Source of the DNA: Thermodesulfovibrionales bacterium
GTDB lineage: Bacteria > Nitrospirota > Thermodesulfovibrionia > Thermodesulfovibrionales > SM23-35
Direction: 5' to 3'
Assembly (NCBI GenBank): GCA_963716185.1
Contig: OY970295.1
Location: 3,163,316-3,227,315, forward strand
DNA length: 64,000 nt
Within the stretch, counting starts at the first letter, position 1. Every line of letters begins with the position of its first letter. Both the position numbers and the translations under genes were made by a program. The notes below the pieces were generated by a model. It was not told the origin of the DNA. It was given only the letters and a program-made list of their open reading frames with translations, and made no database searches. Below are positions 1 through 64,000 of this stretch, one piece after another.

Positions 1-85
1 GCAAGAAAAACGGACGACATACAGCATACGGTTAACAGCAAAAAATAAGCGGTCAATTTTTCCCGATTACTCTTTTTATTCATCT

Positions 86-2605
86 TCATGCTGCCGGTAC
101 GGAACTCAACGCCGAAAGTTTGTCCCTCAAAAACTTTCCGGTATAGGAGCCGGGATTGGAGCTGATTTCTTCGGGAGTGCCGTATGCGACAACCCTGCCT
201 CCTCCTTCGCCTCCTTCCGGGCCGAGGTCTATGATATAGTCTGCGGATTTTATAACATCGAGATTATGTTCTATGACAATGACAGTATTTCCGGAATCAA
301 CGAGCCTGTTTATAACGTTTACCAGTTTCTGGATATCGACAAAATGCAGCCCTGTTGTAGGCTCATCAAGGATATACAGTGTATTCACCCTTGATGTTCT
401 CCCGAGTTCTTTCGACAGCCTTACCCTTTGCGCTTCGCCGCCTGAAAGTGTCGAGGCTGGCTGGCCGATCTGCAGATAGCCGAGACCCACGTCCTCGAGT
501 ACTTCCAGTTTTTGTTGTATGGGCGGTATCGCGGAGAAAAACTGGAGCGCCTCGGAGATGGTCATGTCGAGCACCTCTGCGATATTTTTTTCTTTATATC
601 TGATATCAAGTGTCTCTTTGTTGTATCTTTTGCCCTTGCAGGTATCGCAAGGTATATAAACGTCCGGAAGGAAATGCATCTCAACTTTTTTCAGGCCGTC
701 TCCTTTGCAGGCTTCACACCTTCCGCCCGGAAGATTGAAGCTGAACCTGGATGCAGAATACCCCCTTATCCTCGAGTCGGATACCTGTGCAAAGAGGTCC
801 CTTACAAAGGAAAAGACACCGGTATATGTTGCGGGGTTGGACCTCGGCGTTTTTCCCAGCGGCGACTGGTCGACACTCGTAACCCGGCTTATCTTATCCA
901 TGCCTTTTATTTCTTTGTACCTGCCGGGCACGTGCCTGCTGCCGTAAATTTCTTTACAGAGGGCTTTATAGAGAATCTCGATTATGAGCGTGCTTTTGCC
1001 TGATCCCGAAACTCCCGTAACACACGAAAACACTCCGAGTGGTATATCTACGGCGATGTCCTTGAGGTTGAATTCCCGGGCGCCGGTAATCTTTATAAAG
1101 TCTCCCGGTATCCGTCTTCTCATGGGCACCTCTATTGCCAGCGACCCGTTGAGGAATTTTCCAGTAATAGAATTTGCATTTTTCTCTATCTCTTCCGGCC
1201 TGCCTGAAGCCGCGACCCATCCGCCCCTGAGTCCCGCACCCGGGCCCATATCCACAATATAATCAGCCCAGCGTATCGTCTCTTCGTCATGCTCGACGAC
1301 AACAACGGTATTGCCGGCGTCTTTTATGGCCGAGAGGCTTTCAAGGAGCTTTACGCAGTCCCTCGGGTGCATGCCGATGCTCGGTTCGTCGAGTACGTAC
1401 AGGACGCCTGTGAGAGAAGAGCCGAGTTGTGTCGCCAGCCTTATCCTCTGGGCCTCACCGCCCGAGAGCGTCAGGGACGGTCTGTCAAGCGAGAGATAAC
1501 CGAGGCCCACTTTTTCCATGAAGTGGAGCCTGTCTGTAACCTCTCTGAGAATGCGTGATGCGATTTCCTTTTCCCTGTCGGTAAGGTTCAAACTGCTGAT
1601 AAAATGCAGCGTTTCCTTTACAGGCAGCCTTGCGACTTCTCCGATATTCATGTCCTGGATCTTTATGCCCAATGCCTCCTTTCGCAATCTCAAGCCGTTG
1701 CATAGTCTGCAGTATCTGTATTCTTCGAGTTCTACAGAATCCTCATCAAGGTTCTCAAAGCCCAGACCGTTGCAAGCCGGGCATGCGCCCTGTCTGCTGT
1801 TGAACGAGAAAAACATGGGGTTTACATCAGGGTAGCTGATTCCACAGCGGGGACATACCGCTGTCTTCGAAAAAAGGATATCTCTTTTCTCCGCAAGCAG
1901 ATTTATCATTACCACATCCGCATAACTCAGCGCGGTTTCGATAGCATCTTTTAACTGACGCTCGATGCCGGGTTTTATAATCAGCCTGTCGATTACGATC
2001 TCGATGGTATGGCGTTTCTGTTTTTTAAGGCTGATGTCCTGCGTCAGGTCCGTCATTTCGCCGTCTATACGCGCCCGTATAAAACCCTCGCTGCGCATTT
2101 TCTGGAGCTCTTTTCTGTATTCTCCCTTTCTGTCCCTGACTATCGGGGAAAGGATCTGAATTCTGCTGCCCCCTGATAAAGACATGACCGAGTTGATGAT
2201 ATCCGCCGCTTCCTGTTTCGATATCGGAGAGCCGCAGCTATAACAGTACTGTCTTCCAATCCTCGTATAAAGTACGCGCAGGTAGTCATATATCTCCGTG
2301 ATTGTGCCGACGGTTGAACGCGGACTCCTGTTGACGGTTTTTTGGTCGATCGAAATGGAAGGGGAAAGTCCCTCGATATAGTCGACATCGGGTTTGCGGA
2401 GCTGTTCGATGAACTGTCTGGCATAAGCCGAAAGACTCTCGACGTAGCGCCTCTGTCCCTCGGCATAGATGGTATCGATGGCGAGCGATGATTTGCCTGA
2501 ACCCGATGGGCCCGTTATTACCGTCAACGCCTCTCTGGGTATGGAAAGGTCGATATTCTTGAGGTTATGCTCTCTTGCCCCCTTTATGACGATGAATTCC
2601 TGCAT
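86..2605 (-). CDS. uvrA: Excinuclease ABC subunit A (short form lacking the insertion domain)
   Basis: N-terminal GAREHNLKNI, two Walker A motifs (GPSGSGKS, GVSGSGKS), two LSGGEAQR signatures, CxxC zinc fingers. Confidence 0.96.
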   Translation of the reverse strand: MQEFIVIKGAREHNLKNIDLSIPREALTVITGPSGSGKSSLAIDTIYAEGQRRYVESLSAYARQFIEQLRKPDVDYIEGLSPSISIDQKTVNRSPRSTVGTITEIYDYLRVLYTRIGRQYCYSCGSPISKQEAADIINSVMSLSGGSRIQILSPIVRDRKGEYRKELQKMRSEGFIRARIDGEMTDLTQDISLKKQKRHTIEIVIDRLIIKPGIERQLKDAIETALSYADVVMINLLAEKRDILFSKTAVCPRCGISYPDVNPMFFSFNSRQGACPACNGLGFENLDEDSVELEEYRYCRLCNGLRLRKEALGIKIQDMNIGEVARLPVKETLHFISSLNLTDREKEIASRILREVTDRLHFMEKVGLGYLSLDRPSLTLSGGEAQRIRLATQLGSSLTGVLYVLDEPSIGMHPRDCVKLLESLSAIKDAGNTVVVVEHDEETIRWADYIVDMGPGAGLRGGWVAASGRPEEIEKNANSITGKFLNGSLAIEVPMRRRIPGDFIKITGAREFNLKDIAVDIPLGVFSCVTGVSGSGKSTLIIEILYKALCKEIYGSRHVPGRYKEIKGMDKISRVTSVDQSPLGKTPRSNPATYTGVFSFVRDLFAQVSDSRIRGYSASRFSFNLPGGRCEACKGDGLKKVEMHFLPDVYIPCDTCKGKRYNKETLDIRYKEKNIAEVLDMTISEALQFFSAIPPIQQKLEVLEDVGLGYLQIGQPASTLSGGEAQRVRLSKELGRTSRVNTLYILDEPTTGLHFVDIQKLVNVINRLVDSGNTVIVIEHNLDVIKSADYIIDLGPEGGEGGGRVVAYGTPEEISSNPGSYTGKFLRDKLSALSSVPAA

Positions 2606-2745
2606 AACAACTTAGTATAACACAGCGAATTTGAACTCTTTCTACGGGCCTTTGGCCGGAAAAGCGGGTGAAGTCCATATAATATCGTCCAGAGGTAGAG
2701 TGGGAGTTGTCGTATATATTTTGAGATTTGTGGTAGGATATATAG

Positions 2746-3120
2746 ATGAAAAAGGTCGTCTTGTTGCTAATGTTAGTATTGTTCCCTGCGATCTCTTATG
2801 CGCAGCCATCAATAGCTTTCGATGCTGAAAACTACGATTTTGGGACTGTGTCCAGTGGAGATTCGATAGAACACACCTTTGAATTTACGAATTCTGGGGA
2901 CAAGGAACTCGTCATCGAAAAGCTGGTCCCGTCCTGAGGGTGTGCAGCGGCAGTGGCCAGTTCGAGTCATTTGAACCCCGGAGAAAAGGGAAGGATTACC
3001 GCGAAGATTGATATAAAAGGAAGGGCCGGCGTAGTCTCGAAAAACATTCAGGTTTTTTCGAATGACCCCAAAAGGCATGTTGTTTCCCTTTTCATTAAGG
3101 CAATAATAAAAAAGCAATAA
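2746..3120 (+). CDS. DUF1573-family exported protein, probable selenoprotein (UGA 2935-2937 read as Sec, U-G-C motif)
   Basis: Signal peptide, then YDFG..HTFEFTNSGDKELVI..PS-UGA-GC. The frame stays open to TAA 3118-3120 with a family-like C-terminus (LNPGEKGRI..KNIQVFSNDP). Hairpin at 2960-2976. Confidence 0.8.
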
Positions 3121-3235
3121 CACAATTGTGAGTCGTATCTCTGTTCCTCTTTTGATGCCGGATAGATCGTTGAATTTCTATTTCTTGCAGAACCCCGTTT
3201 GATATAAAATAAAAATTAAATTAAGTGCCGGAACT

Positions 3236-3484
3236 ATGAGTATATTTAAAGAAAGCTGCCCGGGAAGCAGGGAAATCAGAACTCCTTACCCTGAAGAAAT
3301 AAAGTGTTTCTGGTGCGACACTGTTTCCGAGATTTGGTCTGATGAGGCGGAGATTGAGTGCAAAAGATGCAAGCGGACCATTTCGCGCGAGATGAAGCCT
3401 ACCTGTATTGAATGGTGTCCCTCGGCAAAAGAATGCATCGGCGTCGAGAAATACGAAAGGCTGATGAAAGGAAAGAAGAGATAA
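3236..3484 (+). CDS. Small Cys-rich putative metal-binding protein
   Basis: 82 aa with CPG, CxxC, CxxC and CxxxC-x5-C pattern. Confidence 0.7.
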   Translation: MSIFKESCPGSREIRTPYPEEIKCFWCDTVSEIWSDEAEIECKRCKRTISREMKPTCIEWCPSAKECIGVEKYERLMKGKKR

Positions 3485-3492
3485 GTCCGTGC

Positions 3493-4350
3493 CTATGGAT
3501 GGGAACAGAGCGCATCGGCCTCTCTTTTTAAAATCTTCGCAAGGCCCTTATCAAGGCCGCTCTTTTTCATGAAAGTTTCTTCTTCCATATCCGCAATATC
3601 CATGGCAAGGACAATGCCATTACTGAAGAGTGTCTCCACTGAGTTCCTCGTGACGGAAGAAAGGATAGTTACAGGATAAAGCCTGTTATTTTCGATCATT
3701 TTCTCCAGGCTTTCCTTTTCAGGGTACTTCCAGCTTACTATCTTCAGCCCGGTACATTCGGCATATTTTATCGCGTCAGAAGAACATCGGGTATTTGTCA
3801 CCAGCCATCCCTGCTGTATCATAACGTTTTTTTCAGGCATAAAGTCATAGGCCTTCTTGATGTCCGCATATCTTGAATGAACATAGAGCGCAATCTTTAC
3901 ATCGGCGGGGATCCCTCCGTTGCTGTGGTATTTGCACTCTATGACGTGCCACTTATCGTCTTTGCCCGCGAAGACATCTACTTCATGTGTAACGCAGTAT
4001 CCCTTTATAATGCGGTTTACTTCCACTGAATACCCATATGTCCTGAGAATTCTCGCGAAATATTTCTCGAATTGATAGCCCGCAGGCCCGAGGGAATAGA
4101 TCGCTTTTTTGATGGAATACCTCATGTCCGAAACCCTGTTGTATTGTCTCAGCAACCTCTTTGCCATCCTGAAGATGTGTTTCGTATGAGAGCCATGGGT
4201 GACCTGCCTTTGGACTTTTCTTGCTATGTCCCAGGCCATGTCCTCTGATGCCCCCGACCTGATAAGCGAATCGACAAGCTTTTCAATAAGGAACTCTTCC
4301 GGCTGTCCCGATGCCTTTATTATTTTCAGCGGCATCGGAAATATTACCAC
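3493..4350 (-). CDS. ATP-cone domain plus Mrr-like restriction endonuclease domain protein
   Basis: N-terminal IIKASGQPEEF..KLVDSLIRSG (ATP cone), FEKYF, HEVDV..IECK (PD-(D/E)xK). True start may be ATG 4335. Confidence 0.75.
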   Translation of the reverse strand: MVIFPMPLKIIKASGQPEEFLIEKLVDSLIRSGASEDMAWDIARKVQRQVTHGSHTKHIFRMAKRLLRQYNRVSDMRYSIKKAIYSLGPAGYQFEKYFARILRTYGYSVEVNRIIKGYCVTHEVDVFAGKDDKWHVIECKYHSNGGIPADVKIALYVHSRYADIKKAYDFMPEKNVMIQQGWLVTNTRCSSDAIKYAECTGLKIVSWKYPEKESLEKMIENNRLYPVTILSSVTRNSVETLFSNGIVLAMDIADMEEETFMKKSGLDKGLAKILKREADALCSHP

Positions 4351-4487
4351 ATATGACGACTATCTGAAAATAAGTGTTCGGATTACGGGCAAAAAGGTGT
4401 AGCTGGAAAAGCTTTTTCAACGCATCTGCCCTCACAAATTGAATAAAAGTTATGCGACTGGTGGGTAAACGTAGTAAAGATTTTTTG

Positions 4488-4690
4488 ACCCGAAAAATGC
4501 GGTTGATCTCAGATTCAGGCAGGCATAGTGACATAAAAATCTTGACAATGCAGAATTTGGGTTTTTTTCGCCATATATTTCTTCTGGATAAAAATATCCG
4601 GGCGGCCTTGATATCTGATCACCCACAAAGGAGCTGCTGTCAAGCTTTTTCTGCCACTATGCCTCCCCGGATATTTAGTGAATCGCAATT
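4488..4690. mobile_element. MITE-like ~217-bp repeat, copy 1 (right end degraded)
   Basis: Starts ACCCGAAAAATGC and aligns by eye with copies at 8697, 48669 and 61698. Internal inverted repeat 4523-4547/4638-4662. Confidence 0.8.
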
Positions 4691-4722
4691 ATTATTAACC
4701 CGGCGATTAAATAGCTTAATTC

Positions 4723-4798
4723 TGTCATTCCGGCTTGTCCGGAATCTTTCCGGGCTTCTCGGAGGGATTCCCGACGCGCTTCGCTTGCGGGAATGACA
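4723..4798. repeat. REP-like palindromic element (GTCATTCC...GGAATGAC type)
   Basis: TGTCATTCCGGC..GGAATC...GATTCCCG..CGGGAATGACA nested inverted repeats. Confidence 0.7.
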
Positions 4799-4956
4799 TT
4801 CCTTTTAAGCATGTACATAACACCAGTCATTTGTGAGACACAAACTATGAGGTTTGCATTCATGTGTATCATAAATTAGAGCTTGTTGCATTACAGGGGT
4901 ATTTCAGTGTATCAGCCCTTGTTTCATGCAACCGGTACCCGTAATCGTACGGGAAT

Positions 4957-5743
4957 GTGTTAATATTTCAAAACTATATGCAATCTATTTTGTCACTACT
5001 GCAATGGATCTTTTTAATTCCTGTTGTCGGCGGCTCTATCTATGCAGTTTTATGCCTGATTGCCGTTTTACGCTTTCGCAAAAAGGCGGTTTCCCCAACG
5101 CCAAGTAATTGGCCGCCTGTCACGGTTCTCAAGCCGGTGTGCGGCCTTGAGAAGAACCAGAGGGAAAACCTGCGGAGCGCATGCCTGCAGGATTATCCCG
5201 AGTTTCAGGTTGTTTATTCCGTGCAGAACCTGGACGATCCGGTTATCCCGCTCCTCAAGGAAATTCAGCGGGAGTTCGGCCCTGAAAGAGTCTCTGTTGC
5301 TGTTGAAAGTATAAGGTTCGACACGAACGGAAAGATCAACAACTTAATGGGTGCGCTGCCTAATGCAAGATATGACATCCTTATAATCAGTGACAGCGAT
5401 GTGTACCACCCGCACAGCGGAGCCCGCCGGTTTTTTTGCGAGCGTGCTGACTCGTGCGGTCCCGTTCGCAGTTTTTTTCGCCGCTGTCAGGATGGCAGAC
5501 ATGCCGGGGCTGATGGTTTTGTGCGGAGCTGTCGCACTCCGTATTATAACGGCGGCAGCGATCATGTTGTGGAGGATCGGGGATTATCAGGGTTTGAGAA
5601 GTCTGCCCCTTCTCCCCTTAAGAGAAATGGCTGCCTTTGTCTCCTGGTTTTTGTCCTTTACAAAAAAAACCGTCCGCTGGAAGGATTCTGAATTCAGTCT
5701 CACACGGGACGGACGCCTCGTTTCAAGAGAATCGAAGCCGTGA
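4957..5743 (+). pseudogene. HpnI-like family 2 glycosyltransferase pseudogene with internal deletion and frameshift
   Basis: N-terminal half (VTVLKPVCG..NGKINNL..ISDSDV) ends at ~5403. The C-terminal membrane part (TRTAEPAGFF..VRWKDSEF) continues in another frame. The middle part present in the intact paralog 40430-41581 is missing. Confidence 0.8.
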
Positions 5744-5777
5744 GATGTTCCGGCCGGCCCGGATCAATTGAAGATGA

Positions 5778-6260
5778 CTAAAGGACCTTTGGCTTGTCCC
5801 TTCTGGAATTTACTATGCAGAAGAAGCCGAAAGGTTCTTTAAAAGGATTTCTCAACTGGTGGGGCATATCAGGGCCGATGTAAAGCGTATCGAGAAAACC
5901 GATCCTGTATTTTCCGTTGCCCGCAATACAAACTCCTCTGCCTCTCATGCCGACGACGACATGCTCATGTTTATGCATCTCGAAGCTGCTATAGCCGCCC
6001 GGAGCAATCTCGAAATATCTGAGATGAAATTTTGGTGTTTCTCCGTGATTTCCGATCAACGTCCGCCTCAAGATTCCAGACCATTCGCCCTTGCCCGGTT
6101 TATATCTTTCGGTCTTTATGCCTTTCCATTTGAAGTCTCCCTTGTACCTGTAAACCCTGCTTTTATTTTCTGCCCGATTTTTGTTTGACCCGCGGGGTTT
6201 GCTCTTCCAGTCACAGGATATGGGGGGATTTTTCTTTTCAGGCACCTGATCTCCTTTCAA
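5778..6260 (-). CDS. Cupin domain protein
   Basis: LRYFEIAPGG..HKHEH..PHQLRN cupin metal motifs. Confidence 0.85.
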   Translation of the reverse strand: MKGDQVPEKKNPPISCDWKSKPRGSNKNRAENKSRVYRYKGDFKWKGIKTERYKPGKGEWSGILRRTLIGNHGETPKFHLRYFEIAPGGYSSFEMHKHEHVVVGMRGRGVCIAGNGKYRIGFLDTLYIGPDMPHQLRNPFKEPFGFFCIVNSRRDKPKVL

Positions 6261-7282
6261 TCAAACACAATAACGCTCTTTAAAGAATCCTTTGCCTCTG
6301 CAGTCAGCCTGAATGCATCCGCTGTCTTCTCAATGGAAAATCTGTGAGTGACAAGTTTTTCAGCTTTTACAATTCCTTCTGCTATTAGTTCGAGGGCATC
6401 CGCCGTGTCTGTCGGGCCGCACGAATAACTCGTAATGATATTTATGTCCTTGAAATACAGATCATTCGGTTCAATGGTGAGCTCTTCCCCCGGTTTGGCA
6501 GGCGTAAAGAACAGAACTCTTCCACCTGCGCCGGCGGCCGATATTCCCTGTTTCATTGCCTCGACACTGTTCGGCCCTACTATGACAAGGTCTGCCATTT
6601 CTCCGCGTGTCAGCTCTCTAAAAGAATCTAAAAGATTGTCCCGTGAGACATCGATGACCTCATCGGCCCCGTACTCTCCGGCCTTTTCAAGCCTGAAGGG
6701 AACCATGTCGGCGCCGATAATTTTTTCAGCCCCATATTTTCTCGCCAGCAATATATTCAGCTGTCCCATCGCGCCGAGACCAATGACAAGTACTGTATCT
6801 CCATGCAATATGCGGGCTCTTTTCAACGCTTTTACCGCGCAGGCAGTCGGTTCGATCAACGAACCGTCTTCATAAGTCAAATTGTCCGGGATATTAAGAG
6901 TATCATTTTCGAGATTGATCCCGGGTATCAGGATATATTCAGAAATACCTCCCGGAATTATTTTTGTACTTTTCCACGTGTCGCACTGTACATAGTCTCC
7001 CCTTTTGCAGTATCTGCAGGTGAAACACGGCGCGTGATGGTGTACAAATACTCTCTCGCCGATCTTAAATGATGTCACTTCTTTACCAATTTCAACAATC
7101 TCTCCGACCGGCTCATGCCCTAAAACCAGCGGGGCTTTTTTCTCTATATACCAGGGCATGACATCTCCCGAGCATATGCCGCAAACTTTTGTTTTGATGA
7201 GCGCATCATGAGGGCCTATCTCGGGGACCGGGACGTCCTCAATTCTTATGTCATCAAAACTGTAAAGTCTCGCAACTCTCAA
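6257..7282 (-). CDS. Zinc-dependent alcohol/polyol dehydrogenase (MDR family)
   Basis: GICSGD, GHEPVG, CxxCxxC-x7-C structural Zn site, GLGAMG. Confidence 0.9.
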   Translation of the reverse strand: MRVARLYSFDDIRIEDVPVPEIGPHDALIKTKVCGICSGDVMPWYIEKKAPLVLGHEPVGEIVEIGKEVTSFKIGERVFVHHHAPCFTCRYCKRGDYVQCDTWKSTKIIPGGISEYILIPGINLENDTLNIPDNLTYEDGSLIEPTACAVKALKRARILHGDTVLVIGLGAMGQLNILLARKYGAEKIIGADMVPFRLEKAGEYGADEVIDVSRDNLLDSFRELTRGEMADLVIVGPNSVEAMKQGISAAGAGGRVLFFTPAKPGEELTIEPNDLYFKDINIITSYSCGPTDTADALELIAEGIVKAEKLVTHRFSIEKTADAFRLTAEAKDSLKSVIVFD

Positions 7283-7376
7283 CGTAAAAAGACCTCTCTC
7301 TTTTGCCTTATTATCTTCAAAAAATGCAATTGAATAATGTCTGCATTAGTCGGGATAAACATTAAAGCGAAAAAAT

Positions 7377-8408
7377 TTACGGGATGATCGCATACTTTAT
7401 CCCAACTCCCCCGGACAACTTTTCAAAAGCCTTTTGCGCCTGCCTGAGAGGGTATCTGCCGGATATAAGCCTTGAGACACCAAGTTTTCCCCCGCGCAGG
7501 AAGTCATAAGCTTTCTTTACATCCGCCGGGGTAAAATGGAAAACACCTTTTAAGGTTATTTCGTCGTAATGAAGTTTGCCTGTGCCGTAAGTGACCGTCG
7601 TACCCGACTGGCAGCCTCCGAAGAGGATGACGGTCCCGCCTCTTCTGACGTAATTCACAGACGATTCCCAGACGCCCGGCATTCCTGTACATTCAAACAC
7701 ATAATCGAATCCGGGAAAATTCCTGCATCCGCCCTTTGCCGGTTTTTTCAACTTGTTTTCGAGATTGTCGGGTTTCAATATGAAATCCGCGCCGAGCTTT
7801 TTGGCCACCGAAAGTTTTCTGTCGTGTTTATCCATCACAGACACCGTTGCACCTTTTCTTTTCAGAAGCAGCAGATGGAGAAGTCCGATCGGGCCGGCTC
7901 CTATAACGAGGGTTTGATCGCCTTTAGCTGCATCCGCGGATTCCATCCCATGGATCACGCAGGATAGGGGCTCAAGAAATGCAGCCTCCTCAAAGGGCAG
8001 ATCCTTCGGTTTCCGGAACACGTTCTGCCTTACGATGTGAGCAGGCAACAAGATATATTCTGCAAACGCTCCGAGAACTTTTGTGCTCATGATATTATCA
8101 CAAAGGTTAAAAAGTTTCTTTCTGCAATATCCACATTCGAGGCAGGGGGCGCTGTGCACGGCCATTACTTCATCTCCCTCTTTGAATCTTCTGACCCCTC
8201 TGCCGACCTTTGCTACTGTCCCGGAGAATTCATGGCCGAAGACTCCAGGCATCGGAATAACGGGATGACCGCGTTTAAACGCCTTCAGGTCGGTACCGCA
8301 GGTTAGGGCAGCCTTGATCTTCAGAAGTATTTCACCGCGAGCGGGTATAGGCTCAGGAATCTCACTCAGGACTATTTTGCCGGGATTAACAAGGATATTG
8401 GCGAGCAC
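7377..8408 (-). CDS. Zinc-dependent alcohol/polyol dehydrogenase (MDR family)
   Basis: TCGTD, GHEFSG, CLECGYC..C, GAGPIG. Confidence 0.9.
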   Translation of the reverse strand: MLANILVNPGKIVLSEIPEPIPARGEILLKIKAALTCGTDLKAFKRGHPVIPMPGVFGHEFSGTVAKVGRGVRRFKEGDEVMAVHSAPCLECGYCRKKLFNLCDNIMSTKVLGAFAEYILLPAHIVRQNVFRKPKDLPFEEAAFLEPLSCVIHGMESADAAKGDQTLVIGAGPIGLLHLLLLKRKGATVSVMDKHDRKLSVAKKLGADFILKPDNLENKLKKPAKGGCRNFPGFDYVFECTGMPGVWESSVNYVRRGGTVILFGGCQSGTTVTYGTGKLHYDEITLKGVFHFTPADVKKAYDFLRGGKLGVSRLISGRYPLRQAQKAFEKLSGGVGIKYAIIP

Positions 8409-8409
8409 G

Positions 8410-8658
8410 TCAAATCTCGATTTTGCCGCCCGCTATCTGTCCGATAACAGCAGCCAATACGAAGAGCGGGATATATTTCATTCCGATATGGGAAACTGTC
8501 CTTGCAAGGAATATAAGAGGTATGGGCAAATGGATATAAAGGAACCAGCGAAAGGAATATTTCTTTGCCTTTGCCCTGGCGCGGCCGAATGGCAGATTAA
8601 TCAGAAGGGTGAAAGCGAACAGAATGAGGATAGTATATAACTTGTTATGGAATATCAT
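8410..8658 (-). CDS. Small membrane protein, hypothetical
   Basis: 82 aa, three hydrophobic segments, NLPFG..WFLYIHLPIP. Lies 1 nt from the next gene. Confidence 0.7.
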   Translation of the reverse strand: MIFHNKLYTILILFAFTLLINLPFGRARAKAKKYSFRWFLYIHLPIPLIFLARTVSHIGMKYIPLFVLAAVIGQIAGGKIEI

Positions 8659-8696
8659 TCTTCAAAAATAACTGAAAGAACTGATCCAAGTCAATT

Positions 8697-8914
8697 ACCC
8701 GAAAAATGCGGTTGATCACATATTCAGTCAGGCATAGTGACATAAAAATCCCGAAAGCCTTCGGGACAGAATTTGGGTTTTTTATGCCATATATTTTTCT
8801 TCTGAATAAAAATATCCAGGCGGCCTTGATATCTGATCGCCCACAAAGGTGCTGCCGTCAAGCTTTTTCTACCACTATACCTCCCCGCATATTTGGTGAA
8901 GTACATTTTTGGGG
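8697..8914. mobile_element. MITE-like ~217-bp repeat, copy 2
   Basis: ACCCGAAAAATGC...TTTTTGGGG, near-identical to the other copies. Confidence 0.85.
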
Positions 8915-8932
8915 ATTACGGGAAAGTAAAAT

Positions 8933-8961
8933 TTGACAGGGTTATAAGGGGTTGTTAGGAT
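8933..8961 (+). promoter_or_regulatory. Putative sigma-70 promoter
   Basis: TTGACA-N17-TAGGAT, 25 nt upstream of the ATG at 8986. Confidence 0.5.
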
Positions 8962-8985
8962 TTTATATGAAAGCGGGTCGCGTTT

Positions 8986-9207
8986 ATGGTTGATGAAGCC
9001 GGTGCTGTGAATGAAGACAAGATACGAGAAATTCTCGGCAGCCTGCAATGCATTCTGGAGGCGCATGATAGTTGCGCGGAGTTAATAGAGTTTGAAGAAA
9101 ACAGGGCCGTAATCTACTGCGGCGGCCCCTGTGTCCGCTGCGATAACAGATGCATTGAGGAGGCGATTAAAGAGAAATTTCCCTATGTTCAAGTAATTAT
9201 TGAATAG
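8986..9207 (+). CDS. NifU C-terminal (Nfu)-like small Cys-rich protein
   Basis: Nfu-like layout: LEAHDSCAELI..CGGPCVRC..IEEAIKEKFP. Confidence 0.6.
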   Translation: MVDEAGAVNEDKIREILGSLQCILEAHDSCAELIEFEENRAVIYCGGPCVRCDNRCIEEAIKEKFPYVQVIIE

Positions 9208-9337
9208 ATAACTGCAATGTACTGATTATATGTATATTTTATGATTTGGAAATACCGAAATAATAAGCCAAAGCCATTTTTTGCCGAAGGCCTGAAAGAT
9301 ATCGGGCGATTTTCATATATGGCTGATTCTCAATATT

Positions 9338-11440
9338 TTAAGTATTATCTTCTTTATTGGGGAGAGTAAAGTAGAATATTGAACCTGCGCCGGGTTCTGG
9401 TTCTACCCAAATTCTTCCACCGTGACGCTCCACAATCTTCTTACAGATTGCGAGACCAATGCCTGTGCCTTCATACTCTTCCTTGGTATGAAGTCGCTGG
9501 AAGATGACGAATATTCGTTCTGCAAATTTCGGATCAATTCCGATCCCGTTGTCCTTAACGGAAAAAACCCATTCATCTCCTTTATGGTCGGCTGAAATGT
9601 GGATCTTCAAAGGTTTATCGCTGCGGAACTTAATAGCGTTACTTATCAAGTTCTGAAATAAGCGGCTTAGCTGTGAAGCATCTACAGTTACTGTCGGCAG
9701 GAGATCGTAAGTCAGTTCTACGCCGCTTTCTTCGATTACTGAATGAAGACTGTGAATAGCCTCTTCCAGAGCTACCGAGCAATTTACCGGTCTGAAGGGT
9801 TTTCCCTTTCTGCCTACCTGCGAATATTCAAGAAGATCCTGGATGAGTCTTTCCATCCTTTTGACACCCTCGACTATATAATCGATGTATTCATCAGCCT
9901 TTTCATCGAGGTTGCCTTTATAACGCTTCTCCAGAAGTGTCGCAAAACCGCCTACATTACGCAACGGCTCCTTCAGGTCATGCGATGCCGCATAGGCGAA
10001 CTGTTTCAGATCGGCATTGGAACGTGACAACTCATCCGATATTTGTTTCAATGCCTCGGTACGCTTTTCTACCAGATCCTCGAGGTCTTCGCGGTGCTTT
10101 CTTAATTCTTCCTCCGTCTTTTTCCGTTCAGAGATGTCACGTATTATTATGCTGGTCCTGATGTTGCCTTCTTTATCCTTAAATAAGGCCGATGACTGTT
10201 CGCAGGGAAATTTAGTCCCATCTTTACGCATGACTGTGATTTCCCCCCGCGCCCTGCCCATATGTGCACGTTCATCAAGAAAAGCTATAACTCCGGGGTC
10301 TGTCATATCCACAATGCCTTCCCTTCCGATCGCACGGATCTCTTCCTCGGTCCTTCCAAAGATACGGCACGCCTCCGGATTGGCGGCAAGTATACTTCCA
10401 TCCGGCGAAGTGAGAAGTATGCCGTCTATACTATTATAAAAAAGCGACCTGTATCGTTCCTCGCTCTCCCGCAGCGCCTCCTCTGCTGCAAGCTTCTTTT
10501 TCTCATTGGCCAGGGAACTTATCGCAAAAGAGATATCTTCTGCCAGGGAAGAGAAGAGACCTATTTCTTCATCGGTAAAAAACTGCGGCTTGCCTGAATA
10601 TATAGTGAAGGCGCCCATGACCGCCGAACCGGTATGAAGGGGGAAAGCCGCAGAGGACCGGAACCCGTGCCGAATGGCATTTTCACGCCATGGAAGCATA
10701 TGTGGATCATGTTCTATGTCGCTGCAAATGGAATAGATATCTTCAAAAACGGCCTTTCCTGTAGGCCCTCTGCCTTCCGGGACATCGGCAGCGTAGATCC
10801 TGATATCCTTGAGGTAGCCGCCCGTGTCCCCATAGCTGGCAACCGGGCTGACACTGAGAGATTCAGGATCTGTAAGACCTATCCACGCCATTTTGAATTG
10901 ACCGTCTTCAACAGCGATGCGGCATACTCGTTCATATAATTTTTCAGGATCGCGGATGCGAACGATGGCCTCGTTGACTTTGCTGAGCACAGAGTATAGC
11001 CGGTTCAAACGCAGAATATTATCCTCGGCCCGCTTGCGCTCGGTGACGTCCCGCCACGTCACCGCGAAGCCGTCACCAAACTTCACTGCCTGAAAGTCAA
11101 AAGTGCGGGATAGACGCTGACCTCTTCCGTACTCATCTTCATAGAGAAAGTTTTCCTTGACGAGCGGTTGTCCGGTCTCAACTACCCGTATATAATCATC
11201 GAGCAAACCGCTTCCCTTATGGAAAGGCAACAATTCCAGAAGGGTATGGCCGATCTGTTCCTCAGGGGTCCTCTGATTTAACCGACAACCTGACTCATTG
11301 ATATATTCATATCGGAAGTCAGTAATATGGCCATCATCATTTCGTATGGCAGAGAAGATAGCGAAACCGTCCAGCATAGTTTCCACAGCGGTGCCGGGCC
11401 ATATGTCCTCCGCTATTTTGTGACGTTTATTAGAAATCAT
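9338..11440 (-). CDS. PAS-GAF-PAS sensor histidine kinase
   Basis: FAYAASHDLKEPL H-box, QNLISNAIKF, DNGIG, GTGIGL. PAS and GAF segments. Confidence 0.92.
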   Translation of the reverse strand: MISNKRHKIAEDIWPGTAVETMLDGFAIFSAIRNDDGHITDFRYEYINESGCRLNQRTPEEQIGHTLLELLPFHKGSGLLDDYIRVVETGQPLVKENFLYEDEYGRGQRLSRTFDFQAVKFGDGFAVTWRDVTERKRAEDNILRLNRLYSVLSKVNEAIVRIRDPEKLYERVCRIAVEDGQFKMAWIGLTDPESLSVSPVASYGDTGGYLKDIRIYAADVPEGRGPTGKAVFEDIYSICSDIEHDPHMLPWRENAIRHGFRSSAAFPLHTGSAVMGAFTIYSGKPQFFTDEEIGLFSSLAEDISFAISSLANEKKKLAAEEALRESEERYRSLFYNSIDGILLTSPDGSILAANPEACRIFGRTEEEIRAIGREGIVDMTDPGVIAFLDERAHMGRARGEITVMRKDGTKFPCEQSSALFKDKEGNIRTSIIIRDISERKKTEEELRKHREDLEDLVEKRTEALKQISDELSRSNADLKQFAYAASHDLKEPLRNVGGFATLLEKRYKGNLDEKADEYIDYIVEGVKRMERLIQDLLEYSQVGRKGKPFRPVNCSVALEEAIHSLHSVIEESGVELTYDLLPTVTVDASQLSRLFQNLISNAIKFRSDKPLKIHISADHKGDEWVFSVKDNGIGIDPKFAERIFVIFQRLHTKEEYEGTGIGLAICKKIVERHGGRIWVEPEPGAGSIFYFTLPNKEDNT

Positions 11441-11875
11441 AACTATTTGGAGTTTATCGTCAAGGGCTTAGCCTTGTCAATCAAACGGGTCAAATGACTT
11501 TGGCATTATCAATTTGTTTGTAATCTTCAATATGATGGCTCTTCCAGACCCGAGTATTCCATGAAGAAACGATGTCTCTTCATGTTCTTTGATCAAGAAC
11601 TTTTATCCCGGTCTTAAAAAGTAAGAAAAGCGAACCGATGAGAATCTCTTATGGCAATTATTATCAAAAAGGAAAACAATAAGATTTGTTATACTTAAAT
11701 GTAAGGCGAATTTTGATCCTTAATATTCAAATAGAGCTTGTCTATAACTTCTAATTCTAAGAGCGGTCTGTTGTTTAGACTGAGAAATATGTTATTGAAA
11801 TGAAAGAGCGATTCCCACGATAGTGAATCTATAAGAAAGGACCAGTATGAGTTAAGACAACTGGCAAAGGAGAAA

Positions 11876-12214
11876 ATGAAACGTTTAGTATTATTGTCAA
11901 TTATGCTGCTAAGTCTTGTGTTTTCAACCATGGGGAAGAGCATTTTTGCTGAGCAACCAACAGAAAATACAAAAGACAAAACTGCGTTGTCCGGGAAGGT
12001 AGTTGAAACAATAGACAGTGGTAGATACACTTATGTGTGTCTTGAGAAGAACAATGAAAAGATATGGGTAGCGGTCTACAAAATGAAAGTAGTTGTAGGG
12101 CAGGATATGTCGTTTCAACCCGGAATCGAGATGGTAAATTTTGAGAGTAGAACTCTCAAACGCAAATTCGATAAGATTTATTTTTCCGGTGGGCCAATAA
12201 ATATTGAGAAATGA
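11876..12214 (+). CDS. Exported NrfJ-like/OB-fold hypothetical protein
   Basis: Signal peptide, GKVVETIDSGRYTYV..IWVA..FESRTLKRKFDKIYF. RBS AAGGAG. Confidence 0.6.
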   Translation: MKRLVLLSIMLLSLVFSTMGKSIFAEQPTENTKDKTALSGKVVETIDSGRYTYVCLEKNNEKIWVAVYKMKVVVGQDMSFQPGIEMVNFESRTLKRKFDKIYFSGGPINIEK

Positions 12215-12333
12215 AATGAACTCCAAAATCCTTCTATAGATTATCTTTTTAAATAGCGAAAATAGTCAATACAATCTGTTCCCATATTATGGGCCTGTTT
12301 TATTTAAACGGTGCAGTGGAGTAACCCGAGCAT

Positions 12334-12705
12334 ATGAGCGTTTTTGAAAAGGGACTGATCACGATACTCGCCTGCAATGTCCTCTTCGTGTTTATCGCAA
12401 TCCCACTAATCCTCCGCAAGGTTCCTCGAAACATCGTTTATGGCTTCCGGACGCGTGCTACACTTAGTGACGACCACGTATGGTACGAGGCCAATGCCTA
12501 CTTTGGACGTGGCCTCGTCATCGCAAGCGTCATTACGGCTATTGCGGCCTTGATTTTCTATTATATGCACGGTATTTCTCCCGGGTTTTTCCTGAAGGCC
12601 TCCATTGTCGTTTTAGTCGCGCCACCACTCGTGGCCACACTCGCCACCGCGCATTTCATTCGCTCTCTAACTCCAGGTGGTTCCGCAGGCCATCGCCCTC
12701 ATTAG
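12334..12705 (+). CDS. SdpI/YhfL family membrane protein
   Basis: VPRNIVYGFRTRATLSDDHVWYEANAYFG motif, three TM segments. Confidence 0.8.
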   Translation: MSVFEKGLITILACNVLFVFIAIPLILRKVPRNIVYGFRTRATLSDDHVWYEANAYFGRGLVIASVITAIAALIFYYMHGISPGFFLKASIVVLVAPPLVATLATAHFIRSLTPGGSAGHRPH

Positions 12706-12865
12706 CTCTTGTCTGCCATGCGCGTCATGTGCCCCTACACCCATTTAGAGGACACCCATTTAGAGGACAAAGGGGCATATCAGCATCAATAACTCAAAGA
12801 TAGGTAAGCCACTGGTTTGACCAGTGAGACTATAAAAGGTTTGACCTTGCAGGATTAAGTAAGAT

Positions 12866-13410
12866 AAACCTCCAGAGAGGCTTGACGGTAGTCAAAGTCT
12901 ATCTGGAGGTTTATGGATAGTTACAAGAGATTAACACACTCGAAGTACGATTGTAAGTATCATGTGGTATTTGTTCCCAAAGGTCGGAAGAAAACGCTCT
13001 TTGGGAAAATCAGGAAGTATCTGAAGGGAGTATTTCACGAATTGGCGCGGCAGAAGGGATGCGAGATCATTTCTGGGCACATGGCGATGGATCATGTGCA
13101 CATGTGTATTTCGATTCCGCCGAAATACTCTGTCTCAGAGGTGATAGGGTATCTGAAGGGCAAGAGTGCAATAGCCGTGGCACGGCAATTTGGAGACAAG
13201 CAGAGGAATTTCAATGGAGAAAACCTTTGGGCTCGCGGATATGCTGTGTCAACGGTTGGCTTTGAGCTGGACAAGATCAAGGAGTACATTGCCCATCAGG
13301 AAAAGCTGGACAATGAACAAGAAGAGGGCAGGTTTTAGTATAAACCCAAACGGTCGTCTTTGAGACGGCTCACAACCGTCAAGCCTCCCTCTTTGAGGGA
13401 GCGTTATGAC
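12866..13410 (+). mobile_element. IS200/IS605-family insertion sequence (tnpA only)
   Basis: Left hairpin AAACCTCCAGA..TCTGGAGGTTT 12866-12912, right hairpins 13355-13367 and 13385-13401, flanking a Y1 transposase. Ends approximate. Confidence 0.8.
12913..13338 (+). CDS. tnpA: IS200/IS605 family Y1 transposase
   Basis: CKYHVVF, DHVH (HUH), LKGKS, WARGY, catalytic YIAHQ. Confidence 0.95.
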   Translation: MDSYKRLTHSKYDCKYHVVFVPKGRKKTLFGKIRKYLKGVFHELARQKGCEIISGHMAMDHVHMCISIPPKYSVSEVIGYLKGKSAIAVARQFGDKQRNFNGENLWARGYAVSTVGFELDKIKEYIAHQEKLDNEQEEGRF

Positions 13411-13745
13411 TCTGAAGCGTTGAGTAGTAGGTGAAAGAAAGAATCTGACATCATTGTATTGCTGCATCTCATTATGTACGCCCGGAAACAAGTCTTTCTC
13501 CCCGTATTCAATACCCTGCCAGTTGGCAACGCTTCATTGAAATGGAAAACAAAGCTCCTAATTTGACCCTATTTTGTTTGCTTCAAGGGAACTAATCGGA
13601 TAAAGCTATCAGACTTTCCTACTTCACTATTTCTCTGCCAAGCGTCGCACAGACCACGGATTGAAGTGACCACAAAAGATGACGTTGAAATGGTAATGGT
13701 GATGAGCCGGAACATCTCTATTAAGAAATGTCTTGCGGGATCAGG

Positions 13746-16112
13746 TCATCTTATTGTCGCAACGGTCACCCCGATGCCGCCTTCTTCTGTTGTTCCGCTT
13801 CTGAAGTTTTTTATGAGGGGATGTTCGGTCAAATGTTCGCGTATTGCTTTCATCAGCAGGCCTTTGCCGACGCCGTGAATAATTGTGACCTCCCGCAGTT
13901 CCGACAATGAGGCATGATTGAGGAAATGTTCGAGTCGTGAGAGTGCCTCGTCCACCCTCAACCCCACAAGGTTTATCCTTGATGAAACCGCTTCGTCAGC
14001 TTTAGCAGACTGGACAGAGACTCTTGCCTCTGGCATGGATTTCCCTCTCTTAAATCTTATATCGGAAATAGGGACCTCGACCTCCATATTCTGGGCCATC
14101 ACCTTTAAGCGGTTATTCTTACGGTTTACTTCAATAACGGGTGCGTCATATCCAAGTGAGGTTACATAGACAACATCTCTTTTATTTATCTCTTCTATGG
14201 CGGGAGCCCCGTGATCTCCGGCATCGAATTCCCTGAGCTTTTCAACAACAGATTCCTGGACGGTTTCGATTTCTTTCATGGTCTTTTGACGTTCGCTCTT
14301 TTCCTGCATCTTGATATCGTAGAGAAAGGAGTTCATCCGCCTTTTCGTATCTGAAATAAGATCAGATGCCTCTCTATAGGCATCAGCGAGGACCTCCTTC
14401 TGCTTCTGTCTTGCATCAGACAGTATTTTTTCGATAAGTCTGTTTCTCTCCTCTAATTCCGATTGCAGCTTCCGGATGTTCTCAAGTGTATCTTCATATT
14501 CAGATCTTCTTAGGTTCAGGTCGGATATCATGCGGTCAAAGTCAATCTTTGCGCTACCGAGCATCTTTTTCGCGTCATCTATCAGGCTGTCGGGAAGACC
14601 ATATCTCCTTGCTATCTCAAGGGCATGCGATTGTCCGGGCTCTCCGGACCTTAACCTGTAAAGGGGCGTCAGAGTCTTAAGATCAAATGTCATCGAGGCG
14701 TTGACCATTCCCTCCGTCCTGTGCACAAACCCTTTTATATCGGCCAGGTGCGTCGTAGCAAAAGCAAGAGCGCCGCTCTTTCGTATCTCTTTCAGAATAG
14801 AGCAGGCGAGGGCGGCCCCTTCCTCAGGGTCGGTGCCGGTGCCGAGTTCATCGATCAGCACGACCGTTTCCGGATCTTTCTTCATAAGGATTTCGGAAAT
14901 ATTTGATATATGCGCGGAAAAGGTGGAAAGATTATTTTCGATCGACTGTTCGTCTCCTATGTCTACGAGCAGGTTTTGAATTAGAGGAATGCTCGTTGGG
15001 GATTCCGCAGGCACCGGTATGCCGGATAACGCCATAAGCAGGAGCAGGCCTATGGTCTTGATCGCGATAGTCTTGCCGCCGGCATTGGCGCCTGTTATGA
15101 CCATTACCGTATTGTCACCGCCCAATCTTACGTCAAGAGGGACTATTTCATGCGCACTGTTCGACTTGCGAAGCGAAATCTGCAGAAGTGGATGTCTCGC
15201 GCCGGCAATCTCAATAACATTGGAGTCATTTATCTGCGGGGATTTCATATTCAGAAGGTCTGCAAACTTTGCAATGCAGTTCAGGACATCAAGCTTAACG
15301 ACTGTTTTGAACTCATCGTCCACATCGTCAACAACTTTTCTTATCATCGAGCAGATATTACGCAAGATGCGTATCTCTTCAGCCTTTTGTTCGGCGATGA
15401 GATTTTCGAGTTCGTTGGCGAGATTTATTATGCCGAGCGGCTCGATAAATGCGGTCTCCCCGGACTTAGATATATCATGGACCACGCCAGGCACCATTCC
15501 CTTTGAGTCCATCCTGACCGGTATGACCCACCTTCCTGACCTCGTTGTAACAAAGTCATCCTGCAGGAGGGCCGACAGCCTATCGTCCCTGACTATCTCT
15601 TCAAGGTTCTTTCTTATTCTCCCTTCGAGTCTCCTTATCTTTGCCCTGAGATCAGCGAGCAGGGACGAGGCGCTGTCAAGGATGTTGCCTTCACTGTCGA
15701 TAGATCTCTTAAGGACCTTTAGAATGTCGGGGAACCCGGTGAGATGAGCAGCAATCTGGTTCAAGAAGGGGAGGTCCTGTCTCTCTCCTATTTGTTCTGA
15801 TATGTCAGAGGCTATGCTCAAAAGAGGGATGAAATCAGCCAGTTCAACGGCTTCGAGTACGGCCCCTTCCGGCCTTATCCTGATAATCAGGCGCGATATA
15901 TCCGGGAAAGCCGACAATCTGAGCGGTCTGCCCTCATGGGACATCCTGCGTATCTCGTAGACCTGCTGGAGCTTCCTTTCAATATCCGTTTTATTGTTCA
16001 GCGGACGGATGTCCGACACAGATATCTTTGAGGCGTCGCTATTGGCAAAGTCAGAGATCAGCCTGAGGAGTTTGTTAAATTCGAGCAACTCAAGAGTATT
16101 TTCAGGGATCAT
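13746..16112 (-). CDS. mutS2: Endonuclease MutS2
   Basis: LEFNK N-terminus, ITGANAGGKT, DIGDEQSIE..LSTFS, DELGTGTDP, C-terminal Smr domain (IIHGVGKG). Confidence 0.95.
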   Translation of the reverse strand: MIPENTLELLEFNKLLRLISDFANSDASKISVSDIRPLNNKTDIERKLQQVYEIRRMSHEGRPLRLSAFPDISRLIIRIRPEGAVLEAVELADFIPLLSIASDISEQIGERQDLPFLNQIAAHLTGFPDILKVLKRSIDSEGNILDSASSLLADLRAKIRRLEGRIRKNLEEIVRDDRLSALLQDDFVTTRSGRWVIPVRMDSKGMVPGVVHDISKSGETAFIEPLGIINLANELENLIAEQKAEEIRILRNICSMIRKVVDDVDDEFKTVVKLDVLNCIAKFADLLNMKSPQINDSNVIEIAGARHPLLQISLRKSNSAHEIVPLDVRLGGDNTVMVITGANAGGKTIAIKTIGLLLLMALSGIPVPAESPTSIPLIQNLLVDIGDEQSIENNLSTFSAHISNISEILMKKDPETVVLIDELGTGTDPEEGAALACSILKEIRKSGALAFATTHLADIKGFVHRTEGMVNASMTFDLKTLTPLYRLRSGEPGQSHALEIARRYGLPDSLIDDAKKMLGSAKIDFDRMISDLNLRRSEYEDTLENIRKLQSELEERNRLIEKILSDARQKQKEVLADAYREASDLISDTKRRMNSFLYDIKMQEKSERQKTMKEIETVQESVVEKLREFDAGDHGAPAIEEINKRDVVYVTSLGYDAPVIEVNRKNNRLKVMAQNMEVEVPISDIRFKRGKSMPEARVSVQSAKADEAVSSRINLVGLRVDEALSRLEHFLNHASLSELREVTIIHGVGKGLLMKAIREHLTEHPLIKNFRSGTTEEGGIGVTVATIR

Positions 16113-16163
16113 ATATTGATATCACAATTACGGTTCTTCTCATACGGAAGGGCCGTACTCACA

Positions 16164-16247
16164 TCCCCCCTTCCTTGATAAGGAGGGTGGGGTGGTTGCC
16201 CAATTCCAGTTACCACCCCTTAATTCCCCTCCTAAAATAGGAGGGGA
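16164..16247. repeat. REP-like intergenic palindromes (CCCCTCC..GGAGGGG type)
   Basis: Hairpins CCTTCCTT-GAT-AAGGAGGG and TCCCCTCCTA-AAA-TAGGAGGGGA, plus GGGGTGGT/ACCACCCC. Confidence 0.6.
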
Positions 16248-16261
16248 GCTTGATAAATGGT

Positions 16262-17494
16262 TTAGGGATTATAGTATTTCTTCTTCTTTTTCAAATACTC
16301 CTGTTCGACGTGTCCGCCGTAATCATGGGGATATTTATAGCCTGTTCCATGTCCTAATTTCTTGGCGCCCGGATAGTGGCTGTCTTTTAGGTGGTCCGGC
16401 ACTTCCATCGTCTGCTCGGTCGTAATGTCTTTTAACGCCGCTTCGATGGCCTTATAAGACGCATTGCTTTTCGGCGCCTTCGCGATATAGACCGTTGCCT
16501 GGGCGAGCGGTATCTTTGCTTCGGGCATTCCTATGAATTCAACCGCGCGCAATGCGGATACGGCAACGACCAATGCCGTCGGATCCGCGTTTCCCACATC
16601 CTCGGAGGCGCAGATAACAATCCGTCTTGCTATGAACCGGGGGTCTTCGCCCGCATAGATCATTTTGGCCAGATAATAAATGGCTGCATCAGGGTCCGAC
16701 CCTCGCATACTCTTTATAAAGGCAGAGATCGTATCATAATGCTGGTCTCCTTTTTTATCATAGACCACAACTTTTTTCTGGATAGACTCTTCTGCTGCTT
16801 CGACTGTAATCCTTATCCTGCCTGAATCATCAGGCGGAGTTGTCAGGGCAGATAATTCTATCGCAGACAGAGATTTTCTTGCATCTCCATCGGACATTCT
16901 TGCAATGTGTTTCAGAGCGTTTTCATCCGCGACGATATTGAAATTTCCGAGACCGCGCTCCTTGTCCTCCAGGGCTTTGTGCAGGATACTCAGAATGTCT
17001 TCCTCTGAAAGAGGCTTTAATTCGAATATCTGGCTCCTTGAAAGGAGGGCGGAGTTCACATAGAAGAATGGGTTTTCTACCGTGGCTGAGATGAGGGTTA
17101 TGTTTCCCTCTTCCACATCCGGGAGAAGAGCGTCCTGCTGGAGTTTATTGAACCTGTGGATTTCGTCGAGGAAGACGATGGTCTTAATGCCTTTTGTTTT
17201 TCTCTGCTTAGCCTGCTGGATGACCTTTCTGATCTCATCGAGCCCTATAGTTGCCGCATTAAGCCATTCAAAATGTGCCTTTGTCTTTTCGGCGATTATC
17301 CTCGCGAGGGCGGTTTTGCCCGTGCCGGGTGGGCCGTAGAGTATTATTGATGTGATTCTGTCCGCTTCGATAGCACGCCTCAGCAATTTCCCGGGGCCGA
17401 GAATGTGCCCTTGTCCGGCATATTCGTCAAGGGTCCTCGGGCACATCCGGTAGGCGAGAGGCTGGTCCACAGCGCTTTCCTTAAATAAATCCAT
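16262..17494 (-). CDS. rarA: Replication-associated recombination protein A (MgsA/RarA)
   Basis: [44 protein letters not shown]. Confidence 0.95.
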   Translation of the reverse strand: MDLFKESAVDQPLAYRMCPRTLDEYAGQGHILGPGKLLRRAIEADRITSIILYGPPGTGKTALARIIAEKTKAHFEWLNAATIGLDEIRKVIQQAKQRKTKGIKTIVFLDEIHRFNKLQQDALLPDVEEGNITLISATVENPFFYVNSALLSRSQIFELKPLSEEDILSILHKALEDKERGLGNFNIVADENALKHIARMSDGDARKSLSAIELSALTTPPDDSGRIRITVEAAEESIQKKVVVYDKKGDQHYDTISAFIKSMRGSDPDAAIYYLAKMIYAGEDPRFIARRIVICASEDVGNADPTALVVAVSALRAVEFIGMPEAKIPLAQATVYIAKAPKSNASYKAIEAALKDITTEQTMEVPDHLKDSHYPGAKKLGHGTGYKYPHDYGGHVEQEYLKKKKKYYNP

Positions 17495-17629
17495 ATAGAT
17501 ATGTTCACTGATATCAACTAAATTTTCAAGTTCTCAGTGACTGTTTAAAGGTGGCTTTGGAAATGATATACTATTTTCATCCCGAAAGTTGTATGAATTT
17601 GGGGGCCTTTGTATTGAGAGGAGGCGGGA

Positions 17630-18793
17630 ATGTTCCATACGGCGGAACCTGAAGATATCCTTGACGGTAAGATTACGGATGTATATTTCGGGAGGTCACT
17701 CAGGATACTCAAGGCGAGGAAGATAAATCCGGTTGTGAAGGCGGAATTCATCGTAAAAAGCCTTCCCGATAAGTGGCCGTGGGCAATATTTGCGGGACTC
17801 GAAGAGGCGATGTATCTGATGAAGCGTTTGCCGGTCAAGGTCAGGTCGATGAGAGAAGGCTCCGTCTTTTACCCCTATGAGCCTGTCATGGAGATCGAGG
17901 GGAACTATCAGGACTTCTGCGTGTATGAGACGGCTATATTGGGGTTGATCTGTCAGGCGTCGGGCATTGCAACAAAGGCCGCGAGATTTAAAAAGCTTGC
18001 GGGTGAAAGGGCCGTGATCAGTTTCGGCGCCAGGAGGATGCATCCGGTACTTGCGCCCATGATCGAAAGAAACGCCTATATCGGCGGCTGTGACGGAGTT
18101 GCCGTGGCAAAATCCGCAGAGATTATCGGGGAAGACCCGATGGGTACAATGCCTCACGCACTTATAATATGCATGGGATCTACGGTTGACGCGATTAAGG
18201 CATATGACGAAGTTCTCGAACCTAAATTCAAGAGGGTTGCTCTGATTGATACTTTCCTGGATGAAAAATTTGAATGCCTGAATGTCGCCGAAGCGATGGG
18301 AAAGAGGCTTTTTGCCGTGAGATTCGATACGCCTTCATCGAGAAGGGGAAACTTCTATCGCATACTCGAAGAATGCAGGTGGGAACTGAATTTAAGGGGA
18401 TACCAGCATATCAAATTTTATGTGAGCGGCGGGATAAAGGAAGAGGATGTCCCCATCTTGAATCCTGTTGCAGACGGTTATGGTATCGGGACGGCAATCA
18501 GTAATGCACCCGTTGTTGACTATGCCATGGACATCATGGAGGTGGAAGGAAAGCCGCTGGCCAAAAGGGGCAAATGGTCCGGGAGCAAGAGAGTCCTGAA
18601 ATGTTCGAAGTGCGGTACGAGAAAGATAGTCCCCAATGATAAAGAAAAATATACCTGTACATGCCGCAGCAAAGAATTTGAAGACACACTCTTCCCCGTC
18701 CTTGATAAGGGGAGACAGCTTATTCAGGCGGAAGTTCCATCGAGGCTGAGAAAATCAGTCCTTCAGAATATAAAGAATCTGCCCCTGGAATGA
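17630..18793 (+). CDS. pncB: Nicotinate phosphoribosyltransferase
   Basis: TDVYF, SFGARR, GTMPHA, LIDTF, VRFDTPSSRRG, VSGG. RBS GGAGG. Confidence 0.88.
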   Translation: MFHTAEPEDILDGKITDVYFGRSLRILKARKINPVVKAEFIVKSLPDKWPWAIFAGLEEAMYLMKRLPVKVRSMREGSVFYPYEPVMEIEGNYQDFCVYETAILGLICQASGIATKAARFKKLAGERAVISFGARRMHPVLAPMIERNAYIGGCDGVAVAKSAEIIGEDPMGTMPHALIICMGSTVDAIKAYDEVLEPKFKRVALIDTFLDEKFECLNVAEAMGKRLFAVRFDTPSSRRGNFYRILEECRWELNLRGYQHIKFYVSGGIKEEDVPILNPVADGYGIGTAISNAPVVDYAMDIMEVEGKPLAKRGKWSGSKRVLKCSKCGTRKIVPNDKEKYTCTCRSKEFEDTLFPVLDKGRQLIQAEVPSRLRKSVLQNIKNLPLE

Positions 18794-18806
18794 CGGAGTG
18801 CCTCCC

Positions 18807-20162
18807 TTACTCTAACCCGTACCTTTTCAATTTTCTCCAGAGCGACACTCTGTCTATGCCGAGTATCTGGGCTGCGAGGGTCTTATTGCTACCGACTTCT
18901 CCAAGGACCCACTTGATATAAGCGATCTCCTGTTCTTCAAGAGAAGGTATCTTCCCCTCTTTTTTTCTGAAGGTCCTTATGCTCAATTCCCTGAGATCCT
19001 CGGGAAGGTGGGCCACCTCAATAGTGCTTCCGTTAGAAAGAGCAACACCCCTTTCGATGATATTTTCGAGCTCCCGCACATTACCGGGGAAGTCGTAGTT
19101 GAGCAGCAGGTTCATTGCATCCTCTGATATACCGATGATGTCCTTTTTCATGACGGCCGCGTACTTTTTCAAAAAATAATAACTCATGAGCGGTATGTCA
19201 TCCTTTCTTTCTGAAAGCGGCGGCATATGCAGGGACACAACATTCAACCTGAAGAAGAGGTCCTGCCTGAACCGTCCGTCCTTCATCGCGTCATGGATAT
19301 CCCTGTTTGTTGCGGCTATGAGCCTTACATCGACCTTTAAAGCCTCTGTGCCTCCGACCCGGATCACCTCCCTTTCCTGAATGACTCTTAAGAGTTTTAC
19401 CTGCATTGAAGGCGGCATTTCCGTTATTTCATCAAGAAACAGCGTCCCTTTTGAGGCCATCTCGATCAGTCCTCTTTTCAGCGCTATTGCGCCTGTGAAT
19501 GCCCCCTTCTCATGCCCGAAGAGCTCGTTGGACAGGAGTTCCTCTGTGAAGGCCCCGCAGTTTATGGCAAAGAATGGCCCTTCAGCACGCGCACTGTTGA
19601 AATGTATATACTTTGCGAACAATTCCTTTCCCGTGCCGCTCTCGCCGCTCAGCAGGACATTGCAATCGGTAGGAGCAATCTGTTTCGCGGTATCGAGGAG
19701 GCGCTGCATATTGGCATCCTGGGTTATTATCTTGACCTTTCCCTGATAGTTCTCTATCTGCTCGCGCAGCTGTCTGTTCTCCCTTTTCAGTTTTACTTTT
19801 TCGAGCGCCTCCTGTACAACTTGTCGAACCAGATCCAATTTAAAGGGCTTTGCAATATAATGAAACGCGCCCTTTTTCATGGTCTCTACAGCAGACTCAA
19901 GCGTCGCATAGCCGGTTATCATGATTATTTCCGAGTCGGGATAAAGCTCCCGGCATTTCTTAAGTATCTGCATCCCGTCGACCTTTTCCATCCTTAAATC
20001 GGTAAGCACAACATCAAATTGCTGTTCTTCCAGCAGTTTAAGCGCATTCTGCCCGCTTTCAGTGCCTGTCACCTCATAGCCTTCCTTTTTCATGATGTGT
20101 TCAAGGTTTTTCAGCGCTACCCTTTCATCATCGACGACTAAGATCTTTGTTTTGCTCTGCAT
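18807..20162 (-). CDS. Sigma-54-dependent response regulator (NtrC family)
   Basis: REC (ILVVDDE, TDLRM, KPF), GESGTGKE, ELFGHEKGAFTGA, FPGNVRELEN, HTH. ATG at 20162 overlaps the kinase stop. Confidence 0.95.
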   Translation of the reverse strand: MQSKTKILVVDDERVALKNLEHIMKKEGYEVTGTESGQNALKLLEEQQFDVVLTDLRMEKVDGMQILKKCRELYPDSEIIMITGYATLESAVETMKKGAFHYIAKPFKLDLVRQVVQEALEKVKLKRENRQLREQIENYQGKVKIITQDANMQRLLDTAKQIAPTDCNVLLSGESGTGKELFAKYIHFNSARAEGPFFAINCGAFTEELLSNELFGHEKGAFTGAIALKRGLIEMASKGTLFLDEITEMPPSMQVKLLRVIQEREVIRVGGTEALKVDVRLIAATNRDIHDAMKDGRFRQDLFFRLNVVSLHMPPLSERKDDIPLMSYYFLKKYAAVMKKDIIGISEDAMNLLLNYDFPGNVRELENIIERGVALSNGSTIEVAHLPEDLRELSIRTFRKKEGKIPSLEEQEIAYIKWVLGEVGSNKTLAAQILGIDRVSLWRKLKRYGLE

Positions 20163-21661
20163 TATGTTAACCCCTTTATAGGTAGTCGTATTAAAAAAGT
20201 GGTTCCCTTTCCGATTTCGCTGTCTACGCCGATACATCCGCCGTGTTCTTCTACAATTTCCTGGACGATGAAAAGACCGAGGCCGGACCCCTTTCCGACA
20301 TCTTTAGTGGTAAAGAACGGGTCGAATATCTTCGTAAGAGCCTCAGCCGGTATTCCCTCACCCGTGTCCGTTATCTCTATATCAACAGTATCCTCAAAAG
20401 GGCATTTGCCCGTGCATTTCCCGCGATATCTCGGATAGTCACACAGTTCCGCCCCTTCCTCCTGTGTTCGACCGATCAAACGTTTCCATGCTTTTATGGA
20501 AATTCTTCCTTCATCTGCAATGGCCTGGATAGCATTTTTTATCAGGTTTAAAAATGCCTGCTCGATCCTCTGCTTGTCTGCCCATATGACAATATCGTCA
20601 GGTATATCGAAAACAGTCTCAACCTTTGTAGGTATTTCACCCTTGATCAGCAATATTGTCTCTTCAAACAGGCTTCTCAGGATCAACCTTTCCTTTTTAA
20701 ACTCTTTATCCCTTGAAAATTCGAGGAGAGAACGGACTATATTTTTTGCCCTGTCTGTCTGTTCGTCGATCTGCGACAACAGTTCTTTTTTATATTCCAT
20801 ATCGGCGTCTTCGATCTCCTCTGAAAGTATCTGACACGATGAAGATATATTAGATAACGGATTATTCAACTCGTGGGCCACGCCCGAAAGCAGCGTCCCC
20901 AGGGAGGCCAGTTTTTCTCTCTGTACAAGGTGTTTACGCCTCAACTCCAGTTCCTTGAGCATCTTGTTGAAAGCGGCTGTAAGAGAGACGATCTCCATAT
21001 CTCTTGAATCTATCGATACCGTTTCAAGTCTGCCTTCGGTAATAAGCTTCATCTTTTCCTCCAGGGATTTTAAGGGCTTTACCACCATCCTTGACAGGAC
21101 CTGACCGATTATAATCCCGAGGACCGAAAGGATAAGGAACGAAGAGACGAGGATCCTCTGGATGTTATTGAGCAGCAGCTGCAGCCTCTTTCGTTCAGTC
21201 TTTGAAATGTCCTCTGCGATTGTTATGATTTCTTTACCCTTTTCTCTTATGGCCTTTTCCAAAGCCATCCGCTGATCGACGTTTTGCCTGTTCAATAGAG
21301 CGAACTCTTCCATCAACTGCTTGTATTTTTCGATACCGTCCTTTATCGTGCCTAATTGAGGGAATACCGCGAGTCTCTTGTATTCTTTAAGATTCTTGTC
21401 AAGTATATCCTGCGCCTTGTCAACATACCGCATATTCTCCTTATAGTCCTCTTCATGCTCATAGAGAAAGAAATTTTTTTCGAATCTCCTGATCTCGAGT
21501 GTCGTGTCAAAGAATTCGATAACGACCTCTTCGAATTGTACCTTTTTCTCTATGTACCAGAGTTCTATAATAGTGAATAACGACAGGCCGACAATCACAA
21601 TGACCCCGGCATAATAACCGAATGTGATCTTATGTCTGATACTCGGGTGAAGTTTAAGCAT
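20162..21661 (-). CDS. Membrane HAMP sensor histidine kinase
   Basis: Two TM segments, HAMP, GVAHELNNPL, NLIKNA, DTGEG, PFFTTK, GSGLGL. Confidence 0.93.
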   Translation of the reverse strand: MLKLHPSIRHKITFGYYAGVIVIVGLSLFTIIELWYIEKKVQFEEVVIEFFDTTLEIRRFEKNFFLYEHEEDYKENMRYVDKAQDILDKNLKEYKRLAVFPQLGTIKDGIEKYKQLMEEFALLNRQNVDQRMALEKAIREKGKEIITIAEDISKTERKRLQLLLNNIQRILVSSFLILSVLGIIIGQVLSRMVVKPLKSLEEKMKLITEGRLETVSIDSRDMEIVSLTAAFNKMLKELELRRKHLVQREKLASLGTLLSGVAHELNNPLSNISSSCQILSEEIEDADMEYKKELLSQIDEQTDRAKNIVRSLLEFSRDKEFKKERLILRSLFEETILLIKGEIPTKVETVFDIPDDIVIWADKQRIEQAFLNLIKNAIQAIADEGRISIKAWKRLIGRTQEEGAELCDYPRYRGKCTGKCPFEDTVDIEITDTGEGIPAEALTKIFDPFFTTKDVGKGSGLGLFIVQEIVEEHGGCIGVDSEIGKGTTFLIRLPIKGLT

Positions 21662-21879
21662 ATTACATTCTAAATATATTTATTGCAAAAGGCAACATTA
21701 AATGATTTTTATGCAATAGTAAAGACTGAAGGAAAAGAACCTGTTTATACGGGCAGACAAATATGTTTATCGGATTTGATGAATATGTTGTTGCATTCTG
21801 AATCGGGACGGCTCTAAAGTTATTACCGCGAAATCAGCCATAGTTTTTAAAGGCTTTAATTTATAAATATAAATTTATT

Positions 21880-21895
21880 TGGCATGAAGTTTGAT
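21880..21895 (+). promoter_or_regulatory. Putative sigma-54 promoter (-24/-12)
   Basis: TGGCATGAAGTTTGAT: GG-N10-GA with correct spacing but a deviant -12. Confidence 0.5.
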
Positions 21896-21924
21896 ATATA
21901 ATATTGGAAAGGAGGCGATCGAAG

Positions 21925-22101
21925 ATGAAATTTATGAAAAAATTAGAAAAATTGTTTGTGGCGGTATCCTTCGCAGAAGCCGGAGAGTTTGATACAGCAA
22001 GAGAAATTCTCAGGGAAGAGGATAGGCCTCAAAAAACAGACAGAATATCTCCAGCCGACAGGCCTCGGAAAGAGTTAAGGGCGCCCGGCATCGGAAGATA
22101 A
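21925..22101 (+). CDS. Small protein with FAEAGE motif
   Basis: RBS AAGGAGG, 58 aa, AVSFAEAGEFDTAREIL motif shared with two neighbours. Confidence 0.75.
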   Translation: MKFMKKLEKLFVAVSFAEAGEFDTAREILREEDRPQKTDRISPADRPRKELRAPGIGR

Positions 22102-22161
22102 ATGAACATGGAGATAAATATTTTCTGAGTCCTGTTGATAAGGTACTCCAAAGGGAACAGA

Positions 22162-24171
22162 TCAATGAAACTCCTTTATCAGTACCTTATCAACAATTTC
22201 CTGTATATTATCAACCAGGACGATCTCTAATCCCTTTTTAGCATCCGCAGGAAGATTTTCCACGTCCACTTTGTTCTTGTTTGGCAGAACCACAACCTTT
22301 ACTCCCGCACGTCTCGCAGCCAGTATCTTCTCATTGACTCCGCCGACGGGCAGTATTCTGCCGCTCAACGTCAACTCTCCCGAAACAGCTACATCCCTTC
22401 TCGCAGGACTTCCGCTCAGGAGTGAAATAAGAGCGATGGCGATAGTTGTGCCGGCAGAAGGACCATCCTTCGGAATGGCTCCGGCAGGTACGTGTATATG
22501 TATGTCGTGGTTCTCGAAGAAATCCTCGGGTATATTAAAAGAAGAGGCGTTGCTTCTTATATAACTGAGGGCCGCCTGGGCGGACTCGCGCATCACATTT
22601 CCGAGTGATCCTGTCAGGATCAACTCCCTGTTTCCCTTCATCCTCGCCGCCTCTACAAAGATAATATCGCCTCCGGCTTCAGTCCATACCAGTCCGGTCG
22701 CGATTCCGACGCGGTCCTTTTCATGCGCCACTTCAAAATAATATTTTCTGGGCCCCAGAAATCTCTCTACGAGATCGGGAGTCACCTCGATGTTCCTGAT
22801 AGTTTCTTTATGATGTACGAACTCGGTTGCGATCTTCCTGCATATGGTGGCTATCTGTCTTTCGAGGTTTCTTGTTCCGGCCTCTCTCGTATATTTCTGT
22901 ATTATCTTGGATATGGCTCCAGCCGTGAATTTAGGGGGATAATCCGATAGTCCCTGTTCATGTACCTGTTTTGGAATCAGATGCAGCAGAGCGATGCTCA
23001 TTTTTTCATCCTCTGTGTAGCCTGAAAATTCGATGATCTCCATGCGGTCCCTGAGCGGGTCCTGAATATTATCTGCAATGTTGGCGGTCACGATGAACAT
23101 TACACTCGAAAGATCAAAGGGCACATCCAGGTAATGGTCGATAAAACACTGATTTTGTTCGGGATCGAGCACTTCAAGTAAGGCTGAGGAAGGGTCGCCT
23201 TTAAAATCCTGGCCGATCTTGTCCGTCTCATCCAGCATCATGACGGGATTCGCATATTCCGCCCGGCGAATCTCTTCAATAATGCGTCCCGGCATTGCAC
23301 CGGCATAAGTCCTCCTGTGGCCCCTTATCTCTGCCTCGTCTTTCATGCCTCCAAGGGAAATCCTCGCAAATTTTCTTCCAAGCGCTTCAGCGATGGATTT
23401 GCCCAGCGATGTTTTTCCCGTCCCCGGGGGGCCGGCAAAACACAGAATGGACCCCTTTGCCGAAATAGTTGACATTTTTTTATCGATCGCCTGCTTGACG
23501 ACCGACCGCACTTCATCAAGCTTGAAGGGTTTGGCTATATAATGGAAAGCGCCTTTTTTCATGGCTTCTATTGCGGAGTCTATCGAAGCATAGGCTGTAA
23601 TCATAATGACCTTGATGTCGGGGCATTTGACCTTTGTCTTTTCAAGAACGTCTATCCCGCTGACTTTCTCCATCTTAAGGTCTGTCAATACAATGTCAAA
23701 ATCGGATGCTTCAAGTTTTTCTATGGCCTCGGCTCCGCCAGAAGCTGTGATTACGATATAATCTTCTTTTGTGAGTATGTGCTCCAAGTTTTTCCTTGCG
23801 ATCTCTTCATCATCCACGACCAATATCCGCGGCTTCCTGTTCATTACAAGAATCTTTACGGCAAGGTGTTCGAGGATTCTTTCCTTTACTTCGCGCAGTC
23901 CGTAATGTCTTTCATCCAAAATCTTCTCCGCCCGTTCAAGGTCAAGATTGTCCGAGGTCTTTTTGTTCCAGGGGAGACTGACAAGATAATCAACATAGGT
24001 GAGTGCTATTGTATATTCTGCCGTAGCAGGGCTCATCTTGGACAACATGTCCAGTTCTCTGTCGGCGATCTGGCGGACATGTGGAGGCATGTTTGCAGCG
24101 GCAATCCTTTCCCGGAAATCTTCTATTGTCGCAGTGTGCAGTTTTTCTTCGGATTTCTTAAATAAAGTCAT
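22162..24171 (-). CDS. lon: Lon (S16) protease with inserted response-regulator receiver domain and no N-terminal LAN domain
   Basis: [21 protein letters not shown] at aa ~114-231, [32 protein letters not shown]. Confidence 0.92.
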
Positions 24172-24312
24172 CCTACACCACCTTGCAGGATCTTATCAAC
24201 CAATGCTTTCATAATTGACCGGCCATTCTCCTTCCCTATTAAAATACAATTTATTCGCGACTAAGTAAATAATATTGATCCCGTTACAATAGCCTGCCGT
24301 AAAATTTCAAAA

Positions 24313-24415
24313 ATGTTGCAAATTGCAAACATTTTATATGTACGTGCAACAGGTTGGAATACGTTATCTGAACTGGGTAAATCTGAACCCCAGTAATTTA
24401 TGTTGCAAATTGCAA
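24313..24415. promoter_or_regulatory. Two copies of near-palindromic ATGTTGCAAATTGCAA, putative enhancer (UAS) sites
   Basis: Identical 16-mers at 24313-24328 and 24400-24415 in a divergent intergenic region. Related site at 21681-21698. Confidence 0.6.
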
Positions 24416-24541
24416 TAAATCATACTTTTCCGTATGTCGGAATCTCCCAAAAATTATTACATAAAATCAAGATGTTATCTAATTATTTCTGCTGGTATGA
24501 AATTTGGTATAGGAATCTTTATAGATTATTGAGGATTTCAA

Positions 24542-25036
24542 GTGAAGAAGAGAAAGACAAGCATGAAAGAATTGGCGGATAAATTTGAAGAGATAATGAC
24601 TTCGGTCGCCTTTGCAGAGGCCGGTGAGGTCGCCGGCGCCATGAGCATCCTCCACGAAAGGCATAAGGTTCTGCTTGTATTAACCGGCGAGGAAACAGAT
24701 ATGAAAGCGGCAAAGTATGCTTTAAACATGTGCAGACGCATCGGGGCGGGGATCCAGGTCCTGTATGTCACAAAAAATGAAGACGAAATGCCGTCGTTGG
24801 AAGAATGTCTTAAGGAATTAAAAACAAAGGGTATAGAGTATCAAGTTCTGCAGTGCAAAGAGCCGATGAAAGAAGAGATCATCAGGTTTATTGAAAAAGA
24901 AAAAGGTATCCAGTTCGTCGTTATTGACTCGCAGGATTTAAATATTGATTCAGATGGTGATAAACCGGAAACGCTGAAGAAATGGGAGGGACTTAATTGT
25001 CCATTAATTCTCGTTTCAGGGTTATCGAAAACATGA
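24542..25036 (+). CDS. Hypothetical protein with FAEAGE motif and USP-like alpha/beta region
   Basis: MTSVAFAEAGE, then KVLLVL..AAKYALNMCRRIGAGIQVLYV..CPLILV. Confidence 0.8.
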   Translation: MKKRKTSMKELADKFEEIMTSVAFAEAGEVAGAMSILHERHKVLLVLTGEETDMKAAKYALNMCRRIGAGIQVLYVTKNEDEMPSLEECLKELKTKGIEYQVLQCKEPMKEEIIRFIEKEKGIQFVVIDSQDLNIDSDGDKPETLKKWEGLNCPLILVSGLSKT

Positions 25037-25066
25037 ATAAAAACTTATTTAGAAAGGAGGTTTTTT

Positions 25067-25390
25067 ATGGCTGCAGATTACAGTAAGTCGAAGAAGAAGC
25101 CGATGGGAAAGATGGTGCTTTTCGGTATCTGCTCGGCAATCATCTATGGGGCGGTACTCTCATACCAGGGTCTTATAACTGCGTATTTTACGAGAGGTGC
25201 GTTGTATGCTGCCCTGCCGATTGCAGGGGCCTTTGCTCTGTCTTACGTTCACGGTCATTTTACAGGTTATTTCTGGTCTGTTTTAGGCGTCGAAGCGAAG
25301 AGAAAGGCTGTGAGTCCGAGGTCCGAGGCCGAACGTACCGACAGGCTGGAGCATACGCAACCGCACCCCCGCTTGAGAGCAAAATTATAG
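25067..25390 (+). CDS. Small two-TM membrane protein
   Basis: RBS AAGGAGG, SYVHGHFTGYFWSVLGVEA motif, basic C-terminal tail. Confidence 0.8.
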   Translation: MAADYSKSKKKPMGKMVLFGICSAIIYGAVLSYQGLITAYFTRGALYAALPIAGAFALSYVHGHFTGYFWSVLGVEAKRKAVSPRSEAERTDRLEHTQPHPRLRAKL

Positions 25391-25416
25391 GATATTGGAT
25401 AAAGGAGGGATAATAT

Positions 25417-26508
25417 ATGCAAGACGTAGCTCATGAAGTTGTAAAGTTTATTGATCTGAATTATGCGAATATATTGTATCTTTTCGCAGTCGGTTTTGTG
25501 GGAGGACTTGTAAGCGGATTTATCGGTTCGGGGGGAGCTTTCGTCCTTACCCCGGGTATGATGAGCCTCGGAGTTCCGGGACTTGTGGCGGTGGCAAGCA
25601 ACATGTGCCATAAGTTCCCGAAGGCCCTCGTTGGAGCTCTTAAACGAGCCAAGTATGGCCAGGTAGATGTCAAACTGGGGATTATCTTCGGAATCTTTGC
25701 TGAAGCAGGCGTATTTTACGGGGCCACTATCCAAGAGAACATAAAGAAGGCATTCGGTGATGCCGGTTCCAACCTCTATGTGAGTGTTTCATTTGTTGTA
25801 ATACTGGCAGTTGTCGGCGGTTTTGTTCTGCGGGATGCATTAAAGACTTACAGGTCAGGCAGAACAGATGAAGAAGAGAAGGTCTCAAAGATAGCCAGAT
25901 GGGTCCAGTCCGTTAACATACCCGGAACAATGGTATATTTCAAAAGCCTTAAGGCTAAGGTATCGGTCCTCTTTATCATACCGCTTGCCTTTCTAACCGG
26001 CCTGTCAGCTGCTACAATCGCCGTCGGAGGTTTTATCGGGGTACCTTCATTGATCTATGTGCTCGGAGCTCCGAGTCTCATGGGTTCTGCCACGGAACTG
26101 GTTGTTGCATTTGTCATGGGACTGGGCGGTTCATTCAAATACGCATTACACGGATTGGTGGATTTTCGTTTAACCGCGATTATTCTGGCCGGTTCTCTCT
26201 TTGGTATTCAGCTGGGAGCCATGGGTACAACCTATGTTAAGCCTTTCATGATAAAGTTTGTAATGGGCGCTATCATGGTGACCGTTCTTTTCAGCAGGGC
26301 GTTGATGATTCCGATATATCTCGCACAACTGGGGCTGATGCATCCGCTGAATGAAACCGTTGTTAAGACTTTAAAAAACTCGAGTTTCGCGATAATGGCA
26401 TTTGCCCTTCTCCTCGGAGCCTTTATAATTCTGAGAGCCATGTGGCAGGGACGCCGCGCGGAGCGTGAAGCGGCCAGACAGGAAGCTCTGGAACAGGTAA
26501 ACATATAG
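25417..26508 (+). CDS. Sulfite exporter TauE/SafE family protein
   Basis: GFVGGLVSGFIGSGGAFVLTP and a repeated GGFIGVP, multiple TM segments. Confidence 0.9.
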   Translation: MQDVAHEVVKFIDLNYANILYLFAVGFVGGLVSGFIGSGGAFVLTPGMMSLGVPGLVAVASNMCHKFPKALVGALKRAKYGQVDVKLGIIFGIFAEAGVFYGATIQENIKKAFGDAGSNLYVSVSFVVILAVVGGFVLRDALKTYRSGRTDEEEKVSKIARWVQSVNIPGTMVYFKSLKAKVSVLFIIPLAFLTGLSAATIAVGGFIGVPSLIYVLGAPSLMGSATELVVAFVMGLGGSFKYALHGLVDFRLTAIILAGSLFGIQLGAMGTTYVKPFMIKFVMGAIMVTVLFSRALMIPIYLAQLGLMHPLNETVVKTLKNSSFAIMAFALLLGAFIILRAMWQGRRAEREAARQEALEQVNI

Positions 26509-26510
26509 AT

Positions 26511-27365
26511 ATGGGAAAGTATAAAAAAATTCTTATCGCAATTGACGGCTCGGCATCGAGTCTGCATGCGCTCAGGGAATCTCTGAAGCTTGCTACGGAC
26601 GAAAAGTGCTGGGTAACAGTGGTTTCGGTTGTGCCGAGGTATGAGGGCGACCTCGGCGCTGTATGGGTGAACAATGTTAAGGACTCTTTCGGACAACCCT
26701 GTGAAATGGCTATTTCAGAGGCAAAAAAGATTGCCGAAGAGGAAAGGGTATTGATAAAGACTGTCTGTGAGGAAGGGGAGATTTACGAGCGGATCGTAGA
26801 CCTCGCCGACGGTGAGAACTGTGATTTAATAGTAATGGGAAGAAAGGGACGCAGCGAGGTAGAAAAGGCGCTCATCGGCAGTGTAACGGCAAGGGTTATC
26901 GGTCACACCCAGAGAGACGTACTGGTAGTGCCTGGGGTCTCAAGTATCGGTTGGAAAAAAATTGTGCTTGCAACCGACGGCTCGAAATATAGTGAACCCG
27001 CAATAAAGCGGGCTGTGGAATTTGCTAAATCCTATGACAGTGAATTGAAGATTGTTTCTGTTGTTGATGTAACTGAAGAATTTTTTGCGAGGGCTCCGCA
27101 GGCTGTCGAGGGTCTTGTGAACAAGGCAAAGGATTTGGTAGATGATATAAGGAAAAAAGCTGCGTCGGAAGGGATTAAGGCCGAAGGTATTGTAAGAGAA
27201 GGGGAGGCGTATAAAAGTATCGTAAATGTTTCAAAGGAAGAGAATGCGGACGCGGTAATATTGGGCAGCCATGGCCGTACAGGGCTTAGGAGGCTGCTTA
27301 TGGGCAGCGTTACGGAAAAGGTTATCGGCTATTCCCCTTGTCCTGTATTGGTTGTCAAGGCATAG
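26511..27365 (+). CDS. Universal stress protein (tandem USP domains)
   Basis: ILIAIDGS..LIVMGRKG..IGSVT and VLATDGS..GSHGRTG..MGSVT..CPVLVV. Confidence 0.93.
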   Translation: MGKYKKILIAIDGSASSLHALRESLKLATDEKCWVTVVSVVPRYEGDLGAVWVNNVKDSFGQPCEMAISEAKKIAEEERVLIKTVCEEGEIYERIVDLADGENCDLIVMGRKGRSEVEKALIGSVTARVIGHTQRDVLVVPGVSSIGWKKIVLATDGSKYSEPAIKRAVEFAKSYDSELKIVSVVDVTEEFFARAPQAVEGLVNKAKDLVDDIRKKAASEGIKAEGIVREGEAYKSIVNVSKEENADAVILGSHGRTGLRRLLMGSVTEKVIGYSPCPVLVVKA

Positions 27366-27546
27366 GAGGTCTCATGTAACGTGTGCTCTATGGTAGCTAT
27401 AGTGGAGACATGTCCGTTAATCTTGTGATTTATAGGTTATAAAAGACGGTCAGAATCATAAGATCAGGTATATTCGACAGTACCCCGGTGTGGGCTCGCT
27501 GGTTTTCTGTTTTCTGGGTCCCGCGAATGCCGGATACAAACTCGTG

Positions 27547-27744
27547 TTAACCCGGATTAGTCATAAAATTTTTTTGGAGGTACGCCGGAGATAGAGTATT
27601 TCCGCTCATTCTCGGCCCCGAAAGCTTTCAGGGCCTCCGAGGGCTTTGCCTTTTTGTTATCATCATAAATATAATTGACTATCGGCAAAAAAATCCGCTT
27701 CAATACTCTATCACCGGCTATTACATACAAATTTCTGAATAATC
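27547..27744. repeat. Second MITE-like palindromic element (single, right end truncated)
   Basis: Starts TTAACCCGG, 16/17 inverted repeat 27584-27600/27702-27718, central CCCCGAAAGCTTTCAGGG hairpin. Confidence 0.5.
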
Positions 27745-28049
27745 ATACCTGTTTCCAAAATGGATATGTCAGACTCTCAGAAAGTAAGGATATAGCTGAT
27801 TTCCGAAGCAAAATCACGGGTAACCTCGATGAGACCGAAGACGAAGCGGAGGTCTCAGCTATGAATTGTGAGTAGAATCCAGGTCGGATAAAAGGTTTGA
27901 ATATGATCAAAGGTAGTTTATTTAGATTCGGAAATCGGTTGTATCCGTTCCACAGAATATTTTGGATAGCAATGGTGAATAGTCTGAGTTAGCTGTAAGC
28001 GCGGGCAAAGCAGGCTTGTGTTATATTATTTGTATATATAGAATATGGC

Positions 28050-29624
28050 ATGTCACTCAAGAAGAAAATAACACTCAGCTTTCTTATCAGCGTATTTATT
28101 ATCGCCCTCCTTGCCGCGTTTGAATATGTAAACTTCATTGAAATCAAAAAAGAAATACGGATCATCGAGTTTACCGACACGGTCAGAAGCAAATCTCTCC
28201 AGATCAGAAGACACGAGAAAAACTATTTTCTTAAGTATTCGAAAACAAAAGAAGAGTCAACGGCCGTCCATAAATATCTGTATGAACTGAACAGCATCAT
28301 CAACGAAGGCTCTTTCGCCAATAAGCTCCTTGTAAACGATCTGAAGGCCAGTATCAAGGAATATGAGCAAAGCTTTAACACGATAGAATTGCTTGCGAGA
28401 AATCTATCGGGTGAATTTGATGAGTTGAAGACCTCTCATTCCAAATGGCGTGAAATGTTTCCTCTTATGGGTTCAATTTTAATAGAGCACCCCCTCCAGG
28501 GCATCGCGCTGCTCGAAAAGGCGTTTTCGCTGCCTGCCGACAACAAACTCATTTCGGGACTAAAAGAACTCGACTCCCATATAGATGCACTCAGGAAAAA
28601 CGGGGAAGGCATTCTCGCCATATCCGAAGAACTCGACAGGCTCGCAAGGGAACACGTGGATAAGACGATCCAACGATCTCAAATCGCAATCTTTATATTC
28701 TCCCCTTTATTTTTTATTACCGGGGTAGGAACAATAATACTGTTCAACAGGGACGTCGTCAATCGGCTTAAAGCTTTAATTGAAGTCGTGGAAAAAACCG
28801 GGAAAGGCAGTTTCTCAAAGGTGGCTCTTATCCCTCGAAATTGGAGCGGCGATGACGAGGTGGTGACGCTGATCAGGGAGTTCAATAAAATGGAGGAGAA
28901 GCTTGCTCAAAGGGAAGAAGAACTGGACAGGAAAAATAAAGAACTTTTCCAGAGCAGAAAACTGGCTGCTATCGGGACATTGGCATCGGGAGTTGCACAT
29001 GAACTGAACAATCCCCTTAATAATATTTATATTTCCACCCAGATTTTAGTACGGGAGATCGGGGAAACGTGTCCTTCAAAAATAAAAGAGGTGATAACCG
29101 ACATCCATAGCCAGACCCTCCGTGTAAAAAGGATTGTCGGTGATCTGCTCGAATTTGCAAGGGGGAGAGAACCCCATTTGAAAGAGGTAAATTTGTATAA
29201 TCTCATATCAAAGGCATATAAGTTTGTCGGGAATGCGGTAAATACGGAAAAGGTCAGGTTTATGCCGGACCCGGATACGGAGAGAACAACTTTCCGCGCA
29301 GACCCGGAACAGATGGAACGGGTCTTTATCAACCTCTTCACCAATGCCGTCGAAGCTATGTCGGGGGCGGGTGATTTGGCAGTCAGAGTAGCGCGGGAAG
29401 ATAATTTCATAAGGGTAAAAGTGTCCGACTCAGGAAAAGGAATGTCCGGCGCGGCGCTCGAAAAGATTTTCGAACCTTTCTACACAACAAAAGACAAAGG
29501 CACAGGGCTCGGACTCGCCATTGTTTTTAATATTGTAAATAAGCACGGCGGGAACATCAGCATTGAAAGCGAAGAAGGCAAAGGCACGACATTTACGATT
29601 GTTCTTCCCAGGGGGGAGGCGTAA
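28050..29624 (+). CDS. Membrane HAMP sensor histidine kinase
   Basis: IRRHEKNY periplasmic motif (paralog of 20162-21661), GVAHELNNPL, DSGKG, GTGLGL. Confidence 0.93.
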   Translation: MSLKKKITLSFLISVFIIALLAAFEYVNFIEIKKEIRIIEFTDTVRSKSLQIRRHEKNYFLKYSKTKEESTAVHKYLYELNSIINEGSFANKLLVNDLKASIKEYEQSFNTIELLARNLSGEFDELKTSHSKWREMFPLMGSILIEHPLQGIALLEKAFSLPADNKLISGLKELDSHIDALRKNGEGILAISEELDRLAREHVDKTIQRSQIAIFIFSPLFFITGVGTIILFNRDVVNRLKALIEVVEKTGKGSFSKVALIPRNWSGDDEVVTLIREFNKMEEKLAQREEELDRKNKELFQSRKLAAIGTLASGVAHELNNPLNNIYISTQILVREIGETCPSKIKEVITDIHSQTLRVKRIVGDLLEFARGREPHLKEVNLYNLISKAYKFVGNAVNTEKVRFMPDPDTERTTFRADPEQMERVFINLFTNAVEAMSGAGDLAVRVAREDNFIRVKVSDSGKGMSGAALEKIFEPFYTTKDKGTGLGLAIVFNIVNKHGGNISIESEEGKGTTFTIVLPRGEA

Positions 29625-29626
29625 GC

Positions 29627-30967
29627 ATGGTTTTTAAGGTCCTGATAGCGGAGGACGAGGAGATAACACTGAAGCATCTCCTTTCTACGCTGCAACAAGA
29701 AGGGTATGAAGTATCAGGCGTCAGCGACGGCAGGAAAGCCCTTGAAAGTCTTGAAAAAGAGAATTTCGATGTTTTGATCGCTGACATAAAGATGCCCGGT
29801 CTTACCGGCATTGAACTCCTCGAACATATTAAAGACAAGGATCTCGAAACCGAGGTGATAATAATAACCGGCTATGGCAGCATTGATTCTGCTGTGGCCG
29901 CCATGAAAGAGGGGGCGTACGACTATATTACAAAACCCTTCGACCTCGACGAACTGCTTTTAAAGGTAAAAAAAATCTGGGAAGAGAAAAATCTCAAGAA
30001 AGAACTTGTTGCATTGAAAACGTCGATAGGAGCGAACAGAAGACTCTCCGGCATTGCAAAAAGCGAGAGTATGAAAAAGATTTTCGATATCGTCGAAAGT
30101 ATCAGCGATTCCGACTGCGATGTTCTTCTGACCGGAGAAAGCGGGGTCGGTAAAAGCCTTATAGCCAGACTGATCCATTCAAACAGTAAAAGGAAAGACA
30201 AACCTTTCCTCTCAATAAACTGCGCTACCTTTACCGAGAACCTCCTCAGCAGTGAATTGTTCGGTCACGAGAAAGGAGCATATACCGGCGCAATAAGCAA
30301 GAAGCAGGGTCTCCTCGAAATCGCGGATACAGGAACAATTTTTCTTGATGAGATCTCGGAGATATCAACGAATCTGCAGGCCAAATTGCTTCATGCGATA
30401 GAAGACGGTGAATTTTTCCGGGTGGGCGGTACGAAACCCGTCAAAGTTGATGTGAGATTTATTGCCGCCACCAACAGGAATATGAAAACCTTTATATCCG
30501 AGGGGAAGTTTAGAGAAGACCTTTATTACAGGTTGAATGTCATGGATATATATATCCCTCCGTTAAGAGAGCGCAGGGAGGATATCGAACCCCTTAGCAA
30601 ATATTTTCTGCAGAAGCTTCTTCCGAAATCCAGTAAAAAAATAACCGGATTTACAAAAGAGGCGATGGATATTCTAATGGGCTATAGTTTTCCGGGGAAT
30701 GTAAGGGAACTGGAAAATATCATCGAAAGGGCCATAATACTCGAAAAAAATTCACGGATAACACCGGAAAGTCTGCCTCAGAATTTGCAGCTGTTCCATG
30801 TCGAAACGCTTCTTCCCGGTCAGTTTAAATCCATAGATGAACTGAACAGAGAATATGCCGAAAAAGTAGTTGAAATGCTCGGCGGCAATAAGTCAAAGGC
30901 TGCTGAGCTTTTAGGCATATCGAGAACGAGCCTCTGGAGACTTCTTAAAGAAGACGAGCGTTCATGA
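29627..30967 (+). CDS. Sigma-54-dependent response regulator (NtrC family)
   Basis: REC, GESGVGKS, ELFGHEKGAYTGA, FPGNVRELEN, HTH. Confidence 0.95.
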   Translation: MVFKVLIAEDEEITLKHLLSTLQQEGYEVSGVSDGRKALESLEKENFDVLIADIKMPGLTGIELLEHIKDKDLETEVIIITGYGSIDSAVAAMKEGAYDYITKPFDLDELLLKVKKIWEEKNLKKELVALKTSIGANRRLSGIAKSESMKKIFDIVESISDSDCDVLLTGESGVGKSLIARLIHSNSKRKDKPFLSINCATFTENLLSSELFGHEKGAYTGAISKKQGLLEIADTGTIFLDEISEISTNLQAKLLHAIEDGEFFRVGGTKPVKVDVRFIAATNRNMKTFISEGKFREDLYYRLNVMDIYIPPLRERREDIEPLSKYFLQKLLPKSSKKITGFTKEAMDILMGYSFPGNVRELENIIERAIILEKNSRITPESLPQNLQLFHVETLLPGQFKSIDELNREYAEKVVEMLGGNKSKAAELLGISRTSLWRLLKEDERS

Positions 30968-31038
30968 GCGTTCAATTATGAAACAGTAGTTTCGCCCTCC
31001 TTTTTAAAAATATCCTGGTATTTCAATGAGTTATTCTC

Positions 31039-31054
31039 TGGCATCTTTGTTGCT
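31039..31054 (+). promoter_or_regulatory. Sigma-54 promoter (-24/-12)
   Basis: TGGCATCTTTGTTGCT, a consensus GG-N10-GC, 44 nt before the ATG at 31098. Confidence 0.75.
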
Positions 31055-31097
31055 CTATTATTCACTAAGAATAAAAAACTCAGGAGAGAAAACAAAG

Positions 31098-31592
31098 ATG
31101 AAAAAGAAACTTTTATTTGTCACTTATTTTGATGAACACCCGGATGCAGGCCTTTCTTATGTCATAGAACTCGCAAAGGTGATGAAGGAAGATCTGACGA
31201 TTTTTCTGCTCAGAAAAAAGATGCTTTCCAGAAAATTTGATGACCTCATGACTGCGGTCACTTTTGCTGAAGCGGGTGAACAGGAAACGGCGAGGCAGGC
31301 AATTGCATACGCCCCAAAAAGAGCCGATGAGAAGACCGACAAGAAAATCGACGGCCTTTTGGAGAAGTGCGAGGAATCGGGTATTAAAGTCGACATTTAT
31401 TCTTCGAAAGCGGATGCCGTTTCCACGATAGAAAATTATTTTAAGCACAGGAACGGGATTGACATAGTGCTGTTGGGTCCGAATGTTACTGATTATTGTA
31501 ATTTCAGCGGAAGAACACTGAAAAGACTTTCAGACATAGTTGCAAGGCCTATAGTGACTATAGCCAAACAGACGTCAACCGTATCTGTCTAA
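31098..31592 (+). CDS. Hypothetical protein with internal FAEAGE motif, USP-like fold
   Basis: RBS AGGAG, MKKKLLFVT..FDDLMTAVTFAEAGEQETARQ..RPIVTI. Start chosen downstream of the sigma-54 site. Confidence 0.8.
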   Translation: MKKKLLFVTYFDEHPDAGLSYVIELAKVMKEDLTIFLLRKKMLSRKFDDLMTAVTFAEAGEQETARQAIAYAPKRADEKTDKKIDGLLEKCEESGIKVDIYSSKADAVSTIENYFKHRNGIDIVLLGPNVTDYCNFSGRTLKRLSDIVARPIVTIAKQTSTVSV

Positions 31593-31604
31593 GAAAGGGG
31601 GGGT

Positions 31605-32522
31605 ATGTATCTTTACTTGCCAGTGGCTTTAACCAGTATCAACATCTTGATTCCTGTCGGACTCGGCCTCGTTGTCGGACTTCTCTCGGGTCTCTTCGGG
31701 GTTGGAGGCGGTTTTTTAATGACACCGCTCTTGATAATGTTCGGCATCCCGTCTACCGTTGCTGCAGCAACAGACTCCAATCAGATCGTCGCAGCTTCTG
31801 TTTCCGGCACCTATGCGCACTGGAGGGTCGGCAACGTTGATTTTAAGATGGGCTTGTACCTGCTGATAGGGGGTTTTCTCGGAGGACTTGTGGGCGTTGA
31901 GTTTATTAAGGTTCTCAGGGCAATGGGGAACGCCGATTTTGTAATCAAGATAACTTATGTGCTGATGCTCGGCGTGGTCGGAAGTTATATGTTTATCGAA
32001 AGCTTACAGAGTATGAGGAAAAAGAAATCCGAGGAGACAAAGCAGGAAAAAGAGTCTAAAGTGGCAAAATTTCTCAGGTCCCTGCCTATGCAGACACGTT
32101 TCGAAAAGTCGGGGGTTACCCATTCCGCTATAGTACCTGTTTTTCTGGGAGCTTTGGTGGGAATACTCGCCGCAATTATGGGCGTTGGCGGCGGCTTCCT
32201 GATGGTGCCCGTGATGTTCTACATCTTAAGAATGCCTATGCACGTTATTGTTGGAACAAGCCTTTTCCAGATCCTTTTTACCTGTGTTGAGGTTACATTC
32301 CTTCAATCCTATGCAAATCACACAGTCGATTTTATTCTCGCTGTCCTTTTGTTACTGGGGTCGACCGTCGGTGCCCAGATCGGCGCTATCTTCGGCCGCA
32401 AATTAAAGGGGGACCAGCTCAAGATATTCCTTGCTGTAATTGTTCTGGTCGTGACCGTGAAGATAGTTTTTGAGCTGACTTTAAGTCCGTCAGTACTTTT
32501 ATCACAAGCAGGAGGTCACTAA
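31605..32522 (+). CDS. Sulfite exporter TauE/SafE family protein
   Basis: MYLYLP..GLLSGLFGVGGGFLMTP and AIMGVGGGFLMVP. Confidence 0.92.
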   Translation: MYLYLPVALTSINILIPVGLGLVVGLLSGLFGVGGGFLMTPLLIMFGIPSTVAAATDSNQIVAASVSGTYAHWRVGNVDFKMGLYLLIGGFLGGLVGVEFIKVLRAMGNADFVIKITYVLMLGVVGSYMFIESLQSMRKKKSEETKQEKESKVAKFLRSLPMQTRFEKSGVTHSAIVPVFLGALVGILAAIMGVGGGFLMVPVMFYILRMPMHVIVGTSLFQILFTCVEVTFLQSYANHTVDFILAVLLLLGSTVGAQIGAIFGRKLKGDQLKIFLAVIVLVVTVKIVFELTLSPSVLLSQAGGH

Positions 32523-33313
32523 TGAGACATCAGAGTTCAATAATGAAAGCCGCAGTCATTCTTCATATGCTGGTCATATTTTTGTTGTTTTTTGCCATAG
32601 GCATTGCATCTGCAAAATTGACGGTAAAGGCTAACCATGACCATATAAAAATAGACTTTTTCTATCACGGGGGTACCGTCAGTCTGAAAGGCATTTCAGA
32701 CCCTGATACGGATATCATCCTCAAGTTGACATCCGCGGAAGGGCATCAGACCCTGCGCAAGAAAGGGAAAGTCGGCGGTTTCTTATGGATGAATGTAGGT
32801 GAACTACGGGTCGAACGCGCCCCCAATGTCTATTTCATAAACAGCACTAAAAATATTGAAGATATATTAACCAGGGACGAGATGGATAAATATGTCATCG
32901 GGTATCCTGCCCTGGAAAAACATGTATCAATGAACACGTCGGGTGACGAAGAGAAGGACAGGTGGTTTAGGGAATTCGTGAAGTTCAGGGAATCTTCAAA
33001 CCTATATACCACGACTACAGGGAAAATATCTCTTGCGGAAAAAGACGGAGTGCAGGATTATTATATATTGACACATTGGCCGTTCCAGACCCCTCCGGGA
33101 AATTATACGGTAACCGCATATGCAGTTAAGGATAGAAAAGTGGTCGAGACCGCGACGGCGGATGTATCTGTGGAACAGGCTGGCCTGGTGAAATCGTTTG
33201 CCGACATGGCAAAAAATAATGCGGCCGTGTATGGAATCGTATCAATTCTTGTTGCACTCAGCGCCGGTTTCGGTGTCGGACTTGTTTTCAGAAAGAGTGG
33301 GGGGGCACATTAG
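32522..33313 (+). CDS. TIGR02186-like membrane-anchored periplasmic protein (usual TauE partner)
   Basis: IKIDFFYHG, RKKGKVGGFLWMN, C-terminal TM (YGIVSILVAL). Coupled to the TauE gene. Confidence 0.75.
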   Translation: MRHQSSIMKAAVILHMLVIFLLFFAIGIASAKLTVKANHDHIKIDFFYHGGTVSLKGISDPDTDIILKLTSAEGHQTLRKKGKVGGFLWMNVGELRVERAPNVYFINSTKNIEDILTRDEMDKYVIGYPALEKHVSMNTSGDEEKDRWFREFVKFRESSNLYTTTTGKISLAEKDGVQDYYILTHWPFQTPPGNYTVTAYAVKDRKVVETATADVSVEQAGLVKSFADMAKNNAAVYGIVSILVALSAGFGVGLVFRKSGGAH

Positions 33314-33314
33314 G

Positions 33315-34178
33315 ATGTACGACAATATAGTAGTAGCCTACGATGATTCTGAGTTTAGTAAGGCCGCTCTCTTAGAGTCTTCCTGCTGGATAAAGAGGCA
33401 CGGCGGTAAGGCCGTACTGGTGCATTCCGTATTCTTTGATGAAGAAGAGTTCGTTATTGATCCGGGCCAGAGGGAAAAACGTTTCGAATTAGGCAAGAGG
33501 GCGTGCTATCAAATGCAGGAGAAGGTGTCGGCAGAGCTGGGTCTGAACGGAAGCCTGGAAGCGCTGGTCTGTGAAGGCGAACCCCATGATGTCCTGGTGG
33601 ACATTGCAACCGCAAGACATGCGGACCTTATCGCCATAGGCACTCATGGAAGAAAGGGTTTAAAGAAGCTGTTCCTGGGCAGTGTCACTTCAAGAGTTAT
33701 TATAAGCTCTCCATGTGATGTTTTAGTTGTCAAGAACCCTACCGGGAAATGCACAGGAATTTATGACTCCGTCCTGCTTTCATTTGACGGGTCCGATTTT
33801 AGTAGGAAAGCGCTTGAGCAGGCATGCGAACTTTCGAGGATAGACGGATCGCAGATAACCGCTGTCTACGTGATACCGAGATATGAAGAGATGATAGAAT
33901 TTTTTGCGACAAGTTTCATAAAAGAAAATCTGCAGCATGATGCGGAGAAAATTATAGAGAAGGCTAAAGCGATAGCAATGGATCACGGTGTAAAAATAAA
34001 TACCGAAATAGCGGAAGGAGATGAAGCGGAAAAGATAATAGAGACGGCGAATAGACTGAAGAACGATCTCATTATCAGGGGAACTCATGGATGGACGGGT
34101 TTTAATAAGGCGATTATAGGGAGTGTTGCAGAAAGAGTTTTTATCAATGCTCCCTGTCCTGTATTGGTAGTGAAATGA
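33315..34178 (+). CDS. Universal stress protein (tandem USP domains)
   Basis: IVVAYDDS..GTHGRKG..LGSVT and second GTHGWTG..IGSVA..CPVLVV. Confidence 0.92.
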   Translation: MYDNIVVAYDDSEFSKAALLESSCWIKRHGGKAVLVHSVFFDEEEFVIDPGQREKRFELGKRACYQMQEKVSAELGLNGSLEALVCEGEPHDVLVDIATARHADLIAIGTHGRKGLKKLFLGSVTSRVIISSPCDVLVVKNPTGKCTGIYDSVLLSFDGSDFSRKALEQACELSRIDGSQITAVYVIPRYEEMIEFFATSFIKENLQHDAEKIIEKAKAIAMDHGVKINTEIAEGDEAEKIIETANRLKNDLIIRGTHGWTGFNKAIIGSVAERVFINAPCPVLVVK

Positions 34179-34192
34179 AAGGAGGAAAAAGC

Positions 34193-34714
34193 ATGAACGA
34201 TTACAGAAAAGTTCTTATTGCCGTGAACGGGTCCAAGGATGTCCTTGTTCAGGGTCTGAAACTCTTGGGTTCCGAAAAATGTTCGGTGACCGTTGTTAAG
34301 GTTACTCCGCCATATGAAGGGGACCTCAGTCTCGTCGGTGTAAAGGATATCGAACACGTATTGGCCGGGTTTTCAGAAAGAGATATTTCCGAAATAAAAG
34401 ATATCGCAGAATCCAAGGGCATTTCTGTGAAGGTGCGGATTGAAGAAGGTGAGATCGACAAAAGGATAGTCGATGTGGCGGAAGAGGAACATAGTGACCT
34501 GATCATAATGGGAGCGAGCAGCCAGAATGGCATTAAAAAACTCTTTTTCGGCAATCTGCTGGATGACGTCACACGCCAGGCCCCTTGTCCCGTGCTTGTT
34601 GTGAATACCGACAAGGTGTCGTGTCCAAGTAATTTCTACGACCTGCGGGTGTACCGTGAAAATAGAGAACGGGAACGACAGGGAGTCGCAGCTCTAAAAC
34701 CCAGGTTTTACTAA
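34193..34714 (+). CDS. Universal stress protein
   Basis: RBS AAGGAGG, VLIAVNGS..LIIMG..FFGN..APCPVLVV. Confidence 0.88.
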   Translation: MNDYRKVLIAVNGSKDVLVQGLKLLGSEKCSVTVVKVTPPYEGDLSLVGVKDIEHVLAGFSERDISEIKDIAESKGISVKVRIEEGEIDKRIVDVAEEEHSDLIIMGASSQNGIKKLFFGNLLDDVTRQAPCPVLVVNTDKVSCPSNFYDLRVYRENRERERQGVAALKPRFY

Positions 34715-34944
34715 AATTCCTTGCAAATATTACAGCATGCGGTCTCTGCCGCATGCTCCTGCCCAGTCAAATCAAAGCGACCCGGAGAGTGAACGGGTTG
34801 CCGTGCCGCAGTAAAAAAGCACTTTGAAATTTTTATGCTTTGAGTGGGAAGGTCAAAAATCCTGGCCGCCGTTTGATGCATTGACTCACATATCGCAAAT
34901 CATTTAGACTTTAATTTTGGCTTGCTATAGAAAGGTGAGAAATC

Positions 34945-36435
34945 ATGACTGATGAGACGACTGACGGCAATTCTCCTGATGCTGAAAATGCAGAAGTGAA
35001 GCGAGACCGGGAAGAAAACTTCGCTGAAATGCTCGACAAAAGCAGTATGGGCGGAAGACTTTATCCCGGGCAGAAGGTCAGGGCAAAGGTCGTAAGCATA
35101 TCGGGAGACCTTGTGTACATTGATCTCGGGGGAAAAAGTGAAGGTGTGGTGGATCTGGCGGAATTCATGAATAAGGAGGGAATAATCGGTGTCAGGGAAG
35201 GCGAAGAGATAGAGGCATTTTTTGTGACCGTCGAGGACGGTTTAATGAAACTGACAACCCTCATAGCCGGCTATCCGGCCGCGACGTTGAATTCCATCAG
35301 CGATGCATTCGAAGCCGGGGTGCCCGTGAACGGCGAAGTAAAAAGAGAGATCAAGGGCGGTTTTGAGGTGTCGGTCGGCGGGGTCAGGTGCTTCTGCCCT
35401 TTTTCGCAGATCGACCTGAAGGGCGGACGCGAAGGCGGCGTCTATCTCGGCAGGACTTTCCCTTTCATGATACTGGAATATGGGGAAGACGGCAAAAAAA
35501 TAGTCCTCTCCAGAAGGACGCTCCTCGAAAAGGAGAAACAGGCAAAGATCGAGAAACTCAAAGAGAGCCTCTCTGCGGGTATGGATATAACCGTCGAAGT
35601 CAAATCAATACAGAAATTCGGGGCCTTTGTGGACCTGGGGGGAATCGACGGTCTGATACCCGTGAGCGAGATATCATGGGACAGGAGTCTGAACCCCGGT
35701 GATGTGCTATCCATCGGACAGAACGTAGTAGCAAAGATCATCTCTTTAGACTGGGAGAAGAACCGTATTGCGCTGAGTTTAAAGGCGATACAGCCCGACC
35801 CGTGGACCTCGGCCGCAGAAAAATATCCGGCAGGCAGCAGAGTGAGCGGCTCCATCGTCCGGCTTGCCTCCTTCGGCGCATTTGTAAGGCTTGAACCGGG
35901 GATCGAGGGTCTGATCCACATCTCCAATCTCGGTGCGGGCAGGAGGATCAACCATCCCAGGGAAGTTGTCGAGACAGGGCAATGGGTGGAGGTCTATGTC
36001 CTGTCAGTGGACCGGCAGGACAGGAAGATATCACTCTCCATGCAGCCAAAGGTCGAGCCTGCAAAGATTGTGCTTCCGGGTGTTGGAGAAATCCTCGAAG
36101 GTACTGTTGAAAGGGTGATGCCGTACGGGATTTTTGTGAAGTTGAACAGCGGGCTGACAGGGCTGGTCCCCGGCGCGGAGATGGGAACGCCGTCAGGCAC
36201 AGACCACAGGCGCATGTTCCCTCCAGGCTCGGAGATGCAAGTTGCCGTGATTGATGTGGACATTGCGAACAAAAAAGTCCGCCTCAGCCGCAAAGCAGTC
36301 CTCGAAAAGGCGGCGAAGGATGAGTTCAACGAATACAGGGAATCGGTAAAAACATCCTCCGAATCATCCGGAGGACTCGGGAATCTTGGAAAAATACTCA
36401 AGTCCAAGCTGGAAGAAAAGAAAAACCGGGGTTGA
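34945..36435 (+). CDS. rpsA: 30S ribosomal protein S1 or S1 paralog (five S1 repeats)
   Basis: Repeated FGAFVDLGGIDGLIPVSEISW and FGAFVRLEPGIEGLIHISNL. Confidence 0.8.
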   Translation: MTDETTDGNSPDAENAEVKRDREENFAEMLDKSSMGGRLYPGQKVRAKVVSISGDLVYIDLGGKSEGVVDLAEFMNKEGIIGVREGEEIEAFFVTVEDGLMKLTTLIAGYPAATLNSISDAFEAGVPVNGEVKREIKGGFEVSVGGVRCFCPFSQIDLKGGREGGVYLGRTFPFMILEYGEDGKKIVLSRRTLLEKEKQAKIEKLKESLSAGMDITVEVKSIQKFGAFVDLGGIDGLIPVSEISWDRSLNPGDVLSIGQNVVAKIISLDWEKNRIALSLKAIQPDPWTSAAEKYPAGSRVSGSIVRLASFGAFVRLEPGIEGLIHISNLGAGRRINHPREVVETGQWVEVYVLSVDRQDRKISLSMQPKVEPAKIVLPGVGEILEGTVERVMPYGIFVKLNSGLTGLVPGAEMGTPSGTDHRRMFPPGSEMQVAVIDVDIANKKVRLSRKAVLEKAAKDEFNEYRESVKTSSESSGGLGNLGKILKSKLEEKKNRG

Positions 36436-36494
36436 TCAGTATAAATCTTCACAGAATTTAAAGCCGCTCAAAGACCCGTCCGCCGTCGCTGTGC

Positions 36495-37151
36495 CTACTT
36501 TTTCGGATATCCTACTGACTGGGCCAGAATTACTTTCTGCTCCGGCCGGAGCCTCATCAACTTTGCCAATGCGTCCCTGTCGATCGAACCGCGCACAACA
36601 GCCGCCAGGCCCTCGGAAGCGCAATACAGATAGACATTCTCGCCGATGAAACCGGTGTCTGCGGCCGAATAAATATCCTCGTCTTCCTTTGTAGCAGTTC
36701 CCATTCTTGAGTAATCCGCCACATAAATGAGGTTGACAGGCGCATCCTTTACGAACTCCTGACGACCTGTCATGGCCCGGATGTCTCCCGGCAGAATAGG
36801 GTCCAGCACATGCGCCCTCGCGTTATACAAGTAAAGGCCTTCAGGGGCGGCCACGTAGATTTCGATCTCCTGCCAATTCATCGCTGAAGGCGCGGTGCGC
36901 TTCCCGCTATCCTGCCGGTTTACTCCGAACGCGGCCCAAAGAAGATTCGAAAGTACCTGGAGAGGCAGTTTTTCTTTACTGAACGAGCGGGAAGAACTCC
37001 TGTCCTTTAATGCCTGCATCAGAGGCCTGCCCTGCTCGACCTGCGGCTTCAAAAGCTGGACAGGCTTTAGCTCCCCTGCAAAGGTCAAAGTGGCCCAAAC
37101 AGGCAGGCCGGCCAATATCAGGGCAGCGGATATAAATAATGTTCTGTTCAT
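36495..37151 (-). CDS. SagB/ThcOx-like nitroreductase family protein
   Basis: RSSSRSF..LSNLLWAA.G..RTAPSA.N..ENVYLYC..VGYP. Confidence 0.85.
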   Translation of the reverse strand: MNRTLFISAALILAGLPVWATLTFAGELKPVQLLKPQVEQGRPLMQALKDRSSSRSFSKEKLPLQVLSNLLWAAFGVNRQDSGKRTAPSAMNWQEIEIYVAAPEGLYLYNARAHVLDPILPGDIRAMTGRQEFVKDAPVNLIYVADYSRMGTATKEDEDIYSAADTGFIGENVYLYCASEGLAAVVRGSIDRDALAKLMRLRPEQKVILAQSVGYPKK

Positions 37152-37738
37152 AATAGTCCTTTCTCGTTGATAAATTTTATGACCGTTCTGACCGAATCTT
37201 CCAACGTCATTTTTTCCGTGTCGATAACTAAATCCGGCGTTTCCGGCGCTTCATAAGGCGCGGAAATACCCGTGTAATTTTTTATGGTACCCGCTCTTGC
37301 TTTTTTATACTGGCCTTTAGGGTCACGCTTTTCGCACTCTTCTATAGAGCACTTTACATAAATCTGCAGGAAATTATCGTTCTCAAAGCGTTTCCTGATA
37401 TACTCTCTATCCTCCCCGGAAGGAGATATGAAGGCGGCAAGAACCAATATGCCTGCGTCTATAAGTAGTTTTGAAAGTTCGACTATTCTGCGAATGTTTT
37501 CCTTCCTGTCCTCATTGCTGAAGCCAAGATCACTGCTCAATCCGTGGCGTATATTATCACCGTCAAGGACATAGGTACTGATGGAGCGCTCGAATAATTC
37601 CTTTTCAACATTGTGTGCAATAGTTGATTTACCGGAGGCGGACATCCCGGTAAACCATACGAGTCCGCTTTTGTGCTTATTAAGGCGATTTCTATCATGC
37701 CTGCTTACAGACGCTTTATGGAAAATTACGTGATTCAT
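37148..37738 (-). CDS. cysC: Adenylyl-sulfate kinase
   Basis: WFTGMSASGKST, LDGDNIRHGL..DLGFS..R.ENIRR, RDPKG.Y, TGISAPYE. Confidence 0.95.
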   Translation of the reverse strand: MNHVIFHKASVSRHDRNRLNKHKSGLVWFTGMSASGKSTIAHNVEKELFERSISTYVLDGDNIRHGLSSDLGFSNEDRKENIRRIVELSKLLIDAGILVLAAFISPSGEDREYIRKRFENDNFLQIYVKCSIEECEKRDPKGQYKKARAGTIKNYTGISAPYEAPETPDLVIDTEKMTLEDSVRTVIKFINEKGLL

Positions 37739-37946
37739 TCATCCAGGCCGTTAGAACATCAAATCCCTTCCCTTTTTTAGTCAGATAGGGCTGCCTCATC
37801 GTACAATAACATCATGTTGATTAATTATTTCCAATTGGCAAGAATTAGTCAATTATTAAGAGCATAAAACTTGTAACTTGTCTTAACCTAGTCCGAAATG
37901 CCTGACCGTATCAATTATCTGTAATACCCGTTCAGAGCAGCTAAAT

Positions 37947-38553
37947 ATGGAGGATTCCAAAGATCCTGTAGCCTACCAATTTAAGGTCACCTTACTCCAT
38001 GTTAGTCCTTTGATCTGGCGCCGCATCTTGGTCAAAAGCAACACCACGATAGCAGATTTTCACTATATTCTTCAAACAGTTATGGGATGATGACCACCTC
38101 CATCAGTTTATCATTTATTGCAAACCCTACGGAATTGCATACCCGGGAGGAATGTCTTTTTCAGACGACCCACGAAAGATTAAACTTTCTGATTTTTCTT
38201 TTCGGCCAAACGAACGGTTCATTTATGAATATGACTTTACCGGTAACTGGCAATATCAAATCAGATTGGAAGAAGTCCGTCCGTTAGATCCCTGGCAATT
38301 TTATTCCACCTGTGTTGCCGGTAAACAATTAGCCCTGCCAGAGGACATCGGGGGACCTTGGGGTTTTATGAAGGCTCGAGATCATTACTGCAAATGGTAT
38401 ATCCTTAGCCGTTTCGCAGACATTCTCAAAAAGAATGCTTCTCGAAAGTATAGAGAGGAATTTGAAATGCTTTCGTATTGGTCACTCGTTGATTCCATGA
38501 GCCGTAAGGGAATTAATGATAATCTAAAGGATCTTTTCATCCAAAGGAATTAG
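37947..38553 (+). pseudogene. pRiA4b ORF-3 family protein, frameshifted (IS passenger)
   Basis: YQFKVTL..PLIWRRILV..FHYILQTVMG, then a frameshift at ~38085, DDHLHQF..YEYDFTGNW..PEDIGGPWG. Confidence 0.8.
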
Positions 38554-38580
38554 AAGATCATAAAACGGTAGGATGGCCTC

Positions 38581-38859
38581 ATGAAGATCAAGGTTCAGGT
38601 GGTCGTAGAATCAGAAGGCGAGGAACGTGAATTGCTTAAGACGATATCTCATTTTGAGCGGGGATCTCTTCGCCCGGAGGAACTTGGCCTGACACTCAAA
38701 AGAAGCCAAAGACCTCTTGAAAGGGATTCAACAGGTAATGGTTGAAACACAAAGCGAGGAAAGAATATCTTGAACAACAATGTCTGTGTCATTCATGCAG
38801 GGGAAAACGAAAAAGTAAGGGATCCCACTCCGTTGTATTTCGATCGTTGGTTGGAAAGC
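38581..38859 (+). pseudogene. ISKra4-family transposase N-terminal remnant
   Basis: MKIKVQVVVES..EELGLTL / EAKDLL / CHSC..KGSH..FRSLVGK across two frameshifts, cut by an IS630 end at 38860. Confidence 0.65.
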
Positions 38860-39137
38860 CTAGTGTCATGTCAATCTTGATATGTCGCATTATAGGTGAT
38901 ATAAGGTAAGATTGGATATGAAGAAATACATCGTGACGCTTACCGAAGATGAGTGTAAAATGCTTGACGAACTTACTTCCAAGGGTAAGCACAAATCACA
39001 GAAAATTCTGGCCGCTCTGACTCTGCTTGGGTGTGATGAGGGAGAGTTCCAGAAAAAACGTTCAACTAATGAAGAAATAGCTTGCATACTGAACACAAGC
39101 ATGAGAAAAATTGACCGTGTCAAGAAGCGATTTGTCG
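38860..39137 (+). mobile_element. IS630-family left end and truncated transposase HTH fragment
   Basis: CTAGTGTCATGTCAA end, ORF from 38918 MKKYIVTLTEDE..EIA..RVKKRFV. Confidence 0.75.
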
Positions 39138-39952
39138 ATTGTGCATCTCTTCAAGGAACTCGATATATGTTTCAGAATTAAAGTTTGCCTCTTTGTGTTT
39201 GTACAGGAAATTACCTGAATAGAGTTCAACAGCGCCGAATATTTTCTGGCTGTTCCTCTGTCCTTTTGACAGAATCTTAGGCTGAGCATTTACCGGAGCC
39301 CATGTTTGATGTAGGGTGGGCGACTGCCGAAATGAAGCTTCATCAACAAAGACGATTATCGCACCTTCTTCGTGGGCGTTTTTTTAAAATTGGGATACGT
39401 GTACCGTATCCATTTGTTTTTCTTCTTTGATTCAGCCTTAACAAGCTTGTACGTCGGCCTCTGCACTGAAAAGCCAATTTCCTTTAAAAGCTTGCGTACA
39501 TGACCCGGATGGAACCCTATACCAAACTCTTCCTCAATAATTTTGGTAACAATCTTGGAAGTCCATACGCCGGTATTCAAACCATAGGCGACAGGACCAC
39601 TGTCGATTATATCTATTAATCTCTTTTTATCCGCGGTACTCAGAGCACCTCGCCTTCCACTGCGATGTCCTTCCAGTAAACCATCTGCCCCGTAATCATT
39701 CCAATTGTTAATCCAGACCGGCACATTGGTGCGGTTTACTTTCAATAGGCCTGCGATATCTCCTGATGTGTATTTCTCTATGCTTAACATAATTGCATGC
39801 AGCCTCGTTGCCACGCGATATTGCTGATCCGCTAATGTCTCTTTGCGAAGAGAGACGATTTTATTGACTGTTCGCTGATTACCAGTTGCGAATATGGGTT
39901 GCATGGAATCCTCCGGCATTTTCTGTCTTATTACTTCTGCGCATACCAGCAA
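39138..39952 (-). mobile_element. Second IS630-family transposase (ORF A plus truncated DDE ORF B, A7 frameshift site)
   Basis: HTH WINNW..G..GL, GVWT..HVRKLL..GFSVQRP, then TTTAAAAAAAC and, in the -1 frame, IVFVDEASF..TWAP, truncated at ~39138. Confidence 0.8.
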
Positions 39953-40046
39953 AATAAACCTTCTGCAGAAGTTGTGTCAATATCTATTCATCGGGAAGGC
40001 TTGCGCTATAATGGTTTGCTGATTAATATGTAGAGATATTTATGCG

Positions 40047-40151
40047 CGGTAAGCGTCACGATGTATTTCTTCATATCCAATCCTCCCCCCGTATATTATG
40101 AAGAAATTATATCACCCCTAATGCGACATATCAAGGTTGACATGACACTAG
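40047..40151 (-). mobile_element. Inverted second copy of the IS630 left end found at 38860
   Basis: Reverse complement reads CTAGTGTCATGTCAA..GATTGGATATGAAGAAATACATCGTGACGCTTACCG, matching 38860-38945. Confidence 0.85.
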
Positions 40152-40429
40152 TTTATCCGGATAATACGGCCGTTAAAAAACTGGAAGACCAACCGCCTCT
40201 TCAAACGCAATTGTTAAATACATTCGGCCTCGTTGACTCCACCTGAGATTTTCTGATGGTTTACACTTTCCTCCTTGATAATAAAGGCTATCAATCAAGG
40301 GGATAGGCTGAAAGTCGAGATAATGGTGGCGATCAATAAAATCGCAATACGCGAAGGACTCGAAGACGGAAAAAGCATACGGACCGACGGGACCGTTATC
40401 ATCTCGCTTTTCGAGCATTATCTTTAAAA

Positions 40430-41581
40430 TTATCTCTGTATTATCTTTCCTTCTTTAACGATCTTATAGTATGAGCCTCTCCAGAAAACCTTCCTCCCAA
40501 AAAAACTCCAAAGCCAGATACAAAAACTCAGCAAGTCCTTAATGGGTATGAGCGCCGACCATCGTATCCATTCTTTTGATCGTATCGCCTTTTTGTACAC
40601 AACGATAGCGAGACTGAACCTTAACGCGAGAACCACGCCGATGATCGACAGAGAAAGTAGGCTTGAACCGAACAATAGAAGAAATAAAAGGGAAAAAGCG
40701 AAGACGTGCGTGATGCCATAACCGAGAAAGCCCTTTGGTCTGCAAGCTCTATAAGTTCGTGCCCATCTAAGCTGGTGGACAAGATACTCGGTTACACTCA
40801 TATCTCCGATGACATTCTCAATTACAAAGCGAGAAAGAATAATTTTATACCCTCTTTTCCATAGCCTGTTGCCAATCTGATAATCATCGGCAAGGTAGTC
40901 AGCTATCACTGAAAATCCGCCGATGTCCTTAAGTGCTTCCTTAGAAAACAGCATGGAGGCCCCTAGACCGAAAGTGACTCCTTCTATCTGCCTAGCGACA
41001 ATGACCGAAGGAATGAAATCGAGAGCAATGGTAAGGGACTCTAAGGCTGCCCCCAGTGAAGCGGGGTCAGATATTTTATAAACAGAGGTTACAAGGCCAA
41101 CATTATCATCGCTGTAATATTCCCCAACAATACGCTCGAGATAAGAGGAGTCTACCCTCATGTCACTGTCGCTTATCGCTACAAGAGGGTACCTGGCTGC
41201 CTCAAGAAGAGCGCGGAGATTCGTCACCTTCTGGTTGACGCCGAGGGCTTCCTGGCTTATTACTATGCGGGCACTACACTTTGAGGATCGGACGATTTCT
41301 TCTGCGGCAGGCATCGCATCATCAGTGGAAGCAGTAAAACCGAGAAGTATCTCATATTCAGGGTAATTTTGAGTGGAAAAGCTCCGGAGATTTTCACGAA
41401 GTTCAGGATCCATGTCCTTTATAGGTTTGATAACAGAGACAGGGATAGAAGGTGTTCCCCTTGCTACTTCTTTTTCCGATGTAAAGAACTCGCAGACGAG
41501 GATTATAGAAAACAGACAGTAAATACCTCCCAATATTATGAGGAGTATCAAAGTTATTCTTGTTAATTCTGAGAAAACCAT
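40430..41581 (-). CDS. hpnI: Bacteriohopanetetrol glucosamine biosynthesis glycosyltransferase
   Basis: VSVIKP, GVNQKVTNL, ISDSD, LADDY.IG, HQLRW.RT. Hopanoid cluster context. Confidence 0.85.
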   Translation of the reverse strand: MVFSELTRITLILLIILGGIYCLFSIILVCEFFTSEKEVARGTPSIPVSVIKPIKDMDPELRENLRSFSTQNYPEYEILLGFTASTDDAMPAAEEIVRSSKCSARIVISQEALGVNQKVTNLRALLEAARYPLVAISDSDMRVDSSYLERIVGEYYSDDNVGLVTSVYKISDPASLGAALESLTIALDFIPSVIVARQIEGVTFGLGASMLFSKEALKDIGGFSVIADYLADDYQIGNRLWKRGYKIILSRFVIENVIGDMSVTEYLVHQLRWARTYRACRPKGFLGYGITHVFAFSLLFLLLFGSSLLSLSIIGVVLALRFSLAIVVYKKAIRSKEWIRWSALIPIKDLLSFCIWLWSFFGRKVFWRGSYYKIVKEGKIIQR

Positions 41582-41865
41582 TCTTCTAATATACTCGGTT
41601 AAATAATCTGACTAGATTCTTACCGTTTTAGTCTAAGAGTTCATCTCTCACATTGCTAAGCTGCTGATAATTCTACAATTTTTCCGACTTAAAAAAAGTT
41701 CAAATATCTTTGGCTAGACTTAATCACTAAGAACGGACACCAGATCAATCCGCGATATCAGCGTCTAAGAACGATTACTGATCCGTCCCTGGTTCCTCTG
41801 CTTCTATATGCAGCAAAAGGGGTAAGCGTGGACAGAACAAACTAACACTTTGCTACCTCTGAGCA

Positions 41866-42333
41866 TTAAAACCTATCCTCTTTCGTACCCTGGACTTCTT
41901 GGGAGTGCCCAATATCTTGCACATTTTTGCGATAATCTACAGCCTGTTGCCTCCGGTCAAGTGCTACGAGGGTAATGCCGATAATAATAATCAAAGTGCC
42001 GGCCCAGCGGTACCAGGAGACATCTTCCTTGAGAAAAAACTTTGCCAAAAATGCTACAAAAACATAAGACAGTGCAGTGAGCGGAAGAACAAAGCTCAGG
42101 TCTGCCCAGGAAAGAGCGGCGAGATAGAGAAAAAAGAAAATACCCAGCAAAATAACTCCCACGAAAATATAAGGATTACGGAGCACTGAAAAAATCAGTT
42201 TAAGCCACTGAGACAATTCCGTGAGATCGACCTGACCATTTTTCTTCATGGCATAGCTTATTAAAGTTTCTCCAACAGCTGCACTCAGTGTCGCCAGAAA
42301 AATCACTACAAATATTCTCACGTTCTCCTCCAC
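41866..42333 (-). CDS. EamA/DMT small membrane transporter
   Basis: ALSWADLSFVLPLTALSYV..FLKEDVSWYRWAG. Confidence 0.85.
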   Translation of the reverse strand: MEENVRIFVVIFLATLSAAVGETLISYAMKKNGQVDLTELSQWLKLIFSVLRNPYIFVGVILLGIFFFLYLAALSWADLSFVLPLTALSYVFVAFLAKFFLKEDVSWYRWAGTLIIIIGITLVALDRRQQAVDYRKNVQDIGHSQEVQGTKEDRF

Positions 42334-42353
42334 ACGGAATCAAGAATCACGGT

Positions 42354-42835
42354 TCATTCAGAAAGTTCGCTGTAGCTAGCCTTCGTTATGCCGAGAATCG
42401 CTAACCGCTCATGTACCTGAGCTGAGGTAAGTGCTCTCATTTCCCGTTGGCTGGCCTCCGTTGCGAGACAATCAAAGTGCGCCTCTACTTCTCGCTCGAT
42501 CTGCGAAAGCAGGGCAGGTCTTGTATTTTTTACCCATACCTTGGCAGGACTTTTCTCCAGATAGCCTTCAGCATCTGTTAGAGACGGAATGCTTGAAGGA
42601 GGAAGGATAGCCCGGCCATCACAGAGCGTCACGTGGAGTCCCACAGCAAGTGGCGGTCAATGGCTATTTGGACAGCTTCCTGGCATGCTTCTCCACCTGC
42701 CAAGACGCTTGCAGACGTAACTATCCCCTTGTCGCGCGCCTCGGCAATGACCCGATTGATACCTGAAGAGCGCCATAGATCATCTGCAACGACGACCAGA
42801 AACTTTTTGTTGAGAGAGGACGCATCCTGTTTCAC
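42354..42835 (-). pseudogene. HpnK/ChbG-like deacetylase pseudogene (frameshift plus internal deletion)
   Basis: VVADDL..GIVTSAS, frameshift at ~42640, GLHVTLCDG..EVEAHF joined directly to the C-terminal RALTS. The DSHHH region of paralog 54698-55573 is missing. Confidence 0.8.
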
Positions 42836-44256
42836 TGGGCCTTGACCGCCTCTTTGCGCTTTGCCATAAAGGAAAAAAACTCCTTACCTTCTCTGATGCG
42901 ACGCCTGAACTCATCTCTGTCCTGAAGCATTTCCCTGAGAATTCTGAGGATTGGTTGAGGCCTGATGTAAAAACGCCTGTAGAAGCGTTCGACCATCTCA
43001 AAGATCTCCTCACGAGAAAGCCTTTGATATGAGACTACCGCGTTCTGGATGCCAGCTCTTAGCAGCCTGTCTTCCTGAACAATCCAACCCTCGCGTATTC
43101 CCTCTGCATATATCTCGGTCCCGGGATAGGGAGCTAGAAGAGATACCTGTATACTGTAAGGGTCCAATTCCAGTGCGAAACGGATTGTTTCTTCAATCGT
43201 TTCTGCCGTTTCACCCGGCAGACCAAGGATAAAAGCTCCGTGAACGAGTATGCCCAGCTCTTTTGCGGATTTCATGAATTCCCTGGCTTGTTCAATTCGA
43301 ATACCTTTCTTAACGTTATTCAGAATCTGTTGATTGCCTGATTCAAACCCCACGGTCAGCAGACGAAGTCCCGCCTCCTTAAGCACCACAAGCGTCTCTT
43401 TAGCGACGTTTACCCTCGCATTACATGACCAGGTAATCCCCAAATGCTTGATCTTCCTAGCTATTTCCATTGCACGCGGTTGATTATCGGTAAACGTGCC
43501 ATCATCGAAAAAAAATTCCTTCACTTGGGGGAAAAGGCGCGTGGCACGAACCATTTCTTCATAGACATTTTCTGTACTTCGTACCCGGTAGCTATGTCCC
43601 GAGATTGTCTGAGGCCAAAGACAGAATGTGCAGCGTGCGCGACAACCTCTGCCAGTATAAAGCGAGACATACGGGTGTTTCAGATACCCATTGTAATAAT
43701 TCTCTATGGTAAGATCACGAGCATAGATCTCGGTGACAAAGGGAAGGGCGTCAAGGTTCTCTATAGGAGGCCTGTCTCCAGTGCGTATGATACTGCCGCT
43801 TGAACGGAAAGCAATACCATCAACCTTTTCAAACGGAACCCCTCTCGCGATTTCCGCAACTGCATAATCGAATTCGCCAGTTGAAACAAAATCTATCGCC
43901 TCTGAAGAGTTGAGTGTTTCGTTAGGAAGGACTATTGTGTGGGGTCCGACAAACCCCACCTTAACACCGGGGTAGTGGTCCTTCAGCAGTTCTGCAATCC
44001 GTATATCGTTGGAGATCGTCGGCGTACTCGTGTTAATAATAATCAAATTAAAACCTCGGGCCTGCTGGATGACCTCATCGATGCCCATATTAGCGGGAGG
44101 GGCGTCAAGGAGACGGCTTTCGGGGACCAGTCCGGCCGCATAGGCGAGCCAGGTCGGATACCAAAAGGAGCGGATTTCGCGACGCGCCTGATACCGCGAG
44201 CCCGCACCTCCGTCAAAGCCTCCGTAGGAAGGCGGATTAAGAAATAACGTTCGCAT
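42832..44256 (-). CDS. hpnJ: Hopanoid biosynthesis-associated radical SAM protein
   Basis: MRTLFLNPPS..FDGGAGSRYQARREIRSFWYPTWLA, CRARCTFC. Confidence 0.93.
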   Translation of the reverse strand: MRTLFLNPPSYGGFDGGAGSRYQARREIRSFWYPTWLAYAAGLVPESRLLDAPPANMGIDEVIQQARGFNLIIINTSTPTISNDIRIAELLKDHYPGVKVGFVGPHTIVLPNETLNSSEAIDFVSTGEFDYAVAEIARGVPFEKVDGIAFRSSGSIIRTGDRPPIENLDALPFVTEIYARDLTIENYYNGYLKHPYVSLYTGRGCRARCTFCLWPQTISGHSYRVRSTENVYEEMVRATRLFPQVKEFFFDDGTFTDNQPRAMEIARKIKHLGITWSCNARVNVAKETLVVLKEAGLRLLTVGFESGNQQILNNVKKGIRIEQAREFMKSAKELGILVHGAFILGLPGETAETIEETIRFALELDPYSIQVSLLAPYPGTEIYAEGIREGWIVQEDRLLRAGIQNAVVSYQRLSREEIFEMVERFYRRFYIRPQPILRILREMLQDRDEFRRRIREGKEFFSFMAKRKEAVKAQ

Positions 44257-44555
44257 TTATCCTCTTTAGTATCTAACTATATAATCATCAGCAGAGGGTT
44301 AATCGACACGAGCAAATACCCCCAGACTCAACTAGCAGTATAATACATTGCTGTCCGGTTAAAATACAAGCCCCTGAAGGGATTCGATTCCTCCATTCTC
44401 ATTGTTAGTTTGGCGGGCTTCAGGGTCAGAATATCAATAAGATCCTTCCTCTCAAAAAGCATTTCTCGGATAACGCGACTGAGCTGTAACAACGGGAAGG
44501 AGACCGTAAAAAACCGAGGGAGCTAAGCGGCCATTTTCGCAGCCTCCCGATTTTT

Positions 44556-44891
44556 TTAGTGAAAATCTGCTATGGTGGTGTTGCTTTTGACCAAGATGCC
44601 TGTGACGTTTATTTCATGAGTTTCCAAAGGCTTCTCAACAGATCGCGGCACCTCATGGAGGGCCGCCAAATGTATAACGTAATCCGCACCTTCCATTGCC
44701 TGTCTGCAAAGGGAAGAATCTCTGATATCTCCTTCGATGATTTCAATCTTACTGCCAACCGCCGACAGGTTTTCCCTTTTACCGGTTGAGAAGTTGTCAA
44801 AGACCCTTACCCGTTCGCATTTGTCAATCAAAGATTCAGTTATATGAGTACCTATAAAGCCAGCCCCGCCGGTAACGAAATAAAGTGCCAT
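44556..44891 (-). pseudogene. NAD-dependent epimerase N-terminal fragment truncated by IS-derived sequence
   Basis: VTGGAGFIG..VIHLAA..VPRSV..INVTG, then ILVKSNTTIADFH copied from the pRiA4b-like gene. Confidence 0.8.
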
Positions 44892-45061
44892 CCTCCTCCC
44901 TTTCAGTCATTTATACTGACACAAAACTTCCAAAGCTCGAAAGAATTCTTATGACCGGTATTAGAATTTTCCATGCCGTCTATTTTCCATTTAACTATCT
45001 AATGCTTTCTTTGTCAGTATTTTATACTTCTTTTTTTTAAAAAGAATCATTTATTATTATA

Positions 45062-45090
45062 TTGACAGGCATTGCATATGAAACTATCAT
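45062..45090 (+). promoter_or_regulatory. Putative sigma-70 promoter
   Basis: TTGACA-N17-TATCAT. Confidence 0.5.
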
Positions 45091-45187
45091 TAAAAATTAT
45101 ATTTTAAAAACACGACAAATTTTTTGCTGTTGCAATAGGATTCTGTGCTGGTTCGAAAGATTAAAAAAGTGAGGATTCAACTTCTAA

Positions 45188-45592
45188 ATGACTGAAAAGG
45201 CTACTGGACATCAAATTCCTGCTGCAAGAATTCAATTCCTGCGCGAAGATCGGACCAGGGGTGCTGAGCATATTTTCCATCTTGCGGCGGTTTCTAATGT
45301 AAATTACGCTATGAATGAAGTCGCTGCCAACCAGACCTATAATCTCGAGGGGCTGAGGAGGGTCACGGTCCTTGAGGTTGCCGAAGGTATCAGGGCGGCC
45401 ATCGGAGAGCATGTGAAGATTGATTTTGTTCCTGAAAGGCCCGGAGATTTCGGCGGAAAGGAAGTGTCTGCAAATAAGGCTTATAGGGAGTTGAGCTGGA
45501 AACCCGCGATGCGGTTCGAAGAAGGCCTGAGAATTACCGTGGATTGGTTCCGGCAGAAATGGGAGAACGAGCTGCCTGCGATGAAGCGGTGA
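45188..45592 (+). pseudogene. NAD-dependent epimerase remnant with internal deletion
   Basis: IFHLAAVSNV joined to the C-terminal TYNL..RPGD..KAYRELSWKP..FEEGLR.TVDWF. No GxxGxxG and no YxxxK. Confidence 0.7.
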
Positions 45593-46323
45593 GATTAGCA
45601 GTATTTGCGGCCTTTCCTCAGGAAATAAAGACGATAATCAGGAATCTGAAGGCCGTAAAGAGTTCAGGAAGACATCCGTTTACCTTATTTTTCGGTGAAT
45701 ACCTGTCCACAGAAGTAGTATTGGTGCTGTCAGGCATGGGGAGTATTAACGCCGAAACTGCACTGAACTATATATGCGATCAATACAGTCCTGAATTAAT
45801 ATTGTCCCTCGGATTCGGAGGCGCACTCTATGATAGCGGCAGGATAGGGGAAATCATCTGGTCCGGGAAGTTTCTTTTTGTTCGTGAATTTGTGGCGGAA
45901 ACTCTGGAGCTTTCAGTCGCAAGAGATGTTCTCGATAGGGTTTCCCGTGACCTTGATATCCGGGAAGGAACTATTCTGACTATTGAAAAATGGACGGCAA
46001 AATCAGCACTAAATAAATTCCTTACGCGGGAATTTCCCTTCCCGGTATGCGATATGGAGACATTTTTTCTGGCAAAGCTCTCCATGAAAAGAGGATTGCC
46101 GTTTCTTGCCGTGCGCGCTGTGACCGACCTCGCCGACGAAGAGATCCCACCTGAATTTCTCTCAGTGTCGGACGAATCAGGGACATACAAGCTTTCCCGT
46201 GCGTTGAGGCTTGTTTTCTCCAAGCCGAAGCTTCTGAAGGATATTATAAGGATCGGAAGAAACTCCGGCTTAGCATCAAATAATTTGTGGCATTTCCTGA
46301 AAGCTATGATCGAGGCAATGTGA
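45589..46323 (+). CDS. Hopanoid-associated nucleoside phosphorylase (HpnG/MTA nucleosidase-like)
   Basis: VFAAFPQE, SGMG, SLGFGGAL, CDMET, VRAVTD. GTG start overlaps the previous stop. Confidence 0.78.
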   Translation: MRLAVFAAFPQEIKTIIRNLKAVKSSGRHPFTLFFGEYLSTEVVLVLSGMGSINAETALNYICDQYSPELILSLGFGGALYDSGRIGEIIWSGKFLFVREFVAETLELSVARDVLDRVSRDLDIREGTILTIEKWTAKSALNKFLTREFPFPVCDMETFFLAKLSMKRGLPFLAVRAVTDLADEEIPPEFLSVSDESGTYKLSRALRLVFSKPKLLKDIIRIGRNSGLASNNLWHFLKAMIEAM

Positions 46324-46544
46324 CAGCATGCATTTCCCTGGGTATTATTTTTCGAGGCAAGATGCCCCATCATCAAGGTATTTTGTCTCATGCGGTCGGC
46401 TGTTCTATCTCTAAGTCCGAATAAAATCGAGTAGTTGCGTTCTGGCACTGATTATGCTTTTAATTACAAGAAAGGAAGAGGCACGAATAATTTTAACGGA
46501 TAGAAAATCGATAGTTAATGTTTAGTTATCGTGAGGAATAATAA

Positions 46545-46910
46545 ATGAAAAAGATCTTTGCAGCTGTCCTATTTGCCGGTCTTTTAGCGGTTACCTCAAT
46601 CGGATGCAGCTCCCTTAACCTTAAAGGGGAAACCGAAGCAGTAATAAACCCTTCTAAATTTCATGAAGATTGCATAAAATTGGTGCCGGGCGATGTTTGG
46701 ACTTATTCGTTTAAAGCCTCAAACCCCGTTGATTTTAATATTCACTTTCATGAAGAGGGTAAAATTACTTATCCGGTTTCCAGGAAAAATACGCCGGCGG
46801 AAGAAGGCAAGTTTTATCCCGATAAAGAAGAATTCTATTGTCTGATGTGGACCAATTTACAGAAAAACCCGGTACAACTTACATATACGTATAAGGTGGA
46901 TAAGAAGTAA
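46545..46910 (+). CDS. Hypothetical lipoprotein
   Basis: Lipobox-like SIGC, VDFNIHFH, YCLMWTN. RBS GAGG. Confidence 0.75.
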   Translation: MKKIFAAVLFAGLLAVTSIGCSSLNLKGETEAVINPSKFHEDCIKLVPGDVWTYSFKASNPVDFNIHFHEEGKITYPVSRKNTPAEEGKFYPDKEEFYCLMWTNLQKNPVQLTYTYKVDKK

Positions 46911-46991
46911 GACGATTTGCTTATACTTTTTAAGTGTCCGACCGCAGGACTTCTTATTTTATAAAGTATATTATTAAGAAATATTTTTAAA

Positions 46992-47020
46992 TTGACAAGC
47001 TAAACATTTTGTATTAGTCT
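46992..47020 (+). promoter_or_regulatory. Putative sigma-70 promoter
   Basis: TTGACA-N17-TAGTCT upstream of a ~200-nt leader. Confidence 0.5.
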
Positions 47021-47097
47021 GTAAAAAAGGGAAGGGAAAATCTCAGGCTTAGTCCGGACAGTTCCTGTAAATATAGTATTTCTTGATAGTTTGTGCT

Positions 47098-47175
47098 CAT
47101 CAAAGCCGACCTCTTCGTGAAGAAGGTGCGGAAAGCGGCGGGTCTTTAATTCAAAGATGACCGGTTTTCCGAAGG
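47098..47175 (+). ncRNA. Candidate GEMM-I (c-di-GMP-I / cGAMP) riboswitch
   Basis: ACC-hairpin-GGT-GCGGAAAGC..GGGTCT..AGATGACCGG..CCGAA follows the GEMM-I motif order. Degenerate at the 5' end. Confidence 0.5.
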
Positions 47176-47232
47176 ATGAATCTGAGGCGGGTTCGGCCTT
47201 TCCATTTCGATCAGGGCATAATAGGGGAAATT

Positions 47233-48669
47233 ATGCTTGCAAGAGTTAACCAGACCGAAGACAAAACAAAAGAACAACTCGCAAATGAATTAGCCGACTT
47301 GCGTCAACGCGTCGCCGACTTGGAAGCGAAAAAAGCGGGACACGATACCCTTGACCTCGAACATACGAAACTGAAGGGAATTCTGGACGCAATGAGTGAT
47401 TACATCTACATTATAGACCAGTTCTGCAATATCAAGTATGTTAATCCGGCGGTCGAAAAAGAACTTGGGCCGCCCGACACCCTGAAGTGCTTTAAGTATT
47501 TCCACGGCCTGTCCGGGGAGTGTCCGTGGTGCAATAACAGGGAAATATTCGCCGGGAAAACGGTCCGGCAGGAAAGATATATTTCCAGTACCGGCAAGAC
47601 TTATGACGTCATTAATACACCCTTGAGGAACCAGGACGGAAGTGTCGACAAGTTGGCGATATTACGCGACTTCACGGAACGCAAGCACGCCGAGGAAGAA
47701 ATGAAACAATTGGCTGATGAGCTCAGGCGTTCGAATACGGACCTGCAACAGTTTGCTTATGCTGCCTCGCATGACCTGCAGGAACCCCTGCGTGTGATCG
47801 CAGGATTTGTAAAACTGTTGGAAAAGGGTTACAGAGGCAAACTCGACGATAAAGCCGACGAGTTCATTAATTATGCTCTTGACGGAGTAGGTAGGATGCA
47901 GCTGCTGATTAACGACCTGCTGGAGTATTCGAAAGTAGGAACAAAAGGCTTGAATATGAGGCCCACCGACTGTTTTTTTGTCGTGGACAAGGCCGTTTGC
48001 GATCTGCGGGCGGCGATTGAAGAAAGCGGCGCCACAATTATCTGTGATGAACTTCCAACAGTTATGGCGGACGTATCACAAATGAGCAGATTATTTCAGA
48101 ACCTTATCGGCAATGCGATAAAATTCCGCGGCATTGAACCAGTGAGGGTTCATATTTCTTCCAGGAAAGAAGAAGGTGAGTGGGTCTTTTCTGTGCTCGA
48201 TAATGGTATAGGAATAGACCCTGGGCAGGCAGAAAGAATCTTCGTTATGTTCAAACGACTGCATACCAAAGAAGAATACCCGGGCACCGGAATAGGTCTC
48301 GCAATTTGTAAGCGGATTGTGGAGCGTCACGGCGGAAGGATTTGGGTGGAATCCGGTCAGGGACGGGGCTCAACGTTTTATTTCACAATTCCCGATAGAG
48401 ACACGACTCCTTATGTACCTGAACGGAGACGGGAGCATCGAGTGAAACATGAGGTCTCCTTTGATTTTGACTATCAGGAACAGCGTTTTGCAGCCAATAC
48501 GATGGACTTGTGCGAAGAGGGGTTATGCATAAAAATTTCCGGTGCGGTCCCGATTAAGACAGGCGACTCACTTGATCTCTTCATCGGGCATCTCCGGGTC
48601 AAAGCGAACGCCGTATGGTTGAAGAGATTACCCGATAAGACGTTCATTGGTTTGCAAGAATTTCATTAA
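47233..48669 (+). CDS. PAS sensor histidine kinase with C-terminal PilZ domain
   Basis: FAYAASHDLQEPL, GTGIGL, then ERRREHR and DLCEEGL (RxxxR and DxSxxG-like). RBS AGGGG. Confidence 0.88.
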   Translation: MLARVNQTEDKTKEQLANELADLRQRVADLEAKKAGHDTLDLEHTKLKGILDAMSDYIYIIDQFCNIKYVNPAVEKELGPPDTLKCFKYFHGLSGECPWCNNREIFAGKTVRQERYISSTGKTYDVINTPLRNQDGSVDKLAILRDFTERKHAEEEMKQLADELRRSNTDLQQFAYAASHDLQEPLRVIAGFVKLLEKGYRGKLDDKADEFINYALDGVGRMQLLINDLLEYSKVGTKGLNMRPTDCFFVVDKAVCDLRAAIEESGATIICDELPTVMADVSQMSRLFQNLIGNAIKFRGIEPVRVHISSRKEEGEWVFSVLDNGIGIDPGQAERIFVMFKRLHTKEEYPGTGIGLAICKRIVERHGGRIWVESGQGRGSTFYFTIPDRDTTPYVPERRREHRVKHEVSFDFDYQEQRFAANTMDLCEEGLCIKISGAVPIKTGDSLDLFIGHLRVKANAVWLKRLPDKTFIGLQEFH

Positions 48670-48885
48670 CCCGAAAAATGCAGTTTATCTCAGATTGAGG
48701 CAGGCATAGTGACATAAAAATCCCGAAAGCCTTCGGGACAGAATTTGGGTTTTCTGCGCCATATATTTCTTCTGAATAAGAATATCCGGGCGGCCTTGAT
48801 ATCTGACCGCCCACAAAGGTGCTGCTGTCAAGCTTTTTATGCTACTATGCCATCCCTGATATTTAGTGAATTGCAGTTTTTGGGT
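48669..48885. mobile_element. MITE-like ~217-bp repeat, copy 3
   Basis: Terminal inverted repeats ACCCGAAAAATGCA / TGCAGTTTTTGGGT. Confidence 0.85.
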
Positions 48886-48901
48886 AAGGCCTAAAGATTG
48901 A

Positions 48902-49777
48902 CTATATAACCTCTCTTTGTGTATACCCGGGAATTGTGACCTGAGGAAAATCAGAGAGATGGGCTTTAAGGGCATTATTAAGGTCCTGCGGGTAAAGCTT
49001 AATTTTCATCAGGTAATAAAGCAAAATTGATGGTAGAACGACAATGAAAATTCCAACCCACACAAGGTTATACTCATGGATGTAAAGGGTAATCGAAAGA
49101 TTGAAAATTAAAACCCCGTAGTAGAGCCCCGGACCTATGAGATGTCGCCAACGGTATTTGCAGCCGGAGCAATCCGGCATCCTTTGCAGTAAACCATCTA
49201 TTTTCTGCAACGCATAGATCATTAGAAATCCGACTGCGAGCCAGCCGACAAAATTCGATATGGGGACACCGAAATATATGCCCCTCTCGGGATATCCGTA
49301 TATTTGACCGAGAAACCATCTGTTGCCCAATAAGGCAACGGGGTCTATTATTATATCGAGATAGACAAAGAGGATTGCTCCGAGGACCGCTGTAAATAAT
49401 GAATTTCTGATTTTCTTCGTTTCGAGCACATAGATCATTCCGCCTGCGCGCAAAAGAGGTGAAATAATTACAAGTGCCATTGAATAACTGGCATAAGCCA
49501 GGAATACATAGCTCAAGGAATCCATCAGCGGCACACCCAGGACCCACAGTTCTTTACCCTTCGTCTGTTCTATATAGAAATAGTATCCGTAAGGGATCCC
49601 GTTATGGATGGAAGAGTATTCCGACAACCACGCGATAAGATAACCGGTCACGCAAAAAAAAACGGCCCTTTTTGCCCCCAGATGCAGTGAGCATCCGAGG
49701 AGATACACCAATAAGAAGGCGAATACATAGGGTCTCAGGAGGATGGTTTGCAGGACGAGGGAAGGGAAAGACTCCAT
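48902..49777 (-). CDS. CruF-like 'carotenoid biosynthesis' membrane protein
   Basis: SE..SI..GIPYG.Y.Y, GVP, LDIIIDPVA, YFGVPISNFVGW. Confidence 0.75.
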   Translation of the reverse strand: MESFPSLVLQTILLRPYVFAFLLVYLLGCSLHLGAKRAVFFCVTGYLIAWLSEYSSIHNGIPYGYYFYIEQTKGKELWVLGVPLMDSLSYVFLAYASYSMALVIISPLLRAGGMIYVLETKKIRNSLFTAVLGAILFVYLDIIIDPVALLGNRWFLGQIYGYPERGIYFGVPISNFVGWLAVGFLMIYALQKIDGLLQRMPDCSGCKYRWRHLIGPGLYYGVLIFNLSITLYIHEYNLVWVGIFIVVLPSILLYYLMKIKLYPQDLNNALKAHLSDFPQVTIPGYTQREVI

Positions 49778-50782
49778 TCAGGATTTCTTCATGTTCCAGA
49801 GGATGAGTCTGAACAGGTCGCCGGGATTGGAAAAGGCGGACCTCATGACCGTCGCTTCATATCCGCTGTGGACCATGCAGTTTTTGCATCGTGAATCTGT
49901 TCCCGACTCGTATTTGTCCCAGGGGGTCTTTTCCATCATCTCGCCGAAGGATTTATAGTAGGTATCGGTTATCAAATAGCATGGAGATTTCCACCCGAGA
50001 GGGTTGCGAGTCGGATTTCCCCAGGGTGTGCATTGCATTGCTCTCTTACCTTTTAGAAAGTCCAGATAAACAGGCGAGCTCATGAGGGGAAGTCTATCAA
50101 AGAAATAGGCCATCTCGTTGAACCTTTCTTCTATTCCTTTCCTGTCGAGAAATATATCGTTTTCCACTCTCTCGTAACTGAAAGCAGGGGAAATCAGGAT
50201 GCCGTTTACGTCCAGGGTTTTTAACAGGGTAAATAATTGCTCCAGTTCCTTTGTATTGGAATTCTTGTAAACAGACGTGTTTGTACTTACCCTGAAACCT
50301 TTCTGCCTCGCCTTTTTTATATTTTCCACAGCCTTTTTGAAAGTCCCGGCCTTGTTCGTAATTCTGTCATGTGTTTCCTCCATTCCGTCGAGGTGGAAGT
50401 TTAGGGTGAGCGCCGGGTGGGGCGTGAATTCTTCAACGAAAGACTCTGCAAGAAGGCCGTTCGTGCACAGGTATATATACCTTTTCAATCCGAGGAGTTC
50501 CCGCAGGAGATGTTTTAATTCGGGATATAAAAAAGGCTCCCCCCCTGTTATGGTCACTACAGGCGCCCTTGACTCAACGGCAGCTTCTATGCACTCATTA
50601 AGAGAAAGGTCTTCTGTCTGTTCCTGGTTGTGCAGCCTTATCCTGTCACAGCCCGCACATGCGAGATTGCATCTGTGCGTGGGTTCGAGCATCAGCACAA
50701 GAGGGAACTTCTTCTTTCCCGCGAGGGCGTTTTTTACAAAATATGCAGTCAGCGAGATATAGAGACCTACCGGAAACCGCAT
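49778..50782 (-). CDS. hpnH: Adenosyl-hopene transferase (radical SAM)
   Basis: FPLVLMLEP..CNLACAGC, CTPWGNPTRNP.GW..PCY, C.NCMVHSGYE. Confidence 0.93.
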   Translation of the reverse strand: MRFPVGLYISLTAYFVKNALAGKKKFPLVLMLEPTHRCNLACAGCDRIRLHNQEQTEDLSLNECIEAAVESRAPVVTITGGEPFLYPELKHLLRELLGLKRYIYLCTNGLLAESFVEEFTPHPALTLNFHLDGMEETHDRITNKAGTFKKAVENIKKARQKGFRVSTNTSVYKNSNTKELEQLFTLLKTLDVNGILISPAFSYERVENDIFLDRKGIEERFNEMAYFFDRLPLMSSPVYLDFLKGKRAMQCTPWGNPTRNPLGWKSPCYLITDTYYKSFGEMMEKTPWDKYESGTDSRCKNCMVHSGYEATVMRSAFSNPGDLFRLILWNMKKS

Positions 50783-50796
50783 CGCCTATCCTGACC

Positions 50797-51618
50797 TCAA
50801 ACCTTTGCCGCCTTCTTATTTTTTCTCTCTGTTATAAACTTCAGGGTCTCATCGAGTTCGTCAAGATAGACATCGGTATTTTTGCACGGTCCTTCAGGTC
50901 TTTTATTTGGTATGGCAAGTACGGGTATATTCTCCGCCACATCTTTTATTCCGCTCATCAAATCTCTCTCGCAGGCAAGCGCCAGGATGAAAGTGGGCCG
51001 GTATTGCTTGATAGCTTCCCTGGCAGCTTCACCTCCGCCGGCAGTGAGAATCTTGAATCCGTCGCCGTTCACTTTGTTCATTATCTGGTTTCTCGTTTCC
51101 TTTTTTAAACACCTTGGCAAAAGGATCAGAAGCCTCTCTGCGTTCAGCTTGTCAGCATAATTTTTTATAATGAAATTATGCACCTTAATAAAAGAATTTC
51201 CGACCCTGTCCCTGCTTATTCCGAATTTTGCGCCCAGCCACACTGTTTTCGGGAGGAGGAAAAGAATAAATTTCTCACGCCACCTGTACGGAAATAAAGA
51301 TTTTCTGAAGCCGAGAACCGACGCCCCTTCTACCAAAAATAGTATCAGGCAAACAAAGGCAAATCCTATTATAATCCATTCGATAAGGTCCGCCGCAAAT
51401 GGATTTAACTGGAAAATCCTCGGCTTTATCAGATACCATCCTAATGGAACCAGTGCAATCAATATCAACAAAATGCCGAGGGATAAAAGGAAAAAAGTGG
51501 TCCGGTTTTCATTTATTTCCGCCTCCCTGGAGTCGTCCCTGCCGTCCCAGTCCGTCCACTGATCTCCAAGTTTTCTATCTTTTGGTTTTTCCATGTGATC
51601 CTGTTCTGTATCGGGCAT
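50797..51618 (-). CDS. DUF116 domain membrane protein
   Basis: Two TM segments, SFIKVHN, LLPRCL, ALACERDL.SG, RPEGPCKNT. Confidence 0.8.
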   Translation of the reverse strand: MPDTEQDHMEKPKDRKLGDQWTDWDGRDDSREAEINENRTTFFLLSLGILLILIALVPLGWYLIKPRIFQLNPFAADLIEWIIIGFAFVCLILFLVEGASVLGFRKSLFPYRWREKFILFLLPKTVWLGAKFGISRDRVGNSFIKVHNFIIKNYADKLNAERLLILLPRCLKKETRNQIMNKVNGDGFKILTAGGGEAAREAIKQYRPTFILALACERDLMSGIKDVAENIPVLAIPNKRPEGPCKNTDVYLDELDETLKFITERKNKKAAKV

Positions 51619-52629
51619 TTATGTCCTCACAGCACTTATTTTTCTTACATATCCCTGATTTCTAAACCAGTCGATTGCCTTTTCTATTGCGGACTCGACC
51701 GGATTTTGGGGCATATTCAATTCCCTCACAGCCTTGGAGCAGTCGAAGTACATATATTTATGAGCCATCCTTACGCCTGTCAGGGGAATTATGGGATGTC
51801 TGTGGGTAATCCATTTCGACAACGCTTCGTTCACATAAGATGCGAGCAATACCGGCAGATATGGAAGTCGCAGCTTTGGCGGTTTGATCCCGGTCATGCC
51901 TGCGAGGATTTCGAAAAAATTTTTTAAAGAGATATTCTTGTTCCCCAATATATACCTCTGACCGGTCCTCCCGTGTTGGGCCGCAAGGACATGGGCTGCG
52001 GCAACATCTTCAACATCCACAAAATTCAGTCCCGTATCCAGATAAGCAGGAATCCTGCCGTTAAGGAAGTCAACGATAATCTTTCCGGTGGGTGTGGGTT
52101 TCCTGTCCATGGGACCGACGGGGGTTGTGGGATTAACAATAACTACGGGCAACCCTTTCTCAATGAAACGGTAAACCTCTTTTTCTGCAATGAACTTGGA
52201 CCTTTTATAATGACCGACCATATCGTTTATCCCGACCGGTGTATCTTCATCAGAAGGCCTGCCGTTTGAGCATGCCGACAATACACCAACCGTACTAGTA
52301 TAAACTACTCTTTCAACTCCTGTCTTTAATGCGGCCTCCATAACATTCTTCGTGCCCTGAACGTTGATCTCATACATTCTTTCCGGATCCGGAACCCAAA
52401 TCCTGTAGTCCGCCGCAAGGTGATACAATTGCAGGCAGCCTTTCAATGCAGTGCAGACGGAGCTGAAGTCCCTCACATCTCCGGTGACCGGTTCTATGCC
52501 CAGAGATTTGAGGGCCGAGGAGTCGCTTCCTTTTCTCACGATGGCCCTGACAAAGAAACCCCTTTCTTTCAGCTGCCTGGCCACGTGAAATCCTATAAAG
52601 CCTGTGGCGCCTGTCACAAGCGCTTTCAT
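51619..52629 (-). CDS. hpnA: Hopanoid-associated NAD-dependent sugar epimerase/reductase
   Basis: MKALVTGATGFIG, HLAADYR.W, HYKRSK, KPTPTG. ATGA overlap with shc. Confidence 0.9.
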   Translation of the reverse strand: MKALVTGATGFIGFHVARQLKERGFFVRAIVRKGSDSSALKSLGIEPVTGDVRDFSSVCTALKGCLQLYHLAADYRIWVPDPERMYEINVQGTKNVMEAALKTGVERVVYTSTVGVLSACSNGRPSDEDTPVGINDMVGHYKRSKFIAEKEVYRFIEKGLPVVIVNPTTPVGPMDRKPTPTGKIIVDFLNGRIPAYLDTGLNFVDVEDVAAAHVLAAQHGRTGQRYILGNKNISLKNFFEILAGMTGIKPPKLRLPYLPVLLASYVNEALSKWITHRHPIIPLTGVRMAHKYMYFDCSKAVRELNMPQNPVESAIEKAIDWFRNQGYVRKISAVRT

Positions 52630-54641
52630 CTTTTTACTTCTTCCATGGACCTCGAAAGAAATCTGCCGAGGGCCATCAAAGGAAAACAGTTTCTGTAATT
52701 GTGATATCGAAGATAAAAGTACTTGGGGAAACCGGTTCCGGTAAACGACTTCTCGTCCCAGGTACCATCGTCCCGCTGTGTTTCGAGGAGATACTCTATC
52801 CCCTTCGATACTTCTTTGCCGGCTATTTCTCCGGCAGCAATTAAGGCGAGAACCGCCCATGCCGTCTGTGACGGGGTGCTTTCTCCGCAACACTTCAACT
52901 TGGGATCATCATAAGATTCACAGCCCTCGCCCCATCCGCCGTCAAGGTTCTGACTGGCCTTCAGCCACCGGACAGCCTTTTTTACGTATGGCCTGGACAT
53001 ATCTTCACCAACGGAGTTAAGTCCCACGAGGACGGCACTCGTCCCATAGATGTAATTTATACCCCATCTTCCCCACCAGGAACCCTCCTCATCCTGCGTC
53101 CTGTTAAGAAATTCTATTGCTCTCTTTACGAGCAGGTTTGACACCTCGTATCCCACCAAGCCGAGAAGTTCAAGCACCCTTCCTGTAATGTCGGGAGTGC
53201 TTGGGTCTATCATAGCCTCCAGATCTCCGAAGGGCAGCTGATTCAATATCTTCATGTTGTTGTCAACATCGAATGCGCCCCATCCGCCGTCCCTGCCCTG
53301 CATTCCAAGGATCCAGCCGAGACCCCTTTCGATGCTCTCGGGCCTGATGAATTCTTTGTCAGTGTATCGGTTGAGAAGCATCAGGACTACGCATGTATCA
53401 TCTATATCAGGATACCAGTTATTCTCAAATTCGAAAGCCCATCCGCCTGGCTCTAAATAAGGTTTTTTTACACTCCAATCGCCTTTTTGGAAAATCTGCC
53501 TGGGCGCCAGCCACTTACAGGCTTTTTCGAGAGAAAGGTGATCTCTCTCGAACCCCGAGTAAAGCAGGGCGAGAGATGTCAGTGCGGTGTCCCACACGGG
53601 AGAGATGCACGACTGAAGAACAATTTCATCCTCTTTTTCTATTATAAACCTTTCAAGGGCTTCAAGCCCTTTTTTTACATATGCGTGAGATGAGTCGTAG
53701 CCCATCGCGGCAAGGGCAAGAGTTGAGTTGATCATCGCGGGCTGTATGCCTCCCCAATCACCGCCCGGCTCCTGATGCTCCAATATCCATCTTTCCATAT
53801 TGCTCAAAGCTTTTGCGCGCCAGGGCCTCACATGAAAGCTCTCAATTGTCTTTATCACTTTGTCCAGCACGATAAACAACCTCTTCCAGGAATAAAGAGA
53901 CAACTTGTTTGTTGTTATGGGCGGAACTTTACTCGGGTCTTTATACAATTCCTGGATCCGGGCGTTCTCAGGCAAGGGCATGACCGGTTTATGTTCGAGG
54001 ATCATCGAAAGAGGCACGATAGTGGACCTTGCCCAGCTTGAAAAATTATATATGTTAAAGGGAAACCACAGCGGCAAAAGAATTATCTCAGCGGGGATCG
54101 AAGGGATAGCCTTCCAGTCGAATTCACCGAAGAGGGCGAGGTATATTTTGGTAAACACTCTTGAAGCTTCCATGCCGCCTTTCTCGATAATGAACTCCCT
54201 GGCCTTTCTCAGCCTGGGGTCATCGGATGAGAGGCCTGCAAGCTTCAGGGCGAAATATGCCTCTACCGTTGTACTCAGATCACCTTTGCCTTCCCAATAG
54301 AGGGACCACGTGCCGTCGGTCCTCTGGTTGCTAAGGATGTGATTGGCCATCTTTTTATTTTTTCCCTCGTCTTTTATTCCCAGGAAATAAAGGAGCATTA
54401 AATATTCCGCGGTTATAGTGACATTTGATTCCAGTTCATACCACCAGTAGCCGTCTTCATGCTGGTCGCTCACGAAATACGAATGAGTTTTTCTTACAGC
54501 CTCTGATATCCTTTTGGTTAAACCAAAAGGTTCTGAAACGGCTGAAGATCCGGATTTTGGTTTGGCAGGTAAAACCGAAGTTTTAGTTCCAAGAAGCTTC
54601 TTGGAAAGTCTGCTCTTTTTCTCCCTTAATAAAATATCCAT
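52626..54641 (-). CDS. shc: Squalene-hopene cyclase
   Basis: ELESNVTITAEY, QW repeats, SPVWDT, GGWAFEF.N..YPDIDDT, GTGFP..FYLRY. Confidence 0.97.
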   Translation of the reverse strand: MDILLREKKSRLSKKLLGTKTSVLPAKPKSGSSAVSEPFGLTKRISEAVRKTHSYFVSDQHEDGYWWYELESNVTITAEYLMLLYFLGIKDEGKNKKMANHILSNQRTDGTWSLYWEGKGDLSTTVEAYFALKLAGLSSDDPRLRKAREFIIEKGGMEASRVFTKIYLALFGEFDWKAIPSIPAEIILLPLWFPFNIYNFSSWARSTIVPLSMILEHKPVMPLPENARIQELYKDPSKVPPITTNKLSLYSWKRLFIVLDKVIKTIESFHVRPWRAKALSNMERWILEHQEPGGDWGGIQPAMINSTLALAAMGYDSSHAYVKKGLEALERFIIEKEDEIVLQSCISPVWDTALTSLALLYSGFERDHLSLEKACKWLAPRQIFQKGDWSVKKPYLEPGGWAFEFENNWYPDIDDTCVVLMLLNRYTDKEFIRPESIERGLGWILGMQGRDGGWGAFDVDNNMKILNQLPFGDLEAMIDPSTPDITGRVLELLGLVGYEVSNLLVKRAIEFLNRTQDEEGSWWGRWGINYIYGTSAVLVGLNSVGEDMSRPYVKKAVRWLKASQNLDGGWGEGCESYDDPKLKCCGESTPSQTAWAVLALIAAGEIAGKEVSKGIEYLLETQRDDGTWDEKSFTGTGFPKYFYLRYHNYRNCFPLMALGRFLSRSMEEVKR

Positions 54642-54697
54642 ATTTCAGAGAATTATAAATGAAATGATAGTCCCATAGCAAAAAGTTTTGCTTTTTT

Positions 54698-55573
54698 TCA
54701 TGTTCTCTCCAGGATGGAATTAAGGACTACATCCTCTCCGTGAAGCCGCTTGTAGCCGATTAAATCAATGCCGAGATGAGCAATCCTACGGCGAACGCCG
54801 GTTGATGTCAGGGCCTCAAGTTCCTTCCGGCCGGATGCTGTTGAAATATCGGGATGGACAAAAATTTCATTAATCGGACCACGAACGCGGTTTAAAATGT
54901 AAAGGAAATATTTCTCGTTAACGCTGTCGGTCTGCGAAAGCCCCAGTGTATTGCATGCCACATTCAGCCCATATCTTCGAGCTATTTTATAATTATATGC
55001 TCTCAATATGCCGAAAACTGCCCACTCGGCAAAAGGCATAAGTCCGCGTGAGAAGAAGCGTGAATGCAGGACAACGGACAAAGGTTCATTGGGAAGCCGT
55101 ATCCACCCAACTCCCCTTCTCGACGCTTGCCTGCAGACCACTTCGAATATAAGCGGGTTCATGTGCAGGTGATGATGGCTGTCCACATGGGTCGGACGAA
55201 TACCCGCCTCTTCAAGACGGGAGAATTGTGCTTCCACTTCTGCTTCAATCTGGGAGAGGATGCCGCGCCTCATAAAGCTAAGCCACGCTTTCACGGGGCT
55301 TTCCTCCAAGTCGCCGCTTGAATCGACGATATCGGGTATGAGCGAGGGCTTCAGAACGGCGCGGCCATCGCAGAGACTCACGTGGAGCCCGACGGACAGA
55401 CATCTGCGATTGAGAACTATCTGCACTGCCTCATCGAAAGCCCTGCCTCCTGGCATGATGCTCGCAGCGGTGACTATTCCCCTGTCATGGGCTTCAGCGA
55501 TTGCGAGGTTGACGGATGAAGACTTGCCCAAATCATCCGCTGCAACGACCAGATGTCTTCCTTTCAGATTCAA
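54698..55573 (-). CDS. hpnK: HpnK/ChbG (YdjC) family deacetylase
   Basis: ADDLG..VN.AI, VGLH, HVDSHHHLH, EIFVHP. Confidence 0.85.
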   Translation of the reverse strand: MNLKGRHLVVAADDLGKSSSVNLAIAEAHDRGIVTAASIMPGGRAFDEAVQIVLNRRCLSVGLHVSLCDGRAVLKPSLIPDIVDSSGDLEESPVKAWLSFMRRGILSQIEAEVEAQFSRLEEAGIRPTHVDSHHHLHMNPLIFEVVCRQASRRGVGWIRLPNEPLSVVLHSRFFSRGLMPFAEWAVFGILRAYNYKIARRYGLNVACNTLGLSQTDSVNEKYFLYILNRVRGPINEIFVHPDISTASGRKELEALTSTGVRRRIAHLGIDLIGYKRLHGEDVVLNSILERT

Positions 55574-55831
55574 AAAATATTCACCCCGTTAATTATTCGC
55601 CTTTAGCCCTTAGTTCGAATAATTTAATCATTCTATAAAGCTTCCTTCGGGATTTTTCTGTAACACCCGGTCATGCATAGACAAATTATAACAAAGCAGC
55701 CTTCTTTTGCAAGATGAAATTTGATTGGTTGTGATGATCGTTTGTGTAGAATTCTCTTAAACACGCAGTGATAATGAATAAGCCCGACTTGAAAAAAATG
55801 AAAACCGCCGGCAAAACATTTTTTGTCTTCC

Positions 55832-58474
55832 CTATCGGTTTTTTTCGGAATGCCTCCGGTAGAGCTCGGTCAGCGCGGGTAATAAAATAAGTACTGAGAT
55901 TATCAAAAAGCTTAAGCAGATAGTCAGTAGCATTCCCATGCTGGCAATCCCCCTGTGGGGTGAAAAAGAAAGGCTGCCCGTACTGACTATCATGGTTAAG
56001 GCGCTGAACAGCACGGCGCGGGCTGTGCTGGTCCTGAGCATGTTTCCGTCAGGCGGCGGCTCATTGAGGAACCGAAGAATAAAAATTATACCGCTGTGTA
56101 CGCCTATGCCCAGTAAGAGAGGGACAACAATTACGTTTGCGAAATTCAAGGGGATGCCGAGCAGGACAGAGGCCGCCCCGGTCAGAGATATCGCAAACAG
56201 TAATGGCATCAGTATCAACGCCGTGACATAGACACTTCTCAACTCAATCAATAAGAAAAGGACAATGAAAATCAGGGCATACAGAGTGGCCTCTTTGAAA
56301 GAGGAAACAACTGCCCTTCCTGATTCATAGATCGTTACGGGGGCGTCCGTTGCGTCGGGCGCTATTTTACGCACTGCTTCCACGAACCTTTTAAGCGCGT
56401 CCACATTCATAATGTTTTCGCGGGGGAATACCTGTACCCTGTAGCGTCCGTCTGCCGATACATACTGGTCCGCCAGTTGCCGGGGAAGGTCGGATCCACG
56501 AAAACGTTCTGCACGAAGCGAGGTTTCAAGACTCTTAAAGAGCCCGGGAAGATTAAGAAGAAGGCCTTTCTCAAGGTCCGCAAATGCACTTTTCCCTTTT
56601 ACGGGGTCCGAGACGAGGGTCTTGAACTTCTGAACGCTGGCATACAGGAGTCCGACATGCGGATTTTTTTCCTTTGGAGCTGAAAGGAGGGACCTCTTTA
56701 ATGCCCCTTCGAAACCGTTAAGAGCTTTGATTTTTTCCTCGTAGCTTAAATGTTTTAATGTGGCATTCCCAATATCCGGCGGCATAAAAAGCGCCATATC
56801 AGAGATAATGGCGAGCTTTTCGGACTGGTTATCGGGCACGAAGTCGGAAATAGTCAGCGCCATCTTTACTTCTTTGAGCTTGGCCAATTTTTCCGCAAGA
56901 CTTTCAGCGCGCTCCTTCCCCTTTGCAAGGACCGAGATCGTCCATGGCTGGGTTTCAGGATTTTTGAAAAGCTCTTTTATGGTGTTTACCGATTCGGAAG
57001 TCTCACTATAAAGGTCCAGAGGGTTATAATCAAAATAGACCCCGGACAGCAACGGGACCGAACCTAACCCGAGGATGACGGCCACGGCCACAATGGCTCG
57101 AGGATATTTGTAAGGAATTTTTGAGAGTGTCTGTCCGGATGACAGGAACCAGCCTTTATTCTTTCCGGTGCGGAATACGGTCAGCAAAGCAGGAAGTACG
57201 GTAATCGTTACAAAAAAACTTATGAACATCCCGGTTCCGGATATCAAGCCCAGTTCGGCGACGCCTGCATAAGCAGTGGGAATGAAGGAATAGAAACCAA
57301 TTGCAACGGTCACGCAACTGAGAAGAAGACTCCGCCCGACGCCTCCTGCCGTTGTTGTTATGCCCTCAAATTCACCATGTCCCGACACAATTAACTCCTT
57401 GTAGCGAAGGCAGAACTGTATACTGTAATCTATGCCGAGACCGATGAAGAGCACGGCGAAGGTAATGGAGATGAGATTCAGACTTCCGACAACAGCCATG
57501 GCAAAGCCCGTTGTCCAGATAAGCCCGATGACGAGGGCCAGAAGACTCGCGAGGACCATGCGTCCGGACCCCAGGCCGATGAAGAAAATAACGCCGACGA
57601 GCAGGAGCGAGACAAAAGTTGCAACGCCGGTGCTGTTTTTTACTGTCTGCAGATTTTCATAGGATAGGGCGACATCTCCCGTGATTCCCATTTTAATCCC
57701 GTTAGCCGGATTTATATTCAGTTCTTTTGCTATGCTGCGAATGGCTTCAAGAGAGACTTCATCGGCGGAGTCGTTGGATACGTCAAGATAGGGCTGAACT
57801 ATTATGAACTGCCGGCGCTGTTCTTCAGCCTGTTTTTCCCCAAACATCATGCTTTCCCATGACATCTCATAGGGATGATGGTCAATCACGCCGTCAATTG
57901 TCTTCCTCATCCCGTCAAAAAGCTGGTCCATGCTCTTGTCATTAATATCGTTAACTTCCCCATGGCTCAGTACCAGTTCGAGCACGGAAAAAAGCCCGCG
58001 TAAACTTAAGTCCTTCGACAGAAAAGCGAGAAGAGGCTGGGCATTCGCCAGTTTGTCCGAGAGACCTTCCAGTTCAGACCTGCTCAGGTATAAAAGACCG
58101 TTCTTTTCAAAGAATTCTCCCCCCCCGGGCTCGTAGACTGTCTTAACTATTTTTGTTTCTTTCCTCAGGCGCCCGGCCATAAGTTTGCGTGCCGACATCG
58201 CCTGTTCCGGGGTGTCGCCGTCGAGCACTACAACGATCGCGTCCGAAAATTGAGGAAAAGCATCTGAAAATTCTTTTTCGAGCTTCCGGAAATGAAGTTT
58301 CTCCGAAATCATACCGTTGAGGTCGGTGTTTATCCTGAAATTCTGTTTCAGATAAAAGAGCACTGCAGCGCTTGCTATCAGGGTTACAATGAGCACCGAG
58401 GCTGAATGGCGCTGGATGAAATTAACCCACCAGGCAATAAGCCGTTTTGAATATCCGTTATTTTTCGTCATCAT
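55832..58474 (-). CDS. hpnN: Hopanoid transporter, MMPL/RND family
   Basis: FFEKNGLLYL, LNLISITFAVLFIGLGIDY, LNFANVIVVPLLLGIGV. Confidence 0.9.
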   Translation of the reverse strand: MMTKNNGYSKRLIAWWVNFIQRHSASVLIVTLIASAAVLFYLKQNFRINTDLNGMISEKLHFRKLEKEFSDAFPQFSDAIVVVLDGDTPEQAMSARKLMAGRLRKETKIVKTVYEPGGGEFFEKNGLLYLSRSELEGLSDKLANAQPLLAFLSKDLSLRGLFSVLELVLSHGEVNDINDKSMDQLFDGMRKTIDGVIDHHPYEMSWESMMFGEKQAEEQRRQFIIVQPYLDVSNDSADEVSLEAIRSIAKELNINPANGIKMGITGDVALSYENLQTVKNSTGVATFVSLLLVGVIFFIGLGSGRMVLASLLALVIGLIWTTGFAMAVVGSLNLISITFAVLFIGLGIDYSIQFCLRYKELIVSGHGEFEGITTTAGGVGRSLLLSCVTVAIGFYSFIPTAYAGVAELGLISGTGMFISFFVTITVLPALLTVFRTGKNKGWFLSSGQTLSKIPYKYPRAIVAVAVILGLGSVPLLSGVYFDYNPLDLYSETSESVNTIKELFKNPETQPWTISVLAKGKERAESLAEKLAKLKEVKMALTISDFVPDNQSEKLAIISDMALFMPPDIGNATLKHLSYEEKIKALNGFEGALKRSLLSAPKEKNPHVGLLYASVQKFKTLVSDPVKGKSAFADLEKGLLLNLPGLFKSLETSLRAERFRGSDLPRQLADQYVSADGRYRVQVFPRENIMNVDALKRFVEAVRKIAPDATDAPVTIYESGRAVVSSFKEATLYALIFIVLFLLIELRSVYVTALILMPLLFAISLTGAASVLLGIPLNFANVIVVPLLLGIGVHSGIIFILRFLNEPPPDGNMLRTSTARAVLFSALTMIVSTGSLSFSPHRGIASMGMLLTICLSFLIISVLILLPALTELYRRHSEKNR

Positions 58475-58589
58475 TTCTGAATATTTTTTGTTCCAAGCAA
58501 TTGAACATTGAGATTTTTAAGGTATTATTTTAATATCAGACGATAAAAAAGGGAATTCCCAAGTTTCATATTGTAAGCCAAAAAATTGT

Positions 58590-59249
58590 TTGAAGGAGAA
58601 ATTGATGACAGAGTGCAGGGACCCAAAGATTTGCGTAATTTTTCATCGGCTGATAAGTTCGCTCATTTTTCTTTCTGTTTTTTTCTGTACCGCTTATGGA
58701 GAAGCTGAACAGCTGCGGCCTTCAGAGGTCATAAAAAAATTCAATGCCGCGCTTTTGGAGTCTATGAAAAAAGGCACGGAACTCGGTTATTCAGGACGCT
58801 ACAAACTCCTGGAGCCCGTCATTAAAGATTCTTTTGCGCTGCCCTTCATGGTGAGTGTATCGGCGGGAAAATACTGGAAGACACTCACTGAAAAAGACCG
58901 AAACTTGCTGCTTCAAAAATATACTGAATGGTCCTCTGCCACCTATGCGGGCCGTTTTAAAGATTATTCCGGACAAAAATTTGAAATGATTTCGGAATCA
59001 AAACCTGTGCAGGGTACTGTTACCGTTCTAAGCAAACTCATCGATTCCGACGGAGAGGAAACAGACTTTTATTACAAGCTTCGCAAGATGGAAGGCGGAT
59101 GGCGTATAGTTGACATCCAGATTGAAGGTATAAGCCAGCTTGCCGTGACGAGATCCCAATTTGTGAGCGTTATCAACAAAAAAGGTTTTGACGGTTTAAT
59201 TTCGATGCTGAAAGAAAAGATAGAAAAATTTTCGAAAGAAAAAAGCTGA
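58590..59249 (+). CDS. hpnM: HpnM/MlaC-like periplasmic lipid-binding protein
   Basis: RYKLLEPVI..F..M, TYA.RF..Y.GQ.F, WRIVDI..GISQLA..RSQF. Confidence 0.78.
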   Translation: MKEKLMTECRDPKICVIFHRLISSLIFLSVFFCTAYGEAEQLRPSEVIKKFNAALLESMKKGTELGYSGRYKLLEPVIKDSFALPFMVSVSAGKYWKTLTEKDRNLLLQKYTEWSSATYAGRFKDYSGQKFEMISESKPVQGTVTVLSKLIDSDGEETDFYYKLRKMEGGWRIVDIQIEGISQLAVTRSQFVSVINKKGFDGLISMLKEKIEKFSKEKS

Positions 59250-59292
59250 AGGAACTTTTGCAATGTCCCACACTAAGTGAGAGGATAAGGCC

Positions 59293-60087
59293 ATGATAAG
59301 ACTTTACATGATTTTTATTTTACTGGCATTTTTTTTAGTTGCGACCTCCGCTGATTCTTCAGCGCTGTCCTCCGGTCCGGAAGACGAAACAGCAGTCAAG
59401 GACAACGCATCCGCCGCGAAAGAAGTTGAACCGGCGAAAGAGGTTGAACCAAAGGAAGTCGAATCAGAGGAGATTTCCGCGGATAAGACTGTTCCCGATC
59501 CCCTCGAACCCTGGAACCGTCTGGTCTTCACCTTTAATGACAGGTTGTATTTCTGGGTCATGAAGCCGGCTGCCCAGGGATATAACGCTGTTCTTCCGGA
59601 GGCTGTGCGCACTTCAGTCCAGAATTTTTTTGATAATCTCTCGATGCCGGTCCGGTTTGTCAGTTCTGTTTTACAGGTGAAGTTGAAATCTGCAGGTATA
59701 GAACTTGCCCGTTTCGGCGTGAACAGCGTCTTTGGTATCGGTGGCCTGTTTGATATCGCCAGGAGTTATAATCTCGAACCCCAGGAAAAAGACCTGGGTC
59801 TGACTTTTGGATTTTACGGGATCGGCGAAGGTCTTTATATCGTGTGGCCATTTTTGGGCCCGTCTTCTCTCAGAGACACTGTCGGGTCGGTAGGCGACGG
59901 GTTCCTGTCACCTACAAATTATATTACGCCCGCGAGAGATTCAGTTGCCGTCGACGGCTATGCGTCTTTCAACAACATTTCATTGCACATAGGCGAATAT
60001 GAGGACCTGAAAGAATCTGCTATTGACCCCTATATCGCACTCAAGGATTCCTACGTCCAGCACAGAAGATATCTGATCAAAAAATAG
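59293..60087 (+). CDS. mlaA: VacJ/MlaA family lipid asymmetry protein
   Basis: DPLEPWNR.VF.FND, NFF.NL, RFGVNS..GIGG, YIVWPFLGPSSLRD. Confidence 0.88.
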   Translation: MIRLYMIFILLAFFLVATSADSSALSSGPEDETAVKDNASAAKEVEPAKEVEPKEVESEEISADKTVPDPLEPWNRLVFTFNDRLYFWVMKPAAQGYNAVLPEAVRTSVQNFFDNLSMPVRFVSSVLQVKLKSAGIELARFGVNSVFGIGGLFDIARSYNLEPQEKDLGLTFGFYGIGEGLYIVWPFLGPSSLRDTVGSVGDGFLSPTNYITPARDSVAVDGYASFNNISLHIGEYEDLKESAIDPYIALKDSYVQHRRYLIKK

Positions 60088-60139
60088 GTTGCGGCTCTAA
60101 TGCAGATGCCCTTTTTTCGGAACAAAGGTTCCCGGTATT

Positions 60140-60685
60140 TCATTTCGGTCGGCCCACGTGTCCCATCGCCATTATCAGCCACGGTGTGTATTTATGCTCA
60201 TTTTTATTGATGTCTTCCATCAACGATTCCAAGGCGATTGTCTTCACGGCTGAAATTTCGTCGTTGTTTACAGATATGCTGCCGGCATCGATGCCGTTTA
60301 CCATCGTGACAGCACAGATTTCATTTTCAGACCCGATATTTTTATATCTCGCCTGATAATGGAATTTAAACATGTATTGTATGTTGCCGGCTGTTAATCC
60401 TATCTCCTGTGACAATCTTCTTCTTGACGCTTGTATATAGTCTTCTCCCTTGATAACATGGCTTGCGACGGTGCCGTCCCAAAATCCGGGCCAAAGCCTT
60501 TTTCCCTCACTTCTCCTGGTAAGTAATAAGTCTCCTGTGTTGTCAAAGACCATGGCCAGAAAACCCCGGTGCAAGATGCCATTGCCGTCATGACATTTTT
60601 CTTTTTCTTCCTCTCCAAGGAAATTGTCTCTTTTATCGACTATAACGATATGCTCCATCTCTTCCTCATCACCTTCCTGATTCAT
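60140..60685 (-). CDS. idi: Type 1 isopentenyl-diphosphate isomerase-like NUDIX protein
   Basis: K..CH..G.LHR, RRS..K..WPG.W, ASH, RRL..EIG, F.Y.A, ENEIC, YTPW. Confidence 0.78.
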   Translation of the reverse strand: MNQEGDEEEMEHIVIVDKRDNFLGEEEKEKCHDGNGILHRGFLAMVFDNTGDLLLTRRSEGKRLWPGFWDGTVASHVIKGEDYIQASRRRLSQEIGLTAGNIQYMFKFHYQARYKNIGSENEICAVTMVNGIDAGSISVNNDEISAVKTIALESLMEDINKNEHKYTPWLIMAMGHVGRPK

Positions 60686-60862
60686 TTTTCATTATATCAA
60701 TAAATATCCGAAATATAGAATTCAGCCTTTTCGGATCGGGCCTTTCGGGGGCAGTTATAATACACCCCGAGGCGCATTCAATGATGTAAGATTGAAGGGC
60801 AGACTTTCGTACGAAAAAGTATTAAAATAGATCAATAACTTTTAAAACGAGGAGGGCATGTC

Positions 60863-61216
60863 ATGAGGAAGATGGTGATTCTGCTGGTATTGTTCCTGCT
60901 TTTAAATTCTACTGCGGCTTTTGCTGAATCCGGCGACGGATTTTATGCAATAGGAGATTTAGTAATTGCGAGGCCCCTCGGCATTGCTTCCATTGTGATC
61001 GGCGGTGCGGCTTTTATTGCGTCTTTCCCCTTTGCCCTTACAAGTGGAAGCATCAGGGATACAGCGGACCTGCTTGTGGGCGAGCCTTTCAGGTTTACTT
61101 TCACGAGGCCCGTTGGAGATTTTCGTCAAGGCAGTTATGATAAACCGCTTGAGAAGACCCGGAAAGCCAATCGGGAAGCAGACAGTAAGAAACATGCATT
61201 AGACAAAGAAAAATAA
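60863..61216 (+). CDS. Hypothetical exported/membrane protein
   Basis: RBS GGAGG, signal peptide, DLVIARPLG..LVGEP..FTFTRP.G. Confidence 0.75.
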   Translation: MRKMVILLVLFLLLNSTAAFAESGDGFYAIGDLVIARPLGIASIVIGGAAFIASFPFALTSGSIRDTADLLVGEPFRFTFTRPVGDFRQGSYDKPLEKTRKANREADSKKHALDKEK

Positions 61217-61283
61217 AAGAGTTATTTTCTCCCGGATTCCGCCTGCTGTCTGATGATTTCCTTTGGTGGATTTGGGCAAAAAT

Positions 61284-61320
61284 AAAAGGTAGCAAAAACC
61301 ATTCGCTACCTTTTTATTTT
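61284..61320. terminator. Bidirectional intrinsic terminator
   Basis: AAAAGGTAGC-loop-GCTACCTTTT with flanking A/T runs between convergent genes. Confidence 0.65.
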
Positions 61321-61333
61321 TTTCCAAATATGG

Positions 61334-61606
61334 TTATCTTACAGCTTCTTTAAAAGCTTTTCCCGAAGTGAACTTCGGCGCCTTGGTAGCTTTAATCGTT
61401 ATCGTTTCGCCGGTCCTCGGGTTTCTGCCCTTACGTGCTTTTCTCTTCGACACTGAGAATGTACCAAATCCGACGAGAGCAACCTTATTCCCCTTCTTCA
61501 GCGTCTTCTTGACGCCGTCAACGAATGAGTCGAGCGCCTTCCCGGCTGCGGCCTTTGATACGCCGGCATCCTTTGCCATCTTTTCGATTAATTCAGCCTT
61601 TGTCAT
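61334..61606 (-). CDS. hup: DNA-binding protein HU
   Basis: MTKAELI, VALVGFGTF, GRNPRTGE, PKF..GK. Confidence 0.96.
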   Translation of the reverse strand: MTKAELIEKMAKDAGVSKAAAGKALDSFVDGVKKTLKKGNKVALVGFGTFSVSKRKARKGRNPRTGETITIKATKAPKFTSGKAFKEAVR

Positions 61607-61697
61607 AAACCCTCCTGTGATTTAAGAATTACTGAAAGTATACACTATTGTTCGTTAAATGAGAACACTCTCCTGGCTGGCAGTTCAAGATAATTTA

Positions 61698-61914
61698 ACA
61701 CTAAAAATGCGGTTGATCTCAGATTCAGGCAGGCATAGTGACATAAAAATCCCGAAAGCCTTCGGGACAGAACTTGGGTTTTCTACGCTATATATTTTTT
61801 CTGAATAAAAATATCCGGGCGGCCTTGATGTCTGACCGCCCATAAAGGCGCTGCTGTCAAGCTTTTTCTGCCACTATGTCTCCCCGGATATTTAGTGAAT
61901 TACAGTTTTTGGGT
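61698..61914. mobile_element. MITE-like ~217-bp repeat, copy 4
   Basis: TA|ACACTAAAAATGC...CAGTTTTTGGGT|TA, flanked by TA on both sides. Confidence 0.85.
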
Positions 61915-61942
61915 TAACGGGTTGCGGCAGATAGACTATAAG

Positions 61943-63367
61943 CTACCCGACTAAAACTCTTAACTCACGGCTTCTATTTGGATGTTTAAGTTTCCTCAGT
62001 GCCTTTGCCTCTATTTGCCTTACCCTTTCACGGGTGAGAGAAAAATATCTCCCCACTTCTTCAAGGGTGTAATCTTTTTCGAAACCGATGCCGAATCTCA
62101 TCCTTACGACGTCTGCCTCCCTGGGCTCCAAAGTATTAAGGACCCTCAGTATCCGTTCCGTGACCATATTTTTTTCCGTGTCGGAGTAGGGGGAAGGACT
62201 GTCTTCATCACTGATGAAATCCTCGAGTTTTGAATCATCGTCCCCTATTGGAGTTTCAAGGGCCATCGGGTCCTGTACCGCAGTGAACACCTCATCGATT
62301 TTTACCGTAGACACCGCTAATCTTTTGGCAATCTCGTCTTTGTCCGGGTCCCGCCCAAGCTGTTGCCTTAATTCTCTCGACGCTTTGGTGGCCTTGTTAT
62401 AAAATTCGGCGGCATGAACAGGAATTCTAATGGTTTTTGTCTGATCAATTAAAGCCCTCGTTATTCTCTGTCTTATCCACCATGTTGCATATGTGCTGAA
62501 TTTGAAACCCTTCTCGTATTTGAATTTATCTACAGCCTTCATGAGGCCTATATTGCCCTCCTGGATCAGGTCCAGCAGGTTTAATCCCTTCCCAACATAA
62601 TTTTTCGCTATATTTATCACCAATCTCAGGTTATGAGTTATTAGTTCATTCTTTGCTTCGCTGACAAGGGTTCTCGCCCCGGTCAACCTGACCCACGCAG
62701 CTTTCAATTCGTCAACCTTGATCCCAACCTCCGATTCAACCAGCTTATACTCATTCTGGACCTCTCTTGCAATGGTCATAAGTTGTTCAGGATTCATACC
62801 CCGTTTCTTTTTTTCATTTATTAATTTTCTTAAGTCCTTCAAAGTCCCGTATCTTGCAACCTTTCTGTCCGCTATCTCTATTTTAAACATGAGATTGTCA
62901 AGTGCGTGCAGACTTTTTTCGAGGATCTCATCTGTTTCTTCTTCCGAATTGCGCAGGTCCTCTTCGTCTTTGCCGTCTAAATTCGCTTCGAGTTTCTTGT
63001 ATAAAGGCAGCGCCGTGACTATCCCTTGAATTATCTCTTTCCCTTCTTCCAATCTCTTGGCGAGTTCTATTTCCTCGTTCCGTTTAAGTACTGAAATGTT
63101 CCCCAGCGAGTGGAAATATGCCTGGACAATATCCTCTGTTTTTTCATACTCCTCTCCTTCCTCTGAAGCCGAGACGTCCTCCTCTATTGTGTCGGCATCA
63201 TGATCGTCCCTGACACTAACTCCCGCCTCGTGCAAAAGGTCCATAAGTTCTTCCATCTCATCCGCAGATAAATATTCTGAAGCAATATCATTTATCTCCG
63301 TGTAAGTCAGCTTTCCGCAACTCTTGCCTTTCTCTATAATCTCTTCAAAAATATCCTCTTTTTCCAT
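61943..63367 (-). CDS. RNA polymerase sigma-70 factor, RpoD-like (probable paralog)
   Basis: NLRLV..IAK.Y, DLIQEGNIGLMKAVDKF, FSTYATWWIRQ, TLEEVG..F.LTRERVRQIE. Confidence 0.9.
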   Translation of the reverse strand: MEKEDIFEEIIEKGKSCGKLTYTEINDIASEYLSADEMEELMDLLHEAGVSVRDDHDADTIEEDVSASEEGEEYEKTEDIVQAYFHSLGNISVLKRNEEIELAKRLEEGKEIIQGIVTALPLYKKLEANLDGKDEEDLRNSEEETDEILEKSLHALDNLMFKIEIADRKVARYGTLKDLRKLINEKKKRGMNPEQLMTIAREVQNEYKLVESEVGIKVDELKAAWVRLTGARTLVSEAKNELITHNLRLVINIAKNYVGKGLNLLDLIQEGNIGLMKAVDKFKYEKGFKFSTYATWWIRQRITRALIDQTKTIRIPVHAAEFYNKATKASRELRQQLGRDPDKDEIAKRLAVSTVKIDEVFTAVQDPMALETPIGDDDSKLEDFISDEDSPSPYSDTEKNMVTERILRVLNTLEPREADVVRMRFGIGFEKDYTLEEVGRYFSLTRERVRQIEAKALRKLKHPNRSRELRVLVG

Positions 63368-63718
63368 GGCACTCCTTAAAATATATTTGTTAATTGGTTT
63401 TGGTGATGTTTTCCATTTACACTTCTTGCTTCTTATGCAAGCACTGTTGTGTTTATGCCGCCGTTATCCCGGCAGACATAATTCTCTTTGGAGGGGAGGC
63501 AGCCAGTCTTACAGGGGGAGAACTGGCTGCCGAATGATGAAAAAAAGTATTTACTCATTTTATCTAATATACGTTAAGAATATGAAGAAGTCGTGAAGGA
63601 AATATGAAAGAATATGAAGAACTAAAGGCAGGTGTTGCGTTTTGAAACAAATCCTTAATGGACCACTTCCGCAACGATATCCTAAAATTTATAACCTATT
63701 TAAATTAAAGGAAAGTTA

Positions 63719-63796
63719 TGGCGGGGTGGACGGGACTCGAACCCGCGACCTCTGGCTTGACAGGCCAGCGTTCTAACCGGTCTGAACTACCACCCC
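63719..63796 (-). tRNA. tRNA-Asp(GTC)
   Basis: Cloverleaf GGGGTGG..CTGGC-CTGTCAA-GCCAG..GGTTCGAGT..CCACCCCGCCA. Confidence 0.95.
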
Positions 63797-63834
63797 CTGT
63801 ACTACAAACATTAATCAAGCGCCGCCGTCAAATC

Positions 63835-63910
63835 TGGTAGGCGGAACAGGGCTTGAACCTGTGACCCCAGCCTTGTAAGGGCTGTGCTCTCCCAACTGAG
63901 CTATCCGCCC
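63835..63910 (-). tRNA. tRNA-Val(TAC)
   Basis: Cloverleaf GGGCGGA..CAGCC-CTTACAA-GGCTG..GGTTCAAG..TCCGCCTACCA. Confidence 0.95.
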
Positions 63911-64000
63911 ATTTATGACAAAATCAATGGTTGTAAGGAAAAGAGAATACAAAATAAAAATCTATCGCTCACAAAAGATAGGACGCTTTCCGCCAAAATT

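Follow-up and report, generated by a model that had tools for sequence, protein, structure and literature searches.

A very probable U-G-C selenoprotein of the DUF1573 (OS_HP2) family from a Nitrospirota clade, with a short SECIS-like hairpin that accompanies its UGA codon

The gene considered here lies on the forward strand of the window, by which is meant the whole stretch of 64,000 nucleotides that was analysed, and begins with an ATG at 2746 that is followed in frame by a TGA at 2935-2937, as codon 64. Past this TGA the same frame remains open for 60 further codons, up to the TAA at 3118-3120, and when TGA is translated as U a single protein of 124 residues is obtained, in which S-U-G-C occupies residues 63-66. 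The features of the locus are the following.

2735-2738, forward strand: AGGA, Shine-Dalgarno-like to judge from its sequence, 7 nt ahead of the ATG.
2746-3120, forward strand: proposed complete selenoprotein ORF of 124 codons plus TAA, from the sequence, the PF07610 match and the AlphaFold2 model.
2746-2802, forward strand: predicted signal peptide, M1-A19, read by eye; helix 2-17 in the model.
2935-2937, forward strand: UGA, proposed selenocysteine codon (residue 64); TGA likewise stands at this column in 28 of 28 related loci (L010-L037).
2935-2943, forward strand: U-G-C motif, proposed Sec64-Gly65-Cys66, in the modelled turn between strands 55-62 and 67-71.
2953-2970, forward strand: conserved SECIS-like hairpin of the RNAalifold consensus, arms 2953-2958 and 2965-2970, loop AGUUCG at 2959-2964.
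2960-2976, forward strand: hairpin GTTCGA/GTCAT/TTGAAC pointed out in an earlier note on this DNA; present in the minimum free energy (MFE) fold, not conserved, and mutually exclusive with 2953-2970.
3118-3120, forward strand: TAA, end of the full-length ORF in the sequence; TAG in the contig of a relative about 92% identical.

The earlier note had observed that the ORF track ends at the TGA and that the frame runs on to the TAA at 3120, and the sequence is as it described. Calling with table 11 gives a 63-aa ORF (2746-2937) and a separate 55-aa ORF starting with GTG (2953-3120), and both products are on record in public collections, the 63-aa product recorded for this contig being the truncation by standard pipelines that the note had foreseen. 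Its description of the gene as a hidden selenoprotein is apt for the annotation, in which the gene is truncated, and not for the family, which has already been published as OS_HP2 and has an NCBIfam model, NF041425. A promoter and terminator scan of 2550-3550 returned a single promoter-like site and a single terminator-like site, each on the minus strand and together no more than shuffled sequence yields; neither a promoter nor a terminator of the gene itself was located in that scan.

The translated product belongs to a recognizable domain family, as the note had proposed in calling it an Ig-like DUF1573 protein. Indeed, the Pfam domain PF07610 (DUF1573) matches residues 23-119 with E = 6.5e-25 and a score of 87.5 bits, where the gathering threshold is 26.1, and there is a further match, at 4.3e-13, to the HYDIN/VesB-like Ig model PF22544. 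Because the DUF1573 match covers residues on both sides of the TGA, the read-through frame is far beyond what chance would give. An AlphaFold2 model computed from a 29-sequence alignment (pLDDT 90.0, pTM 0.75) consists of helix 2-17 and eight strands in a PapD/ASH/MSP-like Ig fold, with residues 63-66 forming the turn that joins strand 55-62 to strand 67-71. In the same alignment G33, N49, G51, L55, I57, U/C64, C66, P78, G95 and K99 are invariant, and G65 is nearly so.

The best structural match of the model is PDB 2qsv (Foldseek E = 6.8e-7, TM 0.74; VIA against its second domain, Z 14.8 and rmsd 2.7 over 105 residues), a two-domain protein from Porphyromonas gingivalis that is 18-22% identical, has no assigned function and adds no mechanism. 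The next matches of both Foldseek and VIA are the Ig domains of VesB and VesC and the ASH domains of HYDIN and CEP192, and a sequence search of the PDB returned only VanA at E = 0.24, which is the level of chance. The modelled fold thus points to generic PapD/ASH/MSP-like Ig domains of non-redox function, and no function follows from it. At the N-terminus, the basic start MKK is followed by a hydrophobic core and then by S-Y-A and Q-P (read by eye), a pattern common to all full-length homologues, which suggests that the protein carries a signal peptide cleaved after A19 and is exported.

The in-frame TGA is shared by the relatives of this gene. A search of 40 related genomes gave a match in 29, and 29 of the 31 matches other than the gene's own contain exactly one TGA, the two without it being weak and both from one genome. 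In the 28 loci fetched (L010-L037) the TGA column is identical throughout, with S, T, K or A before it and G-C after it except for the spacing variants U-G-G-C in L033 and U-R-R-C in L037, and protein conservation extends to either side of the TGA, at 37-71% identity (tblastn). TGY in all close homologues, named in the earlier note as the pattern that would speak against selenocysteine (Sec), is thus not what the family displays, TGA being present in all 28 loci examined. Contigs of four other public runs also cover the site, and positions 2935-2937 are unchanged in all of them; two do not differ from the window anywhere in their overlap with it, and the other two represent the relative of about 92% identity, which departs from it at 38 places in 489 nt. 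No other close paralogue is present in the genome, whose only further DUF1573 matches are two weak ones within large proteins.

These data bear on the simplest alternative, namely that the TGA is a true stop and that the locus consists of a 63-aa fragment and an unrelated or decayed downstream piece, as in a pseudogene or a split gene. This is just the split into 63 and 55 aa that table 11 gene calling produces and that the public collections record, but conservation of the TGA column and of the halves to either side of it extends to 28 of 28 related loci, with identities as low as 37%, the 3' half holds the invariant family residues P78, G95 and K99, a covarying hairpin accompanies the TGA (see below), and the Sec machinery is present in the genome. 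Judged by this conservation, the true-stop reading appears effectively refuted and retains scarcely any probability.

A wider scan, with patterns made from the 15 closest sequences and one genome per species, returned 67 loci, which carry TGA in 47 cases, TGY (Cys) in 19 and neither in one; these counts are not independent of the 40-genome search, many of the genomes being from the same species set, and one of the two scan patterns contains C-G-C and thereby finds Cys forms only. The TGA stands in the aligned column in 45 of the 47 loci and one codon off in the remaining two (U-G-G-C in L072, U-P-T-C in L083), while the 19 TGY loci, whether TGC or TGT, all read C-G-C. The single exception, L076, reads A-A-G-N and has lost both Sec and Cys. 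All 47 TGA loci come from records titled as Nitrospirota, Thermodesulfovibrionia or Dissulfurispiraceae MAGs; the titles of the Cys loci name Aminicenantes, Ignavibacteria, Bacteroidota, Desulfobacterota-type, Binatia and others. In a phylum sample of 201 genomes 93 matched, and the 99 matches with E <= 1e-12 divide by hand count into 66 with an in-frame TGA and 33 without, the position of the TGA column having been checked in 12 fetched loci. Among database proteins, the Bacteroidota lipoprotein-like homologues P0005-P0013 have S-C-G-C. The pairing of Cys with UGA in homologues that the note had suggested looking for is thus present, both in the 19 of 67 loci with TGY at this column and in these proteins, and the statement that the family has C-G-C where this gene has U-G-C is borne out by 19 of 19 TGY loci.

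A quick maximum-likelihood tree of the domain HSPs of loci L009-L117 without L038 (108 loci) was built from 95 distinct rows and 123 columns, after removal of duplicate rows, of rows containing X and of those whose HSP spanned less than some 85 query residues. In this tree 66 Sec rows fall into one group of 67 rows together with L076 (SH-aLRT 86), and three fused U-x-x-C forms make up a separate clade (SH-aLRT 97). Labelling the rows as Sec or no-TGA, with L076 counted as Cys in spite of the Ala at its position, requires at least 3 changes on the tree compared with a shuffle mean of about 23; the alignment being short, the search quick and the tree unrooted, this result carries neither the direction nor the number of Sec origins.

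The genome is equipped to decode UGA as Sec. The window is part of a single contig of 3,585,087 bp that carries the full Sec system, and all four of the genes selA, selB, selC and selD, whose presence the earlier note had held to be informative, were found: selA with a match of 529.9 bits, selB as a 631-codon frame containing the SelB-specific winged-helix domain, tRNA-SeC with anticodon tca (ARAGORN), and selD as two genes that pass the TIGR00476 cut-off and have one in-frame TGA apiece. In parallel, TGA functions as a stop in the same genome. Of 1496 stop-to-stop frames with 300 codons or more, 592 end in TGA, 573 in TAA and 331 in TAG, so TGA, as the commonest stop of long open frames, has not been reassigned. 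Furthermore, TGA is also the terminating codon in 8 of the 25 homologues that have an uninterrupted sequence with an ATG, and the same codon would thus be Sec and stop within one gene.

These findings weigh against read-through by a means other than Sec, whether by a reassigned code with TGA as Trp or Gly or by near-cognate suppression. Three metagenome database proteins (P0002-P0004), 55-88% identical to this one, do have W at the position of residue 64, but that residue is accounted for by a gene caller that translated TGA as Trp. The frequency of TGA as a stop of long open frames and at the end of 8 of 25 homologues, its alignment with Cys and never with Trp or Gly in 19 of 19 TGY loci, and the presence of a full Sec system and of a TGA-linked hairpin all argue in the other direction, which makes such a non-Sec reading highly improbable.

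An RNA element downstream of the UGA was sought with RNAalifold in 29 aligned sequences, over a span that starts 9 nt ahead of the TGA and ends 63 nt past it. A single consensus helix was obtained, in which 2953-2957 pair with 2966-2970 and to which a sixth pair, 2958/2965, is added in many homologues. The hairpin begins 15 nt past the UGA, which is +18 counted from its U, and in this sequence its pairs are G-U, U-A, G-C, G-U and C-G, followed by a C/A mismatch. Over the alignment, 87.4% of the 174 cells of the six-pair helix are paired compared with a shuffle mean of 79.0%, 20 cells are changed on both sides compared with 8.2, and the covariation score is 0.379 compared with 0.232, values that none of 500 shuffles reaches; in slid registers only 17-41% of the cells are paired. 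The outer pair (31/48) occurs as AU 16 times, GC 6, GU 2, CG 1 and UA 1, and its two sides are a first codon position (A/G, Met/Val) and a third position at which the change between T and C is synonymous. None of the 29 sequences departs from T at the third base of the Ser codon AGT (T2961).

In the 45 TGA loci the hairpin has a mean of 5.47 of its 6 pairs, with at least 5 pairs in 44 of them, as against a mean of 2.53 of 6 in the 19 Cys loci, where at least 5 pairs are found once. The loop of the 45 TGA loci is AGTTCG in 23, AGTTCA in 12, AGTTTG in 5, AGTTCC in 4 and AGTTCT in 1, whereas the Cys loci use many synonymous forms for the two Ser codons. As far as these alignments tell, the hairpin at 2953-2970 tracks the TGA across the family. 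A stem-loop shortly 3' of the UGA with a G in its apical loop is thus present, the loop being AGUU(C/U)N in 45 of 45 TGA loci. An Rfam scan of 2700-3200 with E up to 10 returned five matches at the level of chance and no SECIS family, and by inspection the two selD genes of this genome have small hairpins that start at about +13 and +14 from the U of their TGA.

The earlier note had placed the SECIS element at 2960-2976, and here its account has to be amended. The sequence of that hairpin, the G at the start of its loop GUCAU and its spacing (G2966 lies 29 nt past A2937) are as described, and the hairpin is part of the single-sequence MFE fold. In stability it roughly equals or slightly exceeds the conserved one (-4.0 kcal/mol compared with -3.2 kcal/mol for 2953-2970, which is weak here, with five canonical pairs of which two are G-U), and single-sequence thermodynamics cannot decide between the two. 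Taken as a whole, the 61-nt region is no more stable than its shuffles, with an MFE of -13.8 kcal/mol where shuffles average -14.45 (z = +0.25) and 112 of 200 equal or surpass it. What separates the hairpins is conservation. Across the 29 homologues the helix at 2960-2976 is paired in 63.2% of its cells, with one cell changed on both sides, 494 of 500 shuffles score at least as high, and sliding it by +1 gives an equal score, but the overlapping element at 2953-2970 has 87.4% pairing and 20 double changes, unmatched by any of 500 shuffles. In addition, the T2967C difference in the relative of about 92% identity converts a G-U into a G-C pair in the conserved stem and falls within the loop of the other hairpin. 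We have therefore rejected 2960-2976 as the SECIS; that it should be the functional element in this genome is very unlikely, and the conserved, covarying candidate is the overlapping hairpin at 2953-2970.

In the reading that we prefer, the UGA at 2935-2937 would be decoded as selenocysteine by the SelA, SelB, SelD and tRNA-Sec of this genome, with SelB recruited by the short hairpin at 2953-2970 (loop AGUUCG), which lies within codons V70-H75. A Sec-type signal peptide would then lead to the export of a mature protein of about 105 residues, which would fold as a PapD/ASH-like Ig beta-sandwich presenting Sec64-Gly65-Cys66 in an inter-strand turn. The U-x-C pair may act as a redox-active selenylsulfide or selenol-thiol centre, in which case the protein would be a periplasmic oxidoreductase or an electron-relay module. 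Considered together, the Sec system, the conserved TGA, its pairing with Cys and the TGA-linked hairpin support the note's proposal that the UGA encodes Sec in an Ig-like selenoprotein, and 2746-3120 very probably encodes one Sec-decoded DUF1573 (OS_HP2) protein of 124 residues, presumably exported and of redox type.

Clues to function come from domain fusions within the family. A c-type cytochrome domain, C-terminal and with two CxxCH motifs, is fused to the Sec forms L035 and L036 (PF13442, 4.3e-12 and 1.7e-11), to the Cys forms L106, L111 and L112 according to Pfam, and to the Cys forms L107-L109 according to their CxxCH pattern read by eye. In L117, from the same order, SCO1/SenC (PF02630, 4.5e-18) is fused to a DUF1573 domain with U-K-A-C, and in L116 and L037 an N-terminal part containing CarboxypepD_reg is fused to U-R-A-C or U-R-R-C. 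Cytochrome c and Sco domains work outside the cytoplasm, and the fusions thus imply an extracytoplasmic location, in agreement with export. The gene neighbourhood was also considered as a functional clue and was rejected as uninformative: of 28 loci, 16 have a divergent UvrA-like gene (named by eye) upstream, 7 have a small Cys-rich ORF downstream and 3 have an Mrr-like gene close by.

Apart from one degenerate relative, the U/C-x-C pair is invariant, and the behaviour of such pairs in other proteins is documented. In the excerpts of the CsgC study that we drew on, the CxC of CsgC, an Ig-fold periplasmic protein, has a potential of -139 mV and the CGC tripeptide one of -167 mV, CxC motifs are described as redox-active at PDI-like potentials, and nDsbD is named as another redox Ig fold (PMC3173608); CGC is also treated in a 2026 preprint, likewise drawn on in part. 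Among the fold-search matches listed by Foldseek and VIA, inspected by eye, none to CsgC, nDsbD, SoxY or copper chaperones was seen. Since the fold matches are non-redox, the argument for a redox role is drawn entirely from the motif and the domain fusions, that is, from the invariance of U/C-x-C, the CxC potentials, the cytochrome c fusions and the SCO1/SenC fusion. On these grounds, a periplasmic selenol/thiol redox or relay module is favoured among the functional options, at roughly even confidence.

A different use of the motif can be envisaged, in which U-G-C would serve as a soft-metal (Cu(I)) ligand site, as in a periplasmic chaperone, or as a sulfur/selenium carrier arm serving the cytochrome. 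The fusion of L117 to SCO1/SenC, a family of copper chaperones and thiol oxidoreductases, fits such a role, as do the weak SoxX match (TIGR04485, 1.4e-4) of the cytochrome domain of one fused member and the membership of this bacterium in a lineage of sulfur-cycling anaerobes. However, the invariant columns include no conserved His or Met co-ligands, the neighbourhood contains no metal or sulfur genes, and the fusions suit plain electron transfer equally well, so that we regard this option as rather unlikely. A broader proposal, which we put forward tentatively, is that the DUF1573 U/C-x-C domain represents a third redox-active Ig fold after nDsbD and CsgC, exchanging electrons, Cu(I) or sulfur with c-type cytochromes and Sco proteins, and that it is encoded by a near-universal single-copy Sec gene of Thermodesulfovibrionia-type Nitrospirota with an unusually small SECIS (6 bp, loop AGUUCR) within an Ala-Ser-Ser-Ser stretch.

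With respect to classification, the NCBIfam model that fits best is NF041425, "OS_HP2 family (seleno)protein", with 80.8 bits and E = 6.9e-23 over 95 of 98 profile positions. The protein, scanned with C for U, does not reach the curated cut-off of 100 bits, which places the Nitrospirota clade outside the trusted subfamily of the model. All 29 aligned sequences match NF041425, with a best E-value of 6.6e-26, and the Cys forms from other phyla match it as well. The published definition of OS_HP2, pfam07610 together with Sec in U-x-C/UGC, describes this protein, which has S-U-G-C at residues 63-66. The gene is thus a further member, from a Nitrospirota clade, of an already described selenoprotein family. 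What is new here is a comparative definition of a SECIS for the family, the retention of the Sec form in every homologue examined within one bacterial order, and the recurrent cytochrome c fusions together with one SCO1/SenC fusion, which make a periplasmic redox role testable. In practical terms, standard callers split or truncate this gene and, as may be expected on the same grounds, its counterparts in dozens of Nitrospirota genomes; some callers render the TGA as Trp, and the NCBIfam model that could rescue it scores it under the cut-off. Current knowledge is not overturned by any of these results.

A comparison with known systems puts the different elements into context. In bacteria the SECIS, as in fdhF of E. 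coli and as modelled in bSECISearch, is a hairpin located shortly 3' of the UGA and inside the coding region. The hairpin at 2953-2970 resembles it in being an in-gene 3' hairpin and in having a G and a U in its apical loop (A-G-U-U-C-R), but it differs in being very short, with a 6-bp stem, a 6-nt loop and no bulged U seen. As for CsgC and nDsbD, the likeness lies in an Ig-like sandwich that is small and exported and has two chalcogen residues as a motif where a loop meets a strand; no relation in sequence is apparent, and the likeness is one of possible working, not of family membership.

The closest relation is with OS_HP2 itself, whose record is cited here from the portions of the publications that treat it. 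The family was first reported from the Olavius symbiont metagenome, a dataset in which 2 genes had the TGA and no homologue had Cys (PMC1976440), and the legend of the corresponding 2007 figure gives no SECIS for it. The table of the GOS selenoproteome then listed it as "OS_HP2 | pfam07610 | UxC | 2 | 2 | 354" (PMC2398784), a DUF1573 selenoprotein with UxC/UGC having thus been on lists since 2007-2008, and DUF1573/OS_HP2 also appears in review tables of 2022 and 2026 (PMC9312934, PMC13188914). In these published descriptions of OS_HP2 and DUF1573, as far as consulted and supplementary lists aside, a SECIS, cytochrome or Sco fusions and a Nitrospirota distribution were not found, and a full-text literature search found no functional study of DUF1573. 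The present gene shares with OS_HP2, as there described, the same Pfam domain, the same UxC/UGC motif and the alignment of Sec with Cys (354 Cys homologues in the GOS table, 19 loci here), whereas the first reports concerned deltaproteobacterial worm symbionts and ocean samples and the members presented here form a clade of Nitrospirota/Thermodesulfovibrionia.

The source genome carries selenium genes on the same contig, G000:C1, outside the window:

G000:C1:555130-556053, minus strand: selD with one in-frame TGA
G000:C1:1111338-1112261, minus strand: selD with one in-frame TGA

As each of the two selD genes contains one in-frame TGA, the genome thus encodes two selenoprotein copies of SelD. 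Among the close homologues of the DUF1573 protein, the public metagenome gene calls P0002, P0003 and P0004 all have Trp at the Sec position, and therefore the gene callers rendered TGA as W. A Thermodesulfovibrionales homologue, L076:1501-1875, reads A-A-G-N at the motif and has neither Sec nor Cys, while a remnant of the SECIS-like hairpin is still present (GGCC / AGTTCG / GGCC); this locus may represent a decaying or repurposed copy.

Just downstream of the DUF1573 gene, two further ORFs are found:

3236-3484, plus strand: Cys-rich ORF of 82 aa, with two CxxC pairs and further Cys residues
3493-4350, minus strand: 285-aa protein with a weak ATP-cone and with Mrr_cat restriction-endonuclease and AF1548-like C-terminal domains (Pfam)

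Seven of the 28 related loci have the Cys-rich ORF conserved immediately after their DUF1573 gene, with an identity of 59-86%; the ORF returned no match in a Pfam search, and no signal peptide was seen by eye. The Mrr_cat protein is kept in three of these 28 loci. The window also contains an overlapping ORF pair in different frames, taken from the ORF listing, whose overlap may reflect a frameshift or chance, and, at its far end, two ARAGORN-predicted tRNA genes, with window positions converted from ARAGORN genome coordinates:

4957-5743, plus strand: ORFs 4957-5691 (244 aa) and 5390-5743 (117 aa)
63719-63796, minus strand: tRNA-Asp (gtc)
63835-63910, minus strand: tRNA-Val (tac)

DUF1573 also occurs in fused forms at homologous loci in other genomes. 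In particular, U-x-x-C replaces U-G-C in a separate clade of such forms, represented by the first three entries below, and the fusions to cytochrome c include both Sec and Cys forms from several Nitrospirota families:

L117:999-1919, minus strand: SCO1/SenC-DUF1573 fusion, U-K-A-C
L116:4-1326, plus strand: N-terminal part of about 270 aa with CarboxypepD_reg, fused to DUF1573, U-R-A-C
L037:694-1824, plus strand: the same arrangement (N-terminal part of about 270 aa), U-R-R-C
L035:1195-1887, minus strand: DUF1573-cytochrome c fusion, two CxxCH
L036:1477-2163, plus strand: DUF1573-cytochrome c fusion, two CxxCH
L106-L109, L111 and L112: DUF1573-cytochrome c fusions, two CxxCH

Follow-up and report, generated by a model that had tools for sequence, protein, structure and literature searches.

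Does the stretch between positions 18807 and 34714 of the analysed window (64,000 nucleotides from a Thermodesulfovibrionales bacterium) encode an undescribed anion or sulfur-stress circuit, as an initial annotation had proposed, or a version of a system already known? The region combines paired kinases and NtrC-type activators with a receiver-containing Lon protease (REC-Lon), three sigma-54-type promoters and two FAEAGE/TauE/USP operons. Domain content was assigned with Pfam, and NCBIfam served for further family checks. All parts named in the initial annotation were found in place by Pfam, and the list adds sFAE:

18807-20237, minus strand: RR1, activator with Pfam REC, Sigma54_activat and HTH_8 domains, GAFTGA at residue 245
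20162-21661, minus strand: HK1, kinase with HAMP, HisKA and HATPase domains (Pfam, sequence)
21925-22101, plus strand: sFAE, 58 aa, a single FAEAGE helical hairpin followed by a basic tail that ends in RKELRAPGIGR
22162-24171, minus strand: REC-Lon, Pfam Response_reg (residues 116-225), AAA, Lon_lid and Lon_C
24542-27365, plus strand: operon A (FAE_A, TM107, TauE_A, tandem USP)
24542-25036, plus strand: FAE_A, 164 aa, GTG start at 24542 or ATG at 24563
25067-25390, plus strand: TM107, small membrane protein of 107 aa, directly 5' of TauE_A
25417-26508, plus strand: TauE_A, 363 aa, Pfam PF01925 at 110.9 bits
26511-27365, plus strand: tandem USP (Pfam) with the ATP motif G-2x-G-9x-G(S/T) in both halves
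28050-29624, plus strand: HK2, full-length paralogue of HK1 (Pfam, sequence)
29627-30967, plus strand: RR2, NtrC-type activator with a GAYTGA variant
31098-34714, plus strand: operon B (FAE_B, TauE_B, Alph_Pro_TM, tandem USP, single USP)
31098-31592, plus strand: FAE_B, USP-like, with a FAEAGE hairpin insertion following the second strand
31605-32522, plus strand: TauE_B, 305 aa, Pfam PF01925 at 177.4 bits
32522-33313, plus strand: Alph_Pro_TM membrane protein, partner of TauE_B, Pfam PF09608 at 170.2 bits
33315-34178, plus strand: tandem USP, each half with an ATP motif, start assigned to the ATG that follows the upstream stop
34175-34714, plus strand: single USP without the ATP motif

Two operons running from a FAEAGE gene through TauE to USP genes are indeed present, but in operon B the membrane partner, which had been placed before TauE, lies 3' of it, not 5'. 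The cysC gene is located 2.4 kb downstream (37148-37738, minus strand), as described, and the host genome carries rpoN. A third FAEAGE gene, the 58-aa ORF at 21925-22101 on the plus strand, had been overlooked.

The two HAMP kinases are paralogues with a common IRRxEKN motif (EIRRFEKN and QIRRHEKN), as had been claimed; they are 31% identical over their full length, and HK2 has the larger sensor. HK1 is built of TM1, a periplasmic four-helix bundle, TM2, HAMP, HisKA and HATPase. AF2 modelled its sensor as four helices (pLDDT 85), within which the motif E-x-RR-x-EKN is invariant in an alignment of 14 HK1 orthologues; Arg and Lys abound on the conserved face. In Foldseek this model is matched best by the sensor of QseE (9m08), but weakly (E 0.025, TM 0.35-0.42), and the HMM match to QseE is weak too (E 0.21). 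Pfam and motif searches likewise confirmed the two NtrC-type activators, the sigma-54 sites and the receiver-containing Lon. RR1 probably starts at the ATG at 20162, overlapping the HK1 stop, rather than at the ORF start at 20237.

REC-Lon is a LonA-type AAA+ protease (739 bits against NCBIfam lon TIGR00763, residues 233-664), in which an inserted receiver separates the pre-AAA helical region from the AAA+ module. A motif check found the phospho-acceptor Asp, Walker A and B and the DGPSAG Ser retained, and Pfam gave no match to a LAN N-domain. Among the 42 REC matches of the genome, the receivers of REC-Lon and RR1 are each other's best match (59% identity); in other loci, the Lon receiver has a mean identity of 59% to RR1 (n=39) versus 42% to RR2 (n=15). 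Because of this mutual kinship, here and in other loci, it is plausible that one kinase feeds both the sigma-54 activator and the protease, in keeping with the earlier suggestion that one signal drives transcription and proteolysis. Of 41 related genomes, 15 have a REC-Lon that is complete or almost complete; since at least 7 of the 41 possess FAE/TauE modules without it, Lon is an accessory component.

The FAEAGE motif occurs in the first gene of both operons and in further ORFs at two more genomic sites; intact orthologues of sFAE number 70 ORFs across 118 loci. FAE_A joins an N-terminal FAEAGE hairpin to a degenerate domain of USP fold that lacks the ATP motif (alignment, AF2, motif check), which scores 20.1 bits against Pfam Usp, below the cut-off of 24, and whose core is matched in Foldseek by the USPs 7ji4 and 3hgm (E 2e-5 to 9e-5). 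FAE_B is also devoid of the ATP motif; its gene most likely starts at 31098, because a longer, 188-aa ORF from 31026 would contain the sigma-54 site at 31039-31054. The hairpin, which packs poorly in the model of the monomer (pLDDT 41-51), is found as two to four spaced copies on one chain and in REC-hairpin fusions as well. It is a portable module, for which our literature search found no published description.

Possibly, though doubtfully, REC-Lon has dedicated substrates, adaptors or decoys in the FAEAGE proteins, foremost in sFAE, whose tail contains LRA, and phosphorylation of Lon would then remove or free regulators of the permease. REC-Lon is without the LAN domain, the usual substrate-binding part, sFAE adjoins it in many loci, and all 15 REC-Lon genomes contain an FAE match, in one case just a weak hairpin match beside Lon. 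Of 29 sFAE whose final 14 residues include L[RK]A, 24 have REC-Lon in their locus, versus 11 of 41 lacking such a tail (Fisher p = 7e-6, uncorrected for phylogeny), although this association spans related loci, some of them incomplete. However, FAE proteins also occur in genomes and loci without REC-Lon, and the hairpin itself therefore cannot depend on Lon.

Upstream of the FAE genes we found the following promoter elements and predicted enhancers:

21683-21695, no strand: predicted RR1 enhancer TTGCA-N3-GGCAA, one mismatch to the palindrome, 197 nt 5' of the sFAE -24 and about 25 nt from the opposite-strand HK1 start
21880-21895, plus strand: sigma-54-type -24/-12 element TGGCAT-N5-TTGAT, preceding sFAE
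24316-24328, no strand: predicted RR1 enhancer, perfect palindrome TTGCA-AAT-TGCAA, 177 nt 5' of the operon A -24
24403-24415, no strand: predicted RR1 enhancer, second perfect TTGCA-AAT-TGCAA, 90 nt 5' of the operon A -24
24493-24508, plus strand: degenerate sigma-54-type element TGGTAT-N5-TTGGT, preceding operon A
30960-30984, plus strand: predicted RR2 enhancer GTTCA-N5-GTTCA-N4-TGAAAC, overlapping the RR2 stop codon, 79 nt before the -24
31039-31054, plus strand: sigma-54-type element TGGCAT-N5-TTGCT, preceding operon B

The motif TGG[CT]A[CT]-N5-TTG[CAG][ATC], with 121 occurrences in 4.05 Mb of loci (both strands counted), precedes, at a constant spacing, 28 of 35 FAE_B, 18 of 85 small-FAE and 13 of 58 FAE_A ORFs, where about 0.008 are expected per region. 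Its placement before FAE ORFs exceeds chance. Both paralogous copies that the genome carries preserve the sFAE element, and so do orthologous loci; the degenerate -12 element of operon A (TTGG) counts against our best explanation. RR1-type palindromes were detected in 16 of 33 upstream regions versus 14 of 2000 background chunks. In the host genome they lie 20-320 nt upstream of 5 of 113 sigma-54-like sites, and four of these five are FAE promoters (about 1.2 expected by chance). The RR2-type sequence TGAAACA occurs in 19 of 26 regions versus 140 of 3000 in the background, and the full RR2 motif exactly twice in the genome, each time 79 nt before the promoter of a copy of operon B, which has a 90%-identical duplicate. 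RR1 and RR2 are predicted to use separate DNA sites, at four and two promoters in the genome, respectively, including those of regulator-less paralogous operons elsewhere.

The components are co-conserved. In 80 TauE-anchored loci, which derive from related genomes and are hence non-independent, we counted a FAEAGE protein in 76, TM107 in 72, a tandem USP in 69, a sigma-54 two-component system in 63, REC-Lon in 30 and both circuits in 16. Matching parts were present in 20 loci from 19 relatives and in 20 Thermodesulfobacteriota loci. TM107, always immediately upstream of TauE_A, matches no known family and bears in the host lineage a basic C-terminal extension ending in PRLRAKL. TauE_A is 70-92% conserved across the order, with an invariant NMCHKFPK in the alignment; no NCBIfam model and, by sequence, no solved structure matched it. 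The Alph_Pro_TM protein reaches 79 bits against TIGR02186, under the 255-bit cut-off.

This architecture is not undescribed: it has been published for D. vulgaris as DVU3303-3305 with DVU3298-3302 (PMC3333781, PMC4641369, PMC10102598). Rajeev 2011 reported a kinase, a sigma-54 regulator, a REC-Lon and a divergent membrane/UspA operon, together with DAP-chip targets and expression of the system, proposed a phosphorylation-activated Lon, and pointed out Thermodesulfovibrio yellowstonii orthologues with Lon and binding site conserved (PMC3333781). The system is listed in the sigma-54 regulome table of Kazakov 2015 (PMC4641369), and in the Tn-seq data of Trotter 2023 the cofitness of the three signalling genes exceeds 0.9 (PMC10102598). 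In chlorate, the signalling mutants gain fitness whereas the mutant of DVU3299, a 'putative anion transporter', loses it (-2.3; PMC10102598), opposite phenotypes that a simple logic of activator and protective transporter does not predict. By published accounts, the system is induced at high pH, upon heat shock and in stationary phase. These papers offer a regulon and a proposal, but no mechanism. As part of our best explanation, the region very probably belongs to this 'three-component general stress system' family, a match drawn from architecture, the Thermodesulfovibrio statement of PMC3333781 and the Thermodesulfobacteriota clusters, not from sequence alignment. The initial annotation is partly supported: its circuit logic is plausible and the co-conservation is borne out; its novelty does not stand, and its sulfur reading is not supported.

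Given the gene content, paralogy, co-conservation, receiver kinship and genomically specific promoter and enhancer motifs established here, we consider it highly probable that the region comprises two paralogous, separately wired copies of the conserved sigma-54 stress/transport module of the DVU3303-3305 family. In module 1, HK1 would sense an extracytoplasmic signal via the Arg/Lys-rich face of its four-helix bundle and phosphorylate RR1 as well as, most likely, the REC-Lon receiver. Once phosphorylated, RR1 would bind the predicted TTGCA-N3-TGCAA palindromes and drive the sigma-54 promoters of sFAE and of FAE_A-TM107-TauE_A-tandem USP, together with two paralogous copies that lack regulators at other sites of the chromosome, while REC-Lon could add signal-dependent proteolysis. 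In module 2, HK2 and RR2 would act via a different enhancer on FAE_B-TauE_B-Alph_Pro_TM-USP-USP and its duplicate. Each module would deliver a TSUP-family anion permease, a small membrane partner and cytoplasmic USP-domain proteins, of which the ATP-binding tandem USPs and the degenerate, hairpin-bearing USPs probably gate or tune the permease. Phosphorylation partners, Lon targets, hairpin binding and permease substrate are those we infer; the substrate may be an inorganic or small organic anion, with sulfur oxyanions possible, but not indicated.

A specific sulfur-stress role, with TauE permeases exporting sulfite or organosulfonates and kinases sensing a sulfur oxyanion, is unlikely. The proposal drew on the family name and cysC: PF01925 takes its name from sulfite and sulfoacetate exporters, and cysC is 2.4 kb away. 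The host also falls within the sulfate-reducing or sulfur-disproportionating Thermodesulfovibrionales, the Arg/Lys sensor face would suit an anion, and QseE, the best, weak, fold match of the sensor, reportedly responds to sulfate and phosphate. However, cysC is on the other strand, beyond S1-domain and nitroreductase genes, and had no match in 120 fetched related loci, few of which reach far past operon B. TSUP substrates are diverse, with none given as established for sulfate reducers in the available text of PMC4641369 and PMC5840216, and the Desulfovibrio system is reported to respond to pH, heat and stationary phase and to have its phenotype with chlorate.

Still less probable is a feedback modelled on PspA, which binds PspF: sFAE, FAE_A or FAE_B would be an anti-activator whose hairpin sits on the AAA+ ring of RR1 or RR2 until freed by the membrane partners under stress. 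Such a role could account for the opposite chlorate phenotypes, and would agree with the always promoter-proximal FAE genes, the poorly packed hairpin (as of a module binding in trans), its spaced copies, which suit an oligomeric target, and the REC-hairpin fusions; yet FAE proteins have no sequence similarity to PspA, and the same facts fit USP, TauE or Lon as partners. That the modules are functionally unrelated chance neighbours, as differing enhancer motifs and the frequent occurrence of either alone might suggest, is very improbable against full-length paralogy throughout (kinase, activator, FAE, TauE, USP) and a twin head-to-tail order that recurs in 16 of 80 loci, or 14 of 35 with full flanks, including one from another family of the order (L021).

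The two-module system of the DVU3303-3305 family proposed here resembles its D. vulgaris (DvH) counterpart in kinase (DVU3304), NtrC-type regulator (DVU3305) and REC-Lon (DVU3303) beside a sigma-54 target operon (DVU3302-3298) of membrane proteins, hypotheticals, UspA proteins and a putative anion transporter. It differs in that the module is doubled (HK2/RR2 with the TauE_B/Alph_Pro_TM operon), the target operons have additional copies at two unlinked sites, and sFAE separates Lon from HK-RR; the FAEAGE hairpin and the small ORF go unmentioned in the available DvH descriptions (PMC3333781, PMC4641369, PMC10102598). GlrK/GlrR (QseE/QseF) likewise couples a kinase with periplasmic four-helix bundle and HAMP to an NtrC-type activator, but the sensor match is weak, a QseG-like lipoprotein is absent here and the targets differ. 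In Caulobacter, one phosphorelay (CckA-ChpT) acts both on a transcription factor (CtrA) and, by way of a receiver protein (CpdR), on an AAA+ protease, and E. coli RssB is a related case; in contrast to these separate receiver adaptors for ClpXP, the receiver is here fused into a Lon without N-domain. USPs regulate transporters and kinases, as TeaD does with the TRAP transporter TeaABC and the USP domain in KdpD; the FAE_A core has the USP fold and USP genes are co-operonic with the transporter, but FAE_A and FAE_B lack an ATP motif and carry the hairpin, and their interaction is putative. Finally, both permeases are well over the PF01925 cut-off of the TauE/SafE/TSUP family (TC 2.A.102), from whose other members TauE_A is set apart by its clade-specific NMCHKFPK and an obligate small partner.

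The DNA between 18807 and 34714 encodes two sigma-54 two-component modules, each of which is joined to an operon for a TauE-type permease, USP proteins and proteins with the FAEAGE hairpin, a helical motif common to sFAE, FAE_A and FAE_B. Every component that the initial annotation had placed there was borne out by the ORF listing and by Pfam and NCBIfam scans, and counts over related loci confirm that the components form a real, co-conserved system. The features are as follows.

18807-24171: kinase, sigma-54 EBP response regulator and REC-Lon (a Lon protease with a receiver domain) encoded together (Pfam); the minus strand carries the regulator RR1 (REC, sigma-54 AAA+, HTH_8) and the kinase HK1 (HAMP, HisKA, HATPase)
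21683-21695, 24316-24328 and 24403-24415: predicted RR1 sites
21925-22101, plus strand: sFAE, a third FAEAGE protein of 58 aa between HK1 and REC-Lon, absent from the initial annotation
24542-27365: operon A, with FAE_A, TM107 (a 107-aa membrane protein), TauE_A and a tandem USP
After operon A, plus strand: the kinase HK2, then the regulator RR2
Operon B, in gene order: FAE_B, TauE_B, an Alph_Pro_TM protein, a tandem USP and a single USP

The two kinases are paralogous, with 31% identity over the full length, and have in common the motif E/Q-IRR-x-EKN right behind TM1. Both activators show the features of NtrC-type EBPs (REC, AAA+, HTH_8), with a GAFTGA loop in RR1 and the variant GAYTGA in RR2, and rpoN is present in the same genome (C1:1221862-1222335, C1 being the chromosome). 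The permeases reach 110.9 (TauE_A) and 177.4 bits (TauE_B) on PF01925 (gathering cut-off 32.6). The tandem USPs match PF00582 at 211.7 and 186.4 bits and carry the ATP motif G-2x-G-9x-G(S/T) in each half. The motif is missing from the single USP (79.8 bits), from FAE_A, which scores 20.1 bits on the same model (cut-off 24), and from FAE_B, which does not match it. The Alph_Pro_TM protein obtained 170.2 bits on PF09608 (cut-off 24.5) and 79.1 bits on TIGR02186 (cut-off 255). For sFAE, TM107 and FAE_B there was no match in Pfam or NCBIfam, and an Rfam scan of 15000-40000 gave no family at gathering score. A look-up of RNA runs that include 21600-27400 gave none. We place the start of FAE_B most likely at 31098, because the longer, 188-aa ORF from 31026 encloses the sigma-54 element at 31039-31054.

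Orthologues of TauE_A (25417-26508) are unusually conserved, at 70-92% across an order, and the Cys-His motif NMCHKFPK in their second helix region is invariant. TauE_B (31605-32522) is without this motif; in NCBIfam it weakly matches the magnetosome protein MamO over the latter's TauE-like C-terminal portion (53.8 bits, far under the cut-off). A TauE_A profile found no match at E 1 or better among PDB sequences. Operon A and HK2 are separated by a repeat element of about 200 bp (27544-27744) which holds terminator-like hairpins, has about 20 more chromosomal copies at 77-91% identity and looks like a MITE or REP-type element. Upstream of the system (13746-18793) lie MutS2, an MgsA/RarA-type ATPase and a quinolinate phosphoribosyltransferase-like gene, and downstream an S1-domain protein, a nitroreductase and cysC; a 35-bp sequence directly past the S1-domain gene (36441-36475) occurs at 15 or more genomic places with 94-100% identity. 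Of these neighbours, only the phosphoribosyltransferase gene was seen again beside the system in another genome, that of one close relative (L036). Since the linkage of cysC was not conserved in the 120 related loci fetched, few of which run on past operon B, this gene does not qualify as a part of the system, and the sulfur-stress circuit that had been read in part from its proximity is not supported.

Conservation was assessed at loci that were anchored on TauE_A, and not on other parts, in contigs of one genome per species; the best 80 of at least 578 relatives were used. Almost all of these 80 are MAGs of Nitrospirota/Thermodesulfovibrionales, accompanied by a Caldimicrobium, a 'Rokubacteria' MAG and two Dissulfurispiraceae. 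FAE_A or FAE_B was found upstream in 76 of them, TM107 directly upstream in 72, sFAE in 54, the tandem USP downstream in 69, an activator of the RR1 or RR2 type in 63, REC-Lon in 30, TauE_B in 17 and both circuits in 16. The 35 loci with full 10-kb flanks gave corresponding numbers of 32 (FAE), 32 (TM107), 22 (sFAE), 31 (tandem USP), 33 (activator), 17 (REC-Lon), 13 (TauE_B) and 14 (both circuits). All of these counts are descriptive, as the genomes are related rather than independent trials and contig ends cut many loci. Three layouts recur: RR1<HK1< [sFAE][REC-Lon] FAE_A>TM107>TauE_A>USP; HK2>RR2>FAE_B>[sFAE>]TM107>TauE_A>USP; and HK2>RR2>FAE_B>TauE_B>Alph_Pro_TM>USP>USP. One further locus from the genus (L017) and one from a different family of the order (L021) show the full twin arrangement as well. 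The system extends into a second phylum, where 35 of 301 sampled genomes had an FAE_A match at E 1e-5 or better and the same parts were present in 20 fetched loci; REC-Lon names there belong to Thermodesulfobacteriota and include Desulfacinum hydrothermale, Ca. Desulfofervidus auxilii, Desulfomonile and a Desulfovibrionales MAG.

REC-Lon, a minus-strand protein of 669 aa, is a LonA protease by its matches to Lon_C (276.8 bits) and TIGR00763 (739 bits, cut-off 608) and by its DGPSAG motif. Its receiver (residues 116-225) is an insertion that separates the AAA+ module from the conserved pre-AAA helical segment, and the TIGR00763 match begins at protein residue 233, model position 346; the substrate-binding LAN N-domain was not found by Pfam. 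The acidic pocket, Asp164, Lys214, Walker A/B and the DGPSAG serine are all retained. A homologue search returned at least 120 matches, all listed ones being at least 76% identical and all named ones listed being Nitrospirota. Among 42 receiver hits in the genome, the receivers of REC-Lon and RR1 are mutual best matches with 59% identity, compared with 46% or less for any other. The same relation holds within the fetched loci, with mean identities of 59% for Lon-RR1 (n=39), 42% for Lon-RR2 (n=15) and 45% for RR1-RR2 (n=20). A FastTree receiver tree sets the RR1 and Lon receivers apart from RR2, in a clade (support 0.90) of 78 RR1, 44 Lon and one RR2-labelled tip, with a support of just 0.25 at the deeper node. 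This kinship supports a predicted branched output of HK1, and it fits, but does not prove, a scheme in which HK1 would phosphorylate both RR1 and the REC-Lon receiver. Across 41 related genomes, REC-Lon was full-length or nearly so in 15, and a match to the FAE_A family was found in 25, in 21 of these at E 1e-13 or better. As all 15 genomes with REC-Lon have an FAE match and at least seven of the 41 have FAE without REC-Lon, it is the protease that is accessory to the transporter module rather than the other way round.

Our data furthermore point to separate control of the two modules at the DNA level. A -24/-12 pattern was found ahead of FAE ORFs, at a fixed offset, much more frequently than expected by chance. 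The RR1-type palindrome TTGCA-N3-TGCAA was present in 16 of 33 upstream regions as against 14 of 2000 random 300-nt chunks. In the genome under study, five of 113 sigma-54-like sites have such a palindrome (up to one mismatch) 20-320 nt upstream, and four of these five serve as promoters, two in the window (for sFAE and for operon A) and two at the distant sFAE/operon A copies. The fifth, at C1:2413076 (+), has its palindrome 198 nt upstream and is followed by the gene of a secreted protein of 366 aa that contains GWQDVQSAL repeats. Since about one such site is expected by chance, it was not counted as an RR1 regulon member; it may be coincidental or belong to the regulon in addition. The predicted RR1 site at 21683-21695 is also some 25 nt away from where HK1 starts, a position that would permit autoregulation of the kind reported for DVU3305. 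The RR2-type site, GTTCA-N4-6-GTTCA-N3-7-TGAAAC, differs from the RR1-type one and is conserved 55-100 nt before the -24 element; TGAAACA occurs in 19 of 26 RR2-type promoter regions versus 140 of 3000 background chunks. Exactly two full RR2-type motifs exist in the genome, one ahead of the operon B promoter and one ahead of that of its duplicate, each at a distance of 79 nt. With these distinct enhancer motifs and their genomic specificity, the two circuits are predicted to be separate, with regulons of four and two promoters. What is new here is a predicted enhancer site and regulon of its own for each module in this genome.

The copies that enter these regulons lie at two further chromosomal places outside the window, both of which hold FAEAGE ORFs. 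A paralogue of operon A at C1:1.18 Mb (79% nucleotide identity) is complete and has its own sFAE, while the one at C1:2.03 Mb (80%) has sFAE and lacks the USP. The copy of operon B at 2.03 Mb is 90% identical, is flanked by transposase genes and keeps the last 115 nt of RR2, a stretch which was retained because the RR2-type motif sits there, 79 nt before the promoter. Neither distant locus has a kinase, activator or Lon gene within the 20 kb fetched. At L001 (C1:2024000-2043999), the regulator-less operon B copy adjoins sFAE and the truncated operon A copy, with genes for IS110-family and DDE transposases and a cytochrome c in the flanks; the arrangement looks like a segmental duplication.

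The N-terminal 200 residues of HK1 were modelled with a pLDDT of 85 as TM1 leading into a four-helix bundle and back via TM2. Invariant in this sensor are E56, R58, R59, E61, K62, N63, Y67, E75, Y113, E135, R139 and G142, and in the model its conserved basic face would be compatible with an anion ligand, which we offer as inference only. Foldseek gave nothing at E 0.001 or better among solved structures; the best structural match, to the QseE sensor (9m08), was weak (Foldseek E 0.025, HMM E 0.21), and HMM matches were weak ones to designed TPRs (E 0.0015). With structure matches this weak, a ligand claim was dropped and the description as a 4-helix bundle kept.

The FAEAGE hairpin is a portable module, newly defined here, and its carriers include the product of a small gene, sFAE, whose tail co-varies with Lon. 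In BLASTP, FAE_A and FAE_B have just a 21-residue motif region in common, and the hairpin stands ahead of the USP-like core in FAE_A and is inserted after the second strand in FAE_B. In the FAE_A model the core (pLDDT 70-84) adopts the USP fold, and Foldseek matches it to, among others, the KdpD USP domain (E 2e-5) and TeaD (about 3e-5); the hairpin is modelled as two helices with a pLDDT of 41-51 and is therefore not confidently docked on its own domain. Judged by its conservation, sFAE is a real, conserved gene, with 70 intact ORFs in 118 loci and invariant A, F, A, E, G, E and A positions. Its profile matched 1516 cluster representatives at E 0.001 or better, 257 of them at 1e-10 or better, among 1.84 billion; in many of them 2-4 hairpins follow one another at intervals, frequently with a weak USP match behind them, and one listed match (P0173) is a spurious repeat. 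The hairpin occurs alone with a basic tail, in 2-4 spaced copies, in front of degenerate USP domains or within them, and behind single receiver domains, where it is C-terminal (L026, L028, L048); tandem copies were seen as well. Such single-domain response regulators ending in the hairpin lie at L026:1317-1760, L028:15878-16320, L048 near 9900-10350 and L042 near 19432, with further kinases and receivers nearby. REC-Lon is encoded in the same locus for 24 of the 29 sFAE tails with L[RK]A near the end, as opposed to 11 of 41 otherwise, a count that is uncorrected for phylogeny and includes truncated loci. A similar association of the TM107 tail with REC-Lon was too weak to be retained (5/6 with Lon vs 42/100 without the tail, p = 0.09), and the long ..RLRA tail of TM107 is restricted to a subclade. 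A full-text literature search for the FAEAGE motif gave nothing relevant. We suggest, as a speculation that is on the whole unlikely, that the hairpin might be an undescribed portable docking module which tethers proteins to one oligomeric partner, be it REC-Lon, the sigma-54 activator ring or the TSUP permease. In this view, a kinase signal would act on the permease through transcription and simultaneously through targeted proteolysis, and so reset it, and the paralogous modules would represent two separately tuned inputs.

This circuit is among the more widespread sigma-54 circuits in sulfate-reducing and sulfur-disproportionating Nitrospirota and Thermodesulfobacteriota. Its probable Desulfovibrio version answers several stresses and alters chlorate tolerance, and hence bears on souring control. 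The present genome offers a clean experimental layout: its two modules are wired separately through predicted enhancer sites that differ between them, six promoters are predicted, and the small proteins that are candidate Lon substrates or regulators form a defined set.

Contrary to its first labelling as undescribed, the system is probably a new member of one that has already been described at the regulon level in D. vulgaris (PMC3333781, PMC4641369). Rajeev et al. (2011) presented a three-component system of DVU3305 (a sigma-54 response regulator), DVU3304 (a kinase) and DVU3303 (a response regulator whose output is a Lon protease), with genes reported as upregulated at high pH, on heat shock and in stationary phase, and suggested that DVU3303 requires phosphorylation for activity (PMC3333781). 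Kazakov et al. (2015) labelled the regulon 'general stress response, transmembrane transport' and stated the substrates of the sigma-54-controlled TSUP transporters to be unknown (PMC4641369). According to Marietou et al. (2018), TSUP genes are abundant in sulfate reducers with a function that was not assignable (PMC5840216). In 6.25 mM chlorate, DVU3303:3305 mutants gain fitness, with pairwise cofitness above 0.9, and the 'putative anion transporter' DVU3299 is needed (fitness -2.3; Trotter et al. 2023, PMC10102598). Our literature searches gave Rajeev et al. (2011) as the only relevant paper on REC-Lon, nothing relevant on the combination of TauE, USP and sigma-54, and one survey only for TauE in Thermodesulfovibrionia.

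Like DVU3303-3305, the window encodes a kinase, a sigma-54 EBP response regulator and REC-Lon together, and adjoining them a target operon (operon A) of membrane, hypothetical and UspA proteins that includes a TSUP/anion transporter. The D. vulgaris genes were compared by their description, and a putative sequence orthology to them has indirect support from the orthologues reported in Thermodesulfovibrio yellowstonii and others, mostly with the Lon response regulator and a conserved site (PMC3333781), and from the cluster in Thermodesulfobacteriota, including a Desulfovibrionales MAG. Unlike the D. vulgaris system as described, the module is doubled and amplified in this genome.

Follow-up and report, generated by a model that had tools for sequence, protein, structure and literature searches.

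A receiver domain inserted in a LonA-type protease beside a histidine kinase and a sigma-54 regulator: a candidate second response regulator

Two-component signalling and regulated proteolysis are usually joined by separate adaptor proteins. One gene in the window analysed here (the whole stretch of 64,000 nucleotides from a Thermodesulfovibrionales genome) raises the question of whether a protease can itself be the response regulator: at 22162..24171 on the minus strand, near the genes of a histidine kinase and a sigma-54-dependent regulator, lies a coding sequence of 669 aa plus stop (ORF listing, Pfam, NCBIfam and phmmer against PDB chains) that combines Lon with a receiver domain (REC), and whose product we call REC-Lon. 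The receiver-Lon idea was already published in 2011, and this gene adds a member to a known family; what is new here is the synteny across phyla, the identity and covariation at REC docking positions, the paired upstream palindrome, and a predicted fold that joins receiver helix alpha5 to Walker A.

REC-Lon, all of whose parts are given on the minus strand, begins with a helical region equivalent to the LonA residues just before the AAA+ core (aa 1-113, 23833..24171; alignments to B. subtilis Lon 3m6a and to the genome's own LonA, and the AF2 model). There follow the inserted receiver (aa 114-231, 23479..23832; PF00072, AF2 fold and conserved residues), the AAA+ alpha/beta subdomain (aa 232-385, 23017..23478; Pfam AAA, motif positions and invariant columns), the Lon AAA+ lid domain (aa 386-460, 22792..23016; Pfam PF22667) and the S16 protease domain with its Ser572-Lys615 dyad (aa 461-669, 22165..22791; Pfam Lon_C and dyad columns). 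The Pfam matches run from aa 116 to 225 for Response_reg (PF00072; E 3.3e-28, profile positions 1-110 of 111), 243 to 383 for AAA, 405 to 456 for Lon_lid (PF22667; E 1.7e-19) and 463 to 665 for Lon_C (E 1.3e-82). Among NCBIfam models TIGR00763 'lon' matched in two stretches at 739.1 bits against a cut-off of 608.05, the E. coli-type equivalog NF008053 scored 594, below its cut-off of 891, and the best receiver match was AtoC (E 7e-28).

The residues expected of each part are in place, namely the acidic pair D120 and D121, the predicted phospho-acceptor D164, T192 and K214 in the receiver, Walker A (GPPGTGKT, aa 247-254), the pore-loop tyrosine Y289 and Walker B (aa 311-315) in the AAA+ domain, and an intact Ser572/Lys615 dyad in the protease. 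D120, D121, D164 and K214 were kept in all 31 REC-bearing orthologues, where the T192 column held T in 29 and S in 2; K253, D314, E315 and K615 were kept in 32 of 32 aligned sequences and S572 in 31 of the 32, and Y289 was invariant. The preliminary description had read from the bare sequence a complete receiver at about aa 114-231 with D164 as its phospho-acceptor, an intact Ser-Lys dyad with Walker motifs, and loss of the substrate-binding N domain; the first two readings are borne out by the receiver profile match, its key residues and its predicted (beta-alpha)5 fold, and by the mapped and conserved catalytic positions. So is the third: the Pfam scan of the protein gave no match to LON_substr_bdg (PF02190), and the first ~245 residues of the genome's own LonA have no counterpart in REC-Lon. 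An N domain encoded upstream or by a separate gene was rejected. The open frame has 676 codons, which leaves at most 7 upstream of the ATG, and the sole PF02190 match in the whole genome is the canonical LonA.

Where the receiver enters Lon could be placed closely. In the phmmer alignment to 3m6a (E 3.3e-173), REC-Lon aa 12-108 cover residues 6-102 and aa 235-667 cover residues 103-533; the two flanks thus align to adjacent positions, 102 and 103, so that about 126 residues are inserted relative to ordinary LonA. The canonical LonA of the same genome (806 aa, L009:626-3046) is 56% identical outside the insert and shows the same gap. The receiver enters just ahead of strand beta1, after the helix that leads up to it, which puts the site at the N-terminal edge of the alpha/beta subdomain of AAA+. 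An insertion inside the AAA+ module had been proposed from the sequence; the insertion stands, and its site is at the N-terminal edge, not within the Pfam AAA core. REC-Lon shares the Walker motifs, pore loop, lid and Ser-Lys protease domain of canonical LonA (3m6a and the genome's own 806-aa protein), and Foldseek gave its model target TM-scores of up to 0.92 with LonA chains; it differs in lacking the PF02190 N domain, in carrying the ~126-residue receiver before beta1, and in lying on a separate branch from 39 sampled LonA sequences in a quick tree. REC-Lon is a specialised LonA paralogue without the globular N-terminal substrate-binding domain and with an inserted NtrC-type receiver. The top scorers of our representative search were Lon proteins with two or three AAA+ modules, not REC-Lon; they outscore it because their AAA+ matches are summed, and are irrelevant to it.

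An AF2 monomer model of REC-Lon (mean pLDDT 86, pTM 0.78) predicts five helices within aa 1-113, the last of which (aa 93-111) leads into strand beta1 of the receiver, and a receiver of five strands and five helices in (beta-alpha)5 order. Receiver helix alpha5 spans aa 218-238 and AAA+ strand beta1 aa 242-246; that is, the model confidently has alpha5 pass directly into the Walker A strand. As a monomer model it is silent on the hexamer. A complex prediction for two copies of the receiver with its linker (aa 109-240) scored 0.27 against a mark of 0.42, a value that weighs neither for nor against pairing.

A search for the Lon-plus-receiver architecture, which the preliminary description had suggested as a check, found the fusion throughout: the 120 best database matches all carry both PF00072 and Lon_C, REC-Lon occurs in 33 named genome loci from Nitrospirota and Thermodesulfobacteriota (out of 80 loci kept, which do not include D. 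vulgaris Hildenborough), and a sample of 401 genomes of its own phylum has the junction in 69, counting the source genome (G000). Some of these entries need a qualification: one Bryobacterales locus (L062) matched the query but is without a receiver, in L048 only the C-terminal 454 aa stand in one frame, L013 and L025 run off their contigs, and L075, a 2.6-kb contig, was left out. In the quick tree a branch with 99% SH-aLRT had all 32 REC-Lon cores on the same side. Nothing spoke for an artefact of assembly or annotation in which the regulator gene next door had been joined to Lon. Such a chimera had been named as the condition that would undo the reading, and we attach a negligible probability to it: the source genome is a single 3.585-Mb contig, the two receivers are only 61% identical in nucleotides with a longest common run of 10 nt, and the architecture recurs across genomes. 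The fusion is real and conserved.

The two genes that raise the signalling question are a 499-aa histidine kinase (HK1; HAMP, HisKA and HATPase_c; 20162..21661, minus strand), which by Pfam content and synteny is the proposed kinase of both receivers, and a sigma-54-dependent response regulator with REC, Sigma54_activat and HTH_8 domains (RR1; 18807..20162, minus strand). A full-length sigma-54 regulator stands beside REC-Lon in 30 of the 33 loci, a full-length kinase in 29 and both in 29; the flanks of four loci, two of them 18.8 kb long (L021 and L027), hold no kinase-plus-regulator pair. A Cys-rich insert in HK1 is confined to the source window and one other locus (L011). The gap between REC-Lon and HK1-RR1 is ~500 bp in the source genome and holds an opposite-strand ORF, so that their co-transcription is not assured. 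This ORF, at 21904..22101 on the plus strand and convergent with REC-Lon, is small (65 aa) and conserved, with tblastn matches in 6 of the 33 loci.

Upstream of REC-Lon and divergent from it, a plus-strand operon at 24542..27365 (Pfam, synteny) encodes a 164-aa weak-USP protein, a 107-aa protein for which Pfam gave no match, a TauE/SafE-type transporter and a tandem USP protein. It is likely the counterpart of DVU3302-3298 of Desulfovibrio vulgaris; near REC-Lon the 107-aa protein was found in 27 of 33 loci, TauE in 26 and USP in 19. The 164-aa protein (24542-25036) has an N-terminal motif in common with the 65-aa ORF (BLASTP E 7e-08). The divergent intergenic region carries a palindrome pair, TGTTGC-N4-TGCAA, at 24314-24328 and 24401-24417, 87 bp apart, which are candidate RR1 sites, and a motif scan located a third copy at 21683..21697, between REC-Lon and HK1; these are the only three exact copies in the 3.585-Mb genome. 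The palindrome is conserved in 26 of 32 orthologous loci; upstream of REC-Lon there are 2.08 copies per kb, elsewhere 0.035, and its pairs usually lie 84-91 bp apart.

Sigma-54-like promoter elements are less telling one by one. A -24/-12 element, TGGTATGAAATTTGGT, at 24493..24508 on the plus strand, 34 nt before the gene at 24542, has 3 mismatches and is weak alone, and another, TGGCATGAAGTTTGAT, with 2 mismatches, precedes the small plus-strand ORF at 21880..21895 (plus strand). A consensus scan of the window at 3 mismatches gave no enrichment (187 matches versus 228 expected), and such a scan is usable only in combination with conservation across loci: elements on the divergent strand were present in 19 of 31 loci, those on the REC-Lon strand in 2 of 31, and the search turned up no convincing sigma-54 promoter of REC-Lon's own.

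Is HK1 the kinase of both receivers? The likeness of the Lon receiver to that of RR1, remarked on at first sight of the sequence, holds up on comparison with the whole genome. BLASTP of REC-Lon against RR1 gave E 4e-43, and the peptides KNLEHI and VLTDL(K/R)MEKV and an identical 16-residue peptide were all found; the RR1 receiver, at 59% identity and 141 bits, is the closest of 38 other receiver matches in the genome, the next reaching 47% and 99 bits. At docking positions RR1 matches the Lon receiver in 9 of 14 alpha1 residues and in 12 of 12 beta5-alpha5 residues, where none of the 40 other receiver matches of the genome exceeds 6 and 8. The identical 16-residue peptide, on the alpha4-beta5-alpha5 face, differs synonymously between the two genes at 9 of its 16 codons; it is thus kept by selection, and gene conversion with RR1 was rejected as the source of the likeness. 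In 28 genomes the Lon receiver and the partner receiver of the same genome had 50.0% identity; permuting the pairs gave a mean of 47.5% (sd 0.55), and none of 2000 permutations came up to the observed figure. The excess is small, 2.5 points; the compared genomes are related, and lineage-specific composition could contribute to it. Within genomes, covariation was seen at receiver positions 212 and 213. The identity at docking surfaces and the covariation in the same genome point, at the level of sequence, to a shared kinase for the two receivers. Every indirect test applied, the conserved neighbourhood and the published D. vulgaris genetics included, agreed with the inference of the preliminary description that HK1 serves both, which makes that inference partly supported.

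We consider it probable that the pathway is a branched, three-component one with REC-Lon as its second response regulator, and that HK1 phosphorylates both RR1 and REC-Lon and thereby switches proteolysis. Membrane kinase HK1 would phosphorylate RR1 and Asp164 of REC-Lon alike. Phosphorylated RR1 would bind the paired palindromes and turn on the divergent operon, with its small protein, TauE-type transporter and USP proteins. In REC-Lon, phosphorylation would alter the alpha4-beta5-alpha5 face. Because the long continuous alpha5 connects that face to the Walker A loop and beta1, the change would switch ATPase activity, assembly of the ring or access to its pore, and with it the breakdown of a few particular substrates. 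Both branches, the proteolytic and the transcriptional, would act in one direction. Here we infer that HK1 donates the phosphate, that the effect is activating and not inhibitory, and what the substrates are; that the genes of the DVU3303-3305 system act together in Desulfovibrio vulgaris is indicated by the available text of two papers (PMC3333781, PMC10102598).

The same surfaces admit another reading, to which we give an outside chance: the receiver may be a docking module that pairs with the RR1 receiver through alpha4-beta5-alpha5, perhaps only with one or both of them phosphorylated, so that RR1 is degraded and the response ended or reset. Receiver domains commonly dimerise through this face, and it is this face that holds the selected identical peptide. 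The covariation of positions 212 and 213 is in keeping with such pairing. The usual Lon substrate-binding domain is moreover missing, so another recognition device would be needed. Against docking, helix alpha1, too, is specially common to the two receivers (9 of 14 residues, at most 6 in others), and alpha1 of a receiver contacts the kinase, not a dimer partner. Nor would one expect cofitness of protease, kinase and regulator above 0.9 in D. vulgaris, as the accessible portion of the source gives it (PMC10102598), if the regulator's antagonist were removed.

We find it harder to believe that a different kinase, or small phospho-donors, phosphorylate REC-Lon, the adjacency of HK1 and RR1 reflecting shared regulation only. 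The window does offer a candidate, a second and paralogous kinase-regulator pair (HK2 and RR2, 28050-30967; HK2 itself 28050-29624) that forms, with a TauE gene, a module 4 kb away, and REC-Lon and HK1 do not stand in one obvious operon in the source genome. The RR2 receiver is, however, just 46-47% identical to the Lon receiver and matches it in 6 of 14 alpha1 and 8 of 12 beta5-alpha5 residues, where RR1 matches in 9 and 12, and it is the homologues of HK1 and RR1 that stay beside REC-Lon across phyla. We think it very unlikely that the main role of REC-Lon is that of a phosphate sink, competing with RR1 for HK1 and damping transcription, with proteolysis incidental. Branched pathways with sink receivers are known, and the common docking surfaces of the two receivers would suit one; yet Walker A and B, the pore-loop tyrosine and the Ser-Lys dyad are kept across phyla (in 31-32 of 32 sequences), which shows selection on the protease itself, and that protease and regulator have positive cofitness in D. 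vulgaris, so far as the consulted part of that study extends, speaks against an antagonist (PMC10102598).

Within the branched-pathway reading, a more specific version is offered tentatively, and we rather doubt it than believe it: phosphorylated Asp164 would pair the receivers of neighbouring protomers above the ring, replacing the N-domain crown and closing or opening the hexamer, and REC-Lon would destroy a dedicated inhibitor, reinforcing transcription. On this version no AAA+ protease before REC-Lon would have been shown to have its own aspartyl-phosphate switch. The small regulon proteins with the common N-terminal motif (21904-22101 and 24542-25036) could supply such an inhibitor.

If the branched-pathway reading is true, a protease acting as its own response regulator would connect two-component signalling to regulated proteolysis more directly than any link known so far, and it would offer a small phospho-switch that could be engineered to control protein degradation. 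Sulfate reducers and Nitrospirota carry the family widely; its proteins are annotated almost everywhere just as 'endopeptidase La', and DVU3303 is a genetically tractable member. The window presents a clean, complete example, and the comparative data open no new category but make a published hypothesis sharply testable. Our literature search, which did not cover subscription journals, found no biochemical or structural study of a receiver-Lon fusion.

The closest known system is that of Desulfovibrio vulgaris, where, in the text available to us, Rajeev et al. (2011; PMC3333781) described DVU3303-DVU3305 as a "three-component system" (Lon-containing response regulator, kinase and sigma-54 regulator), proposed phosphorylation-dependent proteolysis for it, and reported orthologues in Thermodesulfovibrio yellowstonii, among other species. 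The excerpted results of Trotter et al. (2023; PMC10102598) give pairwise cofitness above 0.9 for DVU3303, DVU3304 and DVU3305; a further source on the system is Kazakov et al. (2015; PMC4641369). As at 22162-24171, the Lon-containing response regulator adjoins the kinase and the sigma-54 regulator, and, to the extent of the passages at hand, both loci code divergently, on the upstream side, for membrane, hypothetical and UspA-type proteins and an anion transporter. The binding site of the D. vulgaris regulator is conserved, and the palindrome pair is a candidate for the corresponding site in the source window. Desulfovibrionaceae loci (e.g. L039) show the gene order and palindrome of the source window. 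The present copy differs in belonging to Nitrospirota and in having the ~500 bp, with small ORF and third palindrome, before the kinase. From architecture, synteny and the statement of that paper we take the two loci to be orthologous.

Two further comparisons place the domain arrangement. The receivers of NtrC1/DctD/AtoC-type sigma-54 activators control assembly of the AAA+ ring; they too lie directly N-terminal to the AAA+ domain, with alpha5 extending as a linker helix, as it is predicted to do in REC-Lon. REC-Lon departs from these activators in that its AAA+ domain is Lon-type and fused to a protease, that it has no sigma-54 interaction or DNA-binding domain, and that its receiver has been inserted, so that Lon sequence flanks it at either end. 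Among response regulators tied to proteases, CpdR is, like RssB, an adaptor acting in trans. RssB, as the part of the source at our disposal describes it (PMC7226468), has a receiver through which phosphorylation bears on how active or selective an AAA+ protease is, as is proposed for REC-Lon, but it is a separate protein that delivers substrates to ClpXP, whereas in REC-Lon the receiver lies within the Lon polypeptide itself.

The gene at 22162-24171 (- strand) encodes a 669-aa Lon protease with a built-in receiver, here REC-Lon, in which Pfam recognizes Response_reg (PF00072; aa 116-225, E 3.3e-28), AAA (aa 243-383), Lon_lid (aa 405-456) and Lon_C (aa 463-665, E 1.3e-82); the NCBIfam model TIGR00763 'lon' matches in two stretches and scores 739 bits (cut-off 608). 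The preliminary description had placed the receiver inside Lon, and phmmer alignment to PDB chains bears this out: aa 12-108 align to residues 6-102 of B. subtilis Lon (3m6a) and aa 235-667 to residues 103-533, so that some 126 residues are inserted between contiguous LonA positions. It had also held that the substrate-binding N domain is missing, and indeed the Pfam search gave no LON_substr_bdg match in REC-Lon. The genome, a single contig of 3.585 Mb, also encodes a canonical LonA (L009:626-3046, 806 aa, 56% identity to REC-Lon) that carries its only PF02190 match; in alignment of the two the receiver insertion is visible and the first ~245 LonA residues are absent from REC-Lon. A longer N-terminus is impossible because the open frame has only 676 codons in all; the next gene upstream, at 24542, lies divergently on the opposite strand. 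The Walker motifs (A at 247-254, B at 311-315) and the protease dyad (Ser572, Lys615) are intact, as had been described, and the receiver residues are D120, D121, D164, T192 and K214. Three more open frames of the genome (813-836 aa) match Lon_C weakly and in part (E 5e-10 to 4e-9; G000:C1:1722559-1722873, 1153566-1153877 and 419985-420296) and are putative Lon-like paralogues.

An AlphaFold2 model of REC-Lon, built on a 38-sequence alignment (mean pLDDT 86, pTM 0.78), has five N-terminal helices, the last of which (aa 93-111) ends three residues before receiver beta1 (aa 115-119). In the prediction the receiver forms a complete (beta-alpha)5 domain whose alpha5, a 21-residue helix (aa 218-238), stops three residues short of AAA+ beta1 (aa 242-246) and Walker A. 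In a receiver fold the two ends face away from the phosphorylation site, which suits the fold to insertion; in the model, the phosphorylation-responsive alpha4-beta5-alpha5 face is predicted to be wired to the nucleotide-binding strand. Foldseek matched LonA chains only (target TM-score up to 0.92), and the receiver insert was in no solved structure that it matched.

A domain-architecture search, as the preliminary description had proposed, found PF00072 and Lon_C together in all of the best 120 matches of a 90%-cluster search (76-100% identical to REC-Lon); these were mostly nameless, those with names being 'endopeptidase La' from Nitrospirota or Thermodesulfovibrionales MAGs. Scanning the junction-region alignment against one genome per species kept at least 80 loci, at least 33 of them REC-Lon, the other listed loci being receiver-only matches except L062 and L075. 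The listed REC-Lon loci span Nitrospirota and many Thermodesulfobacteriota families, with carriers including Desulfobacter vibrioformis DSM 8776, Maridesulfovibrio sp. FT414 and other Desulfovibrionaceae. Within the phylum of the window the junction (E <= 1e-55) was found in 69 of 401 sampled genomes, the window's own counted, and in 38 of 163 genera, with a patchy distribution (36 of 64 genomes in one family, 0 of 75 in another). In the ESM Atlas the combination of Response_reg, AAA and Lon_C recurs in several clusters, each of 62-144 members. All 31 REC-bearing sequences have D120, D121, D164 and K214, and the residue equivalent to T192 is Thr in 29 of them and Ser in the other 2. Every one of the 32 aligned sequences retains the Walker residues and K615, and 31 of them retain S572; pore-loop Y289 is invariant among the aligned orthologues. 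A quick maximum-likelihood search on the AAA+-protease core, with an arbitrary root, separated all 32 REC-Lon rows from 39 canonical LonA rows and L062 by a branch of 99% SH-aLRT support, consistent with a single origin of these sequences.

Variants were also seen. In L010 the protease gene shares its strand with the transporter operon, opposite the kinase and regulator genes and in the reverse of its orientation at most loci, and in L048 only the C-terminal 454 aa of the protease lie in one frame. Two phylum genomes (G209 and G206) have in-frame stop codons inside the junction match, and such copies may be decaying. In a representative library, the predicted Lon-like proteins P0121, P0124 and P0127-P0131 (889-1379 aa) have two to three tandem AAA+/Lon_lid modules followed by one Lon_C, and P0126 (710 aa) matches Lon_C twice; domain annotation found no receiver in any of these.

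REC-Lon is followed downstream, on its own strand, by a histidine kinase, HK1 (20162-21661; HAMP, HisKA, HATPase_c), and a sigma-54 response regulator, RR1 (18807-20162; REC, Sigma54_activat, HTH_8); upstream and divergent are genes for a 164-aa protein that matches USP weakly, a 107-aa protein with no Pfam match, a TauE/SafE transporter and a tandem USP protein. With window proteins as tblastn queries, the regulator was near REC-Lon in 30 of 33 listed loci; the corresponding counts are 29 for the kinase, 27 for the 107-aa protein, 26 for TauE and 19 for USP. Four loci lack the kinase-regulator pair: L023 and L035, which are short or stop early, and L021 and L027, each of 18.8 kb. HK1 has at residues ~404-425 a ~26-residue insert in its ATP-binding domain with three cysteines (C-x9-C-x3-C), and among the kinase homologues only the closest relative, L011, has a comparable Cys-rich insert. 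A second, paralogous module without its own receiver-Lon occupies 28050-32522 (+), comprising a kinase (HK2, 28050-29624), a sigma-54 regulator (RR2, 29627-30967), a 188-aa protein of no family (31026-31592) and a second TauE transporter (31605-32522). The window also has four dispersed direct repeats of ~220 nt (4478-4697, 8696-8915, 48666-48885 and 61695-61914; 62-91% identical to the reference copy), with an identical 16-mer at three of the four places.

Among the genome's receiver matches that of RR1 is closest to the Lon receiver (59% identity, 141 bits; next 47%, 99 bits), and the motifs reported as common to the two were recovered. A chimera with the neighbouring regulator gene is rejected: the receivers are 61% identical in nucleotides, with a longest identical run of 10 nt, and a 16-residue peptide identical in both has synonymous differences in 9 of its 16 codons. 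Kinases contact receivers at alpha1 and the beta5-alpha5 region; of the 14 and 12 residues compared there, RR1 has 9 and 12 in common with the Lon receiver, against at most 6 and 8 for the genome's 40 other receiver matches. Across 28 genomes Lon and partner receivers are 47-50% similar, each family being 54% similar within itself. Same-genome pairs scored 0.4997 (permuted mean 0.475, sd 0.0055), above all 2000 permutations, an excess that is small and to which lineage composition could contribute, the genomes being related; it is concentrated at positions 127, 136, 160, 212, 213 and 226. The proposal that one kinase serves both receivers is reasonable, with indirect support from these comparisons.

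The palindrome TGTTGC-N4-TGCAA has exactly three copies genome-wide, all exact and all in the REC-Lon locus (starts 21683, 24314 and 24401). When up to one mismatch is allowed, 26 of 32 listed loci have it in the 750 bp upstream of REC-Lon, 20 of them in at least two copies, at 2.08 per kb versus 0.035 per kb in the rest of the loci; copies at listed loci are mostly paired, 84-91 bp apart. Of 31 loci, 19 carry sigma-54-like elements (TGGYAY-N5-T..) on the divergent strand and 2 carry them on the strand of REC-Lon. Those in the window (24493-24508 and 21880-21895) each precede a + strand gene, and the two products have a common N-terminal motif. We infer that palindromes and elements are candidate RR1 sites and promoters. 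The genes behind the elements are the first of the divergent operon, for the 164-aa protein (24542-25036), and a 65-aa ORF of no Pfam family convergent with REC-Lon (21904-22101), detectable by tblastn in 6 of 33 listed related loci; the motif (..FAEAGE..) covers ~39 residues (BLASTP E 7e-08).

We favor, as the probable arrangement, a branched pathway in which HK1 would phosphorylate both RR1 and REC-Lon, RR1~P would turn on the divergent operon, and phosphorylation of D164 would switch the protease through the alpha5-beta1 link; the mode of the switch (ATPase, ring closure or pore access), activation versus inhibition, and substrates are left to inference. In Desulfovibrio vulgaris the Lon-containing regulator, kinase and sigma-54 regulator (DVU3303-DVU3305) are described as having pairwise cofitness above 0.9 and being detrimental in chlorate, with the target DVU3299 a putative anion transporter (Trotter et al. 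2023, PMC10102598). This positive cofitness points to a protease that works in the same direction as kinase and regulator. It disfavors destruction of the activator RR1 by REC-Lon, which is unlikely. That a different kinase phosphorylates REC-Lon is less likely still, being disfavored by both the docking-surface comparison and synteny. A phosphate sink, with REC-Lon competing with RR1 for HK1, is very improbable given the same cofitness.

The literature searched yielded no biochemical or structural study of a receiver-Lon protein. The family is a rewarding subject for biochemistry, and the comparisons made here give the experiment a sharper focus; a specialist in the Desulfovibrio literature would not be surprised by REC-Lon. 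Rajeev et al. (2011, PMC3333781), who named the D. vulgaris genes a 'three-component system' and proposed that its proteolysis depends on phosphorylation, report orthologues in T. yellowstonii (Thermodesulfovibrio), Thioalkalivibrio and Dechloromonas, most of them accompanying the Lon-containing regulator and a conserved binding site; the same regulon is tabulated by Kazakov et al. (2015, PMC4641369). In L039 (Desulfovibrio sp.) REC-Lon, kinase and regulator follow one another in this order on one strand, and the 107-aa, TauE and USP genes diverge from them, which is the published order of DVU3303-3305 and DVU3302-3298. By its gene content the window module matches the published D. vulgaris description; the idea has been in print since 2011 for probably orthologous genes, and REC-Lon joins a known, biochemically uncharacterized family.
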